A stretch of DNA of 64,000 nt from Nitrospirota bacterium (lineage in GTDB: Bacteria > Nitrospirota > UBA9217). This document shows positions 1 through 64,000 of the stretch, piece by piece (within the stretch, counting starts at the first letter, position 1; each line of letters opens with the position of its first letter). The DNA is taken from contig CAVUHW010000030.1 of the NCBI GenBank assembly GCA_963741205.1, positions 64,001 to 128,000 of the forward strand, in the 5' to 3' direction. The notes under the pieces are model-generated. The model was given only the letters and a program-made list of their open reading frames with translations. It had not been told where the DNA came from and ran no database searches. A program made the position numbers and the translations under genes.

Positions 1-130
1 GGAACGAACGGTTCCTGGCCGGAAGACGGCCCCTTTTGCCGCCGTCACCGGCCCCCTTCAGGAATATAAACATCTATCTTTTTTTGGTCATGTCCCTCCT
101 GTCGATCGACAGGGTCTTGCTCAGTTTGCC

Positions 131-523
131 ATGATTGATGAGCGCACTGCCAAAGCGCAGAAGCTGAAGCAGCTTCTGGTCGAGTCTTCTCCCCTCATGG
201 AAGAGTTCACGGCGATTGTCTGCCCGGATTGCGTTGACGTCTGCTGCAGGCAGAAGCACGGGCTGTACCGGGAAAGGGATATTCTTTATCTCGTGGCGCT
301 GGGAGAGGATGTACCGGAGCGGGATGCGGCAAGGCCGCTCGACGGCCCCTGTGAGTCCATGGGATCGTACGGCTGTGTCCTGCCGCGCTGGATGAGACCG
401 TTCAAGTGTACATGGTATTTCTGCGAGCCGCTCCTCGCGGCCCTCAATTCAAGCCCACCGAAAAAGCTCAGACAACTTTCCACCCTTCTGCAGGAAATGA
501 CCGACCTTTACGGCATGTTGTAA
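131..523 (+). CDS. Cys-cluster protein, YkgJ/zinc-iron chelating-like
   Basis: 130-aa ORF with CxxCxxxCC ... C-x6-C ... RPxxC-x4-C pattern typical of YkgJ-like (CxxCxxCC) proteins. Confidence 0.6.
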   Translation: MIDERTAKAQKLKQLLVESSPLMEEFTAIVCPDCVDVCCRQKHGLYRERDILYLVALGEDVPERDAARPLDGPCESMGSYGCVLPRWMRPFKCTWYFCEPLLAALNSSPPKKLRQLSTLLQEMTDLYGML

Positions 524-994
524 ACGTATTTCTTCCGACACTTGCGAGCCCCGACCCAAGGAAGATCCCTAAACACTTCTAGCATCAGGATTGTTCCATT
601 CATGCACGTTGCCTTTCACTGCAATGTGTCCATCACAGCCTATAAGTGCGCAATTATTACTTTGTTGAGTTCACTTTGGTCAACGCGACCTACCGACTTG
701 CACCAGTCAGAGCCGGTTGGGCCTGAGTCGAACGTTGGGTTAGGCCAGGATGAGTGGTCAGGATGTAATTCTCTTTTCTAAAAATTTTGAGCTATGGTTG
801 TCCCGTTGGGAGCCCACACGCGTAACAGACTTGGAGTCGCTGCATGCAGGTCTTTCCTCCTTTTGCCTATTCGCACAATAATCTCCTTCGGGATTTTACT
901 GTTTAATACAAAAGTAGACATGCGGACAGGTCTTGAAATATAAGAAACGGTCTTTTCAAGACTTGCCCCCACTTGTTCTCTCCTTCGACCGGGC

Positions 995-1615
995 CTACTT
1001 GTCCGGTTTCTCAGCCTTCGCTTCCCTGACGAACTTGTCTGCCATCATGGCCGCTGAATGCTTCAACATCGGCCTGATGTCATCACCTTTCGACGATCGG
1101 CTGCTGCCGGAGAGGAGCGAGTAACCGATCACCCGGCCCTTGGGGTATTCCACCACGTTGCCGTTTATGCTCACGTTGTAGGCGTCCGAGGTGTCGGTCG
1201 CCCGGGAGAACACGGTCCAGACCACGAAGAGATAGCGCACCTTGAGCTGCGCCTGCATGGCGTCCACTTTGGCCTTTTCTCCCTTGCCGAACCAGACCGG
1301 CTTGTCCGGATTCTCGGGCTTCCCTTCCTTGATGGTAACGGGATAATTCGCCAAGCGGAGGTCGATCTTTGCCTTGCTCCAGACCTTGAAGGTGCTCCGC
1401 TCCCTGAGCTCTTTGGTTAGCGCCGCCGCCAGCCGCATCGTCGCGTCGGAGCCGTCGGCGCTGATGACCGCGATCGTACCGCTTTTTATCAAGGTCGTTT
1501 CGTCGAAGAACTCGAAGGGCTTGTGGATCCCGCAGCCCGCGAGCGAACCAAACGCGGCCAGAAACAGTACAATGAGCCCAGCCTGGTTCATGTTTCTCAA
1601 TACATGTTTCATCAT
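995..1615 (-). CDS. hypothetical lipoprotein (CsgG/LpoB-like alpha/beta fold possible)
   Basis: AGGAGG RBS before ATG at 1615; signal peptide with LAGC lipobox; TIAVI..A..LA..L..EL pattern. Confidence 0.6.
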   Translation of the reverse strand: MMKHVLRNMNQAGLIVLFLAAFGSLAGCGIHKPFEFFDETTLIKSGTIAVISADGSDATMRLAAALTKELRERSTFKVWSKAKIDLRLANYPVTIKEGKPENPDKPVWFGKGEKAKVDAMQAQLKVRYLFVVWTVFSRATDTSDAYNVSINGNVVEYPKGRVIGYSLLSGSSRSSKGDDIRPMLKHSAAMMADKFVREAKAEKPDK

Positions 1616-1770
1616 TTGCCTCCTCCTGCGGGCCAGCGCCAGCGACACTGCCCACTATGGAATGATTCAGCCGATTTTCTTCACATCAAATCCTGATCCT
1701 CGTCATGAGCATAATTGTAACTGCGCGTTAGAGAAGCTGAGTTGAGTTCAACTCGAAACCAAACACCTGT

Positions 1771-2795
1771 CTATCCCTTTGCCCTTCCGGACAAATCTAT
1801 TTCGCCGGCAATGACCATGATGATTCCTCGGATAAACTCGGGGATGAGCGTCATTCCCTGCTTCGAGGACCAACTCAGGGCTTTCATTAGGTATTCGCGA
1901 TAAAATTTCCCGGGGAAATAGAACCGGACAGTGATGATGATCATGATGATCAGGAAAAAGGCGAGAAGGAGCGTTCTCTTGATCTGCGGAAAGACACCGC
2001 GTACCCATCCCTGCGAGCGGCGGCGGTTGTTCGCTGCCTTGAGCCTCTCGAGGAGCGGCTCCTTCTTGATGTCGTCCTGGCCTACTTTCCAGGCATCGAA
2101 TACGCCGAGGATCCAGAGGACCGGCATGGTCGGCAGGGAGAGCAGGGACAGCAAAAGCACCACTTCGACGATGAGGCGGGAATCGGAGTTCTCCAGGGAA
2201 GGCCAGACCTGAAGGATTCCCAGGACTGAAATAAGGGAGAAGACGCCGAACGCTGCACAGATCGCGAACAAAGCGCCTTTGACCGGCTGACCGTTCAGGA
2301 ACTGGCCCCAGCCGGGAACGAGCAGGGAACAGAACAGTGGGTAGACGCGGCTTTTTACACCGGTGAATGGTGTTCGTCTGGCTTTGATTGCGGTGTGGTA
2401 GGCATCGCTTGCATTGGAGACCCAGAAGATCAGGAAGAACGAAAAGCAGGAACGCGGCAGCAAGCACCGCCTGGGCCGGGGAGATGCTGAAAAAGAAGAG
2501 ATAGGACGGGAGTTCCTCCTGGAACATGAACAGAAGGATCGCAAGGGCATTACTGTACAACACGAGGCCTATATAGTTCAGCCCTTTGGTGCGCTGTCCG
2601 TTGTACAACTGTCCGGCACCCCAGAATAAGAGCGAGAGCGTATATGCCAGGGCGGGGTCTACTTCAGCGAGGTCATTCATCAGGAGGAGATACTTCTTCC
2701 GTAATCCGGGGGGAGGATCTGTCTTCCCTAATCCGTTGCTTCGCGCGGGGTTTCAGGTACTCATCAGGATCTTTTACAACCCAGACTTTATCCAT
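1771..2795 (-). CDS. integral membrane protein with duplicated 'SLL..G.GQ..NGQ' (DUF5683/TM2-like) hairpin; 2 frameshifts
   Basis: Joined from an ATG at 2795 (GGGGA RBS), ORF 1748..2680 N-part and ORF 1771..2550 C-part; motifs LSLLFWGAGQLYNGQ and CSLLVPGWGQFLNGQ. Confidence 0.6.
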
Positions 2796-3011
2796 GGTTC
2801 ATCCCCTGTCCGACCCCAACTAGACACGGTACAACTGCAACAACATTAGTCAGGTACAAATTAAATTCTTCCCAAAATGGAAATAAATTTTCACCACTAA
2901 GACGCAAGTCACAAAGAATGTCTTTCATTCATGTGATTTAAACAAACATTCAAGACTCAGTCATTTCTTCGTGTCTTCGTTCTGCATGATCCGGACTCAT
3001 AATCGCGTTCA

Positions 3012-3829
3012 TTAAGCATACTGCAAAGCATATAACGGTAAATCACCAACAATGAACTGCGGTTGTCCGCCATTTACGCCGAATGCAAGCCGGCTCGGCA
3101 GCTCATTGCAATGGATGTAATAACTCTGCGTTGGCGTTGCCTCGTTTTGAGCAAACATCACCCACCAGGCATCGTTACTGGATGGAGCCTCGCCTATGTT
3201 GGACAGCGCGCCGCCTTGCGGAACTTGTCCGCGTGGTCCATGCACGATATAGGGCTGAACGTGATCCTTCTCGGAAGGGGTACGGCTGCAAAGAACGGGG
3301 ACCACGTACCCGCACGCGGGCGAACCTCGATAGCAAACCGATGGCCTGCTGCAGCTCTGTCTCGATGTACTTGAATCGTGAACGGCTCAAGCTGAGGCTG
3401 CGCGAGAGACGGGGTTCGATCTTCGGCTGCAGCCTTAACCCGCTCCTTCCACTCCGGATCGGTAAGACTTACGTACAGACAAGTCCGATTTCCGGCAGGT
3501 ATTAAGCTGTTGTCAACGGGGCCGGGGAAAAGAGCAATGACAGGGAAATTGTTGCCTCGCCTGTTGAACGCGTGGTCGAGAGCGTATGAAAATTCCTCCT
3601 TACACGCTTTACTGCCAAGACTGTTCTGTGTGGCATAAATCAGCCAGGCATCTGACTCTGTCTCCTCTTGGATGAAACTTTCGATCTGTTCCCAAAGGCG
3701 CCTGCCTGCCCGTATATTCCAACGATCAAGTTTTACTTGAACGCCGACTCGAACTAATTCTTGCGCGACGAAATCCACATCACATTGCGTGTTGTCGTCC
3801 CAGGCATATGTAAGCCAGATAGTTGACAT
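3012..3829 (-). CDS. TIR (TIR_2) domain protein with uncharacterised C-terminal domain; frameshift near 3275
   Basis: IWLTYAWDD...AQEL...VKLDRWNIRAG..LWEQIE....S..SKACKEEF TIR signature; reading continues in the 3012..3305 frame (KDHVQPYIVHGP...). Confidence 0.8.
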
Positions 3830-3842
3830 AGTTTCATTAGAT

Positions 3843-3882
3843 AAAAGAAGCGGGTGCCGAGGTCATGGCAACCCTCGGCACC
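3843..3882 (-). terminator. intrinsic terminator after pal
   Basis: 10-bp stem GGTGCCGAGG/CCTCGGCACC (3853-3882) followed on the minus strand by CGCTTCTTTT. Confidence 0.6.
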
Positions 3883-3899
3883 TTCAATACTCCGGACAT

Positions 3900-4451
3900 T
3901 TAGTCGGACACAACGGTAAAGTCATCTCTTCTGTTCTTCTGCCAGCAGCTTTCGGTACTCTCGGTACAACTCGACTTTTCCTTTCCGTAGCTGATAAGCA
4001 AAATACGCTGTCCGGAAATGCCCATATCGGTAAGATATCTTTTCGCGTTTGCCGCGCGACGCTGGCCGAGGGTCTGGTTATACTCAATAGTCCCCCGTTC
4101 ATCGCAATTACCCTCGATCCTAACCTTTATTTGCGGGTGAGCCTTGAGCCATTCCGCATTCGCCTTCATGATCTCACCGGCTGCAGCCTCGATAAAAGCC
4201 TGGTTAAAATCAAAATAGACAGGCCGAAGGCCGGCATGAGCGGAGGCTGCCCGCTCCTTGGCTTCTTCAGGCTTTGCTGCTTCCGACTTCTGCTCGGGTT
4301 GAGCCGTCGCTGTTGCAGCGGGCGTCTCTTCCCGTGGTGTTTCAGGTACAGCCGAAATCTCGGCCTTTTTTGGACACCCCCAGAGAGCCAGCATTCCAAT
4401 ACATAATACAAACGTCAAATACCACGCCTTCTTCCTGTTTATCCCGTTCAT
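3900..4451 (-). CDS. pal: peptidoglycan-associated lipoprotein Pal
   Basis: AGGAGG RBS; LWGC lipobox; VYFDFN, IEGNCDERGTIEYN..LGQRRA, ISYGKE, KNRR OmpA-C motifs. Confidence 0.9.
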   Translation of the reverse strand: MNGINRKKAWYLTFVLCIGMLALWGCPKKAEISAVPETPREETPAATATAQPEQKSEAAKPEEAKERAASAHAGLRPVYFDFNQAFIEAAAGEIMKANAEWLKAHPQIKVRIEGNCDERGTIEYNQTLGQRRAANAKRYLTDMGISGQRILLISYGKEKSSCTESTESCWQKNRRDDFTVVSD

Positions 4452-4504
4452 GTCGAATCCTCCTATGATTTTCGATGCATGCAATGCATCTTATTACTGC
4501 TTTT

Positions 4505-4788
4505 AATAATGTCGTCCCTCACGGCGTCGGACTACCCCCAGGCGATCCAGTCCCATCCCCAGCATTTGCGAGAAAGGGAGTTGTCTTTGCTGATTACGGT
4601 CTACGGATTGTCAACTCACCCTTATCCGGCATGGTATGAAGTACGTTCCGCATCTTGCGGTTCACGCTGCGGACTCGGTTCAAATGGAGCCAGCGTTCGA
4701 TCGTAATGGCCATCCCGACCACAAACACGAGGAGGATCGGGTACATGAACAACTCGCCGTCAAGATAATAGTCGGTCATCGTTTTCAA
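4505..4788 (-). pseudogene. decayed N-terminal copy of the ExbB/AglR-like gene
   Basis: GELFMYPILLVFVVGMAITIERW...KGE and, after a stop/frame change, QMLGMGLDRLGVVRRRE align with the N-terminus of 7277..7975; the C-terminal TM channel half is absent. Confidence 0.75.
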
Positions 4789-4884
4789 CCTCCTGAATAT
4801 TTGTTGTATGAATGCTTCGTAATACCTGCAAAAAGGTCCTTTTATCTTTTTCTGGAACCCGACTTCAGCCTTCAGCCTCAGGCA

Positions 4885-6249
4885 CTAGCCTCCGGGCAGG
4901 AAATCAATCGGGTACAGAATCGTGGTCTTGGAAACTTTCTCCTTCGGTCCGAAGTTGAACTTCTTGACACGCTCCACAATCTGGGCCACAAGCTCCGGCG
5001 AGGCCAGATCGCTCGAATTCACCGTACATGCGGAGACTTCGCCACCCGGCTCGATGGATATGCACAGGAGGATCTTGCCGCGCAGGGTCGGGTTCTTGCG
5101 CAGTTCGGCATTGTACATCCGATAGAGCGTCGCCTTGTATTTATCGAAGACGATCTGTATCTCTTCGTCGGTTCGTGACGGCCCGGGTCCGGAACTGAGC
5201 GGCCTCGCCCCTTCAGCCAGCCCCGCAACCGAACTTTCCACCCTGGTAAAGCCCACACCGCCGATACCATTGCCATTGCCGCGGCCGATATTGCGGCTGA
5301 CTGCCGCATTGCTGATACCGCCGCTGGAGCCACCGCCCGTTGACGGCATAGCGACTAATGACCTGCTGGCCCGGGCCTGACCTGCCGACACAGCCGACTG
5401 GTTGCTCAGACGTGCCTCAGCGCCGAGCCGCGCAGCGGGAGTTTCTTCCATCAAATCTTTAAAAGAATCTTTGAAGGCCAGGACCCCCGTGCTCTCCGCT
5501 TTGACGCGCGCAGCCTGTGTTTCTGTAGTGGTTGGCTTGGGTTGCTCCTCCTTCGCTTTCTCCGGCGTCTTTTCCTGATCTTTTTCGGGCTTCTTTTCTT
5601 CTTTGTGGCGTTTAGGCACCGGCTCGGGCTTGGGCCGTTCCTTTCTCAGCATGGAGACCAGGCGTTCCGGAACCACAGCCACGGCCGGGCGGACCGGCGG
5701 CGGCAGTTTCCAAATGAGAACCACACTGCTAAAACAGAAACACCATAATAAAGCGACAAGCAACGCCTTGCGGAAGCGTTTTTCGTTCTCAGCATCCCTG
5801 CTCCAAGGCATGATTACGACACGATAAGGAACGGGCGAAATCTCCCGCTCTATGACGTACTCTTCCTGTCGCCGTTCTTCACGGGCGTAGGCATCACGTA
5901 CTTCTTCGTCGAGGATGTTCAACTCATCGTTACACCGGTTGATCTGCCCCTGGAGAGATGATTGTTTTCCCAGAATCCCGCTGATCTCCCCCTCAAAACG
6001 GGCGAGCCGGCTCCTCGCCCGTTCCAGGTGCCCGGCGACGCTTTGAGCCTCCGCAACTCCTTCCCAAAAGAGTTCATCCGCTTTCAGTTCCCCCAGCTTT
6101 TCGAGCGAATTGCAGGCGTCCCGCAAGGCATCGAACCGCTGTCTATCGGCGGAGAACGTTTCCAGCTCTGCATCTACAGCGCGCAACTCACCTGCCAGCA
6201 CCTGCTGTTTTTGCTGGATTTGCTCGATCTGTGCGTTCAGTTGCGCCAA
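4885..6249 (-). CDS. GltG/AgmX/PglI-like energy transducer: coiled coil - TM - Pro/Lys/Glu linker - Gly-rich - TonB-C-like domain
   Basis: C-terminal RTDEEIQIVFDKYKATLYRMYNAELRKNPTLRGK...I.P.G.V......SS.L..P.L...I...VK.FNFG...YPIDFLP is the AgmX/PglI C-terminal signature; true start probably ~6278. Confidence 0.85.
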   Translation of the reverse strand: MAQLNAQIEQIQQKQQVLAGELRAVDAELETFSADRQRFDALRDACNSLEKLGELKADELFWEGVAEAQSVAGHLERARSRLARFEGEISGILGKQSSLQGQINRCNDELNILDEEVRDAYAREERRQEEYVIEREISPVPYRVVIMPWSRDAENEKRFRKALLVALLWCFCFSSVVLIWKLPPPVRPAVAVVPERLVSMLRKERPKPEPVPKRHKEEKKPEKDQEKTPEKAKEEQPKPTTTETQAARVKAESTGVLAFKDSFKDLMEETPAARLGAEARLSNQSAVSAGQARASRSLVAMPSTGGGSSGGISNAAVSRNIGRGNGNGIGGVGFTRVESSVAGLAEGARPLSSGPGPSRTDEEIQIVFDKYKATLYRMYNAELRKNPTLRGKILLCISIEPGGEVSACTVNSSDLASPELVAQIVERVKKFNFGPKEKVSKTTILYPIDFLPGG

Positions 6250-6287
6250 TTCCTCTGCTAATATGGTTAGTATTCACGGCAACCCCA

Positions 6288-6793
6288 CTATTTATTCGTT
6301 TCCTTCTGCATGACGGCGAGGGAAATCTTTCCGTATCCAGAGGCCGTGCAGGTCGACATTATTTTTTTAAGCACTTTGAACGGAATTGTCTTATCAGCAA
6401 GCAGACGTGATTTCCTTGCCTTCGGCAGCCATCTTGAGTGCTTGCCTCGTATAATGCTACCAAGCTGTTCCAGTCGCTCTCGTTATTTCATAAACTATCC
6501 CGATGCTGTCATCGTAAAGTTTAGGGGTGTTCGATCACGGCTTCGCCCTGAACCATTACTAATTCGGGGGTGACCACGATCGCCACTGTTTCCCTTGGCT
6601 TGGTCTCCACAACGGAAGCGGGCAGCGCGATCTGCGCATCCGGCAAGGTGCTGTTGAATGAGTGAAAAAGCAGGAAGAACACCAGAACGCAAAGAACATC
6701 CATCATCGGTATCAGGTTTATACCCAGACCTTTGACCACTCCGCTTTTCTTGTTGTTTCGCTCCATCCGTTTCATACGTCTGGTATCTTTCAT
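6288..6793 (-). CDS. ExbD/TolR family subunit 2 (AglS/AglQ-like); frameshifted
   Basis: INLIPMMDVLCVLVFFLL TM with conserved Asp; C-terminus ADKTIPFKVLKKIMSTCTASGYGKISLAV read in another frame, stop at 6288. Confidence 0.85.
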
Positions 6794-7296
6794 GGCGCGT
6801 CTCCTATGGATACCTTTGGAAAGAGAACTATCTTACTGACCTCTGTGCTCCCTTCCGCCCGCACATCGGCTTCACGAACCGCATCCATGACCTGAATCAG
6901 ATAGTCGTATTCGATCTTCGGCTCCAGCAGAATTGTCGCATCTTCCTTCTGCGGATATTGGGCCTTCAGGCGAACGAGCATTTTGGACAGCAGCTCAAGA
7001 TCGTATTTATCATCTTTTTTCGGAATCGCGGCCTCCACGCGTGACCCGTTGGCAATTTCCAGCCCTGCCTTGCGGACAATCACCTCGATGGCGAAATTCG
7101 GCTGGCCGCAGCCGCTCCGCCGGCGCTGGTCGGGACACTCAATTCCATGGATCGTAATGCTCATAAAGACGGCGGTGATGAGCAGAAAGACCACCAGAAC
7201 GGTAAGAATATCCATCATCGGTGTCAGGTTCAAGAGGTGCATGATATCCGTATCGAACTCTTCTTTTTCCCTTCTTTTACGAAATCGTCTCGACAT
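6790..7296 (-). CDS. ExbD/TolR family subunit 1 (AglQ/AglS-like)
   Basis: LNLTPMMDILTVLVVFLL; ..LK..YP....ATILLEP.I.YD.LIQVMDAVR...LFP.VSIG. Confidence 0.88.
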   Translation of the reverse strand: MSRRFRKRREKEEFDTDIMHLLNLTPMMDILTVLVVFLLITAVFMSITIHGIECPDQRRRSGCGQPNFAIEVIVRKAGLEIANGSRVEAAIPKKDDKYDLELLSKMLVRLKAQYPQKEDATILLEPKIEYDYLIQVMDAVREADVRAEGSTEVSKIVLFPKVSIGDAP

Positions 7297-7975
7297 GATC
7301 AGCTCCTGTCAAATTGACGCTTGCTAAAATTGGAGAACTGTCAAATTGGCGCTTGCTGGAACTGGAGATAATATTGAGCGCCTTTACCGATACCATCTCC
7401 AGGCTGTTCACAATCTGACCCGTGGCTGTTGTCAGGCGGGCATGGAATAGGAGAAGCGGGATCGCGGACATCAGACCGAAGGCTGTGCAGTTCATGGCCT
7501 CCGAAATGCTGGCCGCGAGCAGGGCGGCCTTCTCGGCGGGGCTCGCAGTGGCAACGGCGCCGAAGGCCGAGATAAGTCCCATGATGGTGCCGAGCAGTCC
7601 AAACAGGGTGGCGATATTTGAGAGCAGCGCCAGGTACGGCGTGCGCTTTTCCAATTGAGGAATTATCTCCATCATGCTCTCTTCCATGGCGATTTCTATG
7701 TCTTCCCGTCGCCTGACCGCCCCCTGGCGCGCCAGCCCCATCCCCAGCATTTGCGCCAGACTGGATTTGTCCTCGTTGGCTATTTCCCGGGCTTTATCGA
7801 ACTCTCCCTTTTCCAGCACCGGGGACATCGAATCCCACAGGTTTTGGTTTGCGACCCTGATGCGTTTCAATTGAACCCAGCGTTCAAACGCGATGGCCAG
7901 ACCGACCGACAACGTCAGTAGAATCGGAAACATGAAGAACCCACCCCCCTGGAAAAACCTTACTAGTGTATGCAT
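7277..7975 (-). CDS. MotA/TolQ/ExbB proton channel (AglR-like)
   Basis: AGGAGG RBS before MHTLV; GG.FMFPI..IAFER, NIATLFGLLGTIMGLI.AF, ISEAMNCTAFGL. Confidence 0.92.
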   Translation of the reverse strand: MHTLVRFFQGGGFFMFPILLTLSVGLAIAFERWVQLKRIRVANQNLWDSMSPVLEKGEFDKAREIANEDKSSLAQMLGMGLARQGAVRRREDIEIAMEESMMEIIPQLEKRTPYLALLSNIATLFGLLGTIMGLISAFGAVATASPAEKAALLAASISEAMNCTAFGLMSAIPLLLFHARLTTATGQIVNSLEMVSVKALNIISSSSKRQFDSSPILASVNLTGADHVETIS

Positions 7976-8012
7976 CTTTTTTCCTCCTTTTTTCGCTAAC
8001 GAGATAACAAAG

Positions 8013-8303
8013 TTATTTCTTGGTACTGACCTCGAAAAAATCCAATTGCCGCTTAAAAACATCCCGATCCACTGGCACGGCACTATCGGTTAACAGCATG
8101 CTCAAATTTGTCTCCACGCCGATTTCAGAGCGTTTCCAGGGTACGATATACAGGGCTTTCGGGGCTTCATCGTTACCGATGATCGACATGCCCGAAAGTT
8201 CTTTGGCCGCCGGTTCTTTGGCCGCCGGTCCATTGTCCTCGGCCATGGCCGTGCTGAGCAATGCCAGAAGCAGACACAGCCAAAGCAATAGATTCCGATA
8301 CAT
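8013..8303 (-). CDS. small secreted protein, GltF/CglF-like
   Basis: Signal peptide; GMSIIGNDEAPKALYIVPWK...PVDRDVFKRQ; sits between the TPR genes and the ExbB gene, as gltF does in Agl-Glt core clusters. Confidence 0.65.
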   Translation of the reverse strand: MYRNLLLWLCLLLALLSTAMAEDNGPAAKEPAAKELSGMSIIGNDEAPKALYIVPWKRSEIGVETNLSMLLTDSAVPVDRDVFKRQLDFFEVSTKK

Positions 8304-8322
8304 ATTCCCTCCTTCCTTTCAC

Positions 8323-9030
8323 CTAATGTTTGAGCCGTATGTGCAGCTCGGCAATCCATATTTTGGCCTGCGCGTCCCGGGGCATCCCCTCGCTGTAAAT
8401 CTCGAATTGTTTGAGAGCGCATTCCGGGTCGTTGAGATACAGATCACAGAGAATCCCGAGATTTCTATGGACGGGAAGATAGTCCGGGAAACTCGCGAGC
8501 GACTTCTCATAGATCTCCCGGGCTTCTTTAAAGCGGCCGCCCTTGCGAAGCAGCAACCCGTATTCATTACTGGCCACGGGGTGATTGGGAACCAGTTCCA
8601 GAGCGGTTTTGAGGTTCTGCTCGGCCGGCTCCAACTTTCCGGTCCGCATGTAGGCCACTGCAATGTTGATATATGGCGCAGTGACGCCAGGTGACCGCTC
8701 GATCACCTTTGTCAGAAGTTCGATGGCCTTGTCATTTTTCCCGTCGTTCATCATGGCGACGGCGCGCTCGAATTCGCCGCGCGACTCAGCATCCATACCC
8801 GGGTTTTCCCGGATGACGAACCCTTGCCGGCCATCTTCGAGCCGCGCCACGGATGGCCCCTGATCTATAATGGGAACGGGCTGCTGCGTGACTTTGGCGC
8901 TGGTTGCACACCCGGAAACTACCGCGAGTACCATCACCAGCGCCGCCCACCCGGCCCGCCATCGCACTTTCGACCACCAGAACAGCTCTGCATTCTTGAT
9001 CTGCATAGCCCAGCTCCCTATTTCGTTCAC
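8323..9030 (-). CDS. TPR lipoprotein (GltE-like)
   Basis: VSGC lipobox; tandem TPRs; NLGILCDLYLND...AL..F..Y C-terminal motif. Confidence 0.8.
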   Translation of the reverse strand: MNEIGSWAMQIKNAELFWWSKVRWRAGWAALVMVLAVVSGCATSAKVTQQPVPIIDQGPSVARLEDGRQGFVIRENPGMDAESRGEFERAVAMMNDGKNDKAIELLTKVIERSPGVTAPYINIAVAYMRTGKLEPAEQNLKTALELVPNHPVASNEYGLLLRKGGRFKEAREIYEKSLASFPDYLPVHRNLGILCDLYLNDPECALKQFEIYSEGMPRDAQAKIWIAELHIRLKH

Positions 9031-9037
9031 CTGAACC

Positions 9038-12000
9038 TTATTCCACCTTCACATCGGCCGGGGTACCCTTGTCGCCGCTGTCGCCCGCTCCCGGCGCCTG
9101 TTCTTCCGCCTTTGCTGCTTCTTTGGCCTCGGCCTGCTTGGCAGCCTGCATCGGTTCCGCGGCCTTCGCTACTTCTTTGGTCGCGGCCGGTTTGGCAGTG
9201 TGCTTCGGCTTTGCGACCGGCACCGCTTTTTTGGCTGCGGCCGGTTTTACAGCCTGCTTCCGTTTCGCAGTCGACACCGCTTTTTTGGACGCGGCCGGTT
9301 TCGCAGTCTGCTTCGCTTCCGCCGTTGCGTTCACCGCTTCTTTGGTCTCAGCCGGTTTCGCATCCTGTTTCGGTTCCACCACATTCACCGCTTCTTTGGT
9401 CTCGGTCGGGTTCACATCCGGCTTCGGTTCCACCGCGTTCACCACTTCATTGGTCTCTGCCGGCTTCACGTCTTGCTTCGGCTGTGCCGCTTCTGTGGCC
9501 TCGGCCGACGTCGGCCCTTGGGGCGTCTCCGGACGTTCAATGGCGAACAGGTAGCTATCCAACGAAGCGATGACGGGACTTTCCTCTTCCGGCTTGGCGT
9601 AGCGCGCGGGTACGAACATGGCCAGTTTCTCCAAACTCTTGTCGATCCACTCGTTGTAAATACCGACGGTCATCAGTTCAAGATTCTTTTCATGCATTTT
9701 GATGGCTTTATCCTCAAAGGGATAGGCCTGCTCCTCAATGGCAAGGTCATACTCTTCTTGTTCCAATGCGCTCAGTCCTGCGGGGCGTTCGGACTCCTTC
9801 AGGTCCTTGCTGAAGTGGGCATAGATCTCGGCCAGATAAAAGGTCGCCGCTGCCGTGACCTCGCCGACTTCATAATCGAGGAGTTTGTCAAACTGCTGGG
9901 TCGCAACCTTCATCAACTCCTTTTTCTTGCGCAGGTTGGTCTCGAATGGTTGGACCAGCTTGACTTCAGCGAACTGGTCGAAGGTTTGCTCGGCCAGAAC
10001 CATCGCGGCTTTGCCGGCAAGATAGCGGGTCCGTGGCGTACGCTCGCCCCCTGCGCCCGCATCAATGGCCACGATCTGCTTGAGCTCGGCGAGATAGATG
10101 TCTCGATCGTTTTTCTTCTTCAGAGCTTCCGCGATTTTGTTGCGCGTTTCCAGGTTGGTTTCCACCGGATGCGGGAAATATCCGACATAGCGCCGGTAAA
10201 CCTCGAGCGAGCGGTCGCTGTTGCCCGCCTGTTCATGCAGGTCCGCTGCGATCAGCAGTGCCTCCCGCCTTACCTCGTCATCCTGGGACTCTCTTTCTAT
10301 GCGTTCATACTCATTAGCGGCCTGCGTCAGCTGCCCATCCTCTTTATAGACGTAGGCGATCTTCTTGGTCACCTCTGGCTGCAATGCATGTCCGGGGAAC
10401 AGGTCCCGGAAGCCCGCCAGCACGGTGGCCGCCGTCTTCCAGTCCTTAAGCTGCATCAGGGCTGCGGCTGCATCGTACTCCGCGTTCACCCTGATTTTGG
10501 AGGCCGGAGCCATACGCCCCACCCGCAAAAAATGCTCGGCTGCTGCCCGATAATCCTTGCGGGCATTCGCTTGTTCGCCCTGCTTGTAAATCGATGCCGC
10601 AAGATTATCGATCAGAGCATCGCGGCTTTTGTCCCCGGCGGGGAGCAGCGCCAGCACATTCACGTAAGCGGTTTCAGCTTCGTCGTAGCGAGTGAGCTCG
10701 TAGGTTGAGTGGCCGACCACCAGCCAGGCTGCGCGCACGACCTCCACCTCGGCGCCGGGGAATGCCGACAGAAGCTTGCGTGCGGCCGCGACCGCCGGTT
10801 CATAATCCCGCATGTCGTACAGATCATCCGCAGCCGCCCCCAGAACAATCGCCGCCTTCTCATGCTCCGGATAGGTGTCGGCGAACTTCAGCGAGCTGCG
10901 TACGACCTCCCGCTTCACCTGATCTTTTGCCTCGGGCGCAACGCCGGCAAGATGTTGGCGATAGGCGTAAATTGCTGCGTAGCCGGCCTGCGGGGACTTT
11001 TCGTGACGCGGGTATTCATAGGCGGTCTTCTCGTATTCCACCGCCGCCAGATCAAAGGAGCGGTTTTCCAGGAACAGATCCGCCAACAGATAATTAACAG
11101 CCGGCGACTCGGGGTCCATCGGGAAGGAGGTGAGGAATTCCCGGTACCAATGCAGCGCTTCCTCGAAGTTTGCCTTCTTGTCCTTGATCTGCTGCGGACT
11201 CTGGTAAAGCGCATGATAATGTTTGGCCAGATCAGTAAGGTTCGTTTTGAGCCAGGCCAGAACTTCCGGACGGGCGCCGGTTCGAAATGCTGCCAGTATT
11301 CGGCCTTGAGCCCGTAATTGCGGGCAAATTGCTTTTTCGCGTCAATGACCAGGCTGGGGAACGCCCCGGCAAGATGGATTTCGATCACCCGCATGGCGAA
11401 TTGCGGCGATACCTTGTGGAACGGATTGCGGCTGACAAAGGCATTGTAGGTTGCTGCGGCGTCGGCGTAACGGCGCTTATCGAAGTAAAATTCCCCGAGG
11501 TTGCTGTAGACGCCGTCCTCGTAACTGCGCTTGCCGTGGCGGTTGAAGTACTCGACCACGGAGTTGGCGCCGCCGAGGTTGGAAAAACTCAGGCTGATGA
11601 CCCGGAAGGTGTCATCGATGCGCTTTCTTTCCTGCTCGTCCTTGGTCTGCGCGAAATCGTAGCCCATGGACACCTTGTAATCCAGCAGGGCAATGAACCG
11701 GTGCAGGGCCTCGTCATAGAGTTCCTGCTTGTAAAAGGTCCAGCCCAGCTTGTACAGGGCGAGCTGATAATAGGACGAAGAGACGCCCATGGCCACGATG
11801 CTGCCGTAGGCCTCCTCGGCATCCAGGTAATGCCTGCGGGTGAAGAAATATTCGGCGCGCCGGAACTGCACTTCATCCATATACCGGGATTTCGGATAAT
11901 CGCGCACCAGCCGGTTCATGACCCCCATGGCCTCGTCGACCTGCCCCAGTTCCTCATAGGCGCGGGACATCTGATACAGCACCTGATCGTTGCGCTCGTA

Positions 12001-12540
12001 CGCGGGATAATCGTTCAGCAGTTTCTTGTAGAGTTCGATGGCCTCAAGGGCACCGGCCCGCTTCAGGTCATCAGCACCTTCGGCAAGTCCGTCCGCAGCC
12101 GCGGCTGTGCCGGTCGCCGTGCTCTGAGCCGCCCTTTTCTCAAAATCGGCCTGCGCTTCACCCGGCGCTGGTGCAGGAACAGAGGAGCGCAAGGGCGCAA
12201 CCTCCGGACGCGCCGCACGTTCCGGAGAAGGCAAAGTCGCGGCGGAGCCCCTCCGCTCTGCTGCGGTATCGCCGGAAAGAACGCCATATTCCCTTTCGAC
12301 CTTCAGGTCTGCCAGGCGGCGAATAGCCTCCGGCTTCAGGGCCGCGTCCGGCGTTTCTTCCAGAAAGCGCCGGTAACCCTCCATGGCTTTCTCGAGTCCG
12401 CCTTCGATCTTCTCTTCCTTGATTTCGATCTGCATGGTTCGCAACGTGGCAATCGTATCCTTGCCGCCGACCGACTGACAGGCGCAGAGGAGCAGCGGCA
12501 GCGCGAGCACGCTCCATCGAAGACAATTCATTGTCCTCAT
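9038..12540 (-). CDS. large TPR lipoprotein (~1,170 aa, GltD/AgmU-like) with repetitive C-terminal tail; frameshift near 11270
   Basis: LCAC lipobox; ORFs 10915..12540 and 9038..11119 join; many TPRs; ERPAGLS.LE.EEY...IEEQAYPFEDKAI..HE.N.......YNEWI.KS...LA...PARY.K motif. Confidence 0.82.
9105..9490 (-). repeat. about 7 degenerate 54-bp (18-aa) tandem repeats, consensus ~EPKQ.AKPAETKEAV...
   Basis: QPKQDVKPAETNEVVNAV/EPKPDVNPTETKEAVNVV/EPKQDAKPAETKEAVNATA/EAKQTAKPAASKKAVSTA/KRKQAVKPAAAKKAVPVA/KPKHTAKPAATKEVAKAA/EPMQAAKQAEAKEAAKAE. Confidence 0.8.
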
Positions 12541-14432
12541 TGCTCGGCCCCCTTCCGAAGTTGGGCCTTGCTGGCCCGGTCGTAACTGTCCGCCAGGGCG
12601 AAGCGCGCCTTGACCTGGAACTCTTCGAGCCGCTCGCGCCGCCTGGTGAGTTCATTCACGGCCATGACTTCAAGCATATGTCCCTGACGGGCCATCAATT
12701 CCTCCACTTTTTCCCGGGCGGCCGTGATCCGGGCCCGCAGGCGGCGGATCACCTCGTCATACCCTTCATAGCTTTGGGTGGCGGCCTGGCGGGTACGGAC
12801 AAAGGACGCGTACTGTTTGTGCAGCAAGTCGATGACGTGATTCAGATCTCGAAGATTTTTGTGCGCCTCCGTAAGGCGCTGGTCATATTCCGTATAAATC
12901 TTCCAGTCCAGCACTCCCCGCAGACGCCTGACGCGGCCCTTGACTTCGTCGCTTGTAGCCGCACCGCCTCTCGCGGACATGGCCTTCTCCAGCCGCGCGA
13001 TGCGTTCCCCGAAAATCCGCTCCGGCGCGGTCGCCAGGTAGTCGGGCCTCGGCGCCACCAGCATGGCCTGCAGCCGCTGTTCGATGCGGTCTCGCTGCTC
13101 CAGCCGCAACCGCATCTGCGAGTCGAGCCGCCTGAATTCCCGGTCGATCGCGGGCAGCAGCGGCTGGTAATACGCCCGGCGCTGCTCGATGATATCCTCG
13201 AAGGCGACCAGGTCCCCTGACCAGACCTCCAGTTTCTTGCGCAGCTGCTCAAGGTCGAGATAATTTTTCAGTGATTCCTGGAAATCATGGGAGGCCATCA
13301 AATCGAGCAGGTAGAATGTCTCGGGCGTTTCCGGCAGCTCGCGCAGCTTGACGACCCAGTTGGCATCCTGTTTCAGCTCTTCCCGGACGAGGGCTTTCAG
13401 AAATTTGCCTTCGCGGATACTGCTTGATCGAGGCGCCGAGCTTGTCAATCTCCTTGCCGAACGCCTCCAGTGCCCTGCCATACATCAGCGCCGCCTTGCT
13501 GTACACACCGAGCTTCCCATAGGCATAGGGGACGGCAAGCATGGCTTCCTGCACCGCCGGGTCCGTGACCTCGCGTTCGGCCAGGATGCTCCATGGCACC
13601 AGGGCATTTTCGAACCGTTCCCGGGAGGCGTCGGCCCAACCCGAACCGAGCAGCGCGCGGTTGGAAAACGGGCCGCTCAGGCGCACCCTGTCGAGCACCT
13701 CCTTGGCGCCCTCGAAATTATTTTCACTCATCAGCTTGTCGCCGAGAACGAGGTTCGATTTGTCCCTGATCGCCAGCGTGGCCGGATTGCCGCTCTCAAT
13801 CCGGCCGGTACGGTCGAGATACTCGCGCCCTTCCCGCACCTTCCCGCTCTTGAGCAGCGCGATCCCGAGGTTGTACGTGGTAAAACCTTCCAGGCTCTTC
13901 GCCCCTTGGAGTTCTTTCAGAATGCGGGCTGCATCGTCGAAGCGGCCGTTGGCCATGAAAATTTGCGCCCGCAGGAAAGCCAGATCATCGCGAATATCTT
14001 CGGGAACGGCGCCCTTGATGCGTTCCACGGCCTGCAGGGCGTTCTGCGGCTGGTCTTTCTGGAAGTAAATCCGGGCCAGGCGGAAAATGGCCTCGTTGCG
14101 CACCGGCTCCTCGACATTGCCCTCGATCACCGCCTTGATGGCGCGCCCGGCACGCTGGTGCATCCGGTATGCCAGTTCGAAATCACCCACGTCAAACTCC
14201 GCCTGGTTGATATGGTAATGAAGGGTGTCGCGTTCGGGTTCATCGACCCCATAGTGCTGCATAAGCTCGGTGTCGAGCCTGGCGACGGCATCGAACCAGT
14301 CCCCTTGAAATGCGTAATAAAGGGCCTCTCCGAAATAGAGATCCTTCAGTTCTTTCGGAGCGGACGAAGCCAGCCGCTCGCCGAAGACGCAGAGAATATC
14401 AGAATTGTCAATGATATAAGCAGCCTGTTCAT
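12537..14432 (-). CDS. TPR + coiled-coil periplasmic protein (~630 aa, GltC-like); frameshifts near 14360 and 13425
   Basis: ATG 14432 with signal peptide; KDLYFGEALYYAFQG.WFDA..RL; VRL.GPFSNRALLG.GWA; VQEA.LAVPYAY; ends ARFALADSYDRA; stop overlaps next start. Confidence 0.8.
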
Positions 14433-14435
14433 GGT

Positions 14436-14952
14436 CTACCTGTCATGAAGGGTAATGCTTTGGGCGGCCAGAGATATTTCCACGATCTTGGGGCCCACAT
14501 CCTTGTTGACCTTGAAGCTCTCCGATTTTTGGAAATCGGTGCCTCCCCCGGTTTTCCCGATGACAACAGACCTGGAGATCATGCTCGCCGGACCGGACAT
14601 TGCCGGTATAGATGCGCTGCACCCCCCCCTTCTGCAAGGCTTCGAGTTCCTTGAAGGAGTAAAGGTGATGGGCAACCGGCTTGCCGTCCAACTGGATCTC
14701 GACCGAGTCGAGACGGAAGGTTTCGCCGCTGACCAGTGATACGAATACCGCGACCTGCGTATTGGACGGATACAGCAGCTTCTCTTCAAGCTGATTCAGT
14801 TCCGCCGCAATGCCCAGAACATCGCTCTTGATTTCCTGAACCTGCTCATCCAGGCCCTTGATCTGTTCCCGGGAGATTTCCTCCGCATAGGCAGGGAAGC
14901 CCAGCATCAGCACGGCAATGGACAGGATGAACCCTCGTAATATGTGGAACAT
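14436..14952 (-). CDS. secreted protein of unknown function (short coiled coil + beta-sandwich); frameshift near the 3' end
   Basis: Signal peptide ending AYA; LDEQVQEIKSDVL....EL..LEEKLLYPSNTQVAVFVSL...LDSV...LDG..VA.HLY...EL.AL..GGVQR.Y.GN. Confidence 0.75.
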
Positions 14953-14984
14953 GGCTGCCTCCTGGTTCGAGTCAATTTCCTTTT

Positions 14985-17900
14985 TTAAAACTGCCCGACC
15001 ACATTGATGAACAGACCCCGCTGTCTGTAATCCAGTTGGGTCAGATCATCCGAAAAATCACTGAAGTTATAGCCGACACCCGCCTTGATATTGTTCCCCA
15101 CCTGCCGGTAGATCGCCGCCAGCACCCCGCTGCGTTTGTCTTTCGCATCGGGTAGATCGAGCAAGCGCCCTTCAAGCAAGGCGTCCCACTTTTGCACGAA
15201 ATGCCAATCCGCACGGAGAACGTAAAGGTGGGCCCGGCTATCGAAAAATTCCTGTGTCACGCGATCCTCGCTGATTTGCCCCAAGCGATAGGCGTATTTG
15301 CCGCCGATGGTCCAACGCTGGGTGAGGTCATACATCACATCCAGCGAGAAGATGTGGCTCTTCTGAATGAAATCCGCGGCCGTATTCGTGACCGTATTGG
15401 CGGCCGTATTGGTGACCGTATCGGTGACCTGACCGACGCTCGGGAGATTGTAAAAGTACGTATATTTGAACAAGGTGTTGAGGCGATCGTTCGTCACGGG
15501 CCGATAGCCGTAACCCAGGACTGCTTCCGTATAATCGCCGTCGTAGAAACTGCCGAGCGAGCTCTTGCTCTCGGCGTGATTCAGTTTTCCGAGGAGCCGC
15601 GACGCGGGGTCCATCTGGTATTTGAAAACGTTCTTGATCAACCAGCTGTCCCGATCCACCGTGCTCACGCTCAAGTCCGGGTTTATGGTGTCGGTCTTGT
15701 CCACGCGATACTCGAACGCGGTCGTCCAGGAAAATCTCTCGTCGCCGTAACCGACCCGCACGCCGGCCGCTTTGCGCTCGAGACGTGCGGCGGTGATGGG
15801 ATCTCGCAGCGTTCCGAAATCCACATTGACACCGAAGTTCCAGTGATCAAAAGGCGCAAGGTCGACGCCCGCGGAATGCGTGAGGCCCGTTGGCACCTTC
15901 CCGTGCGTATACTTTTCCTCTGCATACACGCTCGTGGTATCCGAGTACCGCGTCTTGACCCCGGTAACCATATTTCCCTTGTTCGAACGGATACCATTGT
16001 CCGGCGTCTCGTTGTCGTACGTGTAATTCAGGTATAAATTGGTCCGGTCGGAGTAGAGATACTCCGTACCGACCTTGCCCGCGCCGCCGAGATCGCCGGC
16101 CGACACTTCGCCAGTTACCTTGAACCGATCGGTGACGCGGTAAGCGCCGCCCGAACCCACGCGACCGTTTTCTTCGCGGTTGCCGGTCTTTTTGACCGTA
16201 TCCTGTGCGAAACCGTAGGCAGTCCATCTCTCCTTGGAATCGTAGGTCGCCCGCAGGGCCGCATCCGTGCGATCACCCTCCATCTGCGTCGGCGGCACGA
16301 CCGGCGAGTGATCCTCGCGGCTATCGAGCCTCACCCCCGGGCTCAGGGTCCAATGCTCAGTCAACTGATAATTGACATCGACCTCAGACGCATTGGTCTC
16401 GAGTCCCTGTTGCCGGCTTGTTTTGTCCGTCTTGGCGGTCACATTGACTCTGTCTGTCACCGGCGCATTCAAAGTACCGCCGTACTGCTTGGTATCCGTA
16501 GCCGTCGCCAGGCCCGGCGCCGAATAGCCCGCATCGATGTTCTGCGTGTAGAACGTCACCTGACCGTTCGCACCGTCGATGATGTCTCCGAAACCGATGC
16601 TGGTGTCGACCCGGTAAGCGCCGGCACTGCCCACGACTGGCGTTTCCGTCGAGCCGAACGTGAAGCCGCCATCGTTTGAAGAAAGGGAGGTCAGGCCGGG
16701 TCCTTTGCTCTTGGACGTCTCCACCTTGATCCACGACGCGGCGCTTTTCCTGAGGGTAAGATCGGCGGCATTGAGCCCGTTCGGGTTCTCCGAATCCTGA
16801 TCCTTGCTGGAGGTGATGCCCAGTTTCACGTAATCGTTCAGCCACACATGGGTACGACCGCCGAGACTCATGCTATTGGTGTCGCCGGCGCTCGGTACGT
16901 ATTCGTAGCGCACGACCAAAAAAACCGGATTGCCGCCAGCGGTGTCGCTGGCCACCAGCAGATTGTCGCTCGCCGTCGGCGACAGGGGTTGCGAAAGTGA
17001 AATGCGTCCCTGCAGGTAATCGACGGTGTAATCGAGAGTCGGCGTCAGATTCTTAACGGAGGTGACGATTCCCGAATCCTTGTCGCGCACCTCGATGCGC
17101 ACGCGCTCGGAGCCGGTAAGGATGTCAAGATGACGCAAGTAATAGAGCGAACCGCCGGTACCCAGAAACTCGTCCCGTGTTCCGACTGTGCCCGGCTGCG
17201 CGGCAAAGCCGTCAATCATGAACCGCTTCTCGCCGAAGCTCGTCGTCGACAGTGTTTGATAATGGGCATTTGCGCCGTACAATCCGCGATCCACGTGCGC
17301 CAGGTCGTTGTCGTTGTAGCCGATGTTGAAGTTGCCCCACAGGCCGTAGCTGTCGTCCTTCTTCATCTTCAAATAGAACTTGCCGAGCGTCGGCGCCCCC
17401 TCCTCCACGCTGCTGTCGTCACCGTAGGTAGGATAGAAATACTGCGGATCGATGCGCCGGAACAATGAGTCGGTCGACCTGTCTCCGAAGTTGTTGAAGA
17501 TATCCTTGACTGGCCCTTCGAGCGTGTCCGCGCTTGAGGTCAATTCCCAACCATTGCCAAACTTGCCCTTGGTGTAGAAGGCCAGCCGGCCATCGTAGCT
17601 GAAATCGTTGTTGTAGTGCGTCTGATCGTTGGTGACGAGCTTTGCCGGGCCGCTCGTGGAATCCCGGGCCACAGTGACATCGGCGATGCCGACGTAAAAC
17701 CAGTCGTTCTTTTTAAGATCGAGATCGCGCAGGAACAGGTCGCCGTTACCCGATTTATCGAGTATCGCCACCTCGACGGTGTGCATGCCCGGCGGGAGGA
17801 TTTCTTCGGTGACAAACTTGCCTTCATTCCCGACCGGCACTGCGCGGCCGGCCACGAACACCGAATGATCAGCCGGGACCTCGCTGCCAGTAGACCTTGA

Positions 17901-20123
17901 TCGTCCCGCCTTTCTTCGGAATATTGTCTACGACGAGGTGATTTTCGCCGTAGCCGACCAGCAACTCCCTTTCTCCGTCGTGGTCCTGAATATCCGCAGG
18001 CTGCCTGTCAATGATCCAGATCGGCAGCGGCTGGGTCTCGTCGAAATTGTTCGACGCGTCGTAGACACGCAGCACGTATTTCAATTCGCGCCCGGGGGCC
18101 TTGTATTCGGGGAAGGTCGGCTGCCACTCTGCGCGGCCATCCTTGTTGACCTCGATGACCGCAAGGGGTGTGTCGTTTACCGACTCCAGCGCGTCGAAGA
18201 TGCGAATTTCCGCTTTCTTGATAAAACTCGCGTAGTTCGTGTAGGTGCGGAACCGCATCAGGTTTTCCGGGTATTCGGTATTCGGGTCGTCCTGATAACG
18301 AATGGAATTCGGCCAGGCCGTCACATTCAGTCGGGGTTTCAGCTCAAGATTGTCGAATTTGAATTGCACATTCGCCTTGTCCAGGGCCACGTCGGTACAC
18401 CGCTCGATATCGGCGATGCTCTTGCCCGGATCGTCGACCGGCTTGCCGTCGACGGTGATGCGCATGAGGTTCAGCGCAAGGGGATCCTTCGGAGTGACCT
18501 CACGCGTGAAGCGCGTGATATCCAGTCCCTCGGTGCCGTCAAGAGCCAGCAGCTCGTCATACACGACCTGCACTTCGACGCGCGCCGTATCGGATTCGAC
18601 AAAGCCCGTATTGACCACGTCGTCCGATTGCACATAACCGCGTCCCTCGAACTCCACCTGACCATCCTTCAGACCCGACTGCTCTTCGACGGCATTCATG
18701 GCCCGGCGGGCACGGGCGGTCGAAAGACCGATATCGTCACCGTATACCGTCGCAGTGCGGCGATCGAGGCGCTCGTCGTTGGTATAACCGATGAAGCGGA
18801 GTCGCACCTTCTCTTTGTCGCGAATCTCATCCATGCTGCTGATCAGGCGCTCCAGGTGTTCCGACGTAATGACCGGCTTCCCCTGCTCAAACAGGATCGG
18901 CTTGACGCCGCCGGACGGCGAATCGTAAACGCGAGTCACTGTTTCCACACCCACGGCTTCCGGGCACATCTGCGGCTCGTCCGACAGCTCCTGCAGGGCG
19001 TCGTCATACCAGAATTCGACTTCGATGCGTCGATTGAGCGCCCGGCCTTTCTCGGTGTCGTTCGAGGCGATGGGATTGGCCGCGCCCTTGCCGTCCACGT
19101 CGATCTCCGACGTCGGGAGTTTCAGCGCATCCTGAACGGCGAGCGCCGCCCGCCGCGCCCGCGCCTTCGACAAGGCCACCACGTTACCGTAAATTCGCTC
19201 GGTCCGCCCCTCAAGTGGCAGGTTGTCGGTGTATCCGGTGAATTTGACTACGAGGTGCTCCTTCGCCCCCAGGTTGGTGAGCGCCTGCCGCACCTTTTGG
19301 ACGAATTCCCCGGGGACGGCCGTCGTGTCATCGTCGAAGTGGAGCGGCTCCACCAGGTTCTTGATGCGGGCGCGCTTTGAGTGCCCCTCCTTGTAGCGCA
19401 ACTTGCACACCGTCTCGACGCGGCACACCTTTACGCGATTCATCTGCTCCGCAACGACCACCTCTTTGTCCACCAGTTTATCGGTGATCTCGTCGTACCA
19501 GACCTCGACTTCGACCCGCCTATTGAGCGCCTTGCCTTGCTCGGTGGCGTTGTTCGCTACCGGCTGGGATTCGCCCATGCCCTCGTAAGTAATCGACTCG
19601 GGCGGAAGATGGAGGGCCTTCTGGAAATACTCGGCGGTGACTCCCGCGCGTTCTCGCGATAAGCGTGAGATTGTCGCCGTACTTTTGCTTCACTTCTCTG
19701 AATAGCTGCGCGTTGTCCGAGTGCCCCACGAAATGCAACCGGACGTTGTTGCGTCCTTTCATGCCGTCGAGCACCTCGCGCAGACGCTGGACATAACCTA
19801 TCGGGAATCTCCGCTTCTCCGGATGCAAAGTGAATCGGCGGAACGAGGTTCTGCACTTTGATGGTCTTGACCGCTTTTTCCAGAACCTTCTTCACTTCGA
19901 CTTTGTCTCCCTGCTTATCGTCCCCGTCCCCACCGTGCACCCATAAGGTGCGCGGCTCATCGGTTCCCGCTTGTTTCTCGACCGCCTGGCCGAGAGCAGG
20001 CGCCTGCATCACGCCTGTTTCCGCAGCCATCAGCGGGGCCGAAACAGCAGCCGTGTTCGTTTCCGCCATCGCCACGGCGGAAACGAGACACGAAACACCG
20101 ATGAGTGAGATCCGCTTCAGCAT
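14985..20123 (-). CDS. ~1,710-aa outer-membrane protein: signal peptide, three OmpA-like domains, Ig-like region, very large C-terminal beta-barrel; 3 frameshifts
   Basis: Pieces 19557..20123, 19520..19828, 17869..19578, 14985..17861; F.GHSDN/GYTDN/GYTND and NRRVEVE/NRRIEVE/TARVEVQ motifs; ~900 aa of amphipathic beta-strands ending ...GLFINVVGQF (terminal Phe). Confidence 0.82.
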
Positions 20124-20161
20124 ACCCCTTGATTTCCCTTAAAAAAACATCGTAACGACCG

Positions 20162-23100
20162 TTATTGCCCGTTGTTCTCCACCGAACTTCTCGCGGGAGG
20201 TCCACCACGCCGCCAGAAGATTTCGGTCTCGATCGTCAATTCGTAGCTTCCTTGCTCCCATCGATCCGTGATTTCACGCTTGAGCGCCTCGGTGCGCGCC
20301 TTCACAACTGCCTGATCCTCCACATCCGCGAGGTACGAGATACGGAGAATGGCCGGCGCTTTGCGCAATTCGCCGAGCAGCATCTCGATTCTCGGTTTCC
20401 ATTGCGGCCGCATCTCGGTGGATCCCGGCTCGAACACGCCATCCGCGATGTCCAGGCTCACGACGCGGTGCAGCGTCGCGCCGAAGTTGAACTTTATCGC
20501 CTTACCTCGGGTCAGGCGCTGCACGAGCGGGTTCTGGGTGGTGACGCGATAACCCGTCGGCAGCGTGCGGTCATCGAGTTTCAAGATGAAGTTGCTGCCC
20601 CGATCCTCGTTGGGGACCGCGGCGCAAGTGATGTGGAAACGACCGTCCTTGTCCGTCGTCACAATGAGACCCCGCGCGCTCACGATCCGCACCCCGCCCA
20701 GGCCTTTTTCTCCCTCATCGGGGTAGCCGTTGGCGTTGGCATCATCGAACACCTTTCCGATGATGTCCGTACAATCGAAGGTGGGATCGGGAACGATGCG
20801 CACTCTCGCCGTCGCCACGGTGGTCATGGCTTCACCCGTAGTGCTGCTAAGTACCTGCGCGCTGTTGTCGTAGTTACCTTCCTTAACGCCCGCGCCCACG
20901 ATGAGCAGCAGCTTGATTGTGTGATCGCCGTCCGTGAGCTGGAGATTGTCCCAGCGCAGGTCGCTCGTGGTTTTCACGGGCTCGAGCCGGTTGCCGTCGA
21001 ATCGGGCGGAACCGTCGACATATTTGAATCCGGGCGGGAAGCGATCCACGATGGTGAGATTCGACAGAGTCGCGCCCAGTGTGTTCTTGACCGTGATCGT
21101 GTACGGCACCATCTGCCCACGCGAAACATTGAGTAGCAACGCCGTCTTCGTGATCGTGACTCCGGTGTTCAACGGGGGGTCTACGGCAATGTGATTATTG
21201 AAGAGCTCGATACCGCCTGCGGCGGAGTTGCTCAGCATGAAGTGCAGGTAGTACTTCGTGCCCACCGAATTCGCCGGGACGCTCGGCGCGGGGGCGAACT
21301 CGGACGGCTGCGCTTCGCAGTAAGATGTCGTCGCCGGAATGGCATCGTCAGCGGTGCCGGGGCATCCCGGGACTGAAAACGGCGGTGTAGGATCGGTTGG
21401 TGCAATAATGCCAGAAGGCGTGGGGCGGTACCCATTCGGCGGCGTGACGCGAATGACGTAGTCGGCCCCCGCCGGGCAGGATGGGTCGCTGAAGTTCAGA
21501 TCGAACTTGTAGTAGCCCGGCGCGAGCGTCACCTGGTTCTGCTGCGCCGGATCATTAAAGCAGCTCGCCGGAAGCGCACTGTTCGTCGATGCCCGCACCA
21601 TGGTTACGGTGGCGCCGGCAATCGGGGTGCGCCGGACCGAATCGTAAATAACGCCGCTAGGATCGATCGGCAGATTCAGATTCTGGAGATTACGGCCCGA
21701 AACCGCCGTGATACCGGAGATCCGTTGCAAGCCATTGGTGAATGCCGAGTCGGCGAGACCCAAGAGCGCCGTGCTCGTGGTAGCGCCGGGCGCACTGAAT
21801 CGGATTTCGTACTGATCGGCGGCGGTCATCGTGGGTGCGAGGCCTCTAAAACCGTACGCGCCGTCGGTGTCAGTAGGCATGCTCGCCAGCAGCTGGCTGT
21901 TCCGGTAGACCTGAACAGTCCAGCCGGCCAATTCCCTTTCATTGCTTTCACACGTTTTGTTGAAGTTCGCGTCGTGCCAGACACTGCCGTTCAGCATTAC
22001 GCTGCCGGGCGTGCCGCCGATATCCACGGAAGCGTTACTCGAGGCGTTCTGGTTGGGTGTGTTCCACGTGACTTGCGCCGTATTGGTCAGCGTCGTACCG
22101 ATCGTTCCCGACACGAGCTTGGCGTGGAATCGCAAGATCGCGGTTCCATTCGCGGGCAGGCTTCCATAGACCGACGAGTAATCCGCTATGATTACTGAAC
22201 CTGCGACAGTGATCCCGGCGCCCGAACTATTCAGCACCGCTGATCCCGGCACATAAGAGAGTTGGCCAGGCAGGGCATCGGTGATCACCACGTTGGTCGC
22301 CGGCACCGTGCCGATATTGGTCACGCGCACTGACATATTCGAGCTCGGCGCCGACTACGGCGGTTCCGCCACCAACGACTGCGACTTGCTTCGTGATCGT
22401 GAGCTGTTGCGCGTTACCTACCGCGATAACGGTCGGCTGGTAACCGTTGGTCGCGTTGCCATCCGAGTCAGTCAAAAGCGTCGGCAACTGCGTGGTCGAC
22501 GCACTGCCTTGGTTGCTGATGATCGTTCCGGAGGGCACGCCCGCGTTGACCTGTAGTCTGAAGGTCACGATGCCCGTGCCGCCTGTCGCCAGGGTGCCAC
22601 CGACCGACGGGGACGGCGGCGGGGTTTGGTCGGAGGAAACGACGCCGATGCCGCCTATGAGGGGCGATACGCCGGCGCCGGGATCTCCCACTGTCCGGCC
22701 GTTCATCACCAGCGAATTGGCCACATAGGTGGTATTGGCAGGAACGGCGTCCGCGAGCACCACGCCCGTCGCCGGAGTTGCCCCCGAGTTGGTCACGATG
22801 ATGGTGTACTGGAGCACATCGCCCGGATCGACGAGTCCATTATTATTGTTGTCCACGGCGAGCTGGACGGTCTTCAGCGCGTAGACCAATGGCAAGTTAC
22901 CCACAACGACCCTGGTCGGATCGTTCAGTACAGGGGTCGCTGGATTGTCGGAGGGTTGTTCGGGGAACGGTACCACTGCCTGCGCCGGAACCGTTTACAA
23001 AGCCCTGGTTGGAGATGATGGTGCCGTTAACGACGTTGGTGCTGATGCGCACGTCAAACGTGACCGTGGCCACATTTGTCGTAGCCGCGCTCGCGTCCGC

Positions 23101-26100
23101 GCGCATGGCACCCGCCGCCGTGTCAACGGGCGAGTTGATCGACATGCCGTTTTGCAGCGCGCTGACACCGGCCGGTATCCGCCACGGCCAGCGCCATTCA
23201 GCTTGGTGCTGTTGGCCACGTAGCTCGTGTTAGCCGGGATCTGATCGCGCAACGTCACGCCCGCTGCATTCTCGTTGCCGATGTTCTTCACCGTGATGGT
23301 GTAGCGCAAGGTATCGCCAGCCATGATGGTTGAGGTACCGGACGTAATGTCTTGCGCCGTTTTCAGCACACGGAAGACCGGCGCCGACGTGATGATCGTG
23401 CGGGTCGGATCGCTGGTTCCGGGTGAGGGACGGATCATCGCTCAACTGTGTCGGCAATGTGGACGAGCCGATCTGCGCCTGGTTCAGCACTGCGGAGCCG
23501 CTGGTGATCACCGGCACGAGCGTGGCCTGGAACTCAATGACCAGCTTGTCGTTGCCGCCGCCCTGCGGGTCGATACTCAGGTTGCTGATACTCACCAGAC
23601 CCGTGCCCTTGGTCCCGCCGGTCGCCGAGGTCAGTGTGGTGTTCGCGCCTGCCGGAACGGTGACGAGCGTCAGGCTGCCGGGCACGAACATGGCGGTCGT
23701 ATTCAGCTTGTCCAGCTCGTCCGTCAGCGAGAAGTTCGTCGCGCCCACCGTGCCGCTGTTCTGGATCGTCAAGGTGTACTTCAGCGTGTCGCCGGGTTTG
23801 GCGTTGGCGCCGGGCTGGCCGGTGGTCGCGTCATAGAGTACGGTCTTGGTGAAGGTCAGCACCGGCAACTTCGTGATAATGCTGGCAGATATCGGGCCGA
23901 GGAAATAGTCATTGACCGCCGGTGTGCCACTGCCCGTGCGTTCATCGTTGTTGACCCCATTCTGGCCGGTCCACTGGGCCGAGGTGCTGGCCGCGAGTGT
24001 CTGTCCGGACTGTACGTTGATCAGGACCTTCGCATCGTAAGTAGACAGTGACCGTTGTCCCCTCTCAGGAATATCTATGTTGGAGCCGGCCGATCCCCAG
24101 CTGAGTGACTGCGGAGTGGTAATACCATCGCCCGTAATGATCGGCGCCGAGATGGTATTGCCGGCGCCGGTGACGGTGACGTTACCGTTATAGGCAAGGC
24201 CAAGCGAGAGCGCTTCGGCAATGCTCAGATCAAATGCGCTGGAGTAGCTGTCGGTAGCTGGGTCCGCCCGCTGCTTGAAACACGAGCGTATAGCGCAGGA
24301 TGTCGCCGACGGTTGGTGCAACGCCGGGATTTGTCTGGTTACTCACGCTCTTGGTGAGCGTCACAACCGGCTCGATGATTCGCAGCGGCTGGGCAGTGGT
24401 GCCGGTGCCGCCATTCTTCTTCGCGCCGCCCGCGGTGTCGGCGTACGTGTAGGAGGCACTATTTTGGAAACTCACCCCGGCATTCGCCGCGCTGTTATTG
24501 GCGACGCGGGCATGCACTTCGATGATCGCCTGCTTACCTGCCGGGATCTGCGCCAGGGTGAGATTCACCTGGCCGGGTGCAACGCTGCTGTCGCTCAGGG
24601 TGAAATTATTGCCGCTCACATCAGTCGCGCTGACATACACCAGCGAGCTGTTGAGAGTATCGGTCACCGTCACGTCATAAAGCGCGGCATTAATTATCGT
24701 CGTTGGCACCGTAATGCGATAGACCACTGCATCGCCGATCGTCGCTTCACCGCTCGCTGGTGAGATAGAGCGTCTTGGACGGCTGGGAAATGGTGGCGCT
24801 GTTGGTCATCGTGAAGATGGCCGGACCAAGCGCTCCATACTTTTGTCCCGACTGCAGCGGCAGTGACCAGTACTCGGCGAGAGTGACGCTGTTATTCCAG
24901 GTCTGGTTGGAGCCGAAGTCGGTATAGAAACCGATATTGTAATCGATGGTGACGCATTGACCCGGATTGACCGGCGTACTCAGCACAAAGGTCATCGTGC
25001 CGCCGCGCACTGCAGGCGGTGTATAGGTGTAATCGGTCCCGGCAGTGAGGAGCGTACCGCCGACACTCACGGCGGGCGGGGTGATGGTTGTTTGGTTCAA
25101 CTGGCTCGCCAGCAGGTCGGTGAACTTGACGCTGTAAGCCGGCGCGGTTCCGTTATTGCACGACCCCAGGCGGAACTGCATAGTATCAGTAGTGACATTG
25201 ACCTGTAACGGACTGGCGCGAAGGGCACGATCGATCTTCGTCGGCGTGCTCATGATCGGCTGCCAGCACCGTGATGTTGGCGCTGCTGCTAAGGAGAGCG
25301 CTGCCGGTGTAAGCAAGCTTGACGGTGTTGCCCAGATTCGTGGCGGGCTGCTGTGTCAGCGTGTTCGTAACCACGCGTGCGCGGTATTGGATGACGAAGG
25401 TGTTGTTGGCGGAGTTGTTGTCGATGGCGTTGGTGATGTTGCCAAAGTTCCAGATAACGGTATTGCCGCTGACCGTAGGTGCAGTGAAATCGGTATAGGT
25501 AAACGGCGCGGTCTGGCTGAACGGCGCGGAGGTGTCGCCATTGATGCTGACAACGCTGTCGAAGGCAAGGCCCGCGGGTAGCGTATCGGTGACCACTACA
25601 TTCTGGAGCTGCCCTTCGCGCAGGGTCAGAGCGAGACGGTAAACGACAGTGTCGCCGACGCGCAGAATCGAGTCGGTGCCGGTGCTGGGTGCAGTAGTCC
25701 AGGAATCGGAGACCACCGATTTGGCAATGGTGGTGGGATCGAACGTGGGGACCGTGGCAGAGGCCGGGCCGTAGCAATAGTTGTTTGGCGAGGTAATGGT
25801 CGGGCAACCGGCGCCGGTGCGCTCTCCGCTCTGCGCGTCCTGCAGCGAGGTCCAATCCACATAGACGCTGTTGTTGATCGGCAAGCCGTTGACCGACACC
25901 ACCGTCACGCGATAGGTCAGCACGAGCGACTGGCCAGCGGGGATGTCGAGCGTGCCGTCATTGTTCTGGCGGCCCCAAGCCAGGGCGCCGCTGGGCAGTG
26001 TGGTTGGATTCGCTACAAAACCAGTGACCGGAACGCCGTTGATCTGCGCTGTGGCGGAACCGGGGACCAGCGATACGTTCACCGGCAGCGTGTCGACGAC

Positions 26101-28629
26101 ATTGGTATCAAACGCGGTGGAGCTACCACTATTGGGAATGGTGATCACATATTGGAGGACGTCACCTTGCGCGGCAGGATCGGTTGCCTGCTTGCCGGCC
26201 GAGACGTTGCTGACCGTCTTGGTGCCGCCGTTACTGCGGCTCGACCACCGTCATGGTGGAGGCGACACCTGCGCCGCCGGTCGCTTGCGTCGAGCTATTG
26301 CCGTTTACCTTGTCGTAGGTGTACGACGCGCTGTTTGTGAACGACACGCCACTGTGGTTGGTGGTGGTGTTCTGCAAGGCTACCGTAACCCTGATGACCG
26401 CCTGGCCGCCCGCGGGGATATCGATACCGGTGTTCAGTGTCTTGTAGAATGAGATTGGTGGCAGTGCCGGTATTGCTCAGGTTCCACGTGCCGCCGGATA
26501 CGACCTGTGCGCTCACAAAGCTCACGTTGGCCGGGAGATTGTCCAGGATCTTCACATCGTACAAGGGCACATTGACCGGGGTCTGCGGGCACCGTGATGA
26601 GGTAACTGAACTGCTGGCCGATCGTCGCAGTGCTCTGGGTATTCGTCTTCGACAGCGCTCCGGGCGCCTGGATCGTCACCGTGGTGGGATCCGCGTCGTA
26701 CCGAGCAGTGCCGGGCCGTTGACGTACGGGTCATCACTGACGCCGGACACGCTGCCGCTCGAGTGGTGCCGGAGATACTCGCCTGATTGGTGGCGATAGC
26801 GCCGTTCGTGAGGGGGTGCCGAGGCCAGGGTGACATCGAACTGGATCTGGTACTGCGGTGTTGGAAGCGCAGATTCAGACTGGTGATCGTAATGAGAGCC
26901 TGTGCCATTCGTGCCGCCAGTGGGAGTGACAGTAACTGTGGCGGTCGGAGGGAAGGTACTACTGCCGCAACGAGAGAGACGAGCCCGGGACGAAGGCCGC
27001 CGACGTGTTCAGGCCCAGGTCGTCGGTTATCGTAATGTTATTGAGCGGGGGGATGTTAAAGTTCTGGAGCTGCAGCGTGTAGCGCAGCCTGTCACCCGGA
27101 AAGGCCGCGGTGGCCGGGTTAGCGCCGGTGGTCAGGTCCTGGACCGACTTCAGAAAGTAATAGCCCGCCACCGTAGCCGTAACGGTGTAGGCGTCCTGGA
27201 AATCCAATACGCCCGGCGTGCCGTCGGTGATGCGTCCTGTCGTATTCGCGACGGCCGGTATAGCTGCTGTGCGGCACTGAACCACTTGGTAGCGCCGGCA
27301 ACGTTGGTAAGCGTGTCCGGACGAGATACCGGCGTCGAGCATGGCCTGGTAGTTGATGATCAAGCGCTGATTGGGCCCGATCTTGGCTGCGGCCGTAAGC
27401 ATGGTCAGGCTGAGCTGGCACGCAGACGCGGTACCGCCGTTCCAGGTGACCGAGAAGTCGGTGCCATTGACCAGCGGACCTGAGACCGGGGTGACGCCAT
27501 CCGCCGCAAAGATCTGAGCGGTGACCGTGGCCCTGGGATCGTAGGTGCACATGCCGGCGGGAAGATTGTCGGTGATCGTGGCGTTCCACGCATCGCTGCC
27601 GCCGATATTCTGGACGTTGATGGTGTAGGGCGCCTTGGTCCCCACATTCAGGTTAGACATCGAGCTCGTCTTTGTGACCGCGAGATTGGGCTCGGCGATG
27701 GCCATCGGCGACGAAATGCCCGACTGGCCCGGGAGGGGGACATAGTACCCCGTCGATAAGCCTCCCGAACTACCACGGGGCGGTGTTGATGAACGCCTTC
27801 CAACCGCGTTTGTCGGTGTGTTATCGAGGACGACCGTGATCTCGATCACGATCTGCGATCCGGCCGGGATGATGCGGGAAGTTAGCTGAAGGTCGAGGTG
27901 CTTCGTTGTCACCGATTGGTGAATGTACGCGGCACTGGAGGTGCCGCTGCCCTTCAGTAGGCGACTGATAGCTCACAAAGGTGAGATCCGCACCCGTCGC
28001 GGTGAGATTGTCCGTGACACGTGATGATGTCGCAAGTAGTTGGGCGATCCGACTGTTGTTGATGACGGTGCCCGTGGCCGGGTCATACATGACCGGGATC
28101 GTGAGCGTGTACGTGAAGGGCACGCCGATGGCTGGCCGTGGCTGCGGGGGACTGCTTGTGCGATGGTCTCTACGGGTATGAAAAGACCCTGACAGCTGTT
28201 ATTGGGGGCATATATCGCGCCGGGGTTAACAAACCAGATCTTGGTGGTAGTAGTGGCGCACGCCATATTACCGCTGTAGTAAATATTATTAAAAATCGCC
28301 AAGAACCCATCAGATTTAAAATTGAGGGTGGAAGTCAGCCCCTGCGGCCATTTGGCAGATATCGGAAAGTTCTCGAACGTACAATTAGCATCGATCCCGA
28401 TCGAGGAAGGAAGAGTAAAAGGAGTAAGAGTGGGATCATTACCGTCGATTATGTGGGAACCATTCACGAGGGGGTAGCCACTGCACAAATCCGTCCCCGC
28501 CTGCGCGGAGTAAGCCGCGCCCAGCACCAGGGCGAGGAGGAGCAGCAGCGGGAAACCGAGCCTGGAGCCGCGTGCCGTCAGGGCCGTAAGGAAACTTACC
28601 AACTTCCAGGCTTTTGGGTTCGAACACAT
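20162..28629 (-). CDS. giant secreted adhesin-like protein (~2,820 aa): Cys-containing N-domain, ~14 DUF11/isopeptide-type Ig repeats, two SdrD-B-like domains, degenerate OmpA-like tail; many frameshifts
   Basis: AAAGGAGG RBS, ATG 28629, signal peptide ending AQA; recurring ..K(T/S).......GD.L.YT....N.G...A......D.LP pattern across successive ORF fragments; G.VWHDAN.N and GKVFDDANANG..D.GE.G SdrD-B motifs. Confidence 0.8.
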
Positions 28630-28677
28630 CCGGAGCTTTTCCTCCTTTCTCATGGGCTGTAGCATAGCAACGTGCGG

Positions 28678-28790
28678 TGATCGGGAAAGTCCGTGACGAG
28701 ATAACGCTAGCAGAGACCGATCACTCCTGTCTCGGCTTTTTATGACGTGCTCTCGGCTTTTTATGCTTTTTTGATAAAATAAATCACTTT
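28678..28790 (-). promoter_or_regulatory. repeat copy 1: putative AraC-activated promoter of the adhesin operon
   Basis: Direct repeat TCTCGGCTTTTTATG at 28730-28744 and 28751-28765 (21-bp period); TGcTAGCGT extended -10-like element with hexamer at 28704-28709 on the minus strand. Confidence 0.7.
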
Positions 28791-28850
28791 CGAGACAGTA
28801 GCCCTCGAGAACTGGCTACGAGCCGCCTCCCCGACCGTATACCCCTTCAT
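28761..28850 (-). pseudogene. vestigial third AraC copy / 29-aa mini-ORF
   Basis: MKGYTVGEAARSQFSRATVSKVIYFIKKA*; retains tcactttcg (the ..RK* end of both AraC genes) and a ..EA...S.FSR remnant. Confidence 0.4.
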
Positions 28851-28869
28851 CTCCTGTCCTCAGCAAGGT

Positions 28870-28995
28870 CCTGCTGCCTGCACTGCTGTGATCGGGACAA
28901 GTCCACGATGGGATAACGCTAGCAGAGACCGATCACTCCTGTCTCGGCTTTTTATGACGCGCTCTCGGCTTTTTATGCTTTTTTGATAAAAAAAA
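28870..28995 (-). promoter_or_regulatory. repeat copy 2 of the AraC-type tandem-site promoter
   Basis: TCTCGGCTTTTTATG at 28942-28956 and 28963-28977; flanks nearly identical to copy 1. Confidence 0.7.
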
Positions 28996-29640
28996 TTACT
29001 TTCGGGCCAGGCTTCTGTAAGCGGAAGGCGTCTGGCCGGTCAGCTTCTTGAAGATTCGGCCGAAACCGGTTGCATCGGCAAAACCCAGGGAGACGGCGAT
29101 TTCGGTTATACTCTGGGGGCTGCTGCAGAGAAGGTTCTTTGCCTTCGTGATTCTGCGGCTGTTGAGATACTCCTGATAGGACAAGCCCATCACCTTTCTG
29201 AATATTCTCGAAAAGTGGGATGGGGACATGCCGGCCTCCTTGGCAACGGCGTCGAGACGGATATCGTTCCGGTAGTTATTATTGATATAACGAGCGGCCT
29301 GCTGGATCTTGTGATACTGGCTGAGGGTGACGGTGGAAGGCGGCATTCCCGGCTGGACCGACGTCTCGGACCCGGGAAGGATGTTCTTTCTGAAGGGCTG
29401 CTTAAGGTAATTGCGAGCGCCGTTCCTGATTGCCTCGACCGCCGCCTCCTCGTCGCCGTGTGCCGTGACGACGAGAACGAGAACGGAGTGCGCAACGTCC
29501 TTACTTTCTTTCATGATGCAATATCCTCGATTTATATCATGACATCGACGCCGACATGTCGGGCAGCCGGAATGCTATGACCGCGAGATCAATGTCGCAG
29601 CGCATGCTTCACCTGTTCGATCGCACGGACAACTTGCCGT
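28996..29640 (-). pseudogene. partially deleted duplicate of the AraC response regulator (HTH intact, ORF 28996..29514)
   Basis: Highly similar to 29782..30663; receiver N-half decayed (AIEQVK..CDIDLAVIAFRLPDMS remnant at 29540-29630); internal in-frame deletion of SISELSTKIDFYLALRHADKQR. Confidence 0.75.
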
Positions 29641-29657
29641 GACGAATCGGCAGGGTA

Positions 29658-29781
29658 CTGCTGCCTGCACTACCGTCATCGGGAAAGTCCGCAATGGGGT
29701 AACGCTAACAGAGATCGATTGTTCCTGTCTCGGCTTTTTATGACAGGCTCTCGGCTTTTTATGCTTTTTTGATAAAAGAAA
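29658..29781 (-). promoter_or_regulatory. repeat copy 3 of the AraC-type tandem-site promoter
   Basis: TCTCGGCTTTTTATG at 29728-29742 and 29749-29763; TGtTAGCGT element conserved. Confidence 0.7.
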
Positions 29782-30663
29782 TCACTTTCGGGGCAGGCTT
29801 CTGTAGGCGGAAGGCGTCTGGCTGGTCAGCTTCTTGAAGATTCGGCCGAAGCCGGTTGGGTCGGCAAAACCGAGGGAGACGGCGATTTCGGTTACGCTCT
29901 GGGCGCTGGTGCGGAGAAGGTTCTTTGCCTTCGTGATTCTTCGGCTGTTGAGATAATCCTGATAGGACAAGCCCATCACCTTCTTGAATATTCTGGAAAA
30001 GTGGGCCGGGGACATTCTGGCCTCCCAGGCGACGGCGTCGTGGCTGATATCGGTTCGGTAGTTGTCGTTGATAAAACGAACGGCCTGCTGGATCTTATGG
30101 TACTGGCTGAGCGTGACGGCGGCATGTGGCATTCCCGGCTTGGCCGGCGTCTCGGACCCGGGAAGGATGTTCTTTCTGCGCTGTTTATCCGCGTGCCTGA
30201 GGGCGAGATAGAAGTCGATCTTCGTGGAAAGCTCGGATATGCTGAAGGGTTTCTTGAGGTAATCGCGGGCGCCGCTTCTAAATGCCTCGACCGCCACCTC
30301 CTCGTCGCCGTAAGCCGTGGCGATAAGAACGAGAACGGAGGGCTCGACGTCCTTGATCTCTTTCATGACGTCGATACCGGACATGTCTGGCAGTCGGTAT
30401 TCAATGACTGCGAGATCGATGTCGCTGCGCCGCTTCACCCGCTCGATCGCAGCCCCGCCGGTCTGGGTCGTAACGACTCGATAGGCGTCGGAAAGACTCT
30501 CGACATACCGATCGAGGAGAGTAGTATCTTCGTCAACGATCAATATCTGAGAAGGTACGGTGTTTTCCACGGCGGGCGGATGTGCCTTGTTTCCACCCTT
30601 CCGACGATGCTTCGTGTCAGGGTTTCCCGATGGTTTGTCAATCCTTTTTGTCATACAGCCCAC
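29782..30663 (-). CDS. AraC-family response regulator (YesN-like) with atypical receiver domain
   Basis: ILIVDED...DLAVIEYRLPDMSG...ATAYG...GARDYLKKPF receiver; AraC HTH MSPAHFSRIFKK...AKNLL....SVTEIA..LGF.D...F.R.FKK....TPSAYR. Confidence 0.9.
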   Translation of the reverse strand: MGCMTKRIDKPSGNPDTKHRRKGGNKAHPPAVENTVPSQILIVDEDTTLLDRYVESLSDAYRVVTTQTGGAAIERVKRRSDIDLAVIEYRLPDMSGIDVMKEIKDVEPSVLVLIATAYGDEEVAVEAFRSGARDYLKKPFSISELSTKIDFYLALRHADKQRRKNILPGSETPAKPGMPHAAVTLSQYHKIQQAVRFINDNYRTDISHDAVAWEARMSPAHFSRIFKKVMGLSYQDYLNSRRITKAKNLLRTSAQSVTEIAVSLGFADPTGFGRIFKKLTSQTPSAYRSLPRK

Positions 30664-31299
30664 CCGTCTGTCCAGACTCCGCTATAGAATGGCCTCGGAG
30701 ATATGTTCGGAGTAACCCCTTCGACCTGGCGACGCTTGAGGATATCAACTTTTCCTCGGATGTATAGTTGTGCCGGTTCTTTCGGATGGGGTTTCCTCCG
30801 TTCGAGATAAGTTTATCTCAAATCGGCTGAAAGTCCAACTCTTGCTGAGCCAAAACAGACATAGCCCTGAGAATATTCCGCCCGCGTTTTCGTAAGAGTA
30901 GGATGCTCATAGTTTAAAGTTCAGAGTTAACCACGGTTGTTCTCCAAATGAAGAGAGCGTACTCTATTTTAGAGAATGGGGCAAGTGAAATTACGGGACC
31001 TGCAACAAAGAAGCTCGACGACAACAAAGAGGATGGTAGGTTAGCGAAGTAACCCGACGCATATGAAAGCAGCAGAATCTCTTCACAACAATTGCTTCTA
31101 AAGACGTAAGAAATCCCCACATTGGCTCAATAGCAAGAGTAATGAAACTAAGGTTCTATTGATTCCTGACGCGATTTGGCAAATAATAATAGTAGACACA
31201 TGCCGCTCGACAAGAGAATGACGTGAGCACCCGCTATGAGAGAGCATCAGAGTAGTGCTTTAGCTAAGTGATCAGTTGGCGGGAAGAGGAGGTATAAGG

Positions 31300-31830
31300 A
31301 TGAAAACATACAGAAGAGCAATCCACATCGCTGTGTACATGGTTTTGTTGGGGGCATGGGTAGTTTCGTGCGGAGGAGGTGGAGGCGGAGGGATGTATGG
31401 ATCAGCCCAACCTGCATCGAACCAACCTGCGCCAAAATTAAACACGGGGACCTTGAACGTATCGACTTTGAAGTCCAACGGATATTACTTCAACGTCCAT
31501 ACTGCCGCATTTCCGAACGGCGAGATACGGGGACAGATCCACGTAGATCCGGCAGCTACGGGAACAGTTACGATTACGACGCCCCTGTCTGGATCGGAGG
31601 AAGTGCCGCCTACGATGTCGGCAGGCACGGGTTCCGGAATGCTGACTGTGGACCTTGCAACGGGAACGGCCACGAACATATCGGTGACCTTTTCAGGACT
31701 GTCGGGAACGGCAACTCTGGCGCATATTCATGAAGCACCTGCCGGAGCAAACGGACCAATCGTCATACCCATCAGCCTCGGCAGCAGCCCAGCTCCGCCG
31801 GTAGCACCTACTACCATGCCAACCTATTAA
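31300..31830 (+). CDS. CHRD-domain lipoprotein (permuted motif order)
   Basis: GAGGAGG RBS; VVSC-GGGGGG lipobox; YFNVHT..FPNGEIRGQ, LSGSEEVPP, AHIH.AP.G.NGP motifs. Confidence 0.82.
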   Translation: MKTYRRAIHIAVYMVLLGAWVVSCGGGGGGGMYGSAQPASNQPAPKLNTGTLNVSTLKSNGYYFNVHTAAFPNGEIRGQIHVDPAATGTVTITTPLSGSEEVPPTMSAGTGSGMLTVDLATGTATNISVTFSGLSGTATLAHIHEAPAGANGPIVIPISLGSSPAPPVAPTTMPTY

Positions 31831-32282
31831 GCCTGGAGCCGGCGTCCCTTCGCGTGCGAAAAGACGTCGGCTTTTTGGAAGTCCACGGATCAGAATGGAG
31901 CCTTAGTCAAAAAGCATCATGTCTCCATTTTTTTCTGAGAGACTACCCACCCGTAGCGATGAATTTGAGGTTATGTGAAGAACCAGCCACTGTAATGTGC
32001 TTATTTAAATACTTCTCTCGTATTCGCAGAAAAGTCGCCGCCGGGCCTTCTCCATCGGGTGCCAATCCATTTTCTAACAACAGGGAGGACAAGACTTTTC
32101 TGGCCGATAGGTCAGGGTTATTGGATGGTGGTGATCCCTTTATTGATTTCTGGTACTCGTTGGAAGACAGGGGTGCCGAAGGATCGGCAAGTGGCGGAGA
32201 TGGAGCGTAAATTGGCTCCCAAACCGGAGTGGATTAGGATGCTGTCATATGTTCACTTCTCTCTTTGCTTTTACCCTAAACT

Positions 32283-33113
32283 TCATCCTTTTTTTTCTTC
32301 TTCGTATGCACAGGAATAGCACCTCCACATATCATCCTTAGCGTAGAAGTCCATTCGACCTCCGCACATAGGGCATTTTTTCTGCCATTTCGCATCCTGC
32401 GGTGGAGAAGACTCAAGAATTTCGCTTTTCTGCTCGCCGCCTCTCACTTCCTCACTTCTAATAGAACTTTCACGAGAATCACTCGGCATGATTGGTTGAG
32501 AGGCCGCACTGTGACCGGTTGGTTGAGCGGCCGCGCCTTCAGCAGTAAATTCATCCATTCTTTTTTTGATTGAGGTTATCTCCGCTCCGATATCCGTGAA
32601 AAGCTCCCCCACTGCCTTCTCGACCTGTTCCATTTCCTTTTTCCGTGATGCCATACTATTGAGGATCCCTTGTTCCTCGCTCTCAAGCCGCCCTATGTTT
32701 TCACGCAGCTTCACTATCTCGTCTCTTATCTCCCGCGATTTGGCTTCCATAACCTTAAGCTCGTCGCGCAAGCCGGGGAGGGCAGGCATTAAGCCCTTCT
32801 CGAGTATTTTAAGTTCTTCAAGCTGATTGTTGACGGCCTTAACGATCTCTTGCCGGCTTAGCTTCGAAGTCGTCGACAAGGCTTTGATAGCGGCATTATA
32901 ACGCTGTTTCTCCTCAGGAATGATTTCCTCAAACGATTCAACGAGTTCACGGAATTTTCCGAATATTGTATCCTCACTTGCAATTATTTTTTTTATTTCA
33001 TCGCGGAGAAGATGAATTTTGGATGACAGCTCTTCGCTTCCCTTCAATTTTGTAAAGAGATCGGCAGTCATCCGGGAAAGGCTTTCGCTCCTGTTTTTCT
33101 CCTCAATGCTCAT
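32283..33113 (-). CDS. coiled-coil protein with C-terminal zinc ribbon
   Basis: Long heptad E/K-rich region; CPMCGG...W.CYSC.Y; AGGAGG RBS. Confidence 0.7.
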   Translation of the reverse strand: MSIEEKNRSESLSRMTADLFTKLKGSEELSSKIHLLRDEIKKIIASEDTIFGKFRELVESFEEIIPEEKQRYNAAIKALSTTSKLSRQEIVKAVNNQLEELKILEKGLMPALPGLRDELKVMEAKSREIRDEIVKLRENIGRLESEEQGILNSMASRKKEMEQVEKAVGELFTDIGAEITSIKKRMDEFTAEGAAAQPTGHSAASQPIMPSDSRESSIRSEEVRGGEQKSEILESSPPQDAKWQKKCPMCGGRMDFYAKDDMWRCYSCAYEEEKKG

Positions 33114-33191
33114 TCATTTCCTCCTTGTTACTAAGCCTAGCTTATTTCGTCTGCTTTTCTCCGCATGACAATACACTGTGATTACAGTACA

Positions 33192-33220
33192 ATTCTAGGC
33201 TCTTTCGCTGATTGTGTCAA
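33192..33220 (-). promoter_or_regulatory. sigma70-type promoter
   Basis: TTGACA-N17-TAGAAT upstream of 32283..33113. Confidence 0.6.
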
Positions 33221-33312
33221 ATACTATGCACACTTGTAATCTAATGAACGGCGTAGCAAGGGGATATCGGAAGGCCAATGCCGGCGCAGGGTGCCCGTTT
33301 AGAACAATCGCA

Positions 33313-34203
33313 TCACCGGCCGAGATCAGCTGAAGACTCAATTACTTTTACAAATGACTTCACAAGGGTAGATGAATTATCACTGCGCCAGCCAACTGCG
33401 AGTTTTACAACAGGAGGCGATCCTGACAAGGGTATATACCGCACACCCGGCCGTTTGATATTTTTTATAAAATCCGGAAGGAGACAGACGCCCAATCCGG
33501 AAGCTACGAGACCTAAGACTGTTTGTACCTGACCTGCCTCCTGCGTTATCCTGGGGCTGAACCCGGCAGAATGACACATGCTGATAAAGGCATCGAGAAC
33601 AACCGGCTCGGATGATCGAGTATTCGCAATGAAAGACTCCTGTGCCAACTCCCTGATATAAAGTGATTTGCGGCTCGAGAGAGGATGTTTTTCGGGCAGT
33701 ACCGCCATTAAAGGCGCCAGCGTAAGCGGTTGATATGCAAGCAGGGAATCCGCAGCAACCGGATAGAGGAATCCAACGTCAATGCGCCTGGCGTGAAGTG
33801 ATTTTATCTGTTCCGCTGTATTCAGTTCCTGCAAGACAAGTTCTACCCCCGGGAAGCGTTCCCGGAATAATCGTAGTCCACCAGGCAAAAAAGTATGGAT
33901 CACCGACCCCACAAACCCTACCATGAGACGTCCGGTCTGTCCCTGGTAAATCCTTCTTGCGGTTTTAGCGGCCTGTTCTACATGTAAAAGGAGCTGCCGG
34001 GCTTCCTTCAAGAAGTAAATACCGGCATCCGTCATTTGAATGGCTCGCTTGGTTCTATCAAAAAGCTTTAGCCCAAGTTCATTTTCCAGATTCATGATTT
34101 GTTGACTCAACGGCGGTTGAGCGATATGAAGCCTTTTGGCAGCCCTTCCAAAATGCATTTCCTCAGCCACTGCAACAAAATATTTTAGATGTCTTAGTTC
34201 CAT
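33313..34203 (-). CDS. LysR-family regulator (BenM/CatR/HcaR/AlsR-like)
   Basis: MELRHLKYFVAVAEE.HFGRAA.RLHIAQPPLSQQI..LE.ELG..LF.RT. Confidence 0.93.
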   Translation of the reverse strand: MELRHLKYFVAVAEEMHFGRAAKRLHIAQPPLSQQIMNLENELGLKLFDRTKRAIQMTDAGIYFLKEARQLLLHVEQAAKTARRIYQGQTGRLMVGFVGSVIHTFLPGGLRLFRERFPGVELVLQELNTAEQIKSLHARRIDVGFLYPVAADSLLAYQPLTLAPLMAVLPEKHPLSSRKSLYIRELAQESFIANTRSSEPVVLDAFISMCHSAGFSPRITQEAGQVQTVLGLVASGLGVCLLPDFIKNIKRPGVRYIPLSGSPPVVKLAVGWRSDNSSTLVKSFVKVIESSADLGR

Positions 34204-34223
34204 ATTTAAATAGTATTGTTATG

Positions 34224-34238
34224 ATACTATCAATATAT
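34224..34238. promoter_or_regulatory. putative LysR box
   Basis: ATAC-N7-ATAT (near ATAC-N7-GTAT; fits T-N11-A) in the divergent intergenic region. Confidence 0.5.
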
Positions 34239-34307
34239 TGGACGTATGTCAACTCAATGAGTAAACTATTGATCAGAGACAAATTCCGTTCCATGAAAGG
34301 AGGCAAT

Positions 34308-34493
34308 ATGAAGATCATGGTTAGTAAAAAAACGGTTGAAGCTGCAAAATATTTTAAAGAGGAAGTACTCGAAATTATGCCCAATATCTCCCTGGAGGAG
34401 CTCTCCGATATGGTAGGTCAGTACATCTATTATCAGCAAGCGGGTGTCAGCAAGGACCTGGCACATGCGGTAGTTGAGGAAACCTGCATGTAG
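34308..34493 (+). CDS. 61-aa small protein divergent from LysR
   Basis: AAAGGAGG RBS, MKIMVSKKTVEAAKYFKEEVLEIMP... Confidence 0.7.
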   Translation: MKIMVSKKTVEAAKYFKEEVLEIMPNISLEELSDMVGQYIYYQQAGVSKDLAHAVVEETCM

Positions 34494-34605
34494 TAAGAAA
34501 TCGCCCAGACGACCTCGGCCGATGCTGCGCCAGGGCGGGGATGGTGCAGAGCGTATAGGTAAAGAAGACAGTATCCGTGGTTAATATTTCCCGCAAACTA
34601 GAGCC

Positions 34606-34638
34606 TGCGGCTACCACGTGTAATACCAGGTAGCCGCA
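34606..34638. terminator. hairpin between convergent genes
   Basis: TGCGGCTACC-N13-GGTAGCCGCA. Confidence 0.45.
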
Positions 34639-34704
34639 CCCCTCAGGATGTATTCTTTGGCTTCTTCGTAATCTTCGTGTGAAAACCCTTCTATTGTAAT
34701 TTTT

Positions 34705-36936
34705 TCAGATTCTATTCTTACTGAACGCATCCTTCAGCCCGTCCAGGTCCGCCTGCGGCTTTTCTTTCTTCAGCACTCCAAGCTTTTTCTCAGTGAGCTT
34801 CTCCGGGTTCTTCTTGAGTGAAAGCGATATCCTCTTCCTGGCCACATCCGCTTCCAGAACCGTGACCATCACCTTCTGATGGACCTTCACAGCCTCGTTC
34901 GGGTCCTTGATGTACTTGTCAGAAAGCTGGCTGATGTGCGCCAGACCGTCCTGGTGCACGCCGATGTCGATGAACGCGCCGAAAGCGGTAATGTTCGTCA
35001 CCACACCGGGAAGCTTCATGCCCGGCTTCACATCCTCTATCTTCTTCACCCCTTCGGCAAAGCTGAACGCTTCGAACTTGTCCCGGGGGTCGCGGCCTGG
35101 CTTGGCCAGCTCTGCCATAATATCCTTGAGCGTGGGTAGGCCTGTCGTCTCGGTCACATACGTATTGAGATCGATCTTCTTCCGCAGCTCTTCCTTAAGC
35201 ATCAGTTCCCGGACGGAACAGTTCAGGTCCTTTGCCATTTGATCGACAACGTGATAGCTTTCCGGATGGACCGAGCTTGTATCGAGCGGATTCTCGGCAT
35301 TATGGATGCGCAGGAATCCCGCTGCCTGCTCGAAGGTCTTCGGCCCGAGTTTGGGCACCTTTTTCAATTCCTGCCGGCTGCGGAAGGGCCCGTTTGCGTT
35401 CCTGTATGAGACGATGTTGCCGGCCAGCTGCGGCCCCAGCCCTGAAACATAGGTCAGCAGTTGCTTGCTCGACGTGTTCACCTCGACGCCAACGGCATTC
35501 ACACAACGCACCACCGTGTCGTCCAAGCCCTGCTTGAGCGCGTTCTGGTCCACGTCATGCTGATATTGGCCCACGCCGATGGCCTTGGGGTCTATCTTGA
35601 CCAACTCTGCAAGGGGGTCCATCAGACGCCTGCCGATGCATACAGCCCCGCGAACCGTTATATCATGGTCGGGGAATTCCTCGCGGGCGACTTCTGACGC
35701 GGAGTAGACCGAAGCGCCGCTCTCGCTCACCATCACGATCTGGATTGTGGAAGGCAGTCCCAGCTGCCGCACAAAGGACTCCGTCTCCCGTCCGGCTGTC
35801 CCGTTTCCGATGGCAATCGCCTCGATGTCGTATTTCCGGCACAGATCGATGATCTTCGTACCGGCCTCTCCTGTATTCTTTTCCGAGAAATGCGGATAGA
35901 CGGTGTCGTTCGCAAGCAGTTTTCCCTGCCTGTCCACGCATACCACTTTGCACCCGGTCCGGAAACCGGGGTCAATAGCAAGCACGTTCTTCTGGCCCAG
36001 GGGCGGAGAGAGCAGCAGCTGCCGGAGGTTCTCGACGAATACGCGGATCGCCTCTCCGTCAGCGCGCAGCTTGGTCGCGACCCGCATCTCGGTCTCCATG
36101 GACAGGGAAAGCAGTCGCTTGTAACTGTCGTGGACGGCCAGTTTCATCTGAGCCGAAGCAGGATTACCAGGTTTCAAGAACAGTGCTTCAAGGAGCGCCA
36201 GGGCCTCTTCCTCGGGCGGATTAACCCGCAGGCTCAGGAACCCTTCCTTCTCTCCCCTCCTCATGGCAAGGATGCGGTGTGAAGGCGCTGCTGCAACCGG
36301 TTCATGCCAGTCGAAGTAGTCCCTGTACTTGCTCCCCTCTTCCTCTTTACCGGTGATGACCTTTGTCCGGAACATCCCCTTCGCAGTATACAGTTCGCGC
36401 ATCCTTGCCCGGGCGTTCTGGTCTTCGTTCACCCACTCGGCAATGATGTCCCGGGCGCCTGCCAGAGCATCTTCCGGGGTCTTGACGGCCTTGTCCGCAT
36501 CCACGAATGCGGCTGCAGCTGCGGCAAGATCGAGCCCCTGTTCCTGGGAGAATATGTTCTGCGCGAGCGGTTCCAGTCCCTTCTCCCTGGCAACGGTTCC
36601 TTTGGTCCTACGCTTGGGCCGATACGGCAGGTAGATGTCCTCGAGCGCGGTCATGGTCTCGGCTGCAAGCACCTTGGTTTTGAGCTCTTCCGTCAGCTTT
36701 CCAGTCTCTTCCAGCGAGTTCAGGATCGCCTCTTTACGTTTGTCCAGCTCCCTAAGCATGGCCAGCCGTTCTCGGATGGCCGTAACCGCCACTTCGTCGA
36801 GCGAGCCCGTAGCCTCTTTCCGGTAGCGGGAGATGAAGGGCACGGTCGCGCCTTCATCGAGCAGGGTTGCGCACGCAAAAACCTGCCTTTCGGAGATTGA
36901 CAGTTCCTGGGCGATTTTTAGGTTATGAGATATCAT
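34705..36936 (-). CDS. tex: Tex family RNA-binding transcriptional accessory protein
   Basis: LLDEGATVPFISRYRKEATGSLDE, LEDIYLPYRPKRRT, DPGFRTGCK, RRLMDPLAELVKIDPK.IGVGQYQHDV, C-terminal S1. Confidence 0.95.
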   Translation of the reverse strand: MISHNLKIAQELSISERQVFACATLLDEGATVPFISRYRKEATGSLDEVAVTAIRERLAMLRELDKRKEAILNSLEETGKLTEELKTKVLAAETMTALEDIYLPYRPKRRTKGTVAREKGLEPLAQNIFSQEQGLDLAAAAAAFVDADKAVKTPEDALAGARDIIAEWVNEDQNARARMRELYTAKGMFRTKVITGKEEEGSKYRDYFDWHEPVAAAPSHRILAMRRGEKEGFLSLRVNPPEEEALALLEALFLKPGNPASAQMKLAVHDSYKRLLSLSMETEMRVATKLRADGEAIRVFVENLRQLLLSPPLGQKNVLAIDPGFRTGCKVVCVDRQGKLLANDTVYPHFSEKNTGEAGTKIIDLCRKYDIEAIAIGNGTAGRETESFVRQLGLPSTIQIVMVSESGASVYSASEVAREEFPDHDITVRGAVCIGRRLMDPLAELVKIDPKAIGVGQYQHDVDQNALKQGLDDTVVRCVNAVGVEVNTSSKQLLTYVSGLGPQLAGNIVSYRNANGPFRSRQELKKVPKLGPKTFEQAAGFLRIHNAENPLDTSSVHPESYHVVDQMAKDLNCSVRELMLKEELRKKIDLNTYVTETTGLPTLKDIMAELAKPGRDPRDKFEAFSFAEGVKKIEDVKPGMKLPGVVTNITAFGAFIDIGVHQDGLAHISQLSDKYIKDPNEAVKVHQKVMVTVLEADVARKRISLSLKKNPEKLTEKKLGVLKKEKPQADLDGLKDAFSKNRI

Positions 36937-37220
36937 GAGAATCCTTAAGGTCTTTTTTGCCGGGAAGCCCGTGAAGGGTACGAGGTTTTGTTTTCTACCA
37001 TCAACGGCGGGGCATATTAACAAAAGGAAGGGAAAATGTAAAGTACAAGAAGGTCCACAGCGAGGTGAACCGGCATGAGTTCGAGTTCATCTGGTCACAT
37101 GCGCGTGAGAATAAGTCAAAAGCCGCTTAGATTCCGGGAACTTGCCACGTATCCCCCTGCGCTGTGCTATACTCCCTGTATATTTGTTATAACGGAATAG
37201 GTAAAAAAGGGGGTCTCATC

Positions 37221-37499
37221 ATGGTTACTGCGATTGTCCTCTTGACCATCACAAAAAATAGAATTAATGAGGCAGCTGATGAAATAGCGGCAATAAAGGA
37301 GATTTCAGAAGTTTACTCAATAACCGGACTACACGATTTAGCTGCTATTGTAAGAGCGCCCGACAACGACACCCTTGCTACCGTGATTACAACCCAGGTT
37401 CTCAAGATAGAGGGGGTAATGAAATCCGAAACCATGTTTGCCTTTAGAACATATTCCCGACACGACCTTGAGGGAATGTTCAGCGTGGGAATGCAGTAA
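37221..37499 (+). CDS. stand-alone Lrp/AsnC ligand-binding domain protein
   Basis: MVTAIVLL...EVYSITG.HDL.AIVR...I.GV..SET..AFR.YSRHDLE.MFSVG. Confidence 0.85.
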   Translation: MVTAIVLLTITKNRINEAADEIAAIKEISEVYSITGLHDLAAIVRAPDNDTLATVITTQVLKIEGVMKSETMFAFRTYSRHDLEGMFSVGMQ

Positions 37500-37603
37500 T
37501 GCTCCCTTTCGCCCCGTCCTTCATCAGCCCACAGCTGTTATAATCCGCACGAGCAGGCTCTGTCGTCAAAAGGTCATGGAAGGCAAGAACGAAAGGATGC
37601 CCT

Positions 37604-37792
37604 ATGTTGGAAGCAAAGGATTTTGCCACCGGATGCCTGACGATAATCCTCTGTGCAGTTTTAATCCCGCTCTTTTTTCTGGTCTTTAAGCTGACTCTAT
37701 TTTTTGCAATCTTTTTTGCGATACTGACAGGGATTATCTTAGGGATAACTATTTTGGGAAGGATTGTGAGACTCTTTATATCGGGGAAATGA
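37604..37792 (+). CDS. small two-TM membrane protein
   Basis: 62-aa hydrophobic ORF with AAGGA RBS. Confidence 0.55.
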   Translation: MLEAKDFATGCLTIILCAVLIPLFFLVFKLTLFFAIFFAILTGIILGITILGRIVRLFISGK

Positions 37793-37860
37793 CGTTCTGC
37801 CTCCGTGGAATGCCCGCCTGCTGGAATACACGCCTCGCCGTATCCGACTTTAAACTGCCT

Positions 37861-39423
37861 TTATCCTGCCCCTTCTGCCGTCCCCGGAAAAAGGAGCGTC
37901 TGGTCCTTTCGGAGCTGGGGGAAGCTCTCTTCCGGCATAGTGAAAACGTTCTTGAAAACCCTGTTCATCACGGAGACGAGCTGGCGGAATTTGTATGCGT
38001 CATGGTGCGAGTCCCCGGTCTGTTCCGAGGCGCGCCAGCTCTCCACATCGGATATGCGCAGCTCCACGCCCAGCGTATGCTGCTCGGTCTTCTTGCTTAC
38101 CTGGTTTCTCCCGGCATAGAGCGGCGTACCGGGGATCATGATCTCGTTCGTATCCGCGGCCCGGTGGATCGGCAGGGAAAAGGCGATCTTGCACTGGAAC
38201 TTTCTATGTCCCCGGGAGGTATAGAGGTTCTTTTCCGCGTTCATGCCCAACGCTTCATAGAACTGCCTCGCATGCGCGAGCAAACTTCCCTCTTCGGGCA
38301 TTTCATTGACTCCCCCGCTTTTGGCCAGGCTGATCATCAGTCTCCTGACCGCTTCCTTCATGCTCTCCGGACGGTCGAAGAGCGTCTGGGTCACGGAGTG
38401 CGAGGCAGTGTTTTCCTGGAGGATCACCCCCCGTTTCTGAAGCGCGTGAAAAAGTTTCAGCGTGTCATCCATGCTCTTCAGTATGAAGGTGATCGCGAGG
38501 ATGTCCCTGATATCGAATGCCTCACCTTCCACGTCCTTCCCAAGCTTGGTGACCATGCTTTCCGGGCTCTTTAACCGGGCCCTGATCTCGGCAATATCGA
38601 CATTGACGCCGTCCCCGCTGTTGAAGACCAGGCAGCCCTTCGATTGATCGTAGGCCAGCGACTCCCTCAGCCGGTGAAAAAACAGGGAGATCTTGACGAA
38701 GGCCCTCTGGGCGGGTTCGGTCCGGGGAATATGGGCCGGGTGTTCCCAATCGTAATGGTAGAGATCATCGAGGCTCTGGCCTTGGGACTCCAGAAAGAAG
38801 CCCAGTTGGGCATAATCATTGATGTCCTGGCTGTCCTCCTCGACCGACTTGATCAGATGGCACATCTTGAGCAGGGAGCAGGCCGCCTGCTGCCATGACG
38901 CCGGCACGTCCAGGGAACTCCCCTGGTAGCCCGAGAAAACATACGGATATTTCCTAGAGGAGGCGAGAAGAAAGAGGTGGCGGGGATCTTCGTCCGCGAT
39001 GCGCCGGAAATCCGGGTTCTGCAGGACCGCTGCCGTTTCTCCGACCGCCCTCAGGCAGTCACGGTAAAGACCTGCGTTCGAAGACCGCAAGGCGGCCAGC
39101 CCTTCCAGCTGTTTCGTCACAAAGGGAAAGAGCCAGGCGAACAGGTAGGTGTACGCGCGCTTGATGTAGTGTGCCGCTCTTTCACGCTCGCTGTCCGAAA
39201 GCTCGTCGCCGCCAAGCGTGTCAAAACCGCGGTTTGCCATCATCCGTGTGGCCTGTTTCAGGGATGTTGCATAATCCCGCGCGGGCAGCAGGAGAAACGG
39301 CGTCATCTCGGTTCTCTCAAGGATGGAACCGAAGATCTCATGATGAAGTTCCTGATCAGTCGACGTATCATCCATGTGCCACGCTCCGGGTAACGAGTCT
39401 CTGTTCTTTTCCGTTTTTTGCAA
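37861..39423 (-). CDS. divergent RelA/SpoT-like nucleotidyltransferase (resembles TIGR04552/TIGR04562 families)
   Basis: RLKSPESMVTK, DIRDILAITF, VELRISD, HHDAYK.RQ motifs; start may be 39375. Confidence 0.65.
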   Translation of the reverse strand: MQKTEKNRDSLPGAWHMDDTSTDQELHHEIFGSILERTEMTPFLLLPARDYATSLKQATRMMANRGFDTLGGDELSDSERERAAHYIKRAYTYLFAWLFPFVTKQLEGLAALRSSNAGLYRDCLRAVGETAAVLQNPDFRRIADEDPRHLFLLASSRKYPYVFSGYQGSSLDVPASWQQAACSLLKMCHLIKSVEEDSQDINDYAQLGFFLESQGQSLDDLYHYDWEHPAHIPRTEPAQRAFVKISLFFHRLRESLAYDQSKGCLVFNSGDGVNVDIAEIRARLKSPESMVTKLGKDVEGEAFDIRDILAITFILKSMDDTLKLFHALQKRGVILQENTASHSVTQTLFDRPESMKEAVRRLMISLAKSGGVNEMPEEGSLLAHARQFYEALGMNAEKNLYTSRGHRKFQCKIAFSLPIHRAADTNEIMIPGTPLYAGRNQVSKKTEQHTLGVELRISDVESWRASEQTGDSHHDAYKFRQLVSVMNRVFKNVFTMPEESFPQLRKDQTLLFPGTAEGAG

Positions 39424-39506
39424 CCGCTTTCACCCGGACAAAACGAGCATTCAGGGGCGGTATAATCCGGCTCCGGTGTTCGTCCGGACGGCGGGGCCCG
39501 TCCATG

Positions 39507-39536
39507 AAAAAAGCCCTCACGGTAACCCGTGAGGGC
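39507..39536 (-). terminator. intrinsic terminator after triheme cytochrome
   Basis: GCCCTCACGG/CCGTGAGGGC stem followed by TTTTTT on the minus strand. Confidence 0.8.
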
Positions 39537-39557
39537 CTGCTGCCGGATAATGACATC

Positions 39558-39880
39558 TTACTTCTTGTGGCACTTTGCACAATTGGCTGGGTCCTTCACG
39601 GAAAAAGCCTTGGTGCCGTTATGGCATGCGCCGCAGTTCTTGCCGGCTTCCATGTCCTTCATGGTGAGGACATCGCCGCCCTTCTTCATCTTGAAGAGGC
39701 CGGATGATGGCAATCTGCGCACTTGATGCCTTTGTCGGCGTGCATCTTGCCGTCAAAAACGACCTTGCCGGCGCCTTTGCCGTCGAACTCGACTGTCTTG
39801 CCTGCCGGAACTGCGAAAGCAGTCATCGACAAGGCGAGCGTTACGACAACTACGAGGGCCAATACGAAAAATTTCTTCAT
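39558..39880 (-). CDS. periplasmic c7-type triheme cytochrome c; 1 frameshift
   Basis: Signal peptide; G.V.FDG..H; CADCH, CGACH, CAKCH. Confidence 0.88.
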
Positions 39881-39964
39881 TGTAGGTTTCACCTCCTTCC
39901 GGGTTGGAATAAATAAATCAGCGCACGAAATCGCGCCGGATGAAAAACACCGGCTGTTCCCTGC

Positions 39965-40941
39965 TTAGATGAATGCCTTCGGGCTGCGGTACTCGTGACA
40001 GGCGACGCAGTCCTTCTTCGCCGACGCCTCGGTCACTCTCCAGAGATGCGGTTTATGGCAGTCCTTGCACTGCATGTCCATGGCGAGATGGAGTTTGTGC
40101 TTGCCGATCTTCGGCACGCCGTTATGGCACCGCATGCAGTCCTCGCTCTTGGGCTTCACCTTGCCCGGGGTGTGCGGCTTGTGGCATTCATAGCAGTAGA
40201 ACTGCATGGGAGATTTTTCATCGAAGGAGATCTTGATCGCCTTCTTGATCGTCGCCGGATCCGGCGCGAAGAACCGCACATCCATCGTGGCGTCTTCCTT
40301 GAGCTGACTTCTTTATGCTCTCATCCGTGCTGTGGCAGTACAGGCACTTCAACCGCCCGGGCCTGAGGTCCTTGGTCCGGTCGGTATGGCAGTTGATGCA
40401 GGCCAGTCCGCCCATGCCCTCGCCGTGCACCTGCTTTCCCTTGTGGCACTTGGTGCAGAACTTTTCCGTGGGAAGGAAGTGGTGCAGACCGCTCTTGTCC
40501 GCCTTCACCTCTCCGTGGCACTCGGTGCATTCGATCTGCTCCATGTACACGTGCTTGGCGTGGAACAGCGACTTGTTGATCCGCTTGGCCTTTCCTTCCG
40601 TATGGCACTGTGTTGCACGTTTTCGAGCTCACAATGACCTGCCCTTTGTGCCGCTCGGGAACCTGCGGTCGGTCGATGCAGCACAAAGCTGATAAGAGCT
40701 GGTTCTGTTCCGGAATCGTCAGGTGATGACAATCATGGCAGTTGAGCGTCTTGTGTTCGCTCTGGGACCAGCTGTCATAGGCCGGCTGCATGAGATGGCA
40801 GCCAACGCAGAATTTGGGATTGTTCTGGGTAAAATCGTAGAACTTGTAGGCGACGTAGCTGCCGCCGCTCACGATGATGAGGATGAGCGCCGTAATGAGC
40901 AGCTTGGCCTTCAGGGAAATGGGCTCTTTCAGCCGTTCCAT
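39965..40941 (-). CDS. membrane-anchored multiheme cytochrome c (~11 CxxCH, NapC/NirT-like N-terminus); frameshifted
   Basis: TM then CVGCH, CHDCH, one frame-broken C..CH, CTECH, CTKCH, CINCH, CLYCH, CYECH, CMRCH, CKDCH, CVACH. Confidence 0.85.
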
Positions 40942-41163
40942 GAGCCTGTGCCAACTTTTCTCTAAACCAACTAATCAACTTCGCGTACCCTCCTGCACAA
41001 ACCGGCAAATAAAACAACCGAGATTCTTTAGTCACTAAGCCCACACTTATATCACAGGTGATGGGGCTGTGTCAATAGTATATTGCACGGCGAATTCGAC
41101 CCGTGAAAAAGGTACCAGCGCAACCACGAAGCAGCTTGCTGCACGTTGCGGCATGACCGAAAT

Positions 41164-41193
41164 AGGGCGGGACCCGATATCCGGTCCCGCCCT
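41164..41193 (-). terminator. hairpin after the NrfD-like gene
   Basis: AGGGCGGGACC/GGTCCCGCCCT. Confidence 0.6.
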
Positions 41194-41227
41194 GAAGAAT
41201 AACCGAACTTGCCTCGAACAAGGCGCC

Positions 41228-42509
41228 TTATTCCTGCGGGGCCTCTGCGAAGACCGGGAATATCTTGCTGATGACCCAGAACAGCGACGAAGGGCATGAT
41301 GAAGATGCTGAGAGCGCCGAACAGACCCTTCCTTGAAGGTCTCCCAGTCTGTGCGGGATGATCGGCAGATGGTAGTGCATGTAGCCCGGCGAAGGAGAGG
41401 GAGAACGCCTGACCGCCGATCACCACGTTCCACCGCATCATGAACACGCCGAAGAGCACGAGGATGACGCCGAAAACCGCCCTTCTGATCGTGAGTCCGG
41501 GTATCAGGAACAGGATGAGCGGTACGAGGTTGCCGATGCCGTACTGCAGGATGAAAATGTCCCGGAAGTCCCTGCCGTAGATGACGCTCCGGAGCACGTC
41601 CCAGGACTTGAGCGCCGTGTACCCGCGGAAGATCAGGTCCAGAAGCTCCAGACTGATCGCGGCGATCAGGAAAAAGAGGAGATACTTGGCGGTCATCTGG
41701 ATGACGTGGACCTCGACTCCCTTGATCTCTTCGATGGACTGCGACCGCATGCCTGGCTGCATCCTTTTGCGCTTTGCCAGGAACTTCTTGATCTCCATGG
41801 TGATGATGTAGGTGAGCATGCAGAGCGCGATGCCCGAGACCACGGCGGACATGATGAAGATCACCGGCATGAGCGGCGTCATCCAGAGGGCGTTCGCCTT
41901 GACGGACCCGAAGATGAAGCCGGCATAGCCGTGGAGGAAGCAGGCAACCGGGATGCCGATGCCGGCCAGGACCTTGATCGCCTTCTCGTCCCGGTGGAGC
42001 GCCTCTTCGCTGATGTCATACACGCCCAGCGTCAGCGAACAGAAAATGAAATACTGGATCCACTCGGCAATGGTCTTGTCCTGTTTCTCCCGAAGCTTGA
42101 GCGACTTCTCGACGAAGTGCTTGCGGTACAGAAACCAGAGCTCCGAGGCCACGATCGCGCCGTAGGTGAAAAAGACGACGCCGAAGGCCGCGATGGCCGA
42201 CGTGAAGTGGGGGGTCATGAAGATCTCGATGCCGCGGAACGGGAACTGGAGGTGCAGCACGATCGGCATGGGCGCCGCGAACAGCAGGGCGAAGGAGAAC
42301 ACCAGCGCGAAGCGGGCGATGTCCTTAAGCTGCTTGATGCCGAACACGTGGTAGAGCGACGACAGAACGAAGGCGCCTGCCACCAGGCCCGTCATGAAGG
42401 GATACATCACGATCTGGACGCTCCAGTAGATGAACTCGTTCGGATAGACGAACAGTTCCTTGACGGTCCATAATTCTCCGTGGGCCAGCATTTCTCCGGG
42501 GGCTACCAT
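41228..42509 (-). CDS. NrfD/PsrC family membrane subunit (CbcU-like)
   Basis: W...IVMYPFMTGLVAGAF, HL..P.R, SAIAAFG, HGYAGFIFGS.KA...W....MP..F..SA.VSG, MRWNVVIGGQ; real stop at 41228 after frameshift. Confidence 0.88.
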
Positions 42510-43299
42510 TACCGCACCTCCCTGTCGAGGCCTATGTAGAAGACCTGCGGTTTTGTTCCGTATTCTTCCTTCAGCACTCCCACACGCTCGGTCATGATGA
42601 CCTTCGTGACCGGGTCATTCGGGTCCTTGATGTTGCCGATCTGCCGCGCGCCGAAGGGGCAGGCCTGGACGCAGGCGGTCTTCATGCCCTTGGTGATGCG
42701 GTGGTAGCAGAAGTTGCATTTCTCGGCCGTATGATACACGGGGTGGAAGAAGCGGACGCCGTAGGGGCAGCCCATGATGCAGTAGCCGCAGCCGATGCAC
42801 CACGTCCGGTCCACGAGAACTACGCCATCCGGCGGCCTGATAGGTGGCGCCCACCGGGCAGACCTGCACGCAGGGCGGGTTGTCGCACTGGTTGCAGAGC
42901 TTGGGCACGAAAAACGCCTTTTCGATGTCCTCATTTCTGATGTCCTCGAACTTGCCCTCGCCGAGGTCGATCTTCGAAGTCGTGAACCCGTCCCGCGCGC
43001 CCAATGGGCGTGTCGGCGTGGAACTTTCCGTCCTTGGTGATCACGTAGCGTTCGACCCAGGTGCGGGTCACGTGCGCGTCGTAGGGCACCTCGTTCTCAA
43101 GCTTGCAGGCCTTGACGCAGAGCCCGCAGCCGACGCACTTATAGGTATCTACCAGGAAGACCCACCGGACCTTCTGCTTGTCCGCCGCTTCCTGGGCCAT
43201 AAGCTTCTTCGGGTCTATGATCTCGAAGGCCGCCAGAGGCAGCGCCGCGCCCGCGATCCCCGCAGCCGCGGTTTTCAGGAAATTTCTTCTCGATATCAT
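42509..43299 (-). CDS. Tat-exported 4Fe-4S dicluster protein (NrfC/PsrB, CbcT-like); frameshifted
   Basis: SRRNFLK Tat motif; [36 protein letters not shown]....CV.ACP. Confidence 0.9.
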
Positions 43300-43767
43300 C
43301 GTAAGCCTCCCATCGGATTGTGCGGATTGTGGCAGCTCGAACACTCGACGTCGGGATTATGCTTGTCGGGGTCGATGCCCCGGATCTTCGAGCGGCCGCT
43401 CGTGGGATAGGGCAGCGGATAGTGACAGCGCAGGCACTGGGCCCTGCTCCTGTCTATGGCGAGCTTCGGCGGATCGGCCGGGATGGTCGACGGCCGGACC
43501 GTGACAGTTCTCGCATTGGATGATCCGGTGCGGCGTCTTATTGATGCTGTCGTATTTGTCGGGGTGACAGTCCTTGCAGTATTCCTTGCCCTGATACTTG
43601 ACCTTGAACTTTTTCCAGTCTTCCTCGTTCCCATGCCGGTGCCAGCCGTACATGTAGCCGCGCTGACCGATGCCGAAATCCTTCGGGACCAGCACGATCC
43701 TGGCCAGCAGTATCAGGATGACGATACCGATGATCACGATCAGCGGCCTGTAGACATGATTTTTCAT
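43296..43767 (-). CDS. tetraheme cytochrome c (CbcS-like); frameshifted
   Basis: N-terminal TM; CKDCH, CENCH, CLRCH, CSSCH; order cyt-FeS-NrfD matches Geobacter Cbc4 (cbcSTU). Confidence 0.82.
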
Positions 43768-44297
43768 ACCCTTCGTCCCCTCCCCAAAGTTGGATGCGTC
43801 TTCCGAGCCGCCTCCGCCCCGTTCACGGTCCCCCGTTTTGCAGGTTTTGCTTCATCATCATTGCCGCTCCTTCCCAGAGAATGGCCAGAAAGCTGAGCGA
43901 GAGTCCTCCCACCAGGGCGAAGATGCTGCAAGAGCTGCCATTTAATGACGACAAAGAGAATGATGAAAATGGCCAAAAGCTTGAGGACGCCGATAATGCT
44001 CGCGGCGAGGTTTGAAAGGCCCGGCGTCGCGCCTTTCCTCAGGTAGATCCGTTCCACGGCAAAGGCGAGCCATCGAAAGTTCAGGAGGCCGAGCGCCCCG
44101 CCGAAGAGGATGCTCAGCGGAACGAACCACCACCGCTCTCCGCCATGCCGGACGAGGACGTATGCGAGGTCGACGGCCGCAGCGACAAGGACGATCAGGG
44201 AGGTTTTTATCGCCACGCCTTTTACGATTCCCGCTACGGCCAGTTTTGCTGTCTGGGCTTCGCTTGTCCTCGAATGATTTAATGGGGAATCAGTCAT
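43764..44297 (-). CDS. atpI: ATP synthase protein I
   Basis: S...GG.LGLLNF.WL four-TM pattern, downstream of atpZ; 3' end probably frameshifted. Confidence 0.7.
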   Translation of the reverse strand: MTDSPLNHSRTSEAQTAKLAVAGIVKGVAIKTSLIVLVAAAVDLAYVLVRHGGERWWFVPLSILFGGALGLLNFRWLAFAVERIYLRKGATPGLSNLAASIIGVLKLLAIFIILFVVIKWQLLQHLRPGGRTLAQLSGHSLGRSGNDDEAKPAKRGTVNGAEAARKTHPTLGRGRRV

Positions 44298-44542
44298 TTG
44301 TTTTTATCATCATCTTCGTCGTCGAGGGATTTCTGGCTGCGTTTGACATACACGAACAGGTTTCTGAAGCCCGCGGCGATGCCCAGTATCAGGAAGACCG
44401 CCGTAAGCCACGGTGCAGTGCCGAGCCACTTATCCAGCTTGAGCCCTATGAAGAGTCCGATCACGGTAGCGAATACCATGGTCAGCCCCACGGTGCTGAG
44501 GACGCCGAGCATGCGGATGAGCTTGCGGTCTTTTTCTTCCAT
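44294..44542 (-). CDS. atpZ: AtpZ/AtpI family protein
   Basis: LSTVGL..V.AT.IG..IG..LD.W.GT.PWL...FL.LGI.AGFRN. Confidence 0.88.
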   Translation of the reverse strand: MEEKDRKLIRMLGVLSTVGLTMVFATVIGLFIGLKLDKWLGTAPWLTAVFLILGIAAGFRNLFVYVKRSQKSLDDEDDDKNK

Positions 44543-44556
44543 GATGTAAGGCTTTG

Positions 44557-44657
44557 TTACCGCGGAGAACGCAGAGGGCGCAGAGTAAAACTTTGAATCT
44601 TGAATTGAAATCCGAAAAGTTGATTTCCTCTATGATCTCTGAGTTCTCTGCGATGAA
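44557..44657. repeat. interspersed inverted repeat with 9-bp-period arms
   Basis: ACCGCGGAGAACGCAGAGGGCGCAGAG ... CTCTATGATCTCTGAGTTCTCTGCGAT. Confidence 0.55.
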
Positions 44658-44662
44658 TACTC

Positions 44663-45946
44663 TTAAAGACCCTTCAGGCTCTTCCGCGCCGCCTCAATGG
44701 TCTTGTCGATATCGGCCTGGAATGTGCCAGGGATAGGAACGCAGCCTCGAACTGCGAAGGCGCAAGGTTTACCCCGTTCTTGAGCATGGACAGGAAGAAC
44801 TTGCCGAACCGCGCCGTATCGGATGTCTTCGCGCTCGCAAAATCCTTGACCTTCTTCTCTGTAAAAAATCCCGTGAACATGGACCCGACCCGGTTGAATG
44901 TCACCGCGACGCCCGCTTCCCGGGCGGCCTCGCGAAGACCTTTTTCAAGTTCAGCGGAACTTTTTTCGAGAGACTTGTACACCCCGGGCTTCGCGAGAAG
45001 CTTCAGCGTCTCGATGCCCGCGGTCATGGCCAGAGGGTTCCCCGAGAGCGTGCCCGCCTGATAGATGGGCCCCACGGGCGCGACTTTCTCCATGATCTCG
45101 CGCCGGCCGCCGAAAGCGCCGACGGGCAGGCCGCCGCCGATCACCTTGCCGAGACAGGTGAGATCGGGTTTGATCTTGTACAACTGCTGGGCGCCGCCGT
45201 AAGCGACGCGGAAACCGGTCATGACCTCATCGAGGATGAGGATGATGCCATATTGATCGCAGACCTGCCGGAGACCCTGCGAGAAATCCCGGTTCCGGAG
45301 GCACGCAGCCCATGTTCCCCGCCACCGGCTCCACGATAATGCAGGCAATCCGCTCCCCTTCCCGGGCCGTCAGATCCTTGATTGCCGCGAGATCGTTGTA
45401 GGGGACCGTCAGGGTATATTTGGCGAGGTCTGCGGGCACGCCGGGGCTGTCGGGCAGGCCGAAGGTCGCCACGCCGCTCCCTGCCTTCACGAGAAGGCAA
45501 TCGCCGTGACCGTGGTAACCGCCCTCAAACTTGATGATCTTGTCCCGTCCTGTGAATCCTCTGGCCACCCTTATAGCGCTCATGGTGGCTTCGGTGCCGG
45601 AACTCGCCATGCGAACCATCTCGATGGAGGGAACCGCCTTCTTGACCATCTTTGCGAGCGTGATTTCGAGCTCCGTGGGCGCCCCGAAGCTCGTGCCGTC
45701 GGAGATCGCTTTTTTGAGCGCCGCGGATACGCGCGGATGGGCATGCCCCAGGATCATCGGCCCCCAGGAGAGGACGTAATCAATGTACGCCTTGCCGTCG
45801 GCGTCGTAGATTTTAGATCCCTTCGCCTTCTTGATAAAGAGCGGTTCGCCGCCCACCGAGCGAAAGGCCCTCACCGGGCTGTTCACTCCGCCCGGGATAT
45901 GCTTCTTTGCTTCCTCAAACAACTTTTTCGATCGTGCCCCTGACAT
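44663..45946 (-). CDS. hemL: glutamate-1-semialdehyde 2,1-aminomutase; frameshifted
   Basis: [63 protein letters not shown]. Confidence 0.96.
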
Positions 45947-46190
45947 GCATGCTCCTCTCAAGTTGAAGGTGATGGATTATCGTACGGCAAAAAAGGACTT
46001 TCCTAAAATATGAAAATCCACGGTGATTGTCAATGAAAAACGATGATTTTCAAGGCTAAATTACAAGTAAACATTATGTGACAATCAGAATTTGCATGTT
46101 GTATTGCAACGAAGCAAAATCGGCGGTCGTCCCGATAAAATCGGGACGTCAGAAATACGGAAAGCCGCGCAAACTGAAGTTTGCGGCTAC

Positions 46191-46684
46191 CTAAGAAATA
46201 TTTCGACTATTCACGATGAACTCCGCGACGCCTTCGGCGTCGTTCCAGTCAAAGCGGGGGATGGAAACTTCGAAGGGCCGGTCGCTCACCAGTGCGAGAA
46301 AGGAAGGGTCGTCGAGGCAAAGCGGCCGGTCTCCCGATACGCCGGAACGGAAAACCTCGATCCGGTTCACAGCCGAGTGCTTGAACCCCTCCTGGATCAC
46401 AATGTCGGCGTCTCCCGCAATCCGCGCGAGTTCCTCGGGAGACGGTTCCCGGGAGATATTCTTCAGAAGCGCCATGCTGTCCGGTCCCACGAGGACGACG
46501 GCATCGGCCCCCGCCTGCCGGAAACGCCAGGAGTCCTTGCCCGGCTTGTCGAGTTCAAAACCGGCGGAGGCGTGCTTTACCACGGTCACGCGCAGACCCC
46601 TGGCCTTGAGTATCCCTACTACCTTTTCAATAAGGGTGGTTTTGCCGCTGTTCGAGGACGCTGCGACGAAGGAAACGATCTCAT
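46191..46684 (-). CDS. mobB: molybdopterin-guanine dinucleotide biosynthesis protein B
   Basis: SNSGKTTLIEK..., VKH....FELDKPGKDSWR...AGA, EGFK; ATG one base out of frame. Confidence 0.9.
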
Positions 46685-46790
46685 GGTATAATCCGAAATC
46701 TGCAAAGAATCACCCTTGCTCCCTTGAAGGGGAGGGATTATCTCCTGCTCCCCCTCGATTCTCGAACTCCGACATGCCCGCACCCGCTCG

Positions 46791-47591
46791 CTACGCCTCC
46801 GTCAGCTCCGTTTTCTTCGGCTTTTTCCTTCTTCCGAATATCCGCGCGGCAATGATGCCGAACTCATAGAGCAGGTAGATCGGGATGGAGAGGATCGTCT
46901 GGTTGAAGATATCCGGCGTGGGCGTCAGGATCGCGCCGACGATGAACGCGCCGAGAACGGCGAATTTCCGGTACTTCGCGAGCGTATCGGGGTTCACGAT
47001 CCCCAGGCGGCTCAGGAGGACGATGACGAGCGGCAGTTCGAACACCACCCCGCTCGCCAGGAGAAACTTCAGGACAAAATCGATATAGTCCCCGATCCTG
47101 ATGATCGCGATCAGGTTTTCAGTCTTGTAGGAGAGCAGAAAGGGAATGGCCACGGGAAGCAGGACCAGGAAGCAGAAAAGTACGCCGATTCCGAAAAATA
47201 TCGACGAGAAAAAGACGAAGGACCCCACGTACCGCCGCTCTTTCAGCAGCAAGCCCGGCGACAGAAACTTCCAGAGCTGGTACATGACGAACGGGAAGAC
47301 CAGCATGATGCCGGCGATGAGCGCGATCTTCATATGGGCCCAGAACGGCTCGATCAGCGTGGCATAGTGCAGTTTCTGCTGCACCTCATAGGGGACGGCC
47401 GAAACATAGGGGTATGCGCCCTGCAGCGACAATTTCGTGTTCATGGGCCACAGGAGCAGTTTCAGGATGTTCTCGGAGTAATTAAAGCAGACCCCGAAGC
47501 CCACGGCGATGCCGATGACCGAACGAACGAGCCTCTTCCTGAGTTCCTCCAAATGGCTCCAGAACGGCATCCGCATCTCATCATCAGGCAT
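46791..47591 (-). CDS. tatC: twin-arginine translocase subunit TatC
   Basis: [19 protein letters not shown]...E, FELP, LTPTPD, LYE. Confidence 0.96.
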
Positions 47592-47946
47592 TGCCTTTGG
47601 TCTCCTCGCTCTTCTGCTGGTCCGGTTTCTCTTGATCCGGCTCCGGCGCCGGCTGCTGTGCCGGACTCTGCGCCGTATCCTTTTTTTCGGCGGCTTTCAC
47701 GGCCCCCGCCTTGATTGCATCCGGGATATCGAGTTTGCTCAGTCTCTTGATCTCATCCATATCCGCGCTCTTCTCCACTTCCTTCATCTCTTCGTGGATG
47801 GTCTCCTTGAATTCTTCCGTCGCCTTCTTGAACTCTGCCATGGCGCGGCCGATGGACTTGCCCAGCTCCGGCAGCTTCTTGGGGCCGAAAACGATCAGGG
47901 CTATGACGAATATGACCAGCAGTTCAGGTAATCCGAGACCGAACAT
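47584..47946 (-). CDS. tatA: TatA/TatB family subunit
   Basis: [28 protein letters not shown]....EFK; could be TatB. Confidence 0.85.
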
Positions 47947-48155
47947 ATGATTCTCCTCTGAATATTTGAAATTGCGGACTGAGAAAAGAGAAAAAGCCGT
48001 TAATCCGAAATCCGCGTTCCGCAGTCAATCACGGCGGGCAAATCTGTTCATAGATAACATGGAGCCAAGAGCTAGTCAAGATATTTCATAAGGTTATGTC
48101 TTGCTCCGAAAGTATAGCGCGAAAAAAGGCTGGATGCAATGCCACGAAATGCGGT

Positions 48156-48524
48156 CTAAAGCGCCACCCGTATGACCGTCTTGACGTTGCCCCGGACGTT
48201 GAAGTCTCCCACCACTTCAAGAGAGCGCGGTTTAAGGTTTTTTTCGAGCGTATCGAATATCAGATTCGTCACCGACTCATGGGACACGCACTGGTCCCTG
48301 AAACTGTTCAGATAGAGCTTCAGGCTTTTCAGCTCTACAACTTTCTTGTCCGGCGTATAGGTGACCTTGATCGTCGCGAAATCGGGATATCCCGAGCGCG
48401 GGCAGAGGCAGGTAAACTCCGGATACGAAATGTCGATGACGTAATCCCGGTCCGGGTTGGGGTTGGGCCATAATTCAAGCTTTGCCTGTTTGATTGCTTT
48501 CGTACCGTATTTCATATCCATCAT
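48156..48524 (-). CDS. queF: preQ1 synthase (7-cyano-7-deazaguanine reductase, type I)
   Basis: [25 protein letters not shown]....SHE, F..RG. Confidence 0.95.
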
Positions 48525-48648
48525 ATTACCGGTTTTGCCGATTTCTGTAAAGGCAAACTTCCGCCTTCTGCCGATTTGAGTTGTTTTTTCCGGTCCTTGA
48601 ATATATAATGATTATTACGCTATTATTTTACGATAAAGAGGTCCCCGC

Positions 48649-49693
48649 ATGACGCACAGCTTCAACTGCATCGCAACCGGCATCGGAAGTCTTCCGCATG
48701 CGGAGCCCGACAAGGCCGCGGCCCTGTCGCTTCAGTATCTTCGCGGAGGCGCCGTTCTGGCCCCAGCTCCCGCAGAGAGACTTTCGGGAACACATGGACG
48801 GCCAGTACAGCGAGGCCTTGCCCGGCCTCAGGCTCGACGCGGCGAAGAAGCGATTCTTTTTCGATACGTCGCAAGACCTCACGCCGGAGCTGGAAAAATT
48901 CTTCGGCCGTTTCATCGAGAAAGACTACGGGTTCTTCCAGATCTCGGAAGAATACGCGCCCGGGTTCTATTCCTTCCTCCGCGCCCTGAAGAAGGGCCTT
49001 CCCGCGGGAGCGCGGTTCGTCAAAGGGCACATCACCGGCCCCCTTACCGCCGGCATATCCTTTAAAGACCAGACCGGCAGGGACATCGTCCATAATGACG
49101 TGCTCTTCGACGCCGTGGTCAAGGGTCTCGCCATGAAGGCGGCCTGGCAGGTGCGGGAACTCGGCCGGTTCGGCAAGCCGGTCATCATCTTCATCGACGA
49201 GCCTGCCATGGAATCGCTTGGATCGGCCTTTTCGGCGGTCTCGTCCGAGGTCGTGGCGGAAAAGCTGAACGAGATCATCGACATGATACACGAGCTGGGC
49301 GGCATTGCGGGCATCCACTGCTGCGGCAATGCGGACTGGCCCCTGCTGTTCAATTCGAAAGTGGACATCGTGAACTTCGACGCCTTCGGATACATGGAAA
49401 AGGTGCTGCTCTATCCCGAAGACATCAAGAAATTCTACAGCCGCGGCGGCGCGCTCGCCTGGGGGGTCGTACCCACGGGCGCCTTCACCGGCAGCGAGAC
49501 CGCGGAACTGCTCCTTGCGAAACTCGAAGCAGGGATGAAGCGGCTGGAAACCCGCGGCATCGCCCGCGAGACCATCTCTGCGCCAATGCCTCATCACGCC
49601 CTCCTGCGGCATGGGCAGCCTCACACCGGAGGCGGCGGAGGCGATCCTGAGCTGCTCCGGGAAGTTTCGGACAGGATGCAGAAAACCATTTAA
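48649..49693 (+). CDS. core (folate-independent, MesB-like) methionine synthase; frameshifted
   Basis: TGIGSLPH, PFWPQLP, KG..TGP.T, IDEP, GIHCCG, FDA, LAWG.VPT and LITPSCG (other frame). Confidence 0.75.
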
Positions 49694-49880
49694 CCACGGA
49701 TGAACGTAGAACACACTGATCGCGTGCCACTACGTAGGCAGCGGATAAGATCAAAAACGATAAATTGGACGCAGATAATAATCCGATAAACGCGGATGAA
49801 GGCATAGATTCAGGGCTTACAAAGTGTCTTTCCGCGAATGATTTCATCCGCGTTTATCCGCGTAAATCTGCGTCCAAATT
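49693..49880. repeat. interspersed inverted repeat
   Basis: GGACGCAGAT...GATAAACGCGGATGAA ... TTCATCCGCGTTTATCCGCGTAAATCTGCGTCC. Confidence 0.6.
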
Positions 49881-49895
49881 TTTTTCATACATCTC

Positions 49896-50707
49896 ATGCC
49901 CCGGTATTTACATTTCACGAAGTTCATCTTTTTCTCCCTCGCACTGCACGCGCTGATGGTCGCTGCGGCCCTGTTCCTGATCAAGCCGGCGGCGACGGAA
50001 ATCCCCGTCTTTACGCCCGTCAGGATCGTGAACCTGCCGCCGCAGGAGGCCAAACAACTTCCCCCGCTGCGGCAGCCGGCTCCCGAGCGTCCCGTTCCTC
50101 CTCCGCCGCCCGTTCCACAACCCGTGGTTCCGGAGAAACCGCTGCCCCCGAGGCCGTGCCCATGCCGAAGAAATTCGGTGGTAGCGAAGAATTGAGGCTT
50201 CCGAAGACTTCTCCGCCGGCGGGCGTACCCGAAGGCGCGGAACAGGGCGGGGAAACGGGAAAGGCCGGGACCGCCGCCGGCCCGAAAACAGACCGGGACC
50301 GCTCCCGTTTCTGACGCAGAACGACATTGACCAACTCGCGCGCAAAGGCATGCCCGCAAGGCAGCCGGGGGATGAGTCGGTGACGCTCGATACCGATGAA
50401 TTCAAATTCATTTCCTACAACCGGTGGCTCAAGATGAAGATCGAAAGCGTGCTCAAATATCCCGAGCTCGCGGCCACGATCGGGCTACCAGGGAACACTC
50501 TTCATCAAGTTCGACATCCTGAAGGATGGGTCGCTCGGCGGGGTCGAGATCCTGAAGGGGTCCGGATACAAGATCCTGGACGACGAGGCGGTCCGCGCTA
50601 TCCGTTCAGCGGCGCCGTTCCAGCCTCTGCCCGACGACTGGAGCATGGAACGCTACTCGATCAGGGCCGCGGTGATCTTCTACATGAGTGAAGGTTATAT
50701 CCGATGA
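49896..50707 (+). CDS. energy transducer TonB; frameshifted
   Basis: TM with SLALH, Pro-rich linker, Y...LK..IE....YP..A...G.QG...I.F.I..DG......SGY.ILD.EA..AI..AAPF.PLP. Confidence 0.85.
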
Positions 50708-51900
50708 CGGACCTCATCAAGATAGGCGCCGCTTTCGCGATGATCGTTCTGCTGCTGCGCCTGCGCTGCAACCTCGGCCTCGTGATGCTCGCGGGAGCGG
50801 TGTTTCTCGGTTCGCTCTACCGGATCGGCCCGGCAGGCCAGGCGCTGGTCCTGCTGCGCTCGGCCGCCGATCCGGTGACGATCAACCTCGTGACCGGCCT
50901 CGTGCTGATCATGGTGCTCGAGAACATCATCAGAAAAAGAGGGCTGCTCAAGCGCATGATGGAGGCGGTCGTGAACGTGGCCCGGGACCGGCGCATTGCC
51001 ATGGCGGTGCTGCCGGGCGTGATCGGCCTTCTTCCCTCCGCCGGCGGCGCGGCCTTCTCCGCGCCCATGGTCCAGGAGGCGGCGGCCGACGCGGACATGA
51101 AGCCCGAGCACAAGGCGTTCATCAACTACTGGTTCCGGCACATCTGGGAATACTGCTCGCCTCTCTACCCGGGCGTCGTGCTCGCCGCCGCCGTGACAGG
51201 GACGCCGATCAACAAGTTCCTGCTGTCGCAGCTCCCGCTGCCCCTGGCGGTCGTCGGCGTGGGCGCCCTTCTGGGGTTCCGCGGGCTTACGACCCCAAGC
51301 GTCTCCGGTAAGCGGGACCGCGATGAAATCAAGGCTCTTTTCCTGACCCTCCTGCCGATCACAGCCTCCATCGTCCTCGTTGTCGTATTCCGGATGCCGC
51401 TCGCCGTCGCCATGATAACGATCGTGATCGCCATGTTCCTGTTCTATCGCTATTCCCTCAAGGACATCATGACCACGCTCAAGGAAAGCGTTTCCCTGAA
51501 CGTCATGCTCATGGTCTTTGGGATCATGACCTTCAAGGGAATGCTGGACGCCTCGGGCGCGATCGAAGCCTTGCCGGTTTTTTTCAAAGGGAGCGGCCTG
51601 CCTACAGGCGTGATCTTGTTCGCGCTTCCCTTCATCGTAGGACTCCTGACCGGCCTCACCGTCGGCTTCGTCGGCGCAACGTTCCCGATTATTACGGCCA
51701 TGATGGGCGGCCACCCGGACCTCGGGGCATACACCTTTGCCTTTGCCTCCGGCTTTGCCGGCGTCATGCTCTCCCCCACCCACCTCTGCCTCCTGCTGAC
51801 GATCAAGTACTTCAAGGCGGACATGGCCGGAACCTACCGGCTCATGTACCTGCCGGTGCTTCTGGTCTTCGCCGTCGGGCTGATCAGGCTGTGGTTTTAA
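50704..51900 (+). CDS. DUF401 family membrane transporter
   Basis: IGLLPS.GGA.FSAPMV, INYWFRHIWEY..PLYPG, SP.HLCL.LT..YF. Confidence 0.88.
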   Translation: MTDLIKIGAAFAMIVLLLRLRCNLGLVMLAGAVFLGSLYRIGPAGQALVLLRSAADPVTINLVTGLVLIMVLENIIRKRGLLKRMMEAVVNVARDRRIAMAVLPGVIGLLPSAGGAAFSAPMVQEAAADADMKPEHKAFINYWFRHIWEYCSPLYPGVVLAAAVTGTPINKFLLSQLPLPLAVVGVGALLGFRGLTTPSVSGKRDRDEIKALFLTLLPITASIVLVVVFRMPLAVAMITIVIAMFLFYRYSLKDIMTTLKESVSLNVMLMVFGIMTFKGMLDASGAIEALPVFFKGSGLPTGVILFALPFIVGLLTGLTVGFVGATFPIITAMMGGHPDLGAYTFAFASGFAGVMLSPTHLCLLLTIKYFKADMAGTYRLMYLPVLLVFAVGLIRLWF

Positions 51901-51913
51901 ATTCCAGAATCCA

Positions 51914-52040
51914 ACCACGAGACACACCCTGCACTCGCGCGGCTGCACTCGTAACCGCTGGGTGCAGCCTTACGGAGCGAAGAAGAAGTGGACCTCATCA
52001 CGAATCCTAAAACCTCCGTGTCTCCGTGACTCCGTGGTTC
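51914..52040. repeat. interspersed repeat with 9-bp-period arm
   Basis: AACCACGAGACACAC...ACGGAG ... CTCCGTGTCTCCGTGACTCCGTGGTT. Confidence 0.5.
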
Positions 52041-52107
52041 GTTTTCGCTGAATTCCGGCACGAATTTCCGTTTGATTTTTCAAGCTGGTTATGTTACTTT
52101 CCCCTTC

Positions 52108-53301
52108 ATGATCACCAGCGACATCCTCGCGGATTCACATAAATACATCATGAATACCTACGGCCGTCAGCCGCTCGTGCTCGTCAAGGGCAGGGGGACG
52201 AGGGTCTTCGACTCCGACGGACGGGAATACATCGACTTCGTCTCCGGCGTGGCGGTGTGCAACCTGGGCCACTGCCACCCGCGGGTTGTCGTAGCGCTCC
52301 AGAAACAGGCGCAGCGGCTGATGCATGTGTCGAACCACTACCATAACGAGCCGCAGATCAATCTGGCGAAGGCGCTCGTCCAGCATTCGTTCGCGGACAA
52401 GGTGTTTTTCTGCAATTCAGGCACCGAGGCCGTCGAGGCCGCCATCAAGCTCGCGCGCAGGTATGCCCGGGAAATCTTAAAAGAGGACCGGTTCGAGATC
52501 ATCACGATGCGGGGGTCGTTCCACGGCCGGACACTGGGCGCCCTCGCGGCGACGGCGCAGGACAAGTTCCACAAGGGCTTTGAGCCTGTGGCCCCCGGGT
52601 TCCGGTATGTTCCCTTCAATGACGTCCCCGCGGTCGATGCGGCGGTCAACGAACATACCTGCGCGGTTCTCGTCGAGCCCGTTCAGGGCGAGGGCGGCGT
52701 CAACGTACCGTCCGACGGTTATCTCAAGTCTCTCCGTGAGCTCTGCGACCGACACGGCATCCTGCTCATGCTCGACGAGATCCAGACCGGAATGGGCCGG
52801 ACAGGCAAGCTCTTCGCCTACGAACATGCCGGCGTCACGCCCGACGTGGCGGCGCTCGCCAAAGGACTCGGCGCCGGCATGCCGATCGGCGCGCTCCTGG
52901 CGACCGACAAAGCGGCCCGGGCCTTGGCGCCCGGCTCGCACGGCTCCACCTTCGGCGGAAACCCCCTGGCCTGCGCCGCGGCGCTGGCTTCACTCGAGGC
53001 GTTGATCGAGGACGACATCATCATCCCGGCAGTGGAGCGACTCGGGAGATATTTTTTAGAAGGGCTTCGCGGCCTTCAGAAAAAATACTCCTTTGTGATG
53101 GACGTCCGGGGCAAGGGCCTGCTCGTGGGCATGGAACTGGATTTCCCCGGAAAGGACATCGTGACCGCCTGCCTCAGGGAAGGGCTGTTGATCAACTGCA
53201 CCATGGACACGGTACTGCGCTTCATGCCGCCGCTCATCATCACCGAAGAGGAGATCGACAGGCTCCTGCGGGTGCTCGACGGGATATTCGCGCAGCGGTG
53301 A
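52108..53301 (+). CDS. argD: acetylornithine aminotransferase
   Basis: MNTYGR, FCNSGTEA.EAAIK, SFHGRT, EPVQGEGG, DEIQTGMGRTG, AKGLG.G.PIGA, HGSTFGGNP; upstream of argF. Confidence 0.93.
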   Translation: MITSDILADSHKYIMNTYGRQPLVLVKGRGTRVFDSDGREYIDFVSGVAVCNLGHCHPRVVVALQKQAQRLMHVSNHYHNEPQINLAKALVQHSFADKVFFCNSGTEAVEAAIKLARRYAREILKEDRFEIITMRGSFHGRTLGALAATAQDKFHKGFEPVAPGFRYVPFNDVPAVDAAVNEHTCAVLVEPVQGEGGVNVPSDGYLKSLRELCDRHGILLMLDEIQTGMGRTGKLFAYEHAGVTPDVAALAKGLGAGMPIGALLATDKAARALAPGSHGSTFGGNPLACAAALASLEALIEDDIIIPAVERLGRYFLEGLRGLQKKYSFVMDVRGKGLLVGMELDFPGKDIVTACLREGLLINCTMDTVLRFMPPLIITEEEIDRLLRVLDGIFAQR

Positions 53302-53317
53302 ATTGAATCAGCAACAG

Positions 53318-53402
53318 CCCACTCACCCCGGCCCTCTCACCCTCGGGAGAGGGGGTCCTTTGTTTCCTCTCCCCTCAGCGGAGAGATCAACGGTGAGGGG
53401 TG
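53318..53402. repeat. CCCCTCACCC/CTCTCCC-type palindromic interspersed repeat
   Basis: CTCACCCCGGCCCTCTCACCCTCGGGAGAGGG...CTCTCCCCTCAGCGGAGAG..GGTGAGGGG. Confidence 0.55.
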
Positions 53403-53415
53403 GTTTGGAGACTTC

Positions 53416-54355
53416 ATGAAAAAAGACTTGCTCGCCATTTCGGACCTCACGCCGAAAGACATCGACAACATTCTCAAACGCTCCGCCGCCTTGAAAAAAA
53501 TGCGGCGCCAGGGCAAGGCCCACCCGACCCTGAAGGGGAAGACGCTCGGCATGATCTTCGAGAAGTCCTCGACGAGGACGCGGGTGTCCTTCGAGGTCGG
53601 CATGTACCAGCTCGGGGGCCAGGCCCTCTTCCTGTCGTCCGCACGACCTCCAGATCGGCCGCGGAGAACCCGTCGCCGATACGGCGCGCACCCTCTCCCG
53701 GTACCTTGACGGGATCATGATCCGCACCTTCGCCCAGTCCACGGTCGAGGAACTGGCGCGTCACGCGACGATTCCCGTGATCAACGGCCTGTCCGATCTC
53801 CACCACCCCTGTCAGGCCCTTGCGGACCTCTTGACCATCCGGGAGAAAAAGGGGAAATTGAAGGGGCTGAAACTCGCCTACGTGGGCGACGGGAACAACG
53901 TGGCAAACTCCCTCATCGAAGCCTGCGTTAAAACGGGGATGCATATTTCCATCGCCTGCCCCCACGGCTACGAACCCGATGCCGGGGTGATGCGCGATGC
54001 CAAGCGCGAGGCCGCAAAGACCGGCTCGGAACTCAGTATCGTCAACGATCCGTTCAAGGCGGTGAAGGATGCCGACGCCGTTTACACCGACGTATGGGCG
54101 AGCATGGGCCAGGAGGCGGAACACGCCGTTCGCGTGAGGGCGTTCAAGGGATACCAGATCGACGCCAGGCTCATGAAAGCGGCCCGGCCCGGGGCGATCG
54201 CGATGCACTGCCTTCCGGCCCATCGCGGAGAGGAAATCTCCGCCGAGGTGATCGACGGGCCCCAGTCGGTCGTCTTCGACGAGGCCGAGAACCGACTGCA
54301 TACGCAGAAGGCCGTGCTCGAACTGCTGATGAAGCAGGCAACGACCGTCCGATAA
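53416..54355 (+). CDS. argF: ornithine carbamoyltransferase; frameshift near 53640
   Basis: [41 protein letters not shown]. Confidence 0.95.
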
Positions 54356-54665
54356 AGCCTCAGTTACGGGCGCTTCTTGCGAAAGCAGCATCCTTTAGAG
54401 TGCAAGATCATCGAGTCAGGATCCATTCCATGATGACGGCACGCAATCATGACGCCTCGAACAAGTCGGGACTGCTGCACGCGTAACTGCATTTCGACTC
54501 TGTTGTTTTGCGCCGCTTGACGGGTAAAATTGCAAGAGTAGATAAAGACAACTTGAAACTTGGGACAATAAATCTCAAATTACAATCTCACGCTGACAAG
54601 CCTCCTGAAATGTGCTATATATGACGCAGTTCTTCACTCGGCACTGTAATTTCGGAGGTGTGCGC

Positions 54666-55374
54666 ATGAAACCTTTCATCGGGATCACCATGAACCTGGA
54701 GGTCCAGCCCGCGAGGAACATCAACATGCTGGACCAGGATTACGGGAACGCCGTTGTGAAAGCGGGCGGCATACCGGTGCCGATTCTCGGCATCGAAAGC
54801 TCCATCCCCGATCTGATCAGGCGTCTTGACGGGTTCATCTTTACCGGCGGCGACGACATCGACCCCCGGATCTACAAGGAGAAGCCGGTCGCCAACGCTC
54901 GCATGACGGTCTCTCCGGACGGGCGAACCCGGTTCGAGATCGAGCTTTTCAAGGCGGCAGCCAAGGCAAACAAACCGCTCCTCGCCATCTGCTATGGCGC
55001 TCAGCTGGTGAACGTTGCGCTCGGCGGCAAGCTGTACCAGGACATCGAGCTGCAGGTCCCTCACCCGATAAAGCACGGCCCGGAACGGCCCGGTGAGAAG
55101 GTCTTTCACGAGGTCGATATCTTCGAAGGCACGATGCTCTCGCGCATCCTGGGCGCTTCCCGTATCCGCGTGCGGAGCTCGCACCACCAGAGCGTAAAAA
55201 ACCCGGGCCGGGGGCTCCATCTCTCCGCCGTCGCGCCCGACCGCGTGATCGAAGCCCTTGAACCGCAGGACAAACCAATTTTTGATCGCAGTCCAATGGC
55301 ATCCGGAAAAAACACCCAATGATCGATACTCCAAGAAGCTCTTCGAAGCGCTCATTTCCTCCGCGAAAAAATAG
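54666..55374 (+). CDS. gamma-glutamyl-GABA hydrolase family (peptidase C26)
   Basis: GG.DIDP, P.LAICYG.Q..NVA.GG.LYQD, S.HHQ, VQWHPE (other frame). Confidence 0.9.
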
Positions 55375-55409
55375 CCTGCCGGGAGGGAGCCGGGAAACGT
55401 CCATCGCAC

Positions 55410-56979
55410 TTGCTCTTCCTCCTCACGTCCCTGTTCCTGGCCGCTGTTCTCGGCTGTCACAGATCCGATGAAGGACGACTCCCCGGCTACCTCTACCTCA
55501 GGCTGAACAATAATCCAACCACCCTTGACCCGGCGCTCATAACCGACGTCCAGGGGGGCGGCATCGCGGCGAAGCTTTTCAACGGTCTGGTCCGTTTCAA
55601 TGAAAACCTCGACATCGTACCCGACATCGCCCGTTCGTGGCAGTTGTCCGAGGACCAAAGGACCTACACGTTCCGGCTCCGCTTCGATGTCTCATTCAGC
55701 AACGGACGGAAGATAACGGCCAGGGACGTCAAATACTCCTTCGAACGCGTACTCATCCCGCAGACCAAGGCGCCCCTTACCTGGGTCCTCGACAAAATCG
55801 AAGGGGCGAACGACGTCATCGCAGGGAAAACCACGGACCTTGCAGGCGTGCGCGTGGTAAACGATCATACCCTGGCCATCAAGCTCGAGAAGCCTTTCGG
55901 GCCGTTCCTGTCTCTTCTTGCCATGACCACGGCCTATGTCGTTCCCCGGGAAGACGTCCAGCGCCTCGGTCAGGATTTCGGCATCGAAACCCGTGGGGAG
56001 CGGTCCGTACACCTTGCATGAATGGAAGCATGGACAGCACGTGGTCCTCGCCGCGCGCGAAGACTACTTCGAGGGACGGCCGAAGCTCAACGGCATTTAC
56101 TACCGCATCATACCGGAAGACCTTACGGCGGTGATGGAATTCGAGACAGGCCGGCTCGACATACTCCTTATCCCCTCTTCCGAGTACCGGCGCTATACCA
56201 CGGATCCCGCCTGGCGCGACCTCGTTTATGGAAAACCGGGGCTGAACAGCTATTATCTGGGCCTCAACTGTACGCGTCCGCCCTTCAACGACCTCCGGGT
56301 CCGGCAGGCTGTCAATTACGCCATAGACCGGCAGCACATCCTGAATACGGTCTTTGAAAAACGCGGTGTTCTGGCTGCCGGGCCCGTCCCGCCGGGCCTG
56401 TGGAAGCACAGCATCATACCCCAGGCGCTGAAAGGGTACCGCTACGATCCGGGCAAGGCGAAAGAACTGATCCATCAGGCCGGTGCTGATGGCGCGACCA
56501 TAAACATATACATTTCAGCCGATCCCGAGGTCCTTGATATTGTCGAAGTCATCCAGGGCTACCTTGCTGCGGTGGGGATAAAGGCGAAAATTACGCAACT
56601 AGACTGGAGCGCCTTCAAGCAGGCGGTAAATGAAGGCGAGCCCGAGGCGTTCTGGCTTTCCTGGTGGGCGGATTATCCGGACCCGGAAAACTTTCTCTTC
56701 CCCCTGTTCCATTCGGCGAGCGCCGGCTCTGCCGGGAACCGGACGAGGTGCCTTGATCCGGAACTTGACCATCTGATCGAGAAGGCCGAGCATACCATGG
56801 ATGAACGGCAGCGGTACCGCCTTTACCGGCAAGCCGAGGACCGCATCATCCAGGATGCTCCATGGGTATTCATGTGGCACCGGGCGGACTACTACGTGAT
56901 CCAGCCCTGGGTAAAGGACTTCAAGATCTATCCCCTCTATTCCATCGACAAGAGGGTCGATATCACGGTACAACGGTAA
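55410..56979 (+). CDS. ABC transporter substrate-binding lipoprotein, family 5 (DppA/OppA-like); frameshift near 55985
   Basis: VLGC lipobox, P.TLDPA, LFNGLV, TA.DVKYSFER, PVGSGPY, VRQA.NYAIDR, W.ADYPDP. Confidence 0.9.
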
Positions 56980-57010
56980 AAATAAAGCCGCCCCGCTTCG
57001 CGGGACGGCT
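56978..57010. terminator. terminator between convergent genes
   Basis: AGCCG.CCCG-cttcg-CGGG.CGGCT with A-tract on the left. Confidence 0.65.
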
Positions 57011-57060
57011 GTCAGTCATCTGAACTCTGTACTTTGAACTCTGATCTTATTTGAATAAAC

Positions 57061-57447
57061 CTACCCTTTCCAGACACGGGCGGCATTCTTAACCTTCGTC
57101 GACATCTCGACCGTAAATTCCTTGATCCCGTGGGCCTCGCGCGCGTGCACGGCCATCCCGTCGGCGATGAGTTCCTCGGTCTGGGCGATGTACCTGAAGC
57201 CGCAGTTTACACCAAGGTCCTTGCACGTTACTTCTTTGAGCACCGGCGCGTCTTTTTCCGGCATCGAAACTTGAGGCGCCTTGCTGAAGGCCTGCTTGAT
57301 GTTGCCCACCATCTCTTGCGTCAACGCCGGTACGTTGTGCACGTCCCGCAGATGGATCGCCACCATGTCCGTCAACAGCTCCTCGGTCTTCGCAATATGC
57401 TTCCACCCGCACTTGTATCCCAGACTTTTGCACGTGAACTCTCTCAT
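57061..57447 (-). CDS. tandem DUF1059 metal-binding protein
   Basis: Two repeats of C..LG..CG....A.TEE........H....H; GGAGG RBS. Confidence 0.85.
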   Translation of the reverse strand: MREFTCKSLGYKCGWKHIAKTEELLTDMVAIHLRDVHNVPALTQEMVGNIKQAFSKAPQVSMPEKDAPVLKEVTCKDLGVNCGFRYIAQTEELIADGMAVHAREAHGIKEFTVEMSTKVKNAARVWKG

Positions 57448-57546
57448 GATGCACCTCCCTTTGATCATTTAGTATTAAGTCTTTAGGACTCTTTCATAAG
57501 TATACCACGGGAATATTTGCGAAGGAATAAAGATGCACAGATTGCA

Positions 57547-57690
57547 TGAACTACCCGCCACTGAACCAATTACATGGTTGCAGTGGGGGTTTCACGGATC
57601 ATAGAAGCGTGCAGCCCTGGGTAGTTCCCAAGTCGTGTCTTATCTGCTTCTCCCCGTGCGTAACTTCGGCCGGTTCCCGGCCTAGTGTTT
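57547..57690 (-). ncRNA. putative omegaRNA/reRNA scaffold of TnpB
   Basis: Overlaps the tnpB 3' end and the right-end hairpin, as in characterised TnpB systems; 5' boundary uncertain. Confidence 0.6.
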
Positions 57691-59010
57691 CCTTCTTCCT
57701 TAGCCGCATGGCGCGCTTGTGATACTTTACGGTAATTTCGCCGGACACAAGCATTTCTATGCCGCGCTTCTTAATAACGAGAGACGCATTGGTATCGGCG
57801 TTTTCCGTAAAGCCACAGCTCTGGCAATCGAACACGCCTGTGACTGGCGATTGTCGGGTGAGTGTGCGAACACTTCGAACACTCCTGTGAGGTGCCGTGC
57901 GGCGGTATGGCGATAACGAGCTTGTTGCGTCGCGAGGCTTTGTACGTCGTAAAGAGTTTTACCTTGCCCCACGCTGATTCGAGTATGGACTTGTTGAGAC
58001 CGGCCTTGGCCTTTACCCCGTTCGCCATATACGTCCCGCCGGCTGACTTCTTAGGTTTTGGCGCTCTGGTCATGTTCTTGACCTTGAGGTCCTCGAAGAC
58101 GAACACCTCTGCGGGTGAATCCACGAGCTTGCGGCTGGCCTTATGCGCGAAATCATGCCTCACATTGGCAGCATACAGCCTGGCACCGGGCTGATTTCGC
58201 AACTGATTGCCTAAAGCGGCCGGATCCTTTGATCCGCCTCGCCAATTGTCTCTGATATCTCTTCTTCCGGGCATCCTTTTTTAACAGTCGCTCTTTTTGG
58301 ATGCTGGAGAAGTCATGCACCGAGCCGTCGCTCATTGCCAGCGGGATTTTCACCCCTCGGTCCATTCCCAGGGCAACGATATTGAGACTCTCTGATGACA
58401 TGCAGCCGTAAAGCTCGAGAAGTTCCTGCTCGCTCATAACTGTGCCTTGCTTCTCATAGGAGAAGGAGACAGACCATTTCCCGGACTCCCGGGAAATGGT
58501 GATGGCCGCAGGAACCCCGTACTCGTCGTGAGCCTTGAACTTAAGCTCGCCCAGATCGACCGACTTTATGCCAAGCATCAGCCGGTGCTCATATATTGTT
58601 TTGTCTTGCCGCTGTTTTGAGCCTCCAGTAGGGACGAACCTGAATAGCTCGCTGGTAATCCAGACGGACTGCTGTCCCGCCTTCTTTTTATAAGCAGGGC
58701 GACCAGCCAGCCCTGTCAGGTACCTCTTGTAGGCGCCCATGAACCTGGTTGCGCCATTCCTTAGGATCTGAGACGGCACATCGTTCAGAAACGGGGTGAG
58801 TTTCTTGTCCTTGAACTGGGCATACTGCTGATCAATCGGCGGCTGTAGTCCGGTCAGCGACAGCGAGTGGTTTCGGAATGTTCGGAAATAACGCTCTTCG
58901 GCAACCTTGGCGTTGTAGATAAACCGCTGGCAGCCCATCCACTGCGCGAGAATATCGGACTGCTCCGTTGTCGGGTAGCAACGGAATTTTATGCCGCTTG
59001 AAAACGCCAT
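57599..59010 (-). CDS. tnpB: RNA-guided endonuclease TnpB (~470 aa); frameshifted
   Basis: KFRCYPT..Q...L....GC.RF.YN; RuvC GMDRGV, FEDL, NADTNA; CSKC/CQSC zinc finger. Confidence 0.9.
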
Positions 59011-59527
59011 ATTTCTAATATAGGTGAGGCTGCATGAAAGCGCAACTAAATAAAACGTTGCCGCCCTCAGCCTATATTGTGAGGCTAAATATCGTTTTTA
59101 GTAGCACAAGCATGGCACAAATCCACGGCCAAATCAGTCCGCTTGACTCCCTCTTGGCGCTTCGCCCCTAGCAGGGGGAATGCGCGGACTTTATTAAAAG
59201 AGAAAGAGAGAGAAAAGGAAGAAAAGGAAAAGGTGACGCACAGAAGCGGTTGCGGCATGACTGGGCCAGTACGAAGTTGAATATGTACGAGATTACCTGA
59301 GCATCCACAACAATGCCAGTGGCTACTGTCACGCTCCAACCAAAACCTGTACAGTTACTGTCACACCGACCCTACAGTAATAATCCGATGGGTCTTCGAT
59401 AACGGATTATCCCACATAAGCATAAATATTAATACCTCCCCTTAAGCCTGCCACTTGGGATTCAACAATGTACTCGCTATATAAGGATATTAAATTCATA
59501 GGGGTGATATACGCGATTGGAATCAAG

Positions 59528-59567
59528 CGATGAGGCGTGATATCACACGATGTGGCGTGATATCACA
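59528..59567. repeat. 2 x 20-bp tandem repeat containing palindrome GTGATATCAC
   Basis: CGATGAGGCGTGATATCACA CGATGTGGCGTGATATCACA. Confidence 0.8.
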
Positions 59568-59959
59568 CCATAAACGGGCTGTTGAAAACATTGTTAAGAT
59601 TATGTGCAGAGCTGTCGAAATAGACAGATAGAGCGGAAGTGGTGTTATCTGGCGTGCTGATGTAGGTGTGGTAGGAGGTGAAAGGAAACAGGCGAGATAG
59701 GAATCATCCTGTGTGAAATCGTATGAACGTCAAAAACAAGAAACTACCACAGGCGCAGTAGACTTGCAATCAGGGAATCCCTGATTTTTGGCTTCGTTTT
59801 TCCTGACCCGCAAAAGGTACGGCAAGGTTTTTCAGAGTGATGGAGTTTGCAGAAAAATTCATTCTCTACCTTACTCAGGAAATGGCAGGAACACGTAAAA
59901 AATAAGATGGGCTGAAGATTATGAAGGAGAGATATCGATATGAGTCAAGCGGAGGCAAA

Positions 59960-59996
59960 ACAAAACGCCGGTCCTGACTGATGACCGGCGTTTTGT
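59960..59996. terminator. bidirectional intrinsic terminator after ccsB
   Basis: ACAAAACGCCGGTC-N9-GACCGGCGTTTTGT. Confidence 0.75.
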
Positions 59997-60034
59997 AAAT
60001 GCTGACTGCGAAATTCCTTCAGGATGGGTTTCGT

Positions 60035-61280
60035 TTAATTCATCCCTCCATAAGAGTGGAGCCCGGAAAGCACCAGGTTCACCCCCAGGTAGGTGAAGAT
60101 GACGGCGAGGAAACCGACCGAGGAGATGACGGCCATCTGGGCGCCTTTCCAGCCCCTGACATACCTCGCATGGAGATAGATGGCATAGACGAACCATGTA
60201 ATCAGCGACCACGTCTCTTTCGGGTCCCAGCCCCAGTAAGTGCCCCAGGCGCTGTTCGCCCAGACGGCCCCGGTGATGATGCCGCCGGTGAGGAGCGGCC
60301 ATCCGATGGCGATCATGCGGTAGGTTACATCGTCGAGCTGGTCCTGCGCGGGGACGTACTGCTTGAGAAGGTTCCTGAGGCCCAGCCCTTTGGACCAGAT
60401 GAAATAAAATATCGCGAGGACCGCGGCCCAACTGATGACGGCAACGACGGCGGATGAATTCAAAAACGTTGACTCGAACATGTGTTTCTTGAACGACTCC
60501 CCGGCCTCAAGATGCTTGAGCGAAATCAGGTAGACGAAATCGATGCCCATGGCGACGAGCATCACGACCGCCAGGGTGACGCAGAACGACCAGAAGAGAT
60601 ACACCTGCGACTTGTTCCGCGCTCCCGCCACGATGAGGTAGATGAACCAGGCCAGCGTCAGAACGCCAATCCCCAGCCAGAAGGCGGTCTTCATACGCGG
60701 AGCCCTGGCCTGCCATGAAATAGCCGACCGCCGCCAAAACGACCATCACCCCCAGGCCGAAGAAAAGATTCATCGCGGGTCCCTTGTCGTCGATGTCCAT
60801 GAGCAGGTAAATCATGCTGATGGCGAAGGCGACGCCGAAAGCGGCGTAGCCAAGGAAACTGATCAAGACGTGGTAGAATAGCCAATTGCTCTTTAAGGCC
60901 GGGACCAGCGGTGTAATGTCGGCGCTGATGCCCGCGACATTGATAAAGGCGAGCGCGAGGAAGGCCACGGGGATCACAAAAGCGCCGAAGGCCTTCGTCT
61001 TGTACTTGAACTCAACGATAAGATAGATCAGGACGGTGCTCCAGGTGAAAAAAACCAGCGATTCGTAAAGATTGGACAGCGGCACCCGGCCGATGTCCAT
61101 CTGGTACGACTCGCGCCACCGGAGCAGCAGGGCCGCAGTCTGCACCAGGAACCCGGCTGCGGTCACGATCGTGGCGGTCTGGCCGATCCCGTTCTTACGG
61201 AATGCGAGATAGCTGATATACAATACCATCGCGACCAGATAAGCCAAGGTTGCTATGTTAAAGAGCATGGGACTGTTCAT
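60035..61280 (-). CDS. ccsB: system II cytochrome c biogenesis protein CcsB/ResC; frameshift near 60700
   Basis: [48 protein letters not shown]. Confidence 0.93.
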
Positions 61281-61354
61281 TGAAGCCTCCTGAGTGACTT
61301 AAAACAAGCACCAAATTAGTACGATAACGGACTCTTGCAACCGCGCCCTTTATC

Positions 61355-61449
61355 CGTCATTCCGGCATGCATTAAGCCGGAATCCAGGGAATTAAATTCG
61401 CATTTTTTTGGAAAACCTGGATTCCCGATAGAGGCATTCGGGAATGACG
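61355..61449. repeat. CGTC-type REP-like double palindrome (dRS3/RPE-like)
   Basis: CGTCATTCCGGC...GCCGGAATCCAGG ... CCTGGATTCCCGA...TCGGGAATGACG. Confidence 0.75.
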
Positions 61450-61500
61450 AATAATTCGCTTGTCGTATTAGTCGTATTATATGTAATTCTGAACTTTCCC

Positions 61501-63013
61501 CTACTTCGAAATTTCTTCCACGATCCTGTTGAACTCCCGCTCGAAGCCGATGCGGTTCCGGTTGGCTGAGCCCGCCACCTGAATGACTATACGGCCCTTG
61601 CGTTCCTGGATGCGCACCCAGAGTTTTCTGTGGGACCCGAAAAAGGCGATGAGCGGCCCGATGCAGAGCATGATAAAACCCGTATAGACGACCCAGACGC
61701 CCGGGTCCTTGGTGACCTGAAGGCCGGTATAGCGGGTCCCATGGTAGCCGCGGAAAGCTGATGACGTAGTCCTCCGGCATGAGGGGTTTTCCGGGGTCCG
61801 TTTTCAGGACAACGGTCTGATAGGCGAGTTTCTTGCCCTGATACACCTCGAGCGCGGCCGCGGGGTTCACATACTCCTCGTTGTCCGCGCGGAAAAACTG
61901 CACCTCGCCCGTGGAGGGGTTCCGCAGGGCGTAAGGAGCGAAGCCGGACGCTTTGATTGTCCTATCGATGGAAGGAACATACAGGGAGGCGCCCAGTTCG
62001 ATGGCGACCGTTTCCCCCGCCGACTGGAGGTCGCTCTTTTTTCGTATGTTCAGGATGACCTGTCCGCGAGCGTCGGGCATGGGCCCGTAACTCGACTGGT
62101 AAAAGGTGATGCCGTGGTGTGTGAGCGGGTCGTTGACGCGGATGCGTTTGTCGAGGATTTTCCGGCCGTTCATGTCGAAGACACTCAGGGTGCTGTGGTA
62201 TTCCGACGGCATGCCGGTCGGCATCCCCGAAGGACCGATATAATAATCGACATCGAAGTCGTCGCAGCGGACGAAATACCCTAGCGGCATGGCCGGCACG
62301 CCGCCTTGCTGGCCCGGGATGACGGGGCTTTCCGCGATGCCGAGCGAACTCATGATCTGGTCCCAGAGGGGTTCGTTTCTGAGATAGACGAACTTGGACG
62401 CCTGGCCTTCGGGCAGATTCAAGAACGCCTTGAACCCGAAGAAAGAACCGATGAGCGCTCCCACAAAAATGAGGATGATGCTGACATGGGTGATATAGAC
62501 GCCCAGGCGGCTGTAAACGCCCTTCTGGGTCATGAGCTGCGGGCCGCCCGCGCCCTGGGACTTTACAAAACGGAACCCCCGCGCCTTGAGCACGTTTGAT
62601 GAGCGCTCCTCGGCCTTGATGATATCTCCCTCAAAGCCGATCTCCTTCTTGTACGGCACTGCCCTGAGGCTATCGTCGTCAATGGGCTTGAGCGGCGCTG
62701 TCATGATCCTGAGCGTATGGGGCAGGCGGTCGAGGGTGCAGACCGTGAGGTTCGCCGTGAAGAGGAAAAGCAGCATTACAAACCACCAGGTGTGATACAT
62801 GTCGAAAAAGCCGAGCATGTCGAAGAACTGCACCGTGGACTGGCTGTACTCCCTCAGATAGTGCTCCGGGGATTCGTTCTGCTGGATCACCGTGCCGATG
62901 ACCGATACGATCGCGAGGATGATCAAGAGCACGACTGCGAGCTTTACGGAAGTAAAGAATTTCCAGACCTTGTCTGCGACAATTTCGACGATGCCTTTTT
63001 GATTTTCCAACAC
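61501..63013 (-). CDS. resB: cytochrome c biogenesis protein ResB/Ccs1; frameshift near 61750
   Basis: SVKLA..LL...A..S.IGT.I.Q, D.Y..WWF, R.G.Y.TH.S, I.VN.PL...G..FYQSSY, TGLQV..DPG; real stop at 61501. Confidence 0.92.
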
Positions 63014-63039
63014 GACCTCCCGGTCCGAAACAGTTTAAT

Positions 63040-63068
63040 AAATTAACACAATGACTATCGGGTGTCAA
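63040..63068 (-). promoter_or_regulatory. sigma70-type promoter of resB-ccsB
   Basis: TTGACA-N17-TAATTT with upstream TG. Confidence 0.55.
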
Positions 63069-63082
63069 GGAGTTTGCCATGC

Positions 63083-64000
63083 CCTAGAACAGCGATAGAA
63101 ATTTCGATACGCTCGCAAAGGGCGGAACAGGCTTTTTAAAAAGCTGCCACTTGCAGGATCAGCAAAGATACTCATAACCGCCTCAGCCAGCGAAGCGCAT
63201 TTTGCTGGCGTGCGCATCCGGTTTAGGACGTACCTGTCCTTTCTCGCTTAGCTGATTCGTTTTGATTTGGCAACAGCCTTACATCGCTGTGTTCTCTCTA
63301 TAGCAACGCTGCCGGATATCTGAAAGAGGATGAGCTTCTCCGTATCTACGGCAAGCCTCAGAATCACTTGCCCGCATGTCGCACAATCCGCCCGGCTGTC
63401 TGGATCAACTTCATCGGAAGGTGGAGATCGTATGGTGTGCCCAGGCTGAAGGGCCGGCGAGACGCTTGAACCGATAAAAAGATTGTACGCGATTACGCCG
63501 ATGCGGAAGTAAACCGCATTGGCGAAGCCTGGCCGCAGGGCATCTGGTCCTGCCCAAAGCCGCCCTTCAGTTCCTTGTTGAAGTTTCCGCCTGCCCACGC
63601 TGATTGTGCCAGGAGCACTGCCTGGGTATCTTTTTGTTCCTCCGGCCAGTTCGTGGCCACCACATGATAGTGAAACTTCCCTCGGCTGCGTCGAACAGAT
63701 TGGCCTGACGCCGAAGTTCACGCTTGCACACCAGCCGGAAGGACGTTTTTGTCTTATTCATGCTGTGGACGGCCTCGGCAAGCTCATAGCCGCAGCCACG
63801 TAGGGGCTCCTCCATGCATCTTCAGGGATGCCGCGAACTATCGCTTTGATCGCAGAATCCAGATCCGTGGTAATCGTCCAGAGCACGCGTCTTCTTCCAG
63901 CTCATTGATCACTCGGCCTGATAGGAGGCGCTGTCGGCCGATACCGCCCTATGCGCTTGCCTGGGGCATGTGTTCTTTGCACTGGCGGTAAAAGGGCACC
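63083..64000 (-). mobile_element. IS1380-family element, 3' part (transposase frameshifted, runs off the window)
   Basis: H.M..T...FRLV, YHVVATN, W.NQRG.AE..NKELK..FG, ANA.YF.IG..AYNL; candidate terminal IR CCTAGAACAGCGAT at 63083. Confidence 0.75.

Follow-up and report, generated by a model that had tools for sequence, protein, structure and literature searches.

What does the ancestral core behind the Myxococcus gliding machine do in bacteria that do not glide? A testable clue to its role is offered by a gene cluster in a 64,000-nucleotide stretch of Nitrospirota DNA (hereafter the window), in which a Glt/Tol-like motor core adjoins genes for a giant adhesin and a large outer-membrane barrel protein.

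Gene content of the cluster

The region 3900-30663 was analyzed by ORF reading and by searches with Pfam and NCBIfam models. Every gene listed in an earlier note on this DNA was found, in the same order and all on the minus strand, and the junctions 12537/12540, 6790/6793 and 14432/14436 were quoted there with correct coordinates. The frame breaks described below went unmentioned in that note. The following features were identified:

29782..30663, minus: response-regulator receiver plus AraC-type HTH regulator, 293 aa (Pfam Response_reg 80.2 bits, HTH_18 83.6 bits)
28996..29514, minus: shorter regulator paralogue, 172 aa, partial receiver and AraC HTH (HTH_18 93.1 bits; Response_reg 21.6 bits, partial)
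20162..28665, minus: DUF11/isopeptide-domain adhesin, ~2,834 codons, 11 ORF pieces (DUF11, SdrD_B, GramPos_pilinBB, TIGR01451 and TIGR04226 matches)
14985..20123, minus: OmpA-domain/beta-barrel anchor protein, 1,713 codons, 3 frame breaks (OmpA matches; single ORF in relatives)
14436..14952, minus: small secreted protein, ~171 aa, 1 frame break; begins the core block (conserved motif)
12537..14432, minus: periplasmic TPR protein, ~630 aa, 3 frame breaks; GltC-sized (TPR matches)
9038..12540, minus: large TPR lipoprotein, ~1,050-1,170 aa, 1 frame break; GltD-sized (TPR matches)
8323..9030, minus: small TPR lipoprotein, ~225 aa (TPR families; lipobox by eye)
8013..8303, minus: small secreted protein, 96 aa (translation; motif ELSGMSI(V/I)GNDEAPK)
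7277..7975, minus: ExbB/TolQ/AglR-type proton-channel subunit, 232 aa (Pfam MotA_ExbB 87 bits)
6790..7296, minus: ExbD/TolR-type subunit 1, 168 aa (Pfam ExbD 56 bits)
6291..6793, minus: ExbD/TolR-type subunit 2, ~166 aa, 2 frame breaks (Pfam ExbD 29.3 bits, first 90 aa)
4885..6249, minus: GltG-type bitopic TonB-like transducer (NF033768 59.6 bits, cut-off 40)
4518..4788, minus: fragment like an ExbB N-terminus, in two frames (tblastn with the ExbB of related locus L003: residues 2-59 at 36% identity, and residues 75-92)
3900..4484, minus: Pal-like OmpA lipoprotein (TIGR02802 126.1 bits, cut-off 125.35)

The conserved unit is made up of 11 of these genes, encoding the adhesin, the OmpA/barrel protein, two small secreted proteins, three TPR proteins, one ExbB, two ExbDs and the GltG-type TonB-like protein. 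A receiver plus AraC regulator gene is absent upstream of the adhesin in Desulfuromusa (G009) and present there in G006, G010, G315 and G320; in G006 and G010 the full copy is followed by a second, shorter one, as in the window.

Frame breaks in the window copy

The window copy of the cluster, 26.8 kb long, contains at least 20 frame breaks. The adhesin gene is split into 11 ORF pieces, and further breaks affect the genes for the OmpA-barrel protein (3), the 629-aa TPR protein (3), the second ExbD (2), the 171-aa protein (1) and the ~1,050-aa TPR protein (1). In relatives, the homologues of these broken genes are each one open frame. Part of the region (8.2 kb) was compared with short-read contigs from four public sediment runs, which derive from relatives only; no run contains the window itself (best word share 0.22). 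At all seven break sites in the compared part (13423, 14369, 14379, 14567, 17890, 19663 and 19800), the contigs have one base fewer.

Breaks in such number might point to a decaying pseudogene cluster, a reading that we consider highly improbable. The seven compared breaks are all single extra bases missing from the relatives' contigs, in-frame stops or deletions were not seen, and the pieces of the genes other than the adhesin keep 73-90% identity to L003. Moreover, rpoC of the same assembly likewise lies in three frames (rpoB is whole). Because the relatives' contigs lack the extra bases and rpoC is also split, the frame breaks are most likely consensus or assembly errors rather than decay.

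The motor and TPR core

Apart from the ExbB-type gene, the genome contains a single further MotA_ExbB match. The best NCBIfam match of the ExbB-type protein is TolQ (70.2 bits, cut-off 221), and the ExbD/TolR match reaches 38.8 bits on the TolR model (cut-off 127.3). Both ExbD-type subunits have an Asp in the membrane helix (LNLTPMMDIL in the first, INLIPMMDVL in the second); the remainder of the second was found in two other frames by comparison with its L003 homologue. The TonB-like protein consists of a cytoplasmic coiled coil, one membrane helix, a Pro/Lys/Glu-rich linker and a TonB-CTD-like AgmX/PglI domain. This domain (GltG/GltJ, NF033768) scores above its cut-off in the window copy, as noted above, and in the L003 homologue (66.1 bits), supporting the GltG-type identity proposed earlier; on the GltG model NF033760 the protein obtains 42.6 bits (E 3e-11), compared with a cut-off of 650.

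Of the three TPR proteins, the small lipoprotein matches the GltE model weakly (23.2 bits with a cut-off of 225; E 2.9e-5), and other TPR families match it at least as well. The large lipoprotein has a Cys21 after the signal peptide that is conserved without exception in the 8 sequences compared, and its L003 homologue reaches 116.7 bits on TIGR02795 (YbgF/CpoB; cut-off 90.1). The ~630-aa protein is a single 629-aa ORF in relatives and was used as core marker in the co-occurrence surveys. As for the small secreted proteins, the ~171-aa one, with its motif SxEQIKGLDEQVQEIK, is kept in every core copy examined; it matched no Pfam or NCBIfam family, and the protein atlas gave only clusters of hypothetical proteins. 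The 96-aa one has homologues in the cores examined except L050 (G004 C8), where no match was obtained; its L003 homologue matched no Pfam or NCBIfam family.

The Pal-like lipoprotein gene is an accessory and not a conserved member of the cluster. The earlier note counted it as a member, and it is indeed present in the window, but its adjacency is only occasional in relatives: among five genomes checked, it adjoins the GltG-like gene in G006 and G009 and does not in G007 and G008; in G010, a weakly matching OmpA protein lies at a distance of 2.5 kb.

These matches raise the question of whether the core could be a Tol-Pal paralogue for tethering outer membrane and peptidoglycan, which would mobilize or position OmpA-type anchors with the adhesin as a passenger. 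Such anchors would include the OmpA-like domains of the anchor protein as well as the neighboring Pal-like lipoprotein. Like Tol-Pal, the locus combines a TolQ/TolR-like motor, a TolA/TonB-like transducer, a YbgF/CpoB-like TPR protein (the L003 homologue passing that model) and OmpA-type peptidoglycan binders; TolQ and TolR are the best-scoring models for ExbB and ExbD, a Pal-like gene adjoins in the window, G006 and G009, and the anchor contains OmpA-like domains. We nevertheless regard this explanation as improbable. No TolB-type domain was detected by Pfam among the locus proteins, there are two different ExbD-type subunits, and the TolQ and TolR scores lie far under the equivalog cut-offs. 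The patchy spread, with the TPR marker in 28 of the 64 genomes of the window's order, suits an accessory system and fits a housekeeping role poorly. Finally, Pal adjoins neither in G007 and G008 nor in the gammaproteobacterial gene order, in which the GltG-like gene is followed by that for the adhesin.

The adhesin, its barrel anchor and their fusion

In relatives, the adhesin is encoded by one ORF of more than 2,500 aa. An N-terminal signal peptide was recognized by eye in the translation. The final 200 aa are 52-91% identical across phyla and were predicted to form a beta-sandwich and a small alpha/beta domain (pLDDT 85.5). The anchor is one ORF of ~1,700 aa in more than 20 relatives and comprises a signal peptide, a conserved N-terminal peptide, OmpA-like peptidoglycan-binding domains and a large C-terminal beta-barrel ending in ...VVGQF. 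Two OmpA-like stretches were detected by Pfam and three by one NCBIfam OmpA-type model; the earlier note had called it triple. AlphaFold2 modeling of the C-terminal 958 aa predicted, with moderate confidence (pLDDT 60, pTM 0.41), an all-beta part of ~29 strands at residues ~415-956, and left the first ~415 residues unresolved. Foldseek searches with the predicted barrel returned exclusively large outer-membrane barrels at low TM-scores (0.17-0.25). The barrel part matched no autotransporter, Omp85/POTRA or other family in Pfam, and no solved structure related to it by sequence was found.

Several genomes of the window's genus encode adhesin and anchor as one protein of 4,300-4,650 aa, including two near-complete genomes with frames of 4,425 and 4,549 aa. 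The fused protein has a single N-terminal signal peptide, and a linker takes the place of the anchor's own. From their sequences, these fusions look like autotransporters in layout and are seemingly self-contained.

Linkage of the two modules across genomes

The end of the adhesin gene directly precedes the anchor gene in all 36 related loci that extend upstream of the anchor (the remaining six of 42 stop inside the anchor gene). The core follows the barrel in 15 of 15 Nitrospirota and Desulfobacterota loci running beyond it. In Gammaproteobacteria, the entire core block lies upstream of the adhesin with its internal order unchanged (L035, L037 and L040), an arrangement found in all five genomes fetched and also in G351 and G166. 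The claimed linkage of adhesin and barrel to the motor/TPR core was thus confirmed by adjacency in three phyla and two gene orders; we found no paper describing it. Carriers of the cluster include cultivable isolates of Pseudomaricurvus and Halioxenophilus.

In one gammaproteobacterial family (277 genomes), a close 629-aa TPR protein (at least 47% identity) and a close barrel (at least 56%) had identical distributions, both occurring in 66 genomes and neither in the remaining 211, tables being compared by eye; where both genes were on one contig, they were on the same strand, 20-27 kb apart. A further 163 genomes of this family have distant cores (23-32% identity) and lack this barrel. In the window's order, 23 genomes have a close barrel, and all 23 have the adjoining TPR gene. 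Five of the 28 genomes with the TPR marker gave no barrel match, and one of them (G299) was confirmed as core-only over 11 kb upstream. Among 10 further barrel-bearing gammaproteobacterial genomes, four have the TPR gene on another contig and two gave no TPR match at E<=1e-30 (G347 and G353, MAGs of 2.4-2.7 Mb). Conversely, an adhesin and barrel with no core found nearby were seen in G338 (one contig), in G339 and in pairs of the G200/G277 type.

Judging from barrel identities of 53-67% between Nitrospirota and Gammaproteobacteria, the cluster has clearly moved between phyla. This mobility, together with the occurrence of either module alone, would suit two independent modules hitch-hiking on a mobile island with no functional coupling. 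We consider such hitch-hiking very unlikely: the linkage outlived a rearrangement that took the entire core from its place after the barrel to one ahead of the adhesin, the close subfamilies co-occur in 66/66 and 23/23 genomes, no other conserved flanking genes were found in 16 gammaproteobacterial loci, and no mobility genes were seen in the scanned flanks of the window. That the adhesin-anchor module and the motor core work together is, in our judgment, highly likely.

Proposed role of the motor

The earlier note proposed that the motor powers secretion, release or surface display of the adhesin through the barrel. The GldLM motor is required for type IX secretion, and the outer membrane has no other known source of energy. 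The very large size of the adhesin and the same linkage evidence as above would likewise be compatible with a proton motor needed for its passage through the barrel. We regard this as unlikely, and the proposal is weakened by adhesin and barrel pairs without an adjacent core and by the fusions laid out like self-exporting autotransporters. In addition, the complete genome G338 gave no match to the core TPR marker at E<=1e-20. Core-less anchor paralogues lack the OmpA arm or have one OmpA-like stretch only; what sets core-linked anchors apart is this periplasmic peptidoglycan-binding arm and not the barrel. Because the modules also occur singly, the barrel is probably sufficient for handling the adhesin, and since related barrels serve their adhesins in the absence of a core, motor-powered translocation is less likely than an action of the motor on the periplasmic arm of the anchor.

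We suggest that the locus specifies a trans-envelope machine whose two modules, although separable, have been inherited and transferred together. The first would be an autotransporter-like unit of (i) a Sec-exported giant DUF11/isopeptide adhesin and (ii) its dedicated ~1,700-aa anchor, with OmpA-like domains binding peptidoglycan in the periplasm and, at its C-terminal end, a very large barrel in the outer membrane. Surface exposure of the adhesin and its threading topology are inferred here, and its conserved C-terminal ~200 aa would stay at or below the outer membrane beside the anchor. The second module would be a Glt/Tol-type PMF transducer, whose motor combines a pentamer of the ExbB-type protein with two distinct ExbD-type subunits; the GltG-type protein would span the periplasm, and two TPR lipoproteins, a further TPR protein and the two small secreted proteins would complete the set. 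Since core-less anchor paralogues lack the arm wholly or partly, the core may dock on this arm, i.e. the conserved N-terminal peptide and the OmpA-like domains. In the M. xanthus model, a GltG-GltD-GltE-GltC chain ends in GltC, which holds the periplasmic N-termini of outer-membrane barrels (PMC11761067). Proton flow would perform mechanical work on the adhesin-anchor unit, and the output would most likely be control over how the adhesin is exposed, put under tension, released from peptidoglycan or laterally displaced. Taken as a whole, with docking and proton-driven work included, we judge the proposal to be evenly balanced between right and wrong.

Comparison with known systems

According to PMC3169522, the published core consists of AglRQS plus GltD, E, G and C, and GltF belongs to a group restricted to Myxococcales and Bdellovibrionales; this contradicts the earlier placement of GltF in the core. 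PMC3169522 and PMC3858216 describe the gammaproteobacterial core as stand-alone and of unknown function. The cluster shares with Agl-Glt and Agl-Nfs of M. xanthus and their core complex (i) one TolQ/ExbB-type and two TolR/ExbD-type proteins; (ii) a bitopic TonB-like protein with an AgmX/PglI C-terminal domain; (iii) three TPR proteins of comparable size, including two lipoproteins; (iv) a single cluster for all genes, with additional small genes that Myxococcales lack; and (v) an outer-membrane barrel and an adhesin on the output side (PMC3169522, PMC11761067). Compared with Agl-Glt, the GltG-like protein has a coiled coil in place of the FHA domain, the outer-membrane module is the 1,700-aa OmpA-domain/large-barrel protein with the ~2,800-aa DUF11 adhesin, and no GltA/B/H/K, F, I or J could be identified here. 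CglB was not found in the genome, as the earlier note had anticipated. Of that note's interpretation, the linkage, the GltG-type domain and the lack of CglB thus stood, GltF in the core did not, and motor-powered secretion was weakened.

With type V secretion (classical autotransporters and two-partner secretion), the locus shares a Sec-dependent adhesin with a dedicated barrel encoded beside it, in some genomes fused with the passenger N-terminal and the barrel C-terminal. In contrast to type V systems, the predicted barrel is much bigger, with ~29 strands in the final 540 aa; passenger and barrel are separated by OmpA-like domains, and a proton motor is linked. A proton-driven 5:2-type motor serving a giant repetitive surface adhesin also occurs in SiiAB with SPI4 type I secretion and SiiE (Salmonella) and in GldLM with SprB and T9SS (Bacteroidota) (in part PMC12204202). 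Unlike in these systems, neither an ABC transporter nor TolC-type or T9SS components are present at the locus; the PorW and PorE models gave only weak matches to TPR or OmpA parts, far under the cut-offs. From the gene content, the route of the adhesin would instead be Sec plus a private barrel.

Gene content and assembly state of the cluster

The genes and gene order proposed in the earlier note for positions 3900-30663 of the window were borne out, and all of these genes lie on the minus strand:

29782-30663, minus: receiver+AraC regulator
28996-29514, minus: shorter paralogue of the receiver+AraC regulator
20162-28665, minus: adhesin with DUF11, SdrD-B and isopeptide domains, about 2,834 codons
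14985-20123, minus: anchor, 1,713 codons, with OmpA-like domains and a C-terminal part of 958 aa without family
14436-14952, minus: small secreted protein (small171)
minus: three core TPR proteins of about 630, 1,170 and 235 codons
8013-8303, minus: second small secreted protein
minus: one ExbB-type protein (Pfam MotA_ExbB, 87 bits)
minus: two ExbD-type proteins (Pfam ExbD, 56 and 29.3 bits)
4885-6249, minus: TonB-like (GltG-type) protein
3900-4484, minus: Pal-like lipoprotein (TIGR02802, 126.1 bits; cut-off 125.35)

Relatives carry the motor trio (one ExbB-type and two ExbD-type genes) intact. The genome of the window, G000, is a MAG of 50 contigs and 84% completeness, in which only two MotA/ExbB-family matches were detected, i.e. 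the cluster locus and one on contig C28. The flanks are unrelated to the cluster: a TIR-domain protein is encoded directly downstream (3194-3829, minus; Pfam TIR_2, 47.7 bits), and CHRD, LysR and Tex genes lie upstream. The shorter regulator copy (28996-29514, minus), from which the receiver domain is mostly missing, also comes after the full copy in G006 and G010; as it is conserved in at least three genomes, it is no assembly artefact. Between the GltG-like and Pal-like genes (4518-4788, minus), a fragment in two frames resembles the N-terminal ~90 residues of an ExbB protein. No such fragment is present in G006, the closest relative, in which Pal comes ~165 bp after the GltG-like gene.

The copy in the window is not open. 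At least 20 frame changes were counted, and the same genes are single open reading frames in relatives. In four sediment runs, contigs of relatives contain exactly one base fewer at positions 13423, 14369, 14379, 14567, 17890, 19663 and 19800; these seven sites are every break site within the 8.2 kb compared. The assembly also splits rpoC into three frames (G000:C13:85702-89702) and has the neighboring rpoB whole, indicating that frame errors are genome-wide but uneven. Because the relatives lack the extra bases and rpoC is split as well, we read the frame breaks as consensus errors of the assembly. No public sequencing run contained half or more of the window's words (the shares of 0.17-0.22 found came from relatives), and a search among public runs for an RNA run with the window returned none.

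Relation to the Agl-Glt core

The seven-gene core that is ancestral to the Myxococcus gliding and spore-coat machines is described in PMC3169522 and PMC3858216 as standing alone, with unknown function, in many gammaproteobacteria, a description that dates back to 2011 (Luciano et al. 2011); PMC3858216 terms it a possibly basal transport machinery. As set out in PMC3169522, this core consists of AglRQS and GltD, E, G, and C plus one extra gene. GltF, which the earlier note had counted as a member, stands outside the core published there. Like the Agl-Glt core, the cluster in the window has one TolQ/ExbB-type and two TolR/ExbD-type genes. Its core forms a single block with two extra small genes, an arrangement that agrees with the description of the core in PMC3169522.

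Assignment of the TonB-like protein to the GltG type held, as the AgmX/PglI C-terminal domain (NF033768, cut-off 40) was detected with 59.6 bits in the window and 66.1 bits in L003, a relative's locus with intact homologues. The aligned proteins have one membrane helix and a Pro-rich linker. Whereas the N-terminus of M. xanthus GltG is an FHA domain, the protein of the window gave no FHA match and has a coiled coil instead. The GltG model NF033760 was matched far below equivalog level (E = 3e-11 and 8.4e-8; 42.6 bits vs. a cut-off of 650), and the GltJ model was matched via the shared C-terminal domain only (E = 3.7e-6 and 5.5e-9; 26.3-35.7 bits vs. 450).

The three TPR proteins match GltD, GltE, and GltC in size. 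The small TPR lipoprotein scored 23.2 bits with the GltE model NF033758 (cut-off 225), a weak match no better than those to other TPR families, and the two large TPR proteins had no match to the available Glt models. By architecture and the literature, the TPR proteins may be Glt homologues. A profile search with the large TPR protein yielded at least 4,445 proteins at E ≤ 1e-5 among 8,000 scored, which were metagenomic relatives; the best 120 of these were all close and all carried generic names. CglB was not recognizable, as had been claimed: its model NF033757 had no match at E ≤ 10 in the 84%-complete genome. NF033759 (TraA) had no match in this genome either.

With regard to Tol-Pal, the window proteins stayed below equivalog level for TolQ (70.2 bits vs. 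221) and TolR (38.8 vs. 127.3), and no TolB-type domain was detected by Pfam among the proteins of the locus. Points of likeness are the large TPR protein of L003, which passes the YbgF/CpoB-type model TIGR02795 (116.7 vs. 90.1), and the Pal-like lipoprotein of the window, which passes TIGR02802 and whose adjacency to the cluster is not conserved. With regard to TonB-ExbBD, both ExbB (45.5 bits vs. 206.2) and the TonB C-terminal model (17-22.5 vs. 27.1) fell below the cut-offs, and the barrel had no Plug or TonB_dep_Rec match. A conserved His in the transducer helix is described as the TonB-type motif in PMC12204202; across 12 aligned sequences, the membrane helix of the GltG-type protein has no conserved His.

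Linkage of the adhesin-anchor pair and the core

Scanning with the barrel part of the anchor revealed 42 loci, which belong to Nitrospirota MAGs, Desulfatitalea, Desulfuromusa, and a large number of Gammaproteobacteria, among them cultured, non-pathogenic marine isolates (Pseudomaricurvus hydrocarbonicus JCM 30134, Pseudomaricurvus sp. HS19, Halioxenophilus sp. WMMB6, and Cellvibrionaceae). One carrier of the cluster is a Thiotrichales MAG. The adhesin C-terminus lies directly before the anchor in all 36 loci that extend upstream of the anchor gene; the remaining 6 of the 42 end within it. The core, including the small171 gene, follows the barrel in 15/15 Nitrospirota and Desulfobacterota loci running past the barrel. 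In Gammaproteobacteria no core gene follows the barrel, and the whole core block is found upstream of the adhesin with its internal order unchanged (small171, TPR629, TPR1048, TPR225, small106, ExbB, ExbD, ExbD, GltG-like; core proteins are named by size). This order was found in the loci L035, L037, and L040, in 5/5 fetched genomes, and in the genomes G351 and G166. Beyond the barrel, no conserved genes were detected in 16 gammaproteobacterial loci except pyruvate kinase in 4 related ones.

Among ten further barrel-bearing genomes, eight had a close TPR gene and two had no match. In four of the eight, the TPR gene is on another short contig. For G350, the contig assignment is uncertain. In G349, an Acidiferrobacterales MAG, TPR629 (C14:8336-10141, minus) may oppose the adhesin strand a few kb upstream of it; this would be a third arrangement, provided that C14 is the contig of locus L020.

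The neighborhoods were surveyed with TPR629, the 629-aa core TPR protein, as marker. Three tiers of TPR629 matches emerged among the 277 genomes of the family that includes Pseudomaricurvus sp. HS19: identity is ≥65% in 8 genomes, 47-52% in another 58, and 23-32% in most of the remainder. By comparison of the marker and barrel tables by eye, a barrel of ≥56% identity is present in exactly the top 66 TPR629 genomes and in none of the 211 others. Where assemblies permit, barrel and TPR629 share contig and strand and are separated by 20-27 kb. In the window's order (64 genomes), 23 have a close barrel, and TPR629 lies beside it in each; five have TPR629 without a barrel match, and three have more distant barrel homologues only. 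The co-occurrence expected in the earlier note was thus seen in 66/66 and 23/23 close-barrel genomes, and pair and core, for which a lack of linkage in most genomes would have counted against the proposal, are linked across three phyla.

Both modules were also detected apart. In genome G299 the core is complete, and the 11 kb upstream of it contain nothing that resembles an adhesin. Paralogous cores in G004 (L050, contig C8) and G005 (L052/L053, contig C1) keep the same internal order without adhesin or barrel, and their neighbors are unrelated. One of them follows the type II secretion genes GspJ, K, L, and N plus ApbE; the other is placed between c-type cytochrome/propeller genes and opposite-strand PilW and two PilY1-like genes. 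Conversely, the one-contig genome G338 encodes a DUF11 protein (2,582 aa) and an anchor (1,424 aa) that contains one OmpA-like stretch, and a genome-wide search gave no TPR629 match. In G200 and G277, a DUF11 protein is followed by a barrel protein of 1,192-1,255 aa that matches anchor residues 624-1709 only and therefore lacks the OmpA arm; no core is adjacent to these pairs.

Natural fusions and structure of adhesin and anchor

In two genomes of the window's genus, G315 (100% complete, 2 contigs) and G320, adhesin and anchor are fused in a continuous reading frame (4,425 and 4,549 aa) that starts with its only signal peptide and has the regulator gene before and the core after it. Open frames measure 4,291-4,655 aa in G311, G315, G319, and G320 and 3,186 aa in G323. 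At the junction in L011 and L012, the conserved adhesin C-terminus leads via a short linker into the conserved N-terminal peptide of the anchor, whose signal peptide is missing. The fusions match the layout of autotransporters, with the passenger first and the barrel last.

The C-terminal 958 aa of the anchor were modeled with 37 sequences (mean pLDDT 60, pTM 0.41). About 29 long strands, mostly at 70-90 pLDDT, are predicted for residues ~415-956, and the model gives no defined fold for the first ~415 residues. Foldseek returned only generic large outer-membrane barrels (SlpA, LptD, TonB-dependent transporters, and MtrB; TM 0.17-0.25). A search of Pfam and NCBIfam gave no family for the barrel part, and a profile search of the PDB gave no solved relative. 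The protein atlas places the barrel with clusters called 'outer membrane protein' or 'OmpA family protein', and the 171-aa protein only with 'hypothetical protein' clusters. The last residue of the anchor is aromatic. Ahead of its first OmpA-like domain, a conserved peptide, G-E-x-(V/T)-E-x-x-L-P-x-D...W, is present at the mature N-terminus. The last 200 aa of the adhesin are 52-91% identical across phyla, and their predicted fold (pLDDT 85.5) has two parts, an SdrD-B-like sandwich and a small alpha/beta domain; SdrD-B/CnaB-type sandwiches dominate the Foldseek matches, with none assigned to the terminal alpha/beta domain.

Type V secretion is resembled in that a Sec-exported passenger has a dedicated barrel, adjacent in 36/36 loci or fused. 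In contrast to type V systems, the barrel lacks autotransporter beta-domain, Omp85, and POTRA signatures, and type V barrels have 12 or 16 strands compared with ~29 predicted in the last 540 aa of the anchor by a moderate-confidence model. Type IX secretion is set apart by the GldLM/PorLM motor, the SprA/Sov translocon, and the CTD signal of its cargo, none of which was found. Its models gave partial matches to TPR or OmpA parts only (PorW, 33.5-50.7 bits vs. 250; PorE, 54.6 vs. 600).

Proposed mechanism

Because natural fusions and core-less pairs occur, the adhesin-anchor pair is best read as an autotransporter-like unit that exports and anchors the adhesin by itself. Core-linked anchors are set apart by a periplasmic arm, consisting of the conserved peptide and multiple OmpA-like domains, which would offer a natural docking site for a Glt-type chain. 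Such a chain may run from the motor to the GltG-like protein, on to the large and small TPR lipoproteins, and to TPR629. In the structural model of the M. xanthus machine given in PMC11761067, GltG wraps GltD, GltE binds GltD, and GltC holds the periplasmic N-termini of outer-membrane barrels. Prediction of a complex of TPR629, the C-terminal 130 aa of the GltG-type protein, and the N-terminal 88 aa of the anchor scored 0.00 in both runs, which, made without controls, speaks neither for nor against binding. As the membrane Asp is present in both ExbD proteins, a working proton motor is expected. Proton flow would then do mechanical work on the anchored adhesin, possibly changing its exposure or tension, releasing it from peptidoglycan, or displacing it. 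The earlier note had proposed that the motor powers secretion, release or surface display of the adhesin through its barrel; a role of the motor in translocating the adhesin is less likely.

A bolder reading is that the cluster is a surface-translocation machine outside Myxococcota, in which Agl-like motors drag or ratchet peptidoglycan-docked adhesin-anchor units, and that this was the ancestral job of the Glt core. We regard this as improbable. If it is true, Nitrospirota, Desulfobacterota, and Gammaproteobacteria would use the machine to glide, to 'winch' their adhesins or to attach in a force-dependent manner; PMC13104615 mentions gliding by an unknown mechanism in some Pseudomonadota.

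Each part of the cluster is of a known kind: the motor is of the Tol/Exb/Agl type, the transducer is of the Glt type, and the adhesin unit resembles type V systems. What is new is their combination and the barrel family. A literature search gave no paper in which the Glt core is linked with DUF11 or OmpA-barrel proteins and none on the barrel family; the supplementary context data of PMC3169522, where published cores are those of Geobacter, Marinobacter, Saccharophagus or Teredinibacter among others, may show such neighbors. One clade of cores of this kind has a defined output in at least three phyla, as it is tied to a giant adhesin whose autotransporter-like anchor is private to it. With this output and cultured carriers, the open question of what the core does becomes a bench experiment. 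An outer-membrane barrel family, without family match or solved relative by sequence and fusible to its adhesin, has also come to light. A further branch of it is represented by two distant homologues, 27-28% identical over the full 958 aa (G304:C9:269160-271916 and G325:C47:43541-46282), each part of an open frame of about 2,025 aa.

Follow-up and report, generated by a model that had tools for sequence, protein, structure and literature searches.

The barrel encoded at positions 14985..17861 of a 64,000-nucleotide stretch of Nitrospirota DNA (the window) raises the question of whether it conducts proteins, in the manner of the type 9 secretion translocon SprA/Sov, or serves as a nutrient receptor. 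The segment that invited the comparison, YYLRHLDILTGSERVRIEVRD...KNLTPTLDYTVDYLQGRISLSQP, occupies residues 239-293 of the encoded protein P0001 (positions 16900-17200 correspond to residues ~221-321). The motif is real and far beyond chance: a 140-aa segment around it aligns without gaps in 79 of 80 related loci, at 58-96% identity across the 80, the one other locus being a codon shorter. Within the barrel module, conservation peaks in a 60-aa window that begins at residue 230, and G250, S251, D277, Y278, and G285 are invariant or near-invariant (n = 84 sequences). The pattern that the sequence-only reading had given for SprA fits poorly. Its first half (GS..V......L) has no literal fit to P0001, and the form L..G.DY.[IVL][DN]...G.[VIL] is literally matched by only 79 of 305 family members.

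The Complete Gene and Its Family

P0001 represents only part of a gene, namely the C-terminal module of a secreted protein of ~1,710 aa encoded from 20123 to 14985 on the minus strand (Table 1), in which a signal peptide is followed by three OmpA-like peptidoglycan-binding domains, spacer domains, and the barrel. Intact homologs of 1,650-1,750 aa align over four frames of the window, where three frameshifts interrupt the gene. Two frame changes, near 19800-19816 and 19660, split the first OmpA-like domain, and the one that parts the 958-aa ORF from the rest corresponds to one surplus base relative to the close relatives L003 and L005. The OmpA-like domains said to precede the barrel do exist (PF00691, E = 1.1e-14 in the ORF 17869..19578), albeit in a different frame from P0001. 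In L003, an intact relative of 1,714 aa matches PF00691 in three stretches (E = 4e-29). With at least one OmpA-like domain, the full protein can be placed in the OmpA family, whereas P0001 itself contains none.

TABLE 1. Features of the barrel locus, in positions of the window.
Feature	Position	Strand	Description
Giant DUF11 / SdrD-B / DUF7507 Ig-like repeat protein	20162..28815	(-)	Upstream partner, fragmented
Last 724 aa of the DUF11 protein, P0003	20162-22336	(-)	Conserved upstream in 68/80 loci
Gene start	19557..20123	(-)	ATG at 20123, signal peptide MLKRISLIGVSCLVSAVAMA, first OmpA-like domain; from intact homologs
Gene middle, other frame	17869..19689	(-)	OmpA-like peptidoglycan-binding and spacer domains; Pfam PF00691, tblastn of intact homologs
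Frameshift that cuts off the 958-aa ORF	17885..17895	(-)	DNA alignment
ORF P0001	14985..17861	(-)	958 aa, C-terminal barrel module of the OmpA-barrel protein
Insert domain	16869..17198	(-)	Residues 222-331; 110-aa beta-sandwich between wall strands 7 and 10
Motif core inside insert domain	16974-17153	(-)	Residues 237-296
Phe beta-signal GLFINVVGQF	14988-15017	(-)	C-terminal end of P0001
Small secreted protein	14443..14964	(-)	No family; 179 aa in intact L003; one frame change here; conserved in 33/80 loci
Three TPR proteins	8323..14442	(-)	Fragmented here; 634, 1067, and ~186 aa in intact L003; conserved in 24-31/80 loci
MotA/TolQ/ExbB-like protein	7277-8089	(-)	Pfam PF01618
Two ExbD/TolR-like proteins	6790-7308, 6495-6803	(-)	PF02472; second identified through intact L010 homolog
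GltG-like protein with TonB-like C-terminal domain	4885..6273	(-)	NF033768, 59.7 bits (cut-off 40)

The barrel module has 3,330 representative relatives at E ≤ 1e-3. Among the best 150 of these, it is C-terminal in nearly all, behind N-terminal regions of 0 to ~5,900 aa. Eight long members were scanned, of which seven carry DUF11-type repeats and three carry OmpA. Despite the size of the family, P0001 matches no Pfam (E ≤ 0.01) or NCBIfam (E ≤ 10) model, and a search of PDB sequences with P0001 alone gave no match at E ≤ 10. The nearest relatives are labeled Nitrospirota and Pseudomonadota. Existing labels of members read only 'OmpA family', 'MotB' or 'hypothetical', and the ESM Atlas supplies only automated labels ('outer membrane protein', 'OmpA family protein', and the like). 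In literature searches on DUF11 with OmpA and TPR, DUF11 with barrel and adhesin, the Glt core with adhesin, and 38-48-stranded barrels, which covered few subscription journals, the family was undescribed.

A Predicted Barrel of About 40 Strands

An unusually large outer-membrane barrel had been proposed, and structure prediction bears this out. The AF2 model of P0001 (pLDDT 86.3, pTM 0.77) has 42 long strands within residues 54-957, about 40 of which make the barrel wall, with the first strand pairing with the last; a standard 22-strand plugged transporter is not what emerges. Strand count, lumen width, and closure were judged from the DSSP string, covariation, and aligned ranges. For covariation, a mean-field method with a reduced alphabet was applied to gap-poor rows (305 of 322 unique rows kept, Meff 217). 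Adjacent strands score 0.279 vs. 0.139 for non-adjacent ones, and the pair of first and last strands lies at the 99.4th percentile. Even strands are followed by short connections (median 4 residues, range 2-11), odd strands by longer ones (median 7, range 3-110). The chain indeed ends in Phe, as first noted. The protein thus shows the features of a BAM-type outer-membrane barrel, i.e., antiparallel strands, first-last closure, an even strand number, short periplasmic turns, and a C-terminal aromatic residue. The test for even/odd hydrophobic alternation is weak, with 8 of 42 strands above the 95th percentile of loop windows.

The barrel may enclose one wide lumen or consist of two lobes, and covariation favors neither. 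Foldseek with the whole model returned generic barrels only (TM ≤ 0.27) and no family assignment. The 16-strand porin Omp32 superposes over both model termini (rmsd 4.0 Å, 232 residues), which speaks against a single wide, round lumen and in favor of a shape that is elongated, pinched, or made of two barrels (16+24). The aligned ranges fit such lobes, with porins spanning both termini, 19- and 22-strand barrels lying on residues 333..669 and 170..669, respectively, and 14- and 16-strand barrels lying on residues 600-958 at rmsd 16-17 Å. From these ranges we infer a possible junction at strands 10/11 and 34/35, which would join a 16-strand lobe to a 24-strand lobe. Covariation gave no signal for either junction scheme, the pairs (10,11) and (34,35) lying at the 51st-68th percentile and (10,35) and (11,34) at the 16th-20th. 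A double barrel joined at DSSP strands 8/9 was rejected, as covariation pairs strands 7 and 10 and leaves strands 8 and 9 with no wall partner.

Chaperone-usher pilus ushers (PapC, FimD) have 24 strands and pass folded Ig-like subunits. If the model is two-lobed, its larger lobe would equal the usher strand count. Usher families have no Pfam match on P0001, and ushers appear among the structural matches at Z 10.7-11.7, in alignments that cover the whole model and not one lobe.

The motif lies in a domain inserted into the barrel. Strands 214-221 (7) and 332-340 (10), which flank it, form the top non-adjacent covariation pair. The domain is predicted to sit in an extracellular loop, since short loops after even strands and long ones after odd strands are what is expected of an outer-membrane protein with the insert outside the cell. 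Folded alone (pLDDT 77), it finds phage tail-fiber domains at Z 7-7.9, and its profile shows a weak likeness to cadherin repeats among PDB sequences (E = 0.06). The motif is a beta-sandwich signature and not a SprA hallmark. As the insert is the most conserved stretch of the protein, a role in capping the lumen or docking a partner is more likely for it than that of a variable surface loop.

A Giant Repeat Protein as Partner

The upstream gene encodes a giant Ig-like repeat protein of the DUF11 type. The segment at its end is conserved at 39-81% identity (best segment), with at least 52% in all but one locus. One fused protein, P0130, is collinear with both the DUF11 and the OmpA-barrel genes at 52-53% identity, and frames that join the two, 4,291-4,655 aa long, are present in four genomes belonging to the same genus. 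The DUF11 giant and the barrel protein are thus a conserved pair, which in some genomes is a single polypeptide. Because the two are fused there, the C-terminus of the fiber and the N-terminus of the barrel protein must occupy one compartment; this would be the periplasm, should the OmpA-like domains attach to peptidoglycan in it. Judged by eye alone, the DUF11 protein resembles an OmpA-like domain in its last ~100 residues; on that likeness, the entire fiber could be periplasmic.

Motor Genes and the Agl/Glt Core Complex

Downstream of the barrel gene in the window lie genes for a TolQ/TolR-like motor, a GltG-like protein, and TPR proteins (Table 1). The same kinds of genes adjoin the barrel gene in 29 of 80 loci, and the full set recurs in 20-25. 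The GltG-like gene is found in the flanks of these 29 in two gene orders, downstream in 21 and upstream in 8. The flanks examined in the other 51 loci showed no motor gene, and Pfam scans of the downstream genes in two loci gave unrelated genes. The GltG-like protein of the window also matches the GltG model NF033760, with E = 3.1e-11, but at 42.5 bits, far below the 650-bit cut-off.

These neighbors resemble the Agl/Glt 'core complex', which comprises gltC, D, E, G and aglR, Q, S according to the original description (Luciano et al., 2011; PMC3169522), whose consulted passages make no mention of the present barrel. The cluster contains one MotA/TolQ-like protein, two ExbD/TolR-like proteins (PF02472 is present in two copies in L010), a GltG-like protein with an above-cut-off match in its AgmX/PglI C-terminal domain, and three TPR proteins, for which equivalence to GltC/D/E is putative. 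In Myxococcus, the system uses small barrels in the outer membrane (GltA, B, H) and CglB as adhesin; here, a single giant OmpA-barrel protein and a DUF11 fiber adhesin would take those roles. The same work notes that core-complex genes cluster in Geobacter and non-deltaproteobacteria with undefined function (Luciano et al., 2011; PMC3169522). The role of the complex outside gliding myxobacteria has been an open question since 2011. A 2020 preprint still describes this function as undefined and suggests that the core complex might suffice for secretion.

Proposed Function

The proposal that the barrel conducts proteins and is not a nutrient receptor holds in part. A protein-handling role is plausible because the genomic context includes a giant repeat protein, fused to the barrel in some genomes, and a proton-driven motor, and no TonB-receptor family matches; the part that gained no support is kinship with SprA. 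In our estimation, the chances are about even that the protein, anchored to the cell wall, gives the repeat fiber a platform or conduit in the outer membrane. The OmpA-like domains would anchor the barrel protein to the cell wall, the C-terminal Phe signal would address the barrel to the BAM machinery, and the repeat fiber would be threaded through the barrel and held there. The proton-driven motor would, via the GltG-like and TPR proteins, power or gate fiber export or movement.

Such a protein would resemble an autotransporter in topology but have a much larger barrel. As in type V autotransporters, the barrel is C-terminal, ends in a Phe signal, and stands behind a long N-terminal repeat 'passenger', and passenger and barrel are here one chain or two neighboring genes. 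Unlike type V systems, which have 12-16 strands, the present barrel has about 40, OmpA-like domains lie between passenger and barrel, and an energy-transducing motor is linked. No autotransporter beta-domain or POTRA/ShlB family was matched in Pfam, and the protein is not classed as an autotransporter.

A broader proposal is tentative and, we consider, rather doubtful: that the family is the missing outer-membrane component of an ancestral Agl/Glt core complex and, with the DUF11 giant, forms a widespread, undescribed proton-driven envelope machine. If true, this machine would serve a giant Ig-repeat fiber, exporting, holding, or moving it through a single-chain barrel of ~40 strands, possibly a 16-strand lobe interrupted by a 24-strand lobe, as an independently evolved functional analog of type 9 secretion and gliding. 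The constant pairing with a giant barrel and repeat fiber would offer the core complex a concrete cargo and an outer-membrane part, both testable in cultured hosts, i.e., Microbulbifer, Povalibacter uvarum, Alkalilimnicola ehrlichii, and Geotalea sp. SG265. A 2026 preprint gives SprA, with 36 strands, as the largest known barrel, and the SlpA paper mentions three predicted 38-strand barrels in Deinococcus. The present barrel would exceed SprA, and a confident single-chain barrel of ~40 strands would equal or exceed the largest known.

Alternative Explanations

The foremost alternative, less likely though of appreciable weight, is that the protein links outer membrane and cell wall as a structural element and/or acts as a large porin, conducting no protein, with the DUF11 protein as a periplasmic or envelope scaffold. 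Its N-terminal peptidoglycan-binding domains and very large C-terminal barrel would make it an analog of Deinococcus SlpA/OmpM or of OmpA/OprF; SlpA/OmpM likewise joins a wall-binding N-terminal part to a very large C-terminal barrel. The three OmpA-like domains before the barrel agree with this, as does the compartment that the end of the DUF11 protein must share with them. The structural matches include the 30-strand SlpA (PDB 8AGD/8AE1; chain 8agd_A, Z 14.0 over 451 aligned residues), and its paper reports that connectors are widespread and vary in barrel size. However, five of the eight long members scanned are without OmpA, with thousands of adhesin-type repeat residues directly before the barrel, and the tight linkage to a TolQR/GltG-type motor in two gene orders is unexpected for a passive tether. 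In SlpA/OmpM, an SLH domain and coiled coil stand in place of the OmpA-like domains, and neither segment was found in the protein; the DUF11 partner and motor are further differences. PDB searches with P0001 and the module profile gave no sequence match to SlpA/OmpM.

Decay of the operon in this organism, which would make the frameshifts real and the barrel gene a pseudogene, is improbable. In its favor are seven frame changes from 20123 to 9038 relative to intact L003, a surplus base near 17890 that lies outside any homopolymer run, and an intact rpoB. The verdict was based on rpoB, rpoC, and dnaE of the same assembly. As rpoC lies in three pieces and dnaE in two, with an in-frame TGA, frameshift errors appear to be genome-wide, and these genes are essential; the pieces of the operon, moreover, keep 76-86% identity to intact relatives, with no large deletions. 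The frameshifts are most likely assembly errors, as the platform or conduit reading assumes.

Very improbable is an unusually large nutrient receptor of TonB-dependent type, powered by the neighboring genes. ExbB/ExbD-like and TonB-like genes do share the operon, and Foldseek matches include TonB-dependent transporters (E ~1e-7 to 1e-6), yet at TM-scores of no more than 0.27. The original observation that no plug is evident was upheld, as the Plug and TonB-dependent receptor barrel families (TonB_dep_Rec) of Pfam and NCBIfam have no match on P0001, and a module of about 40 strands, against 22, is fused behind giant adhesin-type repeats.

Least of all do we expect a distant homolog of SprA/Sov with the motif as a common family signature. 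The SprA model TIGR04189 matches neither P0001 nor the 140-aa insert at E ≤ 10. Nor does the Pfam SprA N-terminal family match at E ≤ 0.01. A TIGR04189 search of the window's own genome (84.5% complete), which gave no match, carries no weight, as its control matched in none of 14 genomes. No SprA chain was retrieved from PDB sequences at E ≤ 10 by a profile of the complete module or by one of the insert domain, and the nearest relatives are not labeled Bacteroidota.

Structural comparison gives a similar picture. SprA chains give the longest alignments with the whole model (617-622 residues, Z 12.8-15.7) and rank first in a second structural comparison, but at rmsd 13.4-13.7 Å they are tied with 16-strand porins, and the matches are generic. 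A specific match of the motif segment to the SprA structure was not apparent: with the insert alone, SprA ranks 20th, below phage tail-fiber domains. Its Z of 5.3 falls under the level that the structure-search tool calls meaningful, and the 71 aligned residues (20% identity) are scattered over SprA chain positions 264..752 (~490 positions). What the two systems have in common, a motor, a huge barrel, and a huge adhesin, may be analogy without kinship. SprA/Sov (PDB 6H3I, 8GL6) is likewise a very large single-chain barrel with folded domains in extracellular loops, and it operates beside a proton-driven motor and giant repeat adhesins; its motor is GldLM/PorLM, whereas here a TolQR/ExbBD motor occurs with a GltG-like protein, and OmpA-like domains are present.

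Reading Frame and Protein Family

The ORF encoding the large barrel comprises 958 codons, and its product ends in GLFINVVGQF. Because intact homologues align across four frames and an extra base lies at the junction, this ORF is a fragment of a longer gene. Both the intact homologue P0018 (1,675 aa) and the protein of the related locus L003 (1,714 aa) align over four successive window frames, from the ATG at 20123 to 14988, and relative to L003 and L005, another related locus, the window holds one extra base at the frame junction next to the 958-aa ORF. The frame of this ORF is open upstream as far as 17927, and the neighbouring ORF ending beside it starts in the middle of an OmpA-like domain. 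The full protein begins with MLKRISLIGVSCLVSAVAMA, which by inspection appears to be a signal peptide. Seven frame changes relative to L003 lie between 20123 and 9038. In the same assembly (contigs C13 and C36 of the window's own genome), rpoB is whole, rpoC is split into three pieces, and dnaE into two, with an in-frame TGA in addition; since rpoC and dnaE are likewise broken, the frame breaks are most likely assembly errors rather than gene decay. Many single-frame breaks occur across window 9038-28815 and the rest of the genome, and fragmented gene calls are thus to be expected.

No Pfam family matched the 958-aa ORF at E≤0.01, and no NCBIfam family or PDB sequence did so at E≤10. The family of this barrel module is very large: among 7,999 candidates scored, 3,371 proteins were relatives at E≤0.001, and a second count, on representatives of 50% clusters, gave 3,330 at E≤0.001, 956 of them at E≤1e-30. 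Database names are limited to "OmpA family protein", "flagellar motor protein MotB" and "hypothetical", and those of the ESM Atlas are no better. Among the best 150 representatives, nearly all carry the whole 958-residue module at the C-terminus, preceded by 0 to about 5,900 residues. Among 12 members scanned for domains, DUF11 repeats were found in seven, often together with SdrD-B, DUF7507, SpaA or CarboxypepD_reg domains, and OmpA in four; for the eight scanned members exceeding 2,000 aa, the counts were seven and three. In a sample of the phylum comprising 301 genomes, among them the window's own, the module matched 45 at E≤1e-20; within the family of the window's genome, it matched 38 of 63.

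Structure of the Barrel

An AlphaFold2 model of the module, run with an 84-sequence alignment, reached a pLDDT of 86.3 and a pTM of 0.77; DSSP assigned 42 strands of 7-20 residues within residues 54-957. Mean-field covariation, computed from 305 gap-poor sequences (Meff 217), yielded a ladder score of 0.279 for adjacent vs. 0.139 for non-adjacent strands and placed the first-last strand pair at the 99.4th percentile, which supports closure of the barrel. The top non-adjacent covarying pair joins strand 214-221 to strand 332-340, and the two DSSP strands in between lack a wall partner; on this pairing, residues 222-331 are a predicted inserted domain, and the modelled wall would comprise about 40 strands. 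Thus, the unusually large barrel proposed in the sequence-only reading is supported by the model. For comparison, the 36 strands of SprA are called the largest known barrel in a 2026 preprint, and a 2022 paper mentions three Deinococcus barrels with a predicted 38 strands.

Even strands are followed by short connections (median 4 residues, range 2-11) and odd strands by longer ones (median 7 residues, range 3-110). Such alternation is the usual outer-membrane pattern. With the N-terminus, which bears the OmpA-like domains, set in the periplasm, the longer connections after odd strands would place the insert on the extracellular side. A test of hydrophobic alternation was weak, only 8 of 42 strands exceeding the loop control.

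Foldseek, applied to the whole model, returned generic barrels only (LptD, TonB-dependent transporters, MtrB, SlpA and SprA; TM-scores ≤0.27), so that this check, suggested in advance together with the strand count, gave no specific SprA match. In VIA comparisons, 16-strand porins aligned from residue ~52 to 958 (Z ~15). The Omp32 superposition (rmsd 4.0 Å, 232 residues) fits across both ends, which speaks strongly against a round 40-strand wall. A 19-strand barrel aligned to residues 333-669 at 9.3 Å, a 22-strand barrel to 170-669 at 7.5 Å, and 14- and 16-strand barrels to 600-958 at 16-17 Å. These aligned ranges fit an elongated or pinched barrel. They would also fit a two-lobed one, in which a lobe of 24 strands (11-34) interrupts another of 16 (1-7, 10 and 35-42); covariation favours neither pairing scheme for the wall junctions.

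The Insert Domain and SprA

The motif that had suggested SprA (residues 239-293 of the ORF) lies in the insert and is not due to chance. The surrounding 140 residues align without gaps in 79 of 80 related loci (58-96% identity), the remaining one being a codon shorter, and conservation across the module peaks in the 60-residue window that starts at residue 230. Among 84 sequences with identity down to 30%, G250, S251, D277, Y278 and G285 vary little or not at all. The strict pattern L..G.DY.[IVL][DN]...G.[VIL] is present in 79 of 305 members, and the GS with its alternating-hydrophobic start in 258.

Kinship to SprA itself found no support. For the module, SprA gave the longest structural alignments (622 residues, Z 12.8, rank 13; 617 residues, Z 15.7, rank 1 in a second look), with an rmsd of 13.4-13.7 Å and scores tied with porins. 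Profiles of module and insert, searched against PDB sequences, retrieved no SprA chain at E≤10 (4 and 16 matches, respectively). The insert was also folded alone (residues 206-345, 54 sequences; pLDDT 77.2). Foldseek found no match to this model at E≤0.001, and VIA gave 25 chains at Z≥5, none of which reached Z≥8. The top VIA matches were beta-sandwich domains from the N-termini of phage tail fibres and adaptors (Z 7.0-7.9); SprA ranked 20th (Z 5.3), with 71 aligned residues scattered between chain positions 264 and 752. The closest solved sequence to the motif was the first cadherin-23 repeat (E 0.06, non-significant). Because these matches outrank SprA, the modelled fold points to a small beta-sandwich signature rather than a SprA hallmark.

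The archaellum stator FlaF/FlaG was among the weak fold matches of the insert (Z 4.1). The phylum sample also contains a second family, more distant and with proteins of ~2,000 aa (e.g., G132:C14:42197-43219 and G178:C10:100014-100940, from two of its genomes). It matches only module residues ~22/50-390, i.e., the first wall strands and the insert (29-34% identity, E 1e-22 to 1e-31). The N-terminal part of the barrel, with its insert, may be reusable as a unit.

Partner Protein and Downstream Genes

A scan of species genomes gave 599 pattern matches, of which 575 were confirmed as relatives; 80 loci were kept. Their records are labelled Nitrospirota, Geobacter/Desulfuromonadales, Gammaproteobacteria, Acidobacteriota and others; among the carriers in culture are Alkalilimnicola ehrlichii, Microbulbifer donghaiensis, M. 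sediminum and Povalibacter uvarum. In 78 of 80 loci the barrel follows the OmpA part, as had been noticed for the window. The upstream DUF11 protein has a conserved end of 724 residues, which was found in 68 of 80 loci (39-81% identity, at least 52% in all but one); most loci without this end have little or no upstream DNA. In the homologue P0130 (3,297 aa), the DUF11 protein end (52% identity), OmpA part (53%) and barrel (53%) are fused collinearly, and open frames of 4,291-4,655 aa with the module at their end occur in four genomes of the window's own genus. Since the pair is conserved and in some genomes fused, the two proteins probably work together, the C-terminus of the DUF11 fibre and the N-terminus of the barrel protein lying in one compartment. 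By eye, the DUF11 protein ends (last ~100 residues) in what resembles a degenerate OmpA-like alpha/beta domain, with no Pfam match. In M. sediminum, loci L080 and L081 (one contig, ~16 kb apart) are apparently two tandem copies of the pair; with nearly equal coordinates and identities, they might instead represent one repeated region, viewed twice with overlap.

The genes downstream of the barrel gene were read in the window and from the intact copies of L003 and the related locus L010.

Features of the locus (window coordinates unless stated)
Feature	Position	Strand	Remarks
DUF11 protein	20162-28815	-	repeat protein
Conserved DUF11 protein end	20162-22336	-	last 724 aa
OmpA-like region by eye	20162-20500	-	last ~100 residues
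Neighbouring ORF	17869-19578		
958-aa ORF	14985-17861	-	barrel module
Motif region	16900-17200		residues ~221-321
Small secreted protein	14443-14964		without family; homologue at L010:12958-13482
Three TPR proteins			634, 1,067 and ~186 aa in L003
MotA/TolQ/ExbB-like protein			one
ExbD/TolR-like proteins			two
GltG-like protein			462 aa; C-terminal domain passes AgmX/PglI model (59.7 bits, cut-off 40)
ExbB-like matches	4518-4758	-	in or next to GltG-like region
Small OmpA-family protein	3900-4490	-	PF00691, E 3e-19; just past GltG-like gene
TIR-domain protein	3194-3862	-	PF13676, E 3e-12; just past GltG-like gene

The TolQR/GltG/TPR set is frequently linked to the barrel gene. Within the flank DNA examined, a GltG-like gene accompanies 29 of 80 loci (21 downstream, 8 upstream of the DUF11 gene); the 462-aa protein matches the GltG model itself weakly (E 3e-11, far below cut-off). 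Microbulbifer has a GltG-type domain on the same strand, ~6-15 kb past the locus, if the contig is the same. The downstream genes scanned in A. ehrlichii and M. donghaiensis are unrelated to the motor set.

The gene set resembles the Agl/Glt core complex in its TolQ-like, two TolR-like, GltG-like and TPR genes, the TPR proteins being candidate counterparts of GltC/D/E. According to Luciano et al. (2011), this complex (gltC, D, E, G and aglR, Q, S) is clustered in Geobacter and non-deltaproteobacteria, with its function unknown; later texts still call it so. The Myxococcus model has GltD and GltC linking GltG to the outer-membrane platform.

Proposed Mechanism

The protein is secreted, joins OmpA-like domains to a C-terminal barrel of about 40 strands with a conserved extracellular insert, and is partnered, in some genomes fused, with the DUF11 fibre. 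The barrel may be anchored to the cell wall and serve as platform and conduit for threading of the fibre, comparable to an autotransporter but on a far larger scale. The motor would then gate or power fibre export or movement, and the insert could cap the lumen or dock the fibre. The protein-handling role first suggested for the barrel is plausible and has gained a system context. The main rival is a passive, SlpA-like connector between outer membrane and cell wall.

Further Features of the Locus

The L010 homologue of the small secreted protein matches ArlG weakly (E 5.5e-4, 20 bits vs. a cut-off of 110); this likeness to the archaellum stator probably reflects no more than a shared beta-sandwich. 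The small OmpA-family protein has a tblastn match in one of 80 loci only. The short tblastn matches to the L003 ExbB-like protein (56-78% identity over 18-48 residues) may be the remnant of a second ExbB-like gene, or chance.
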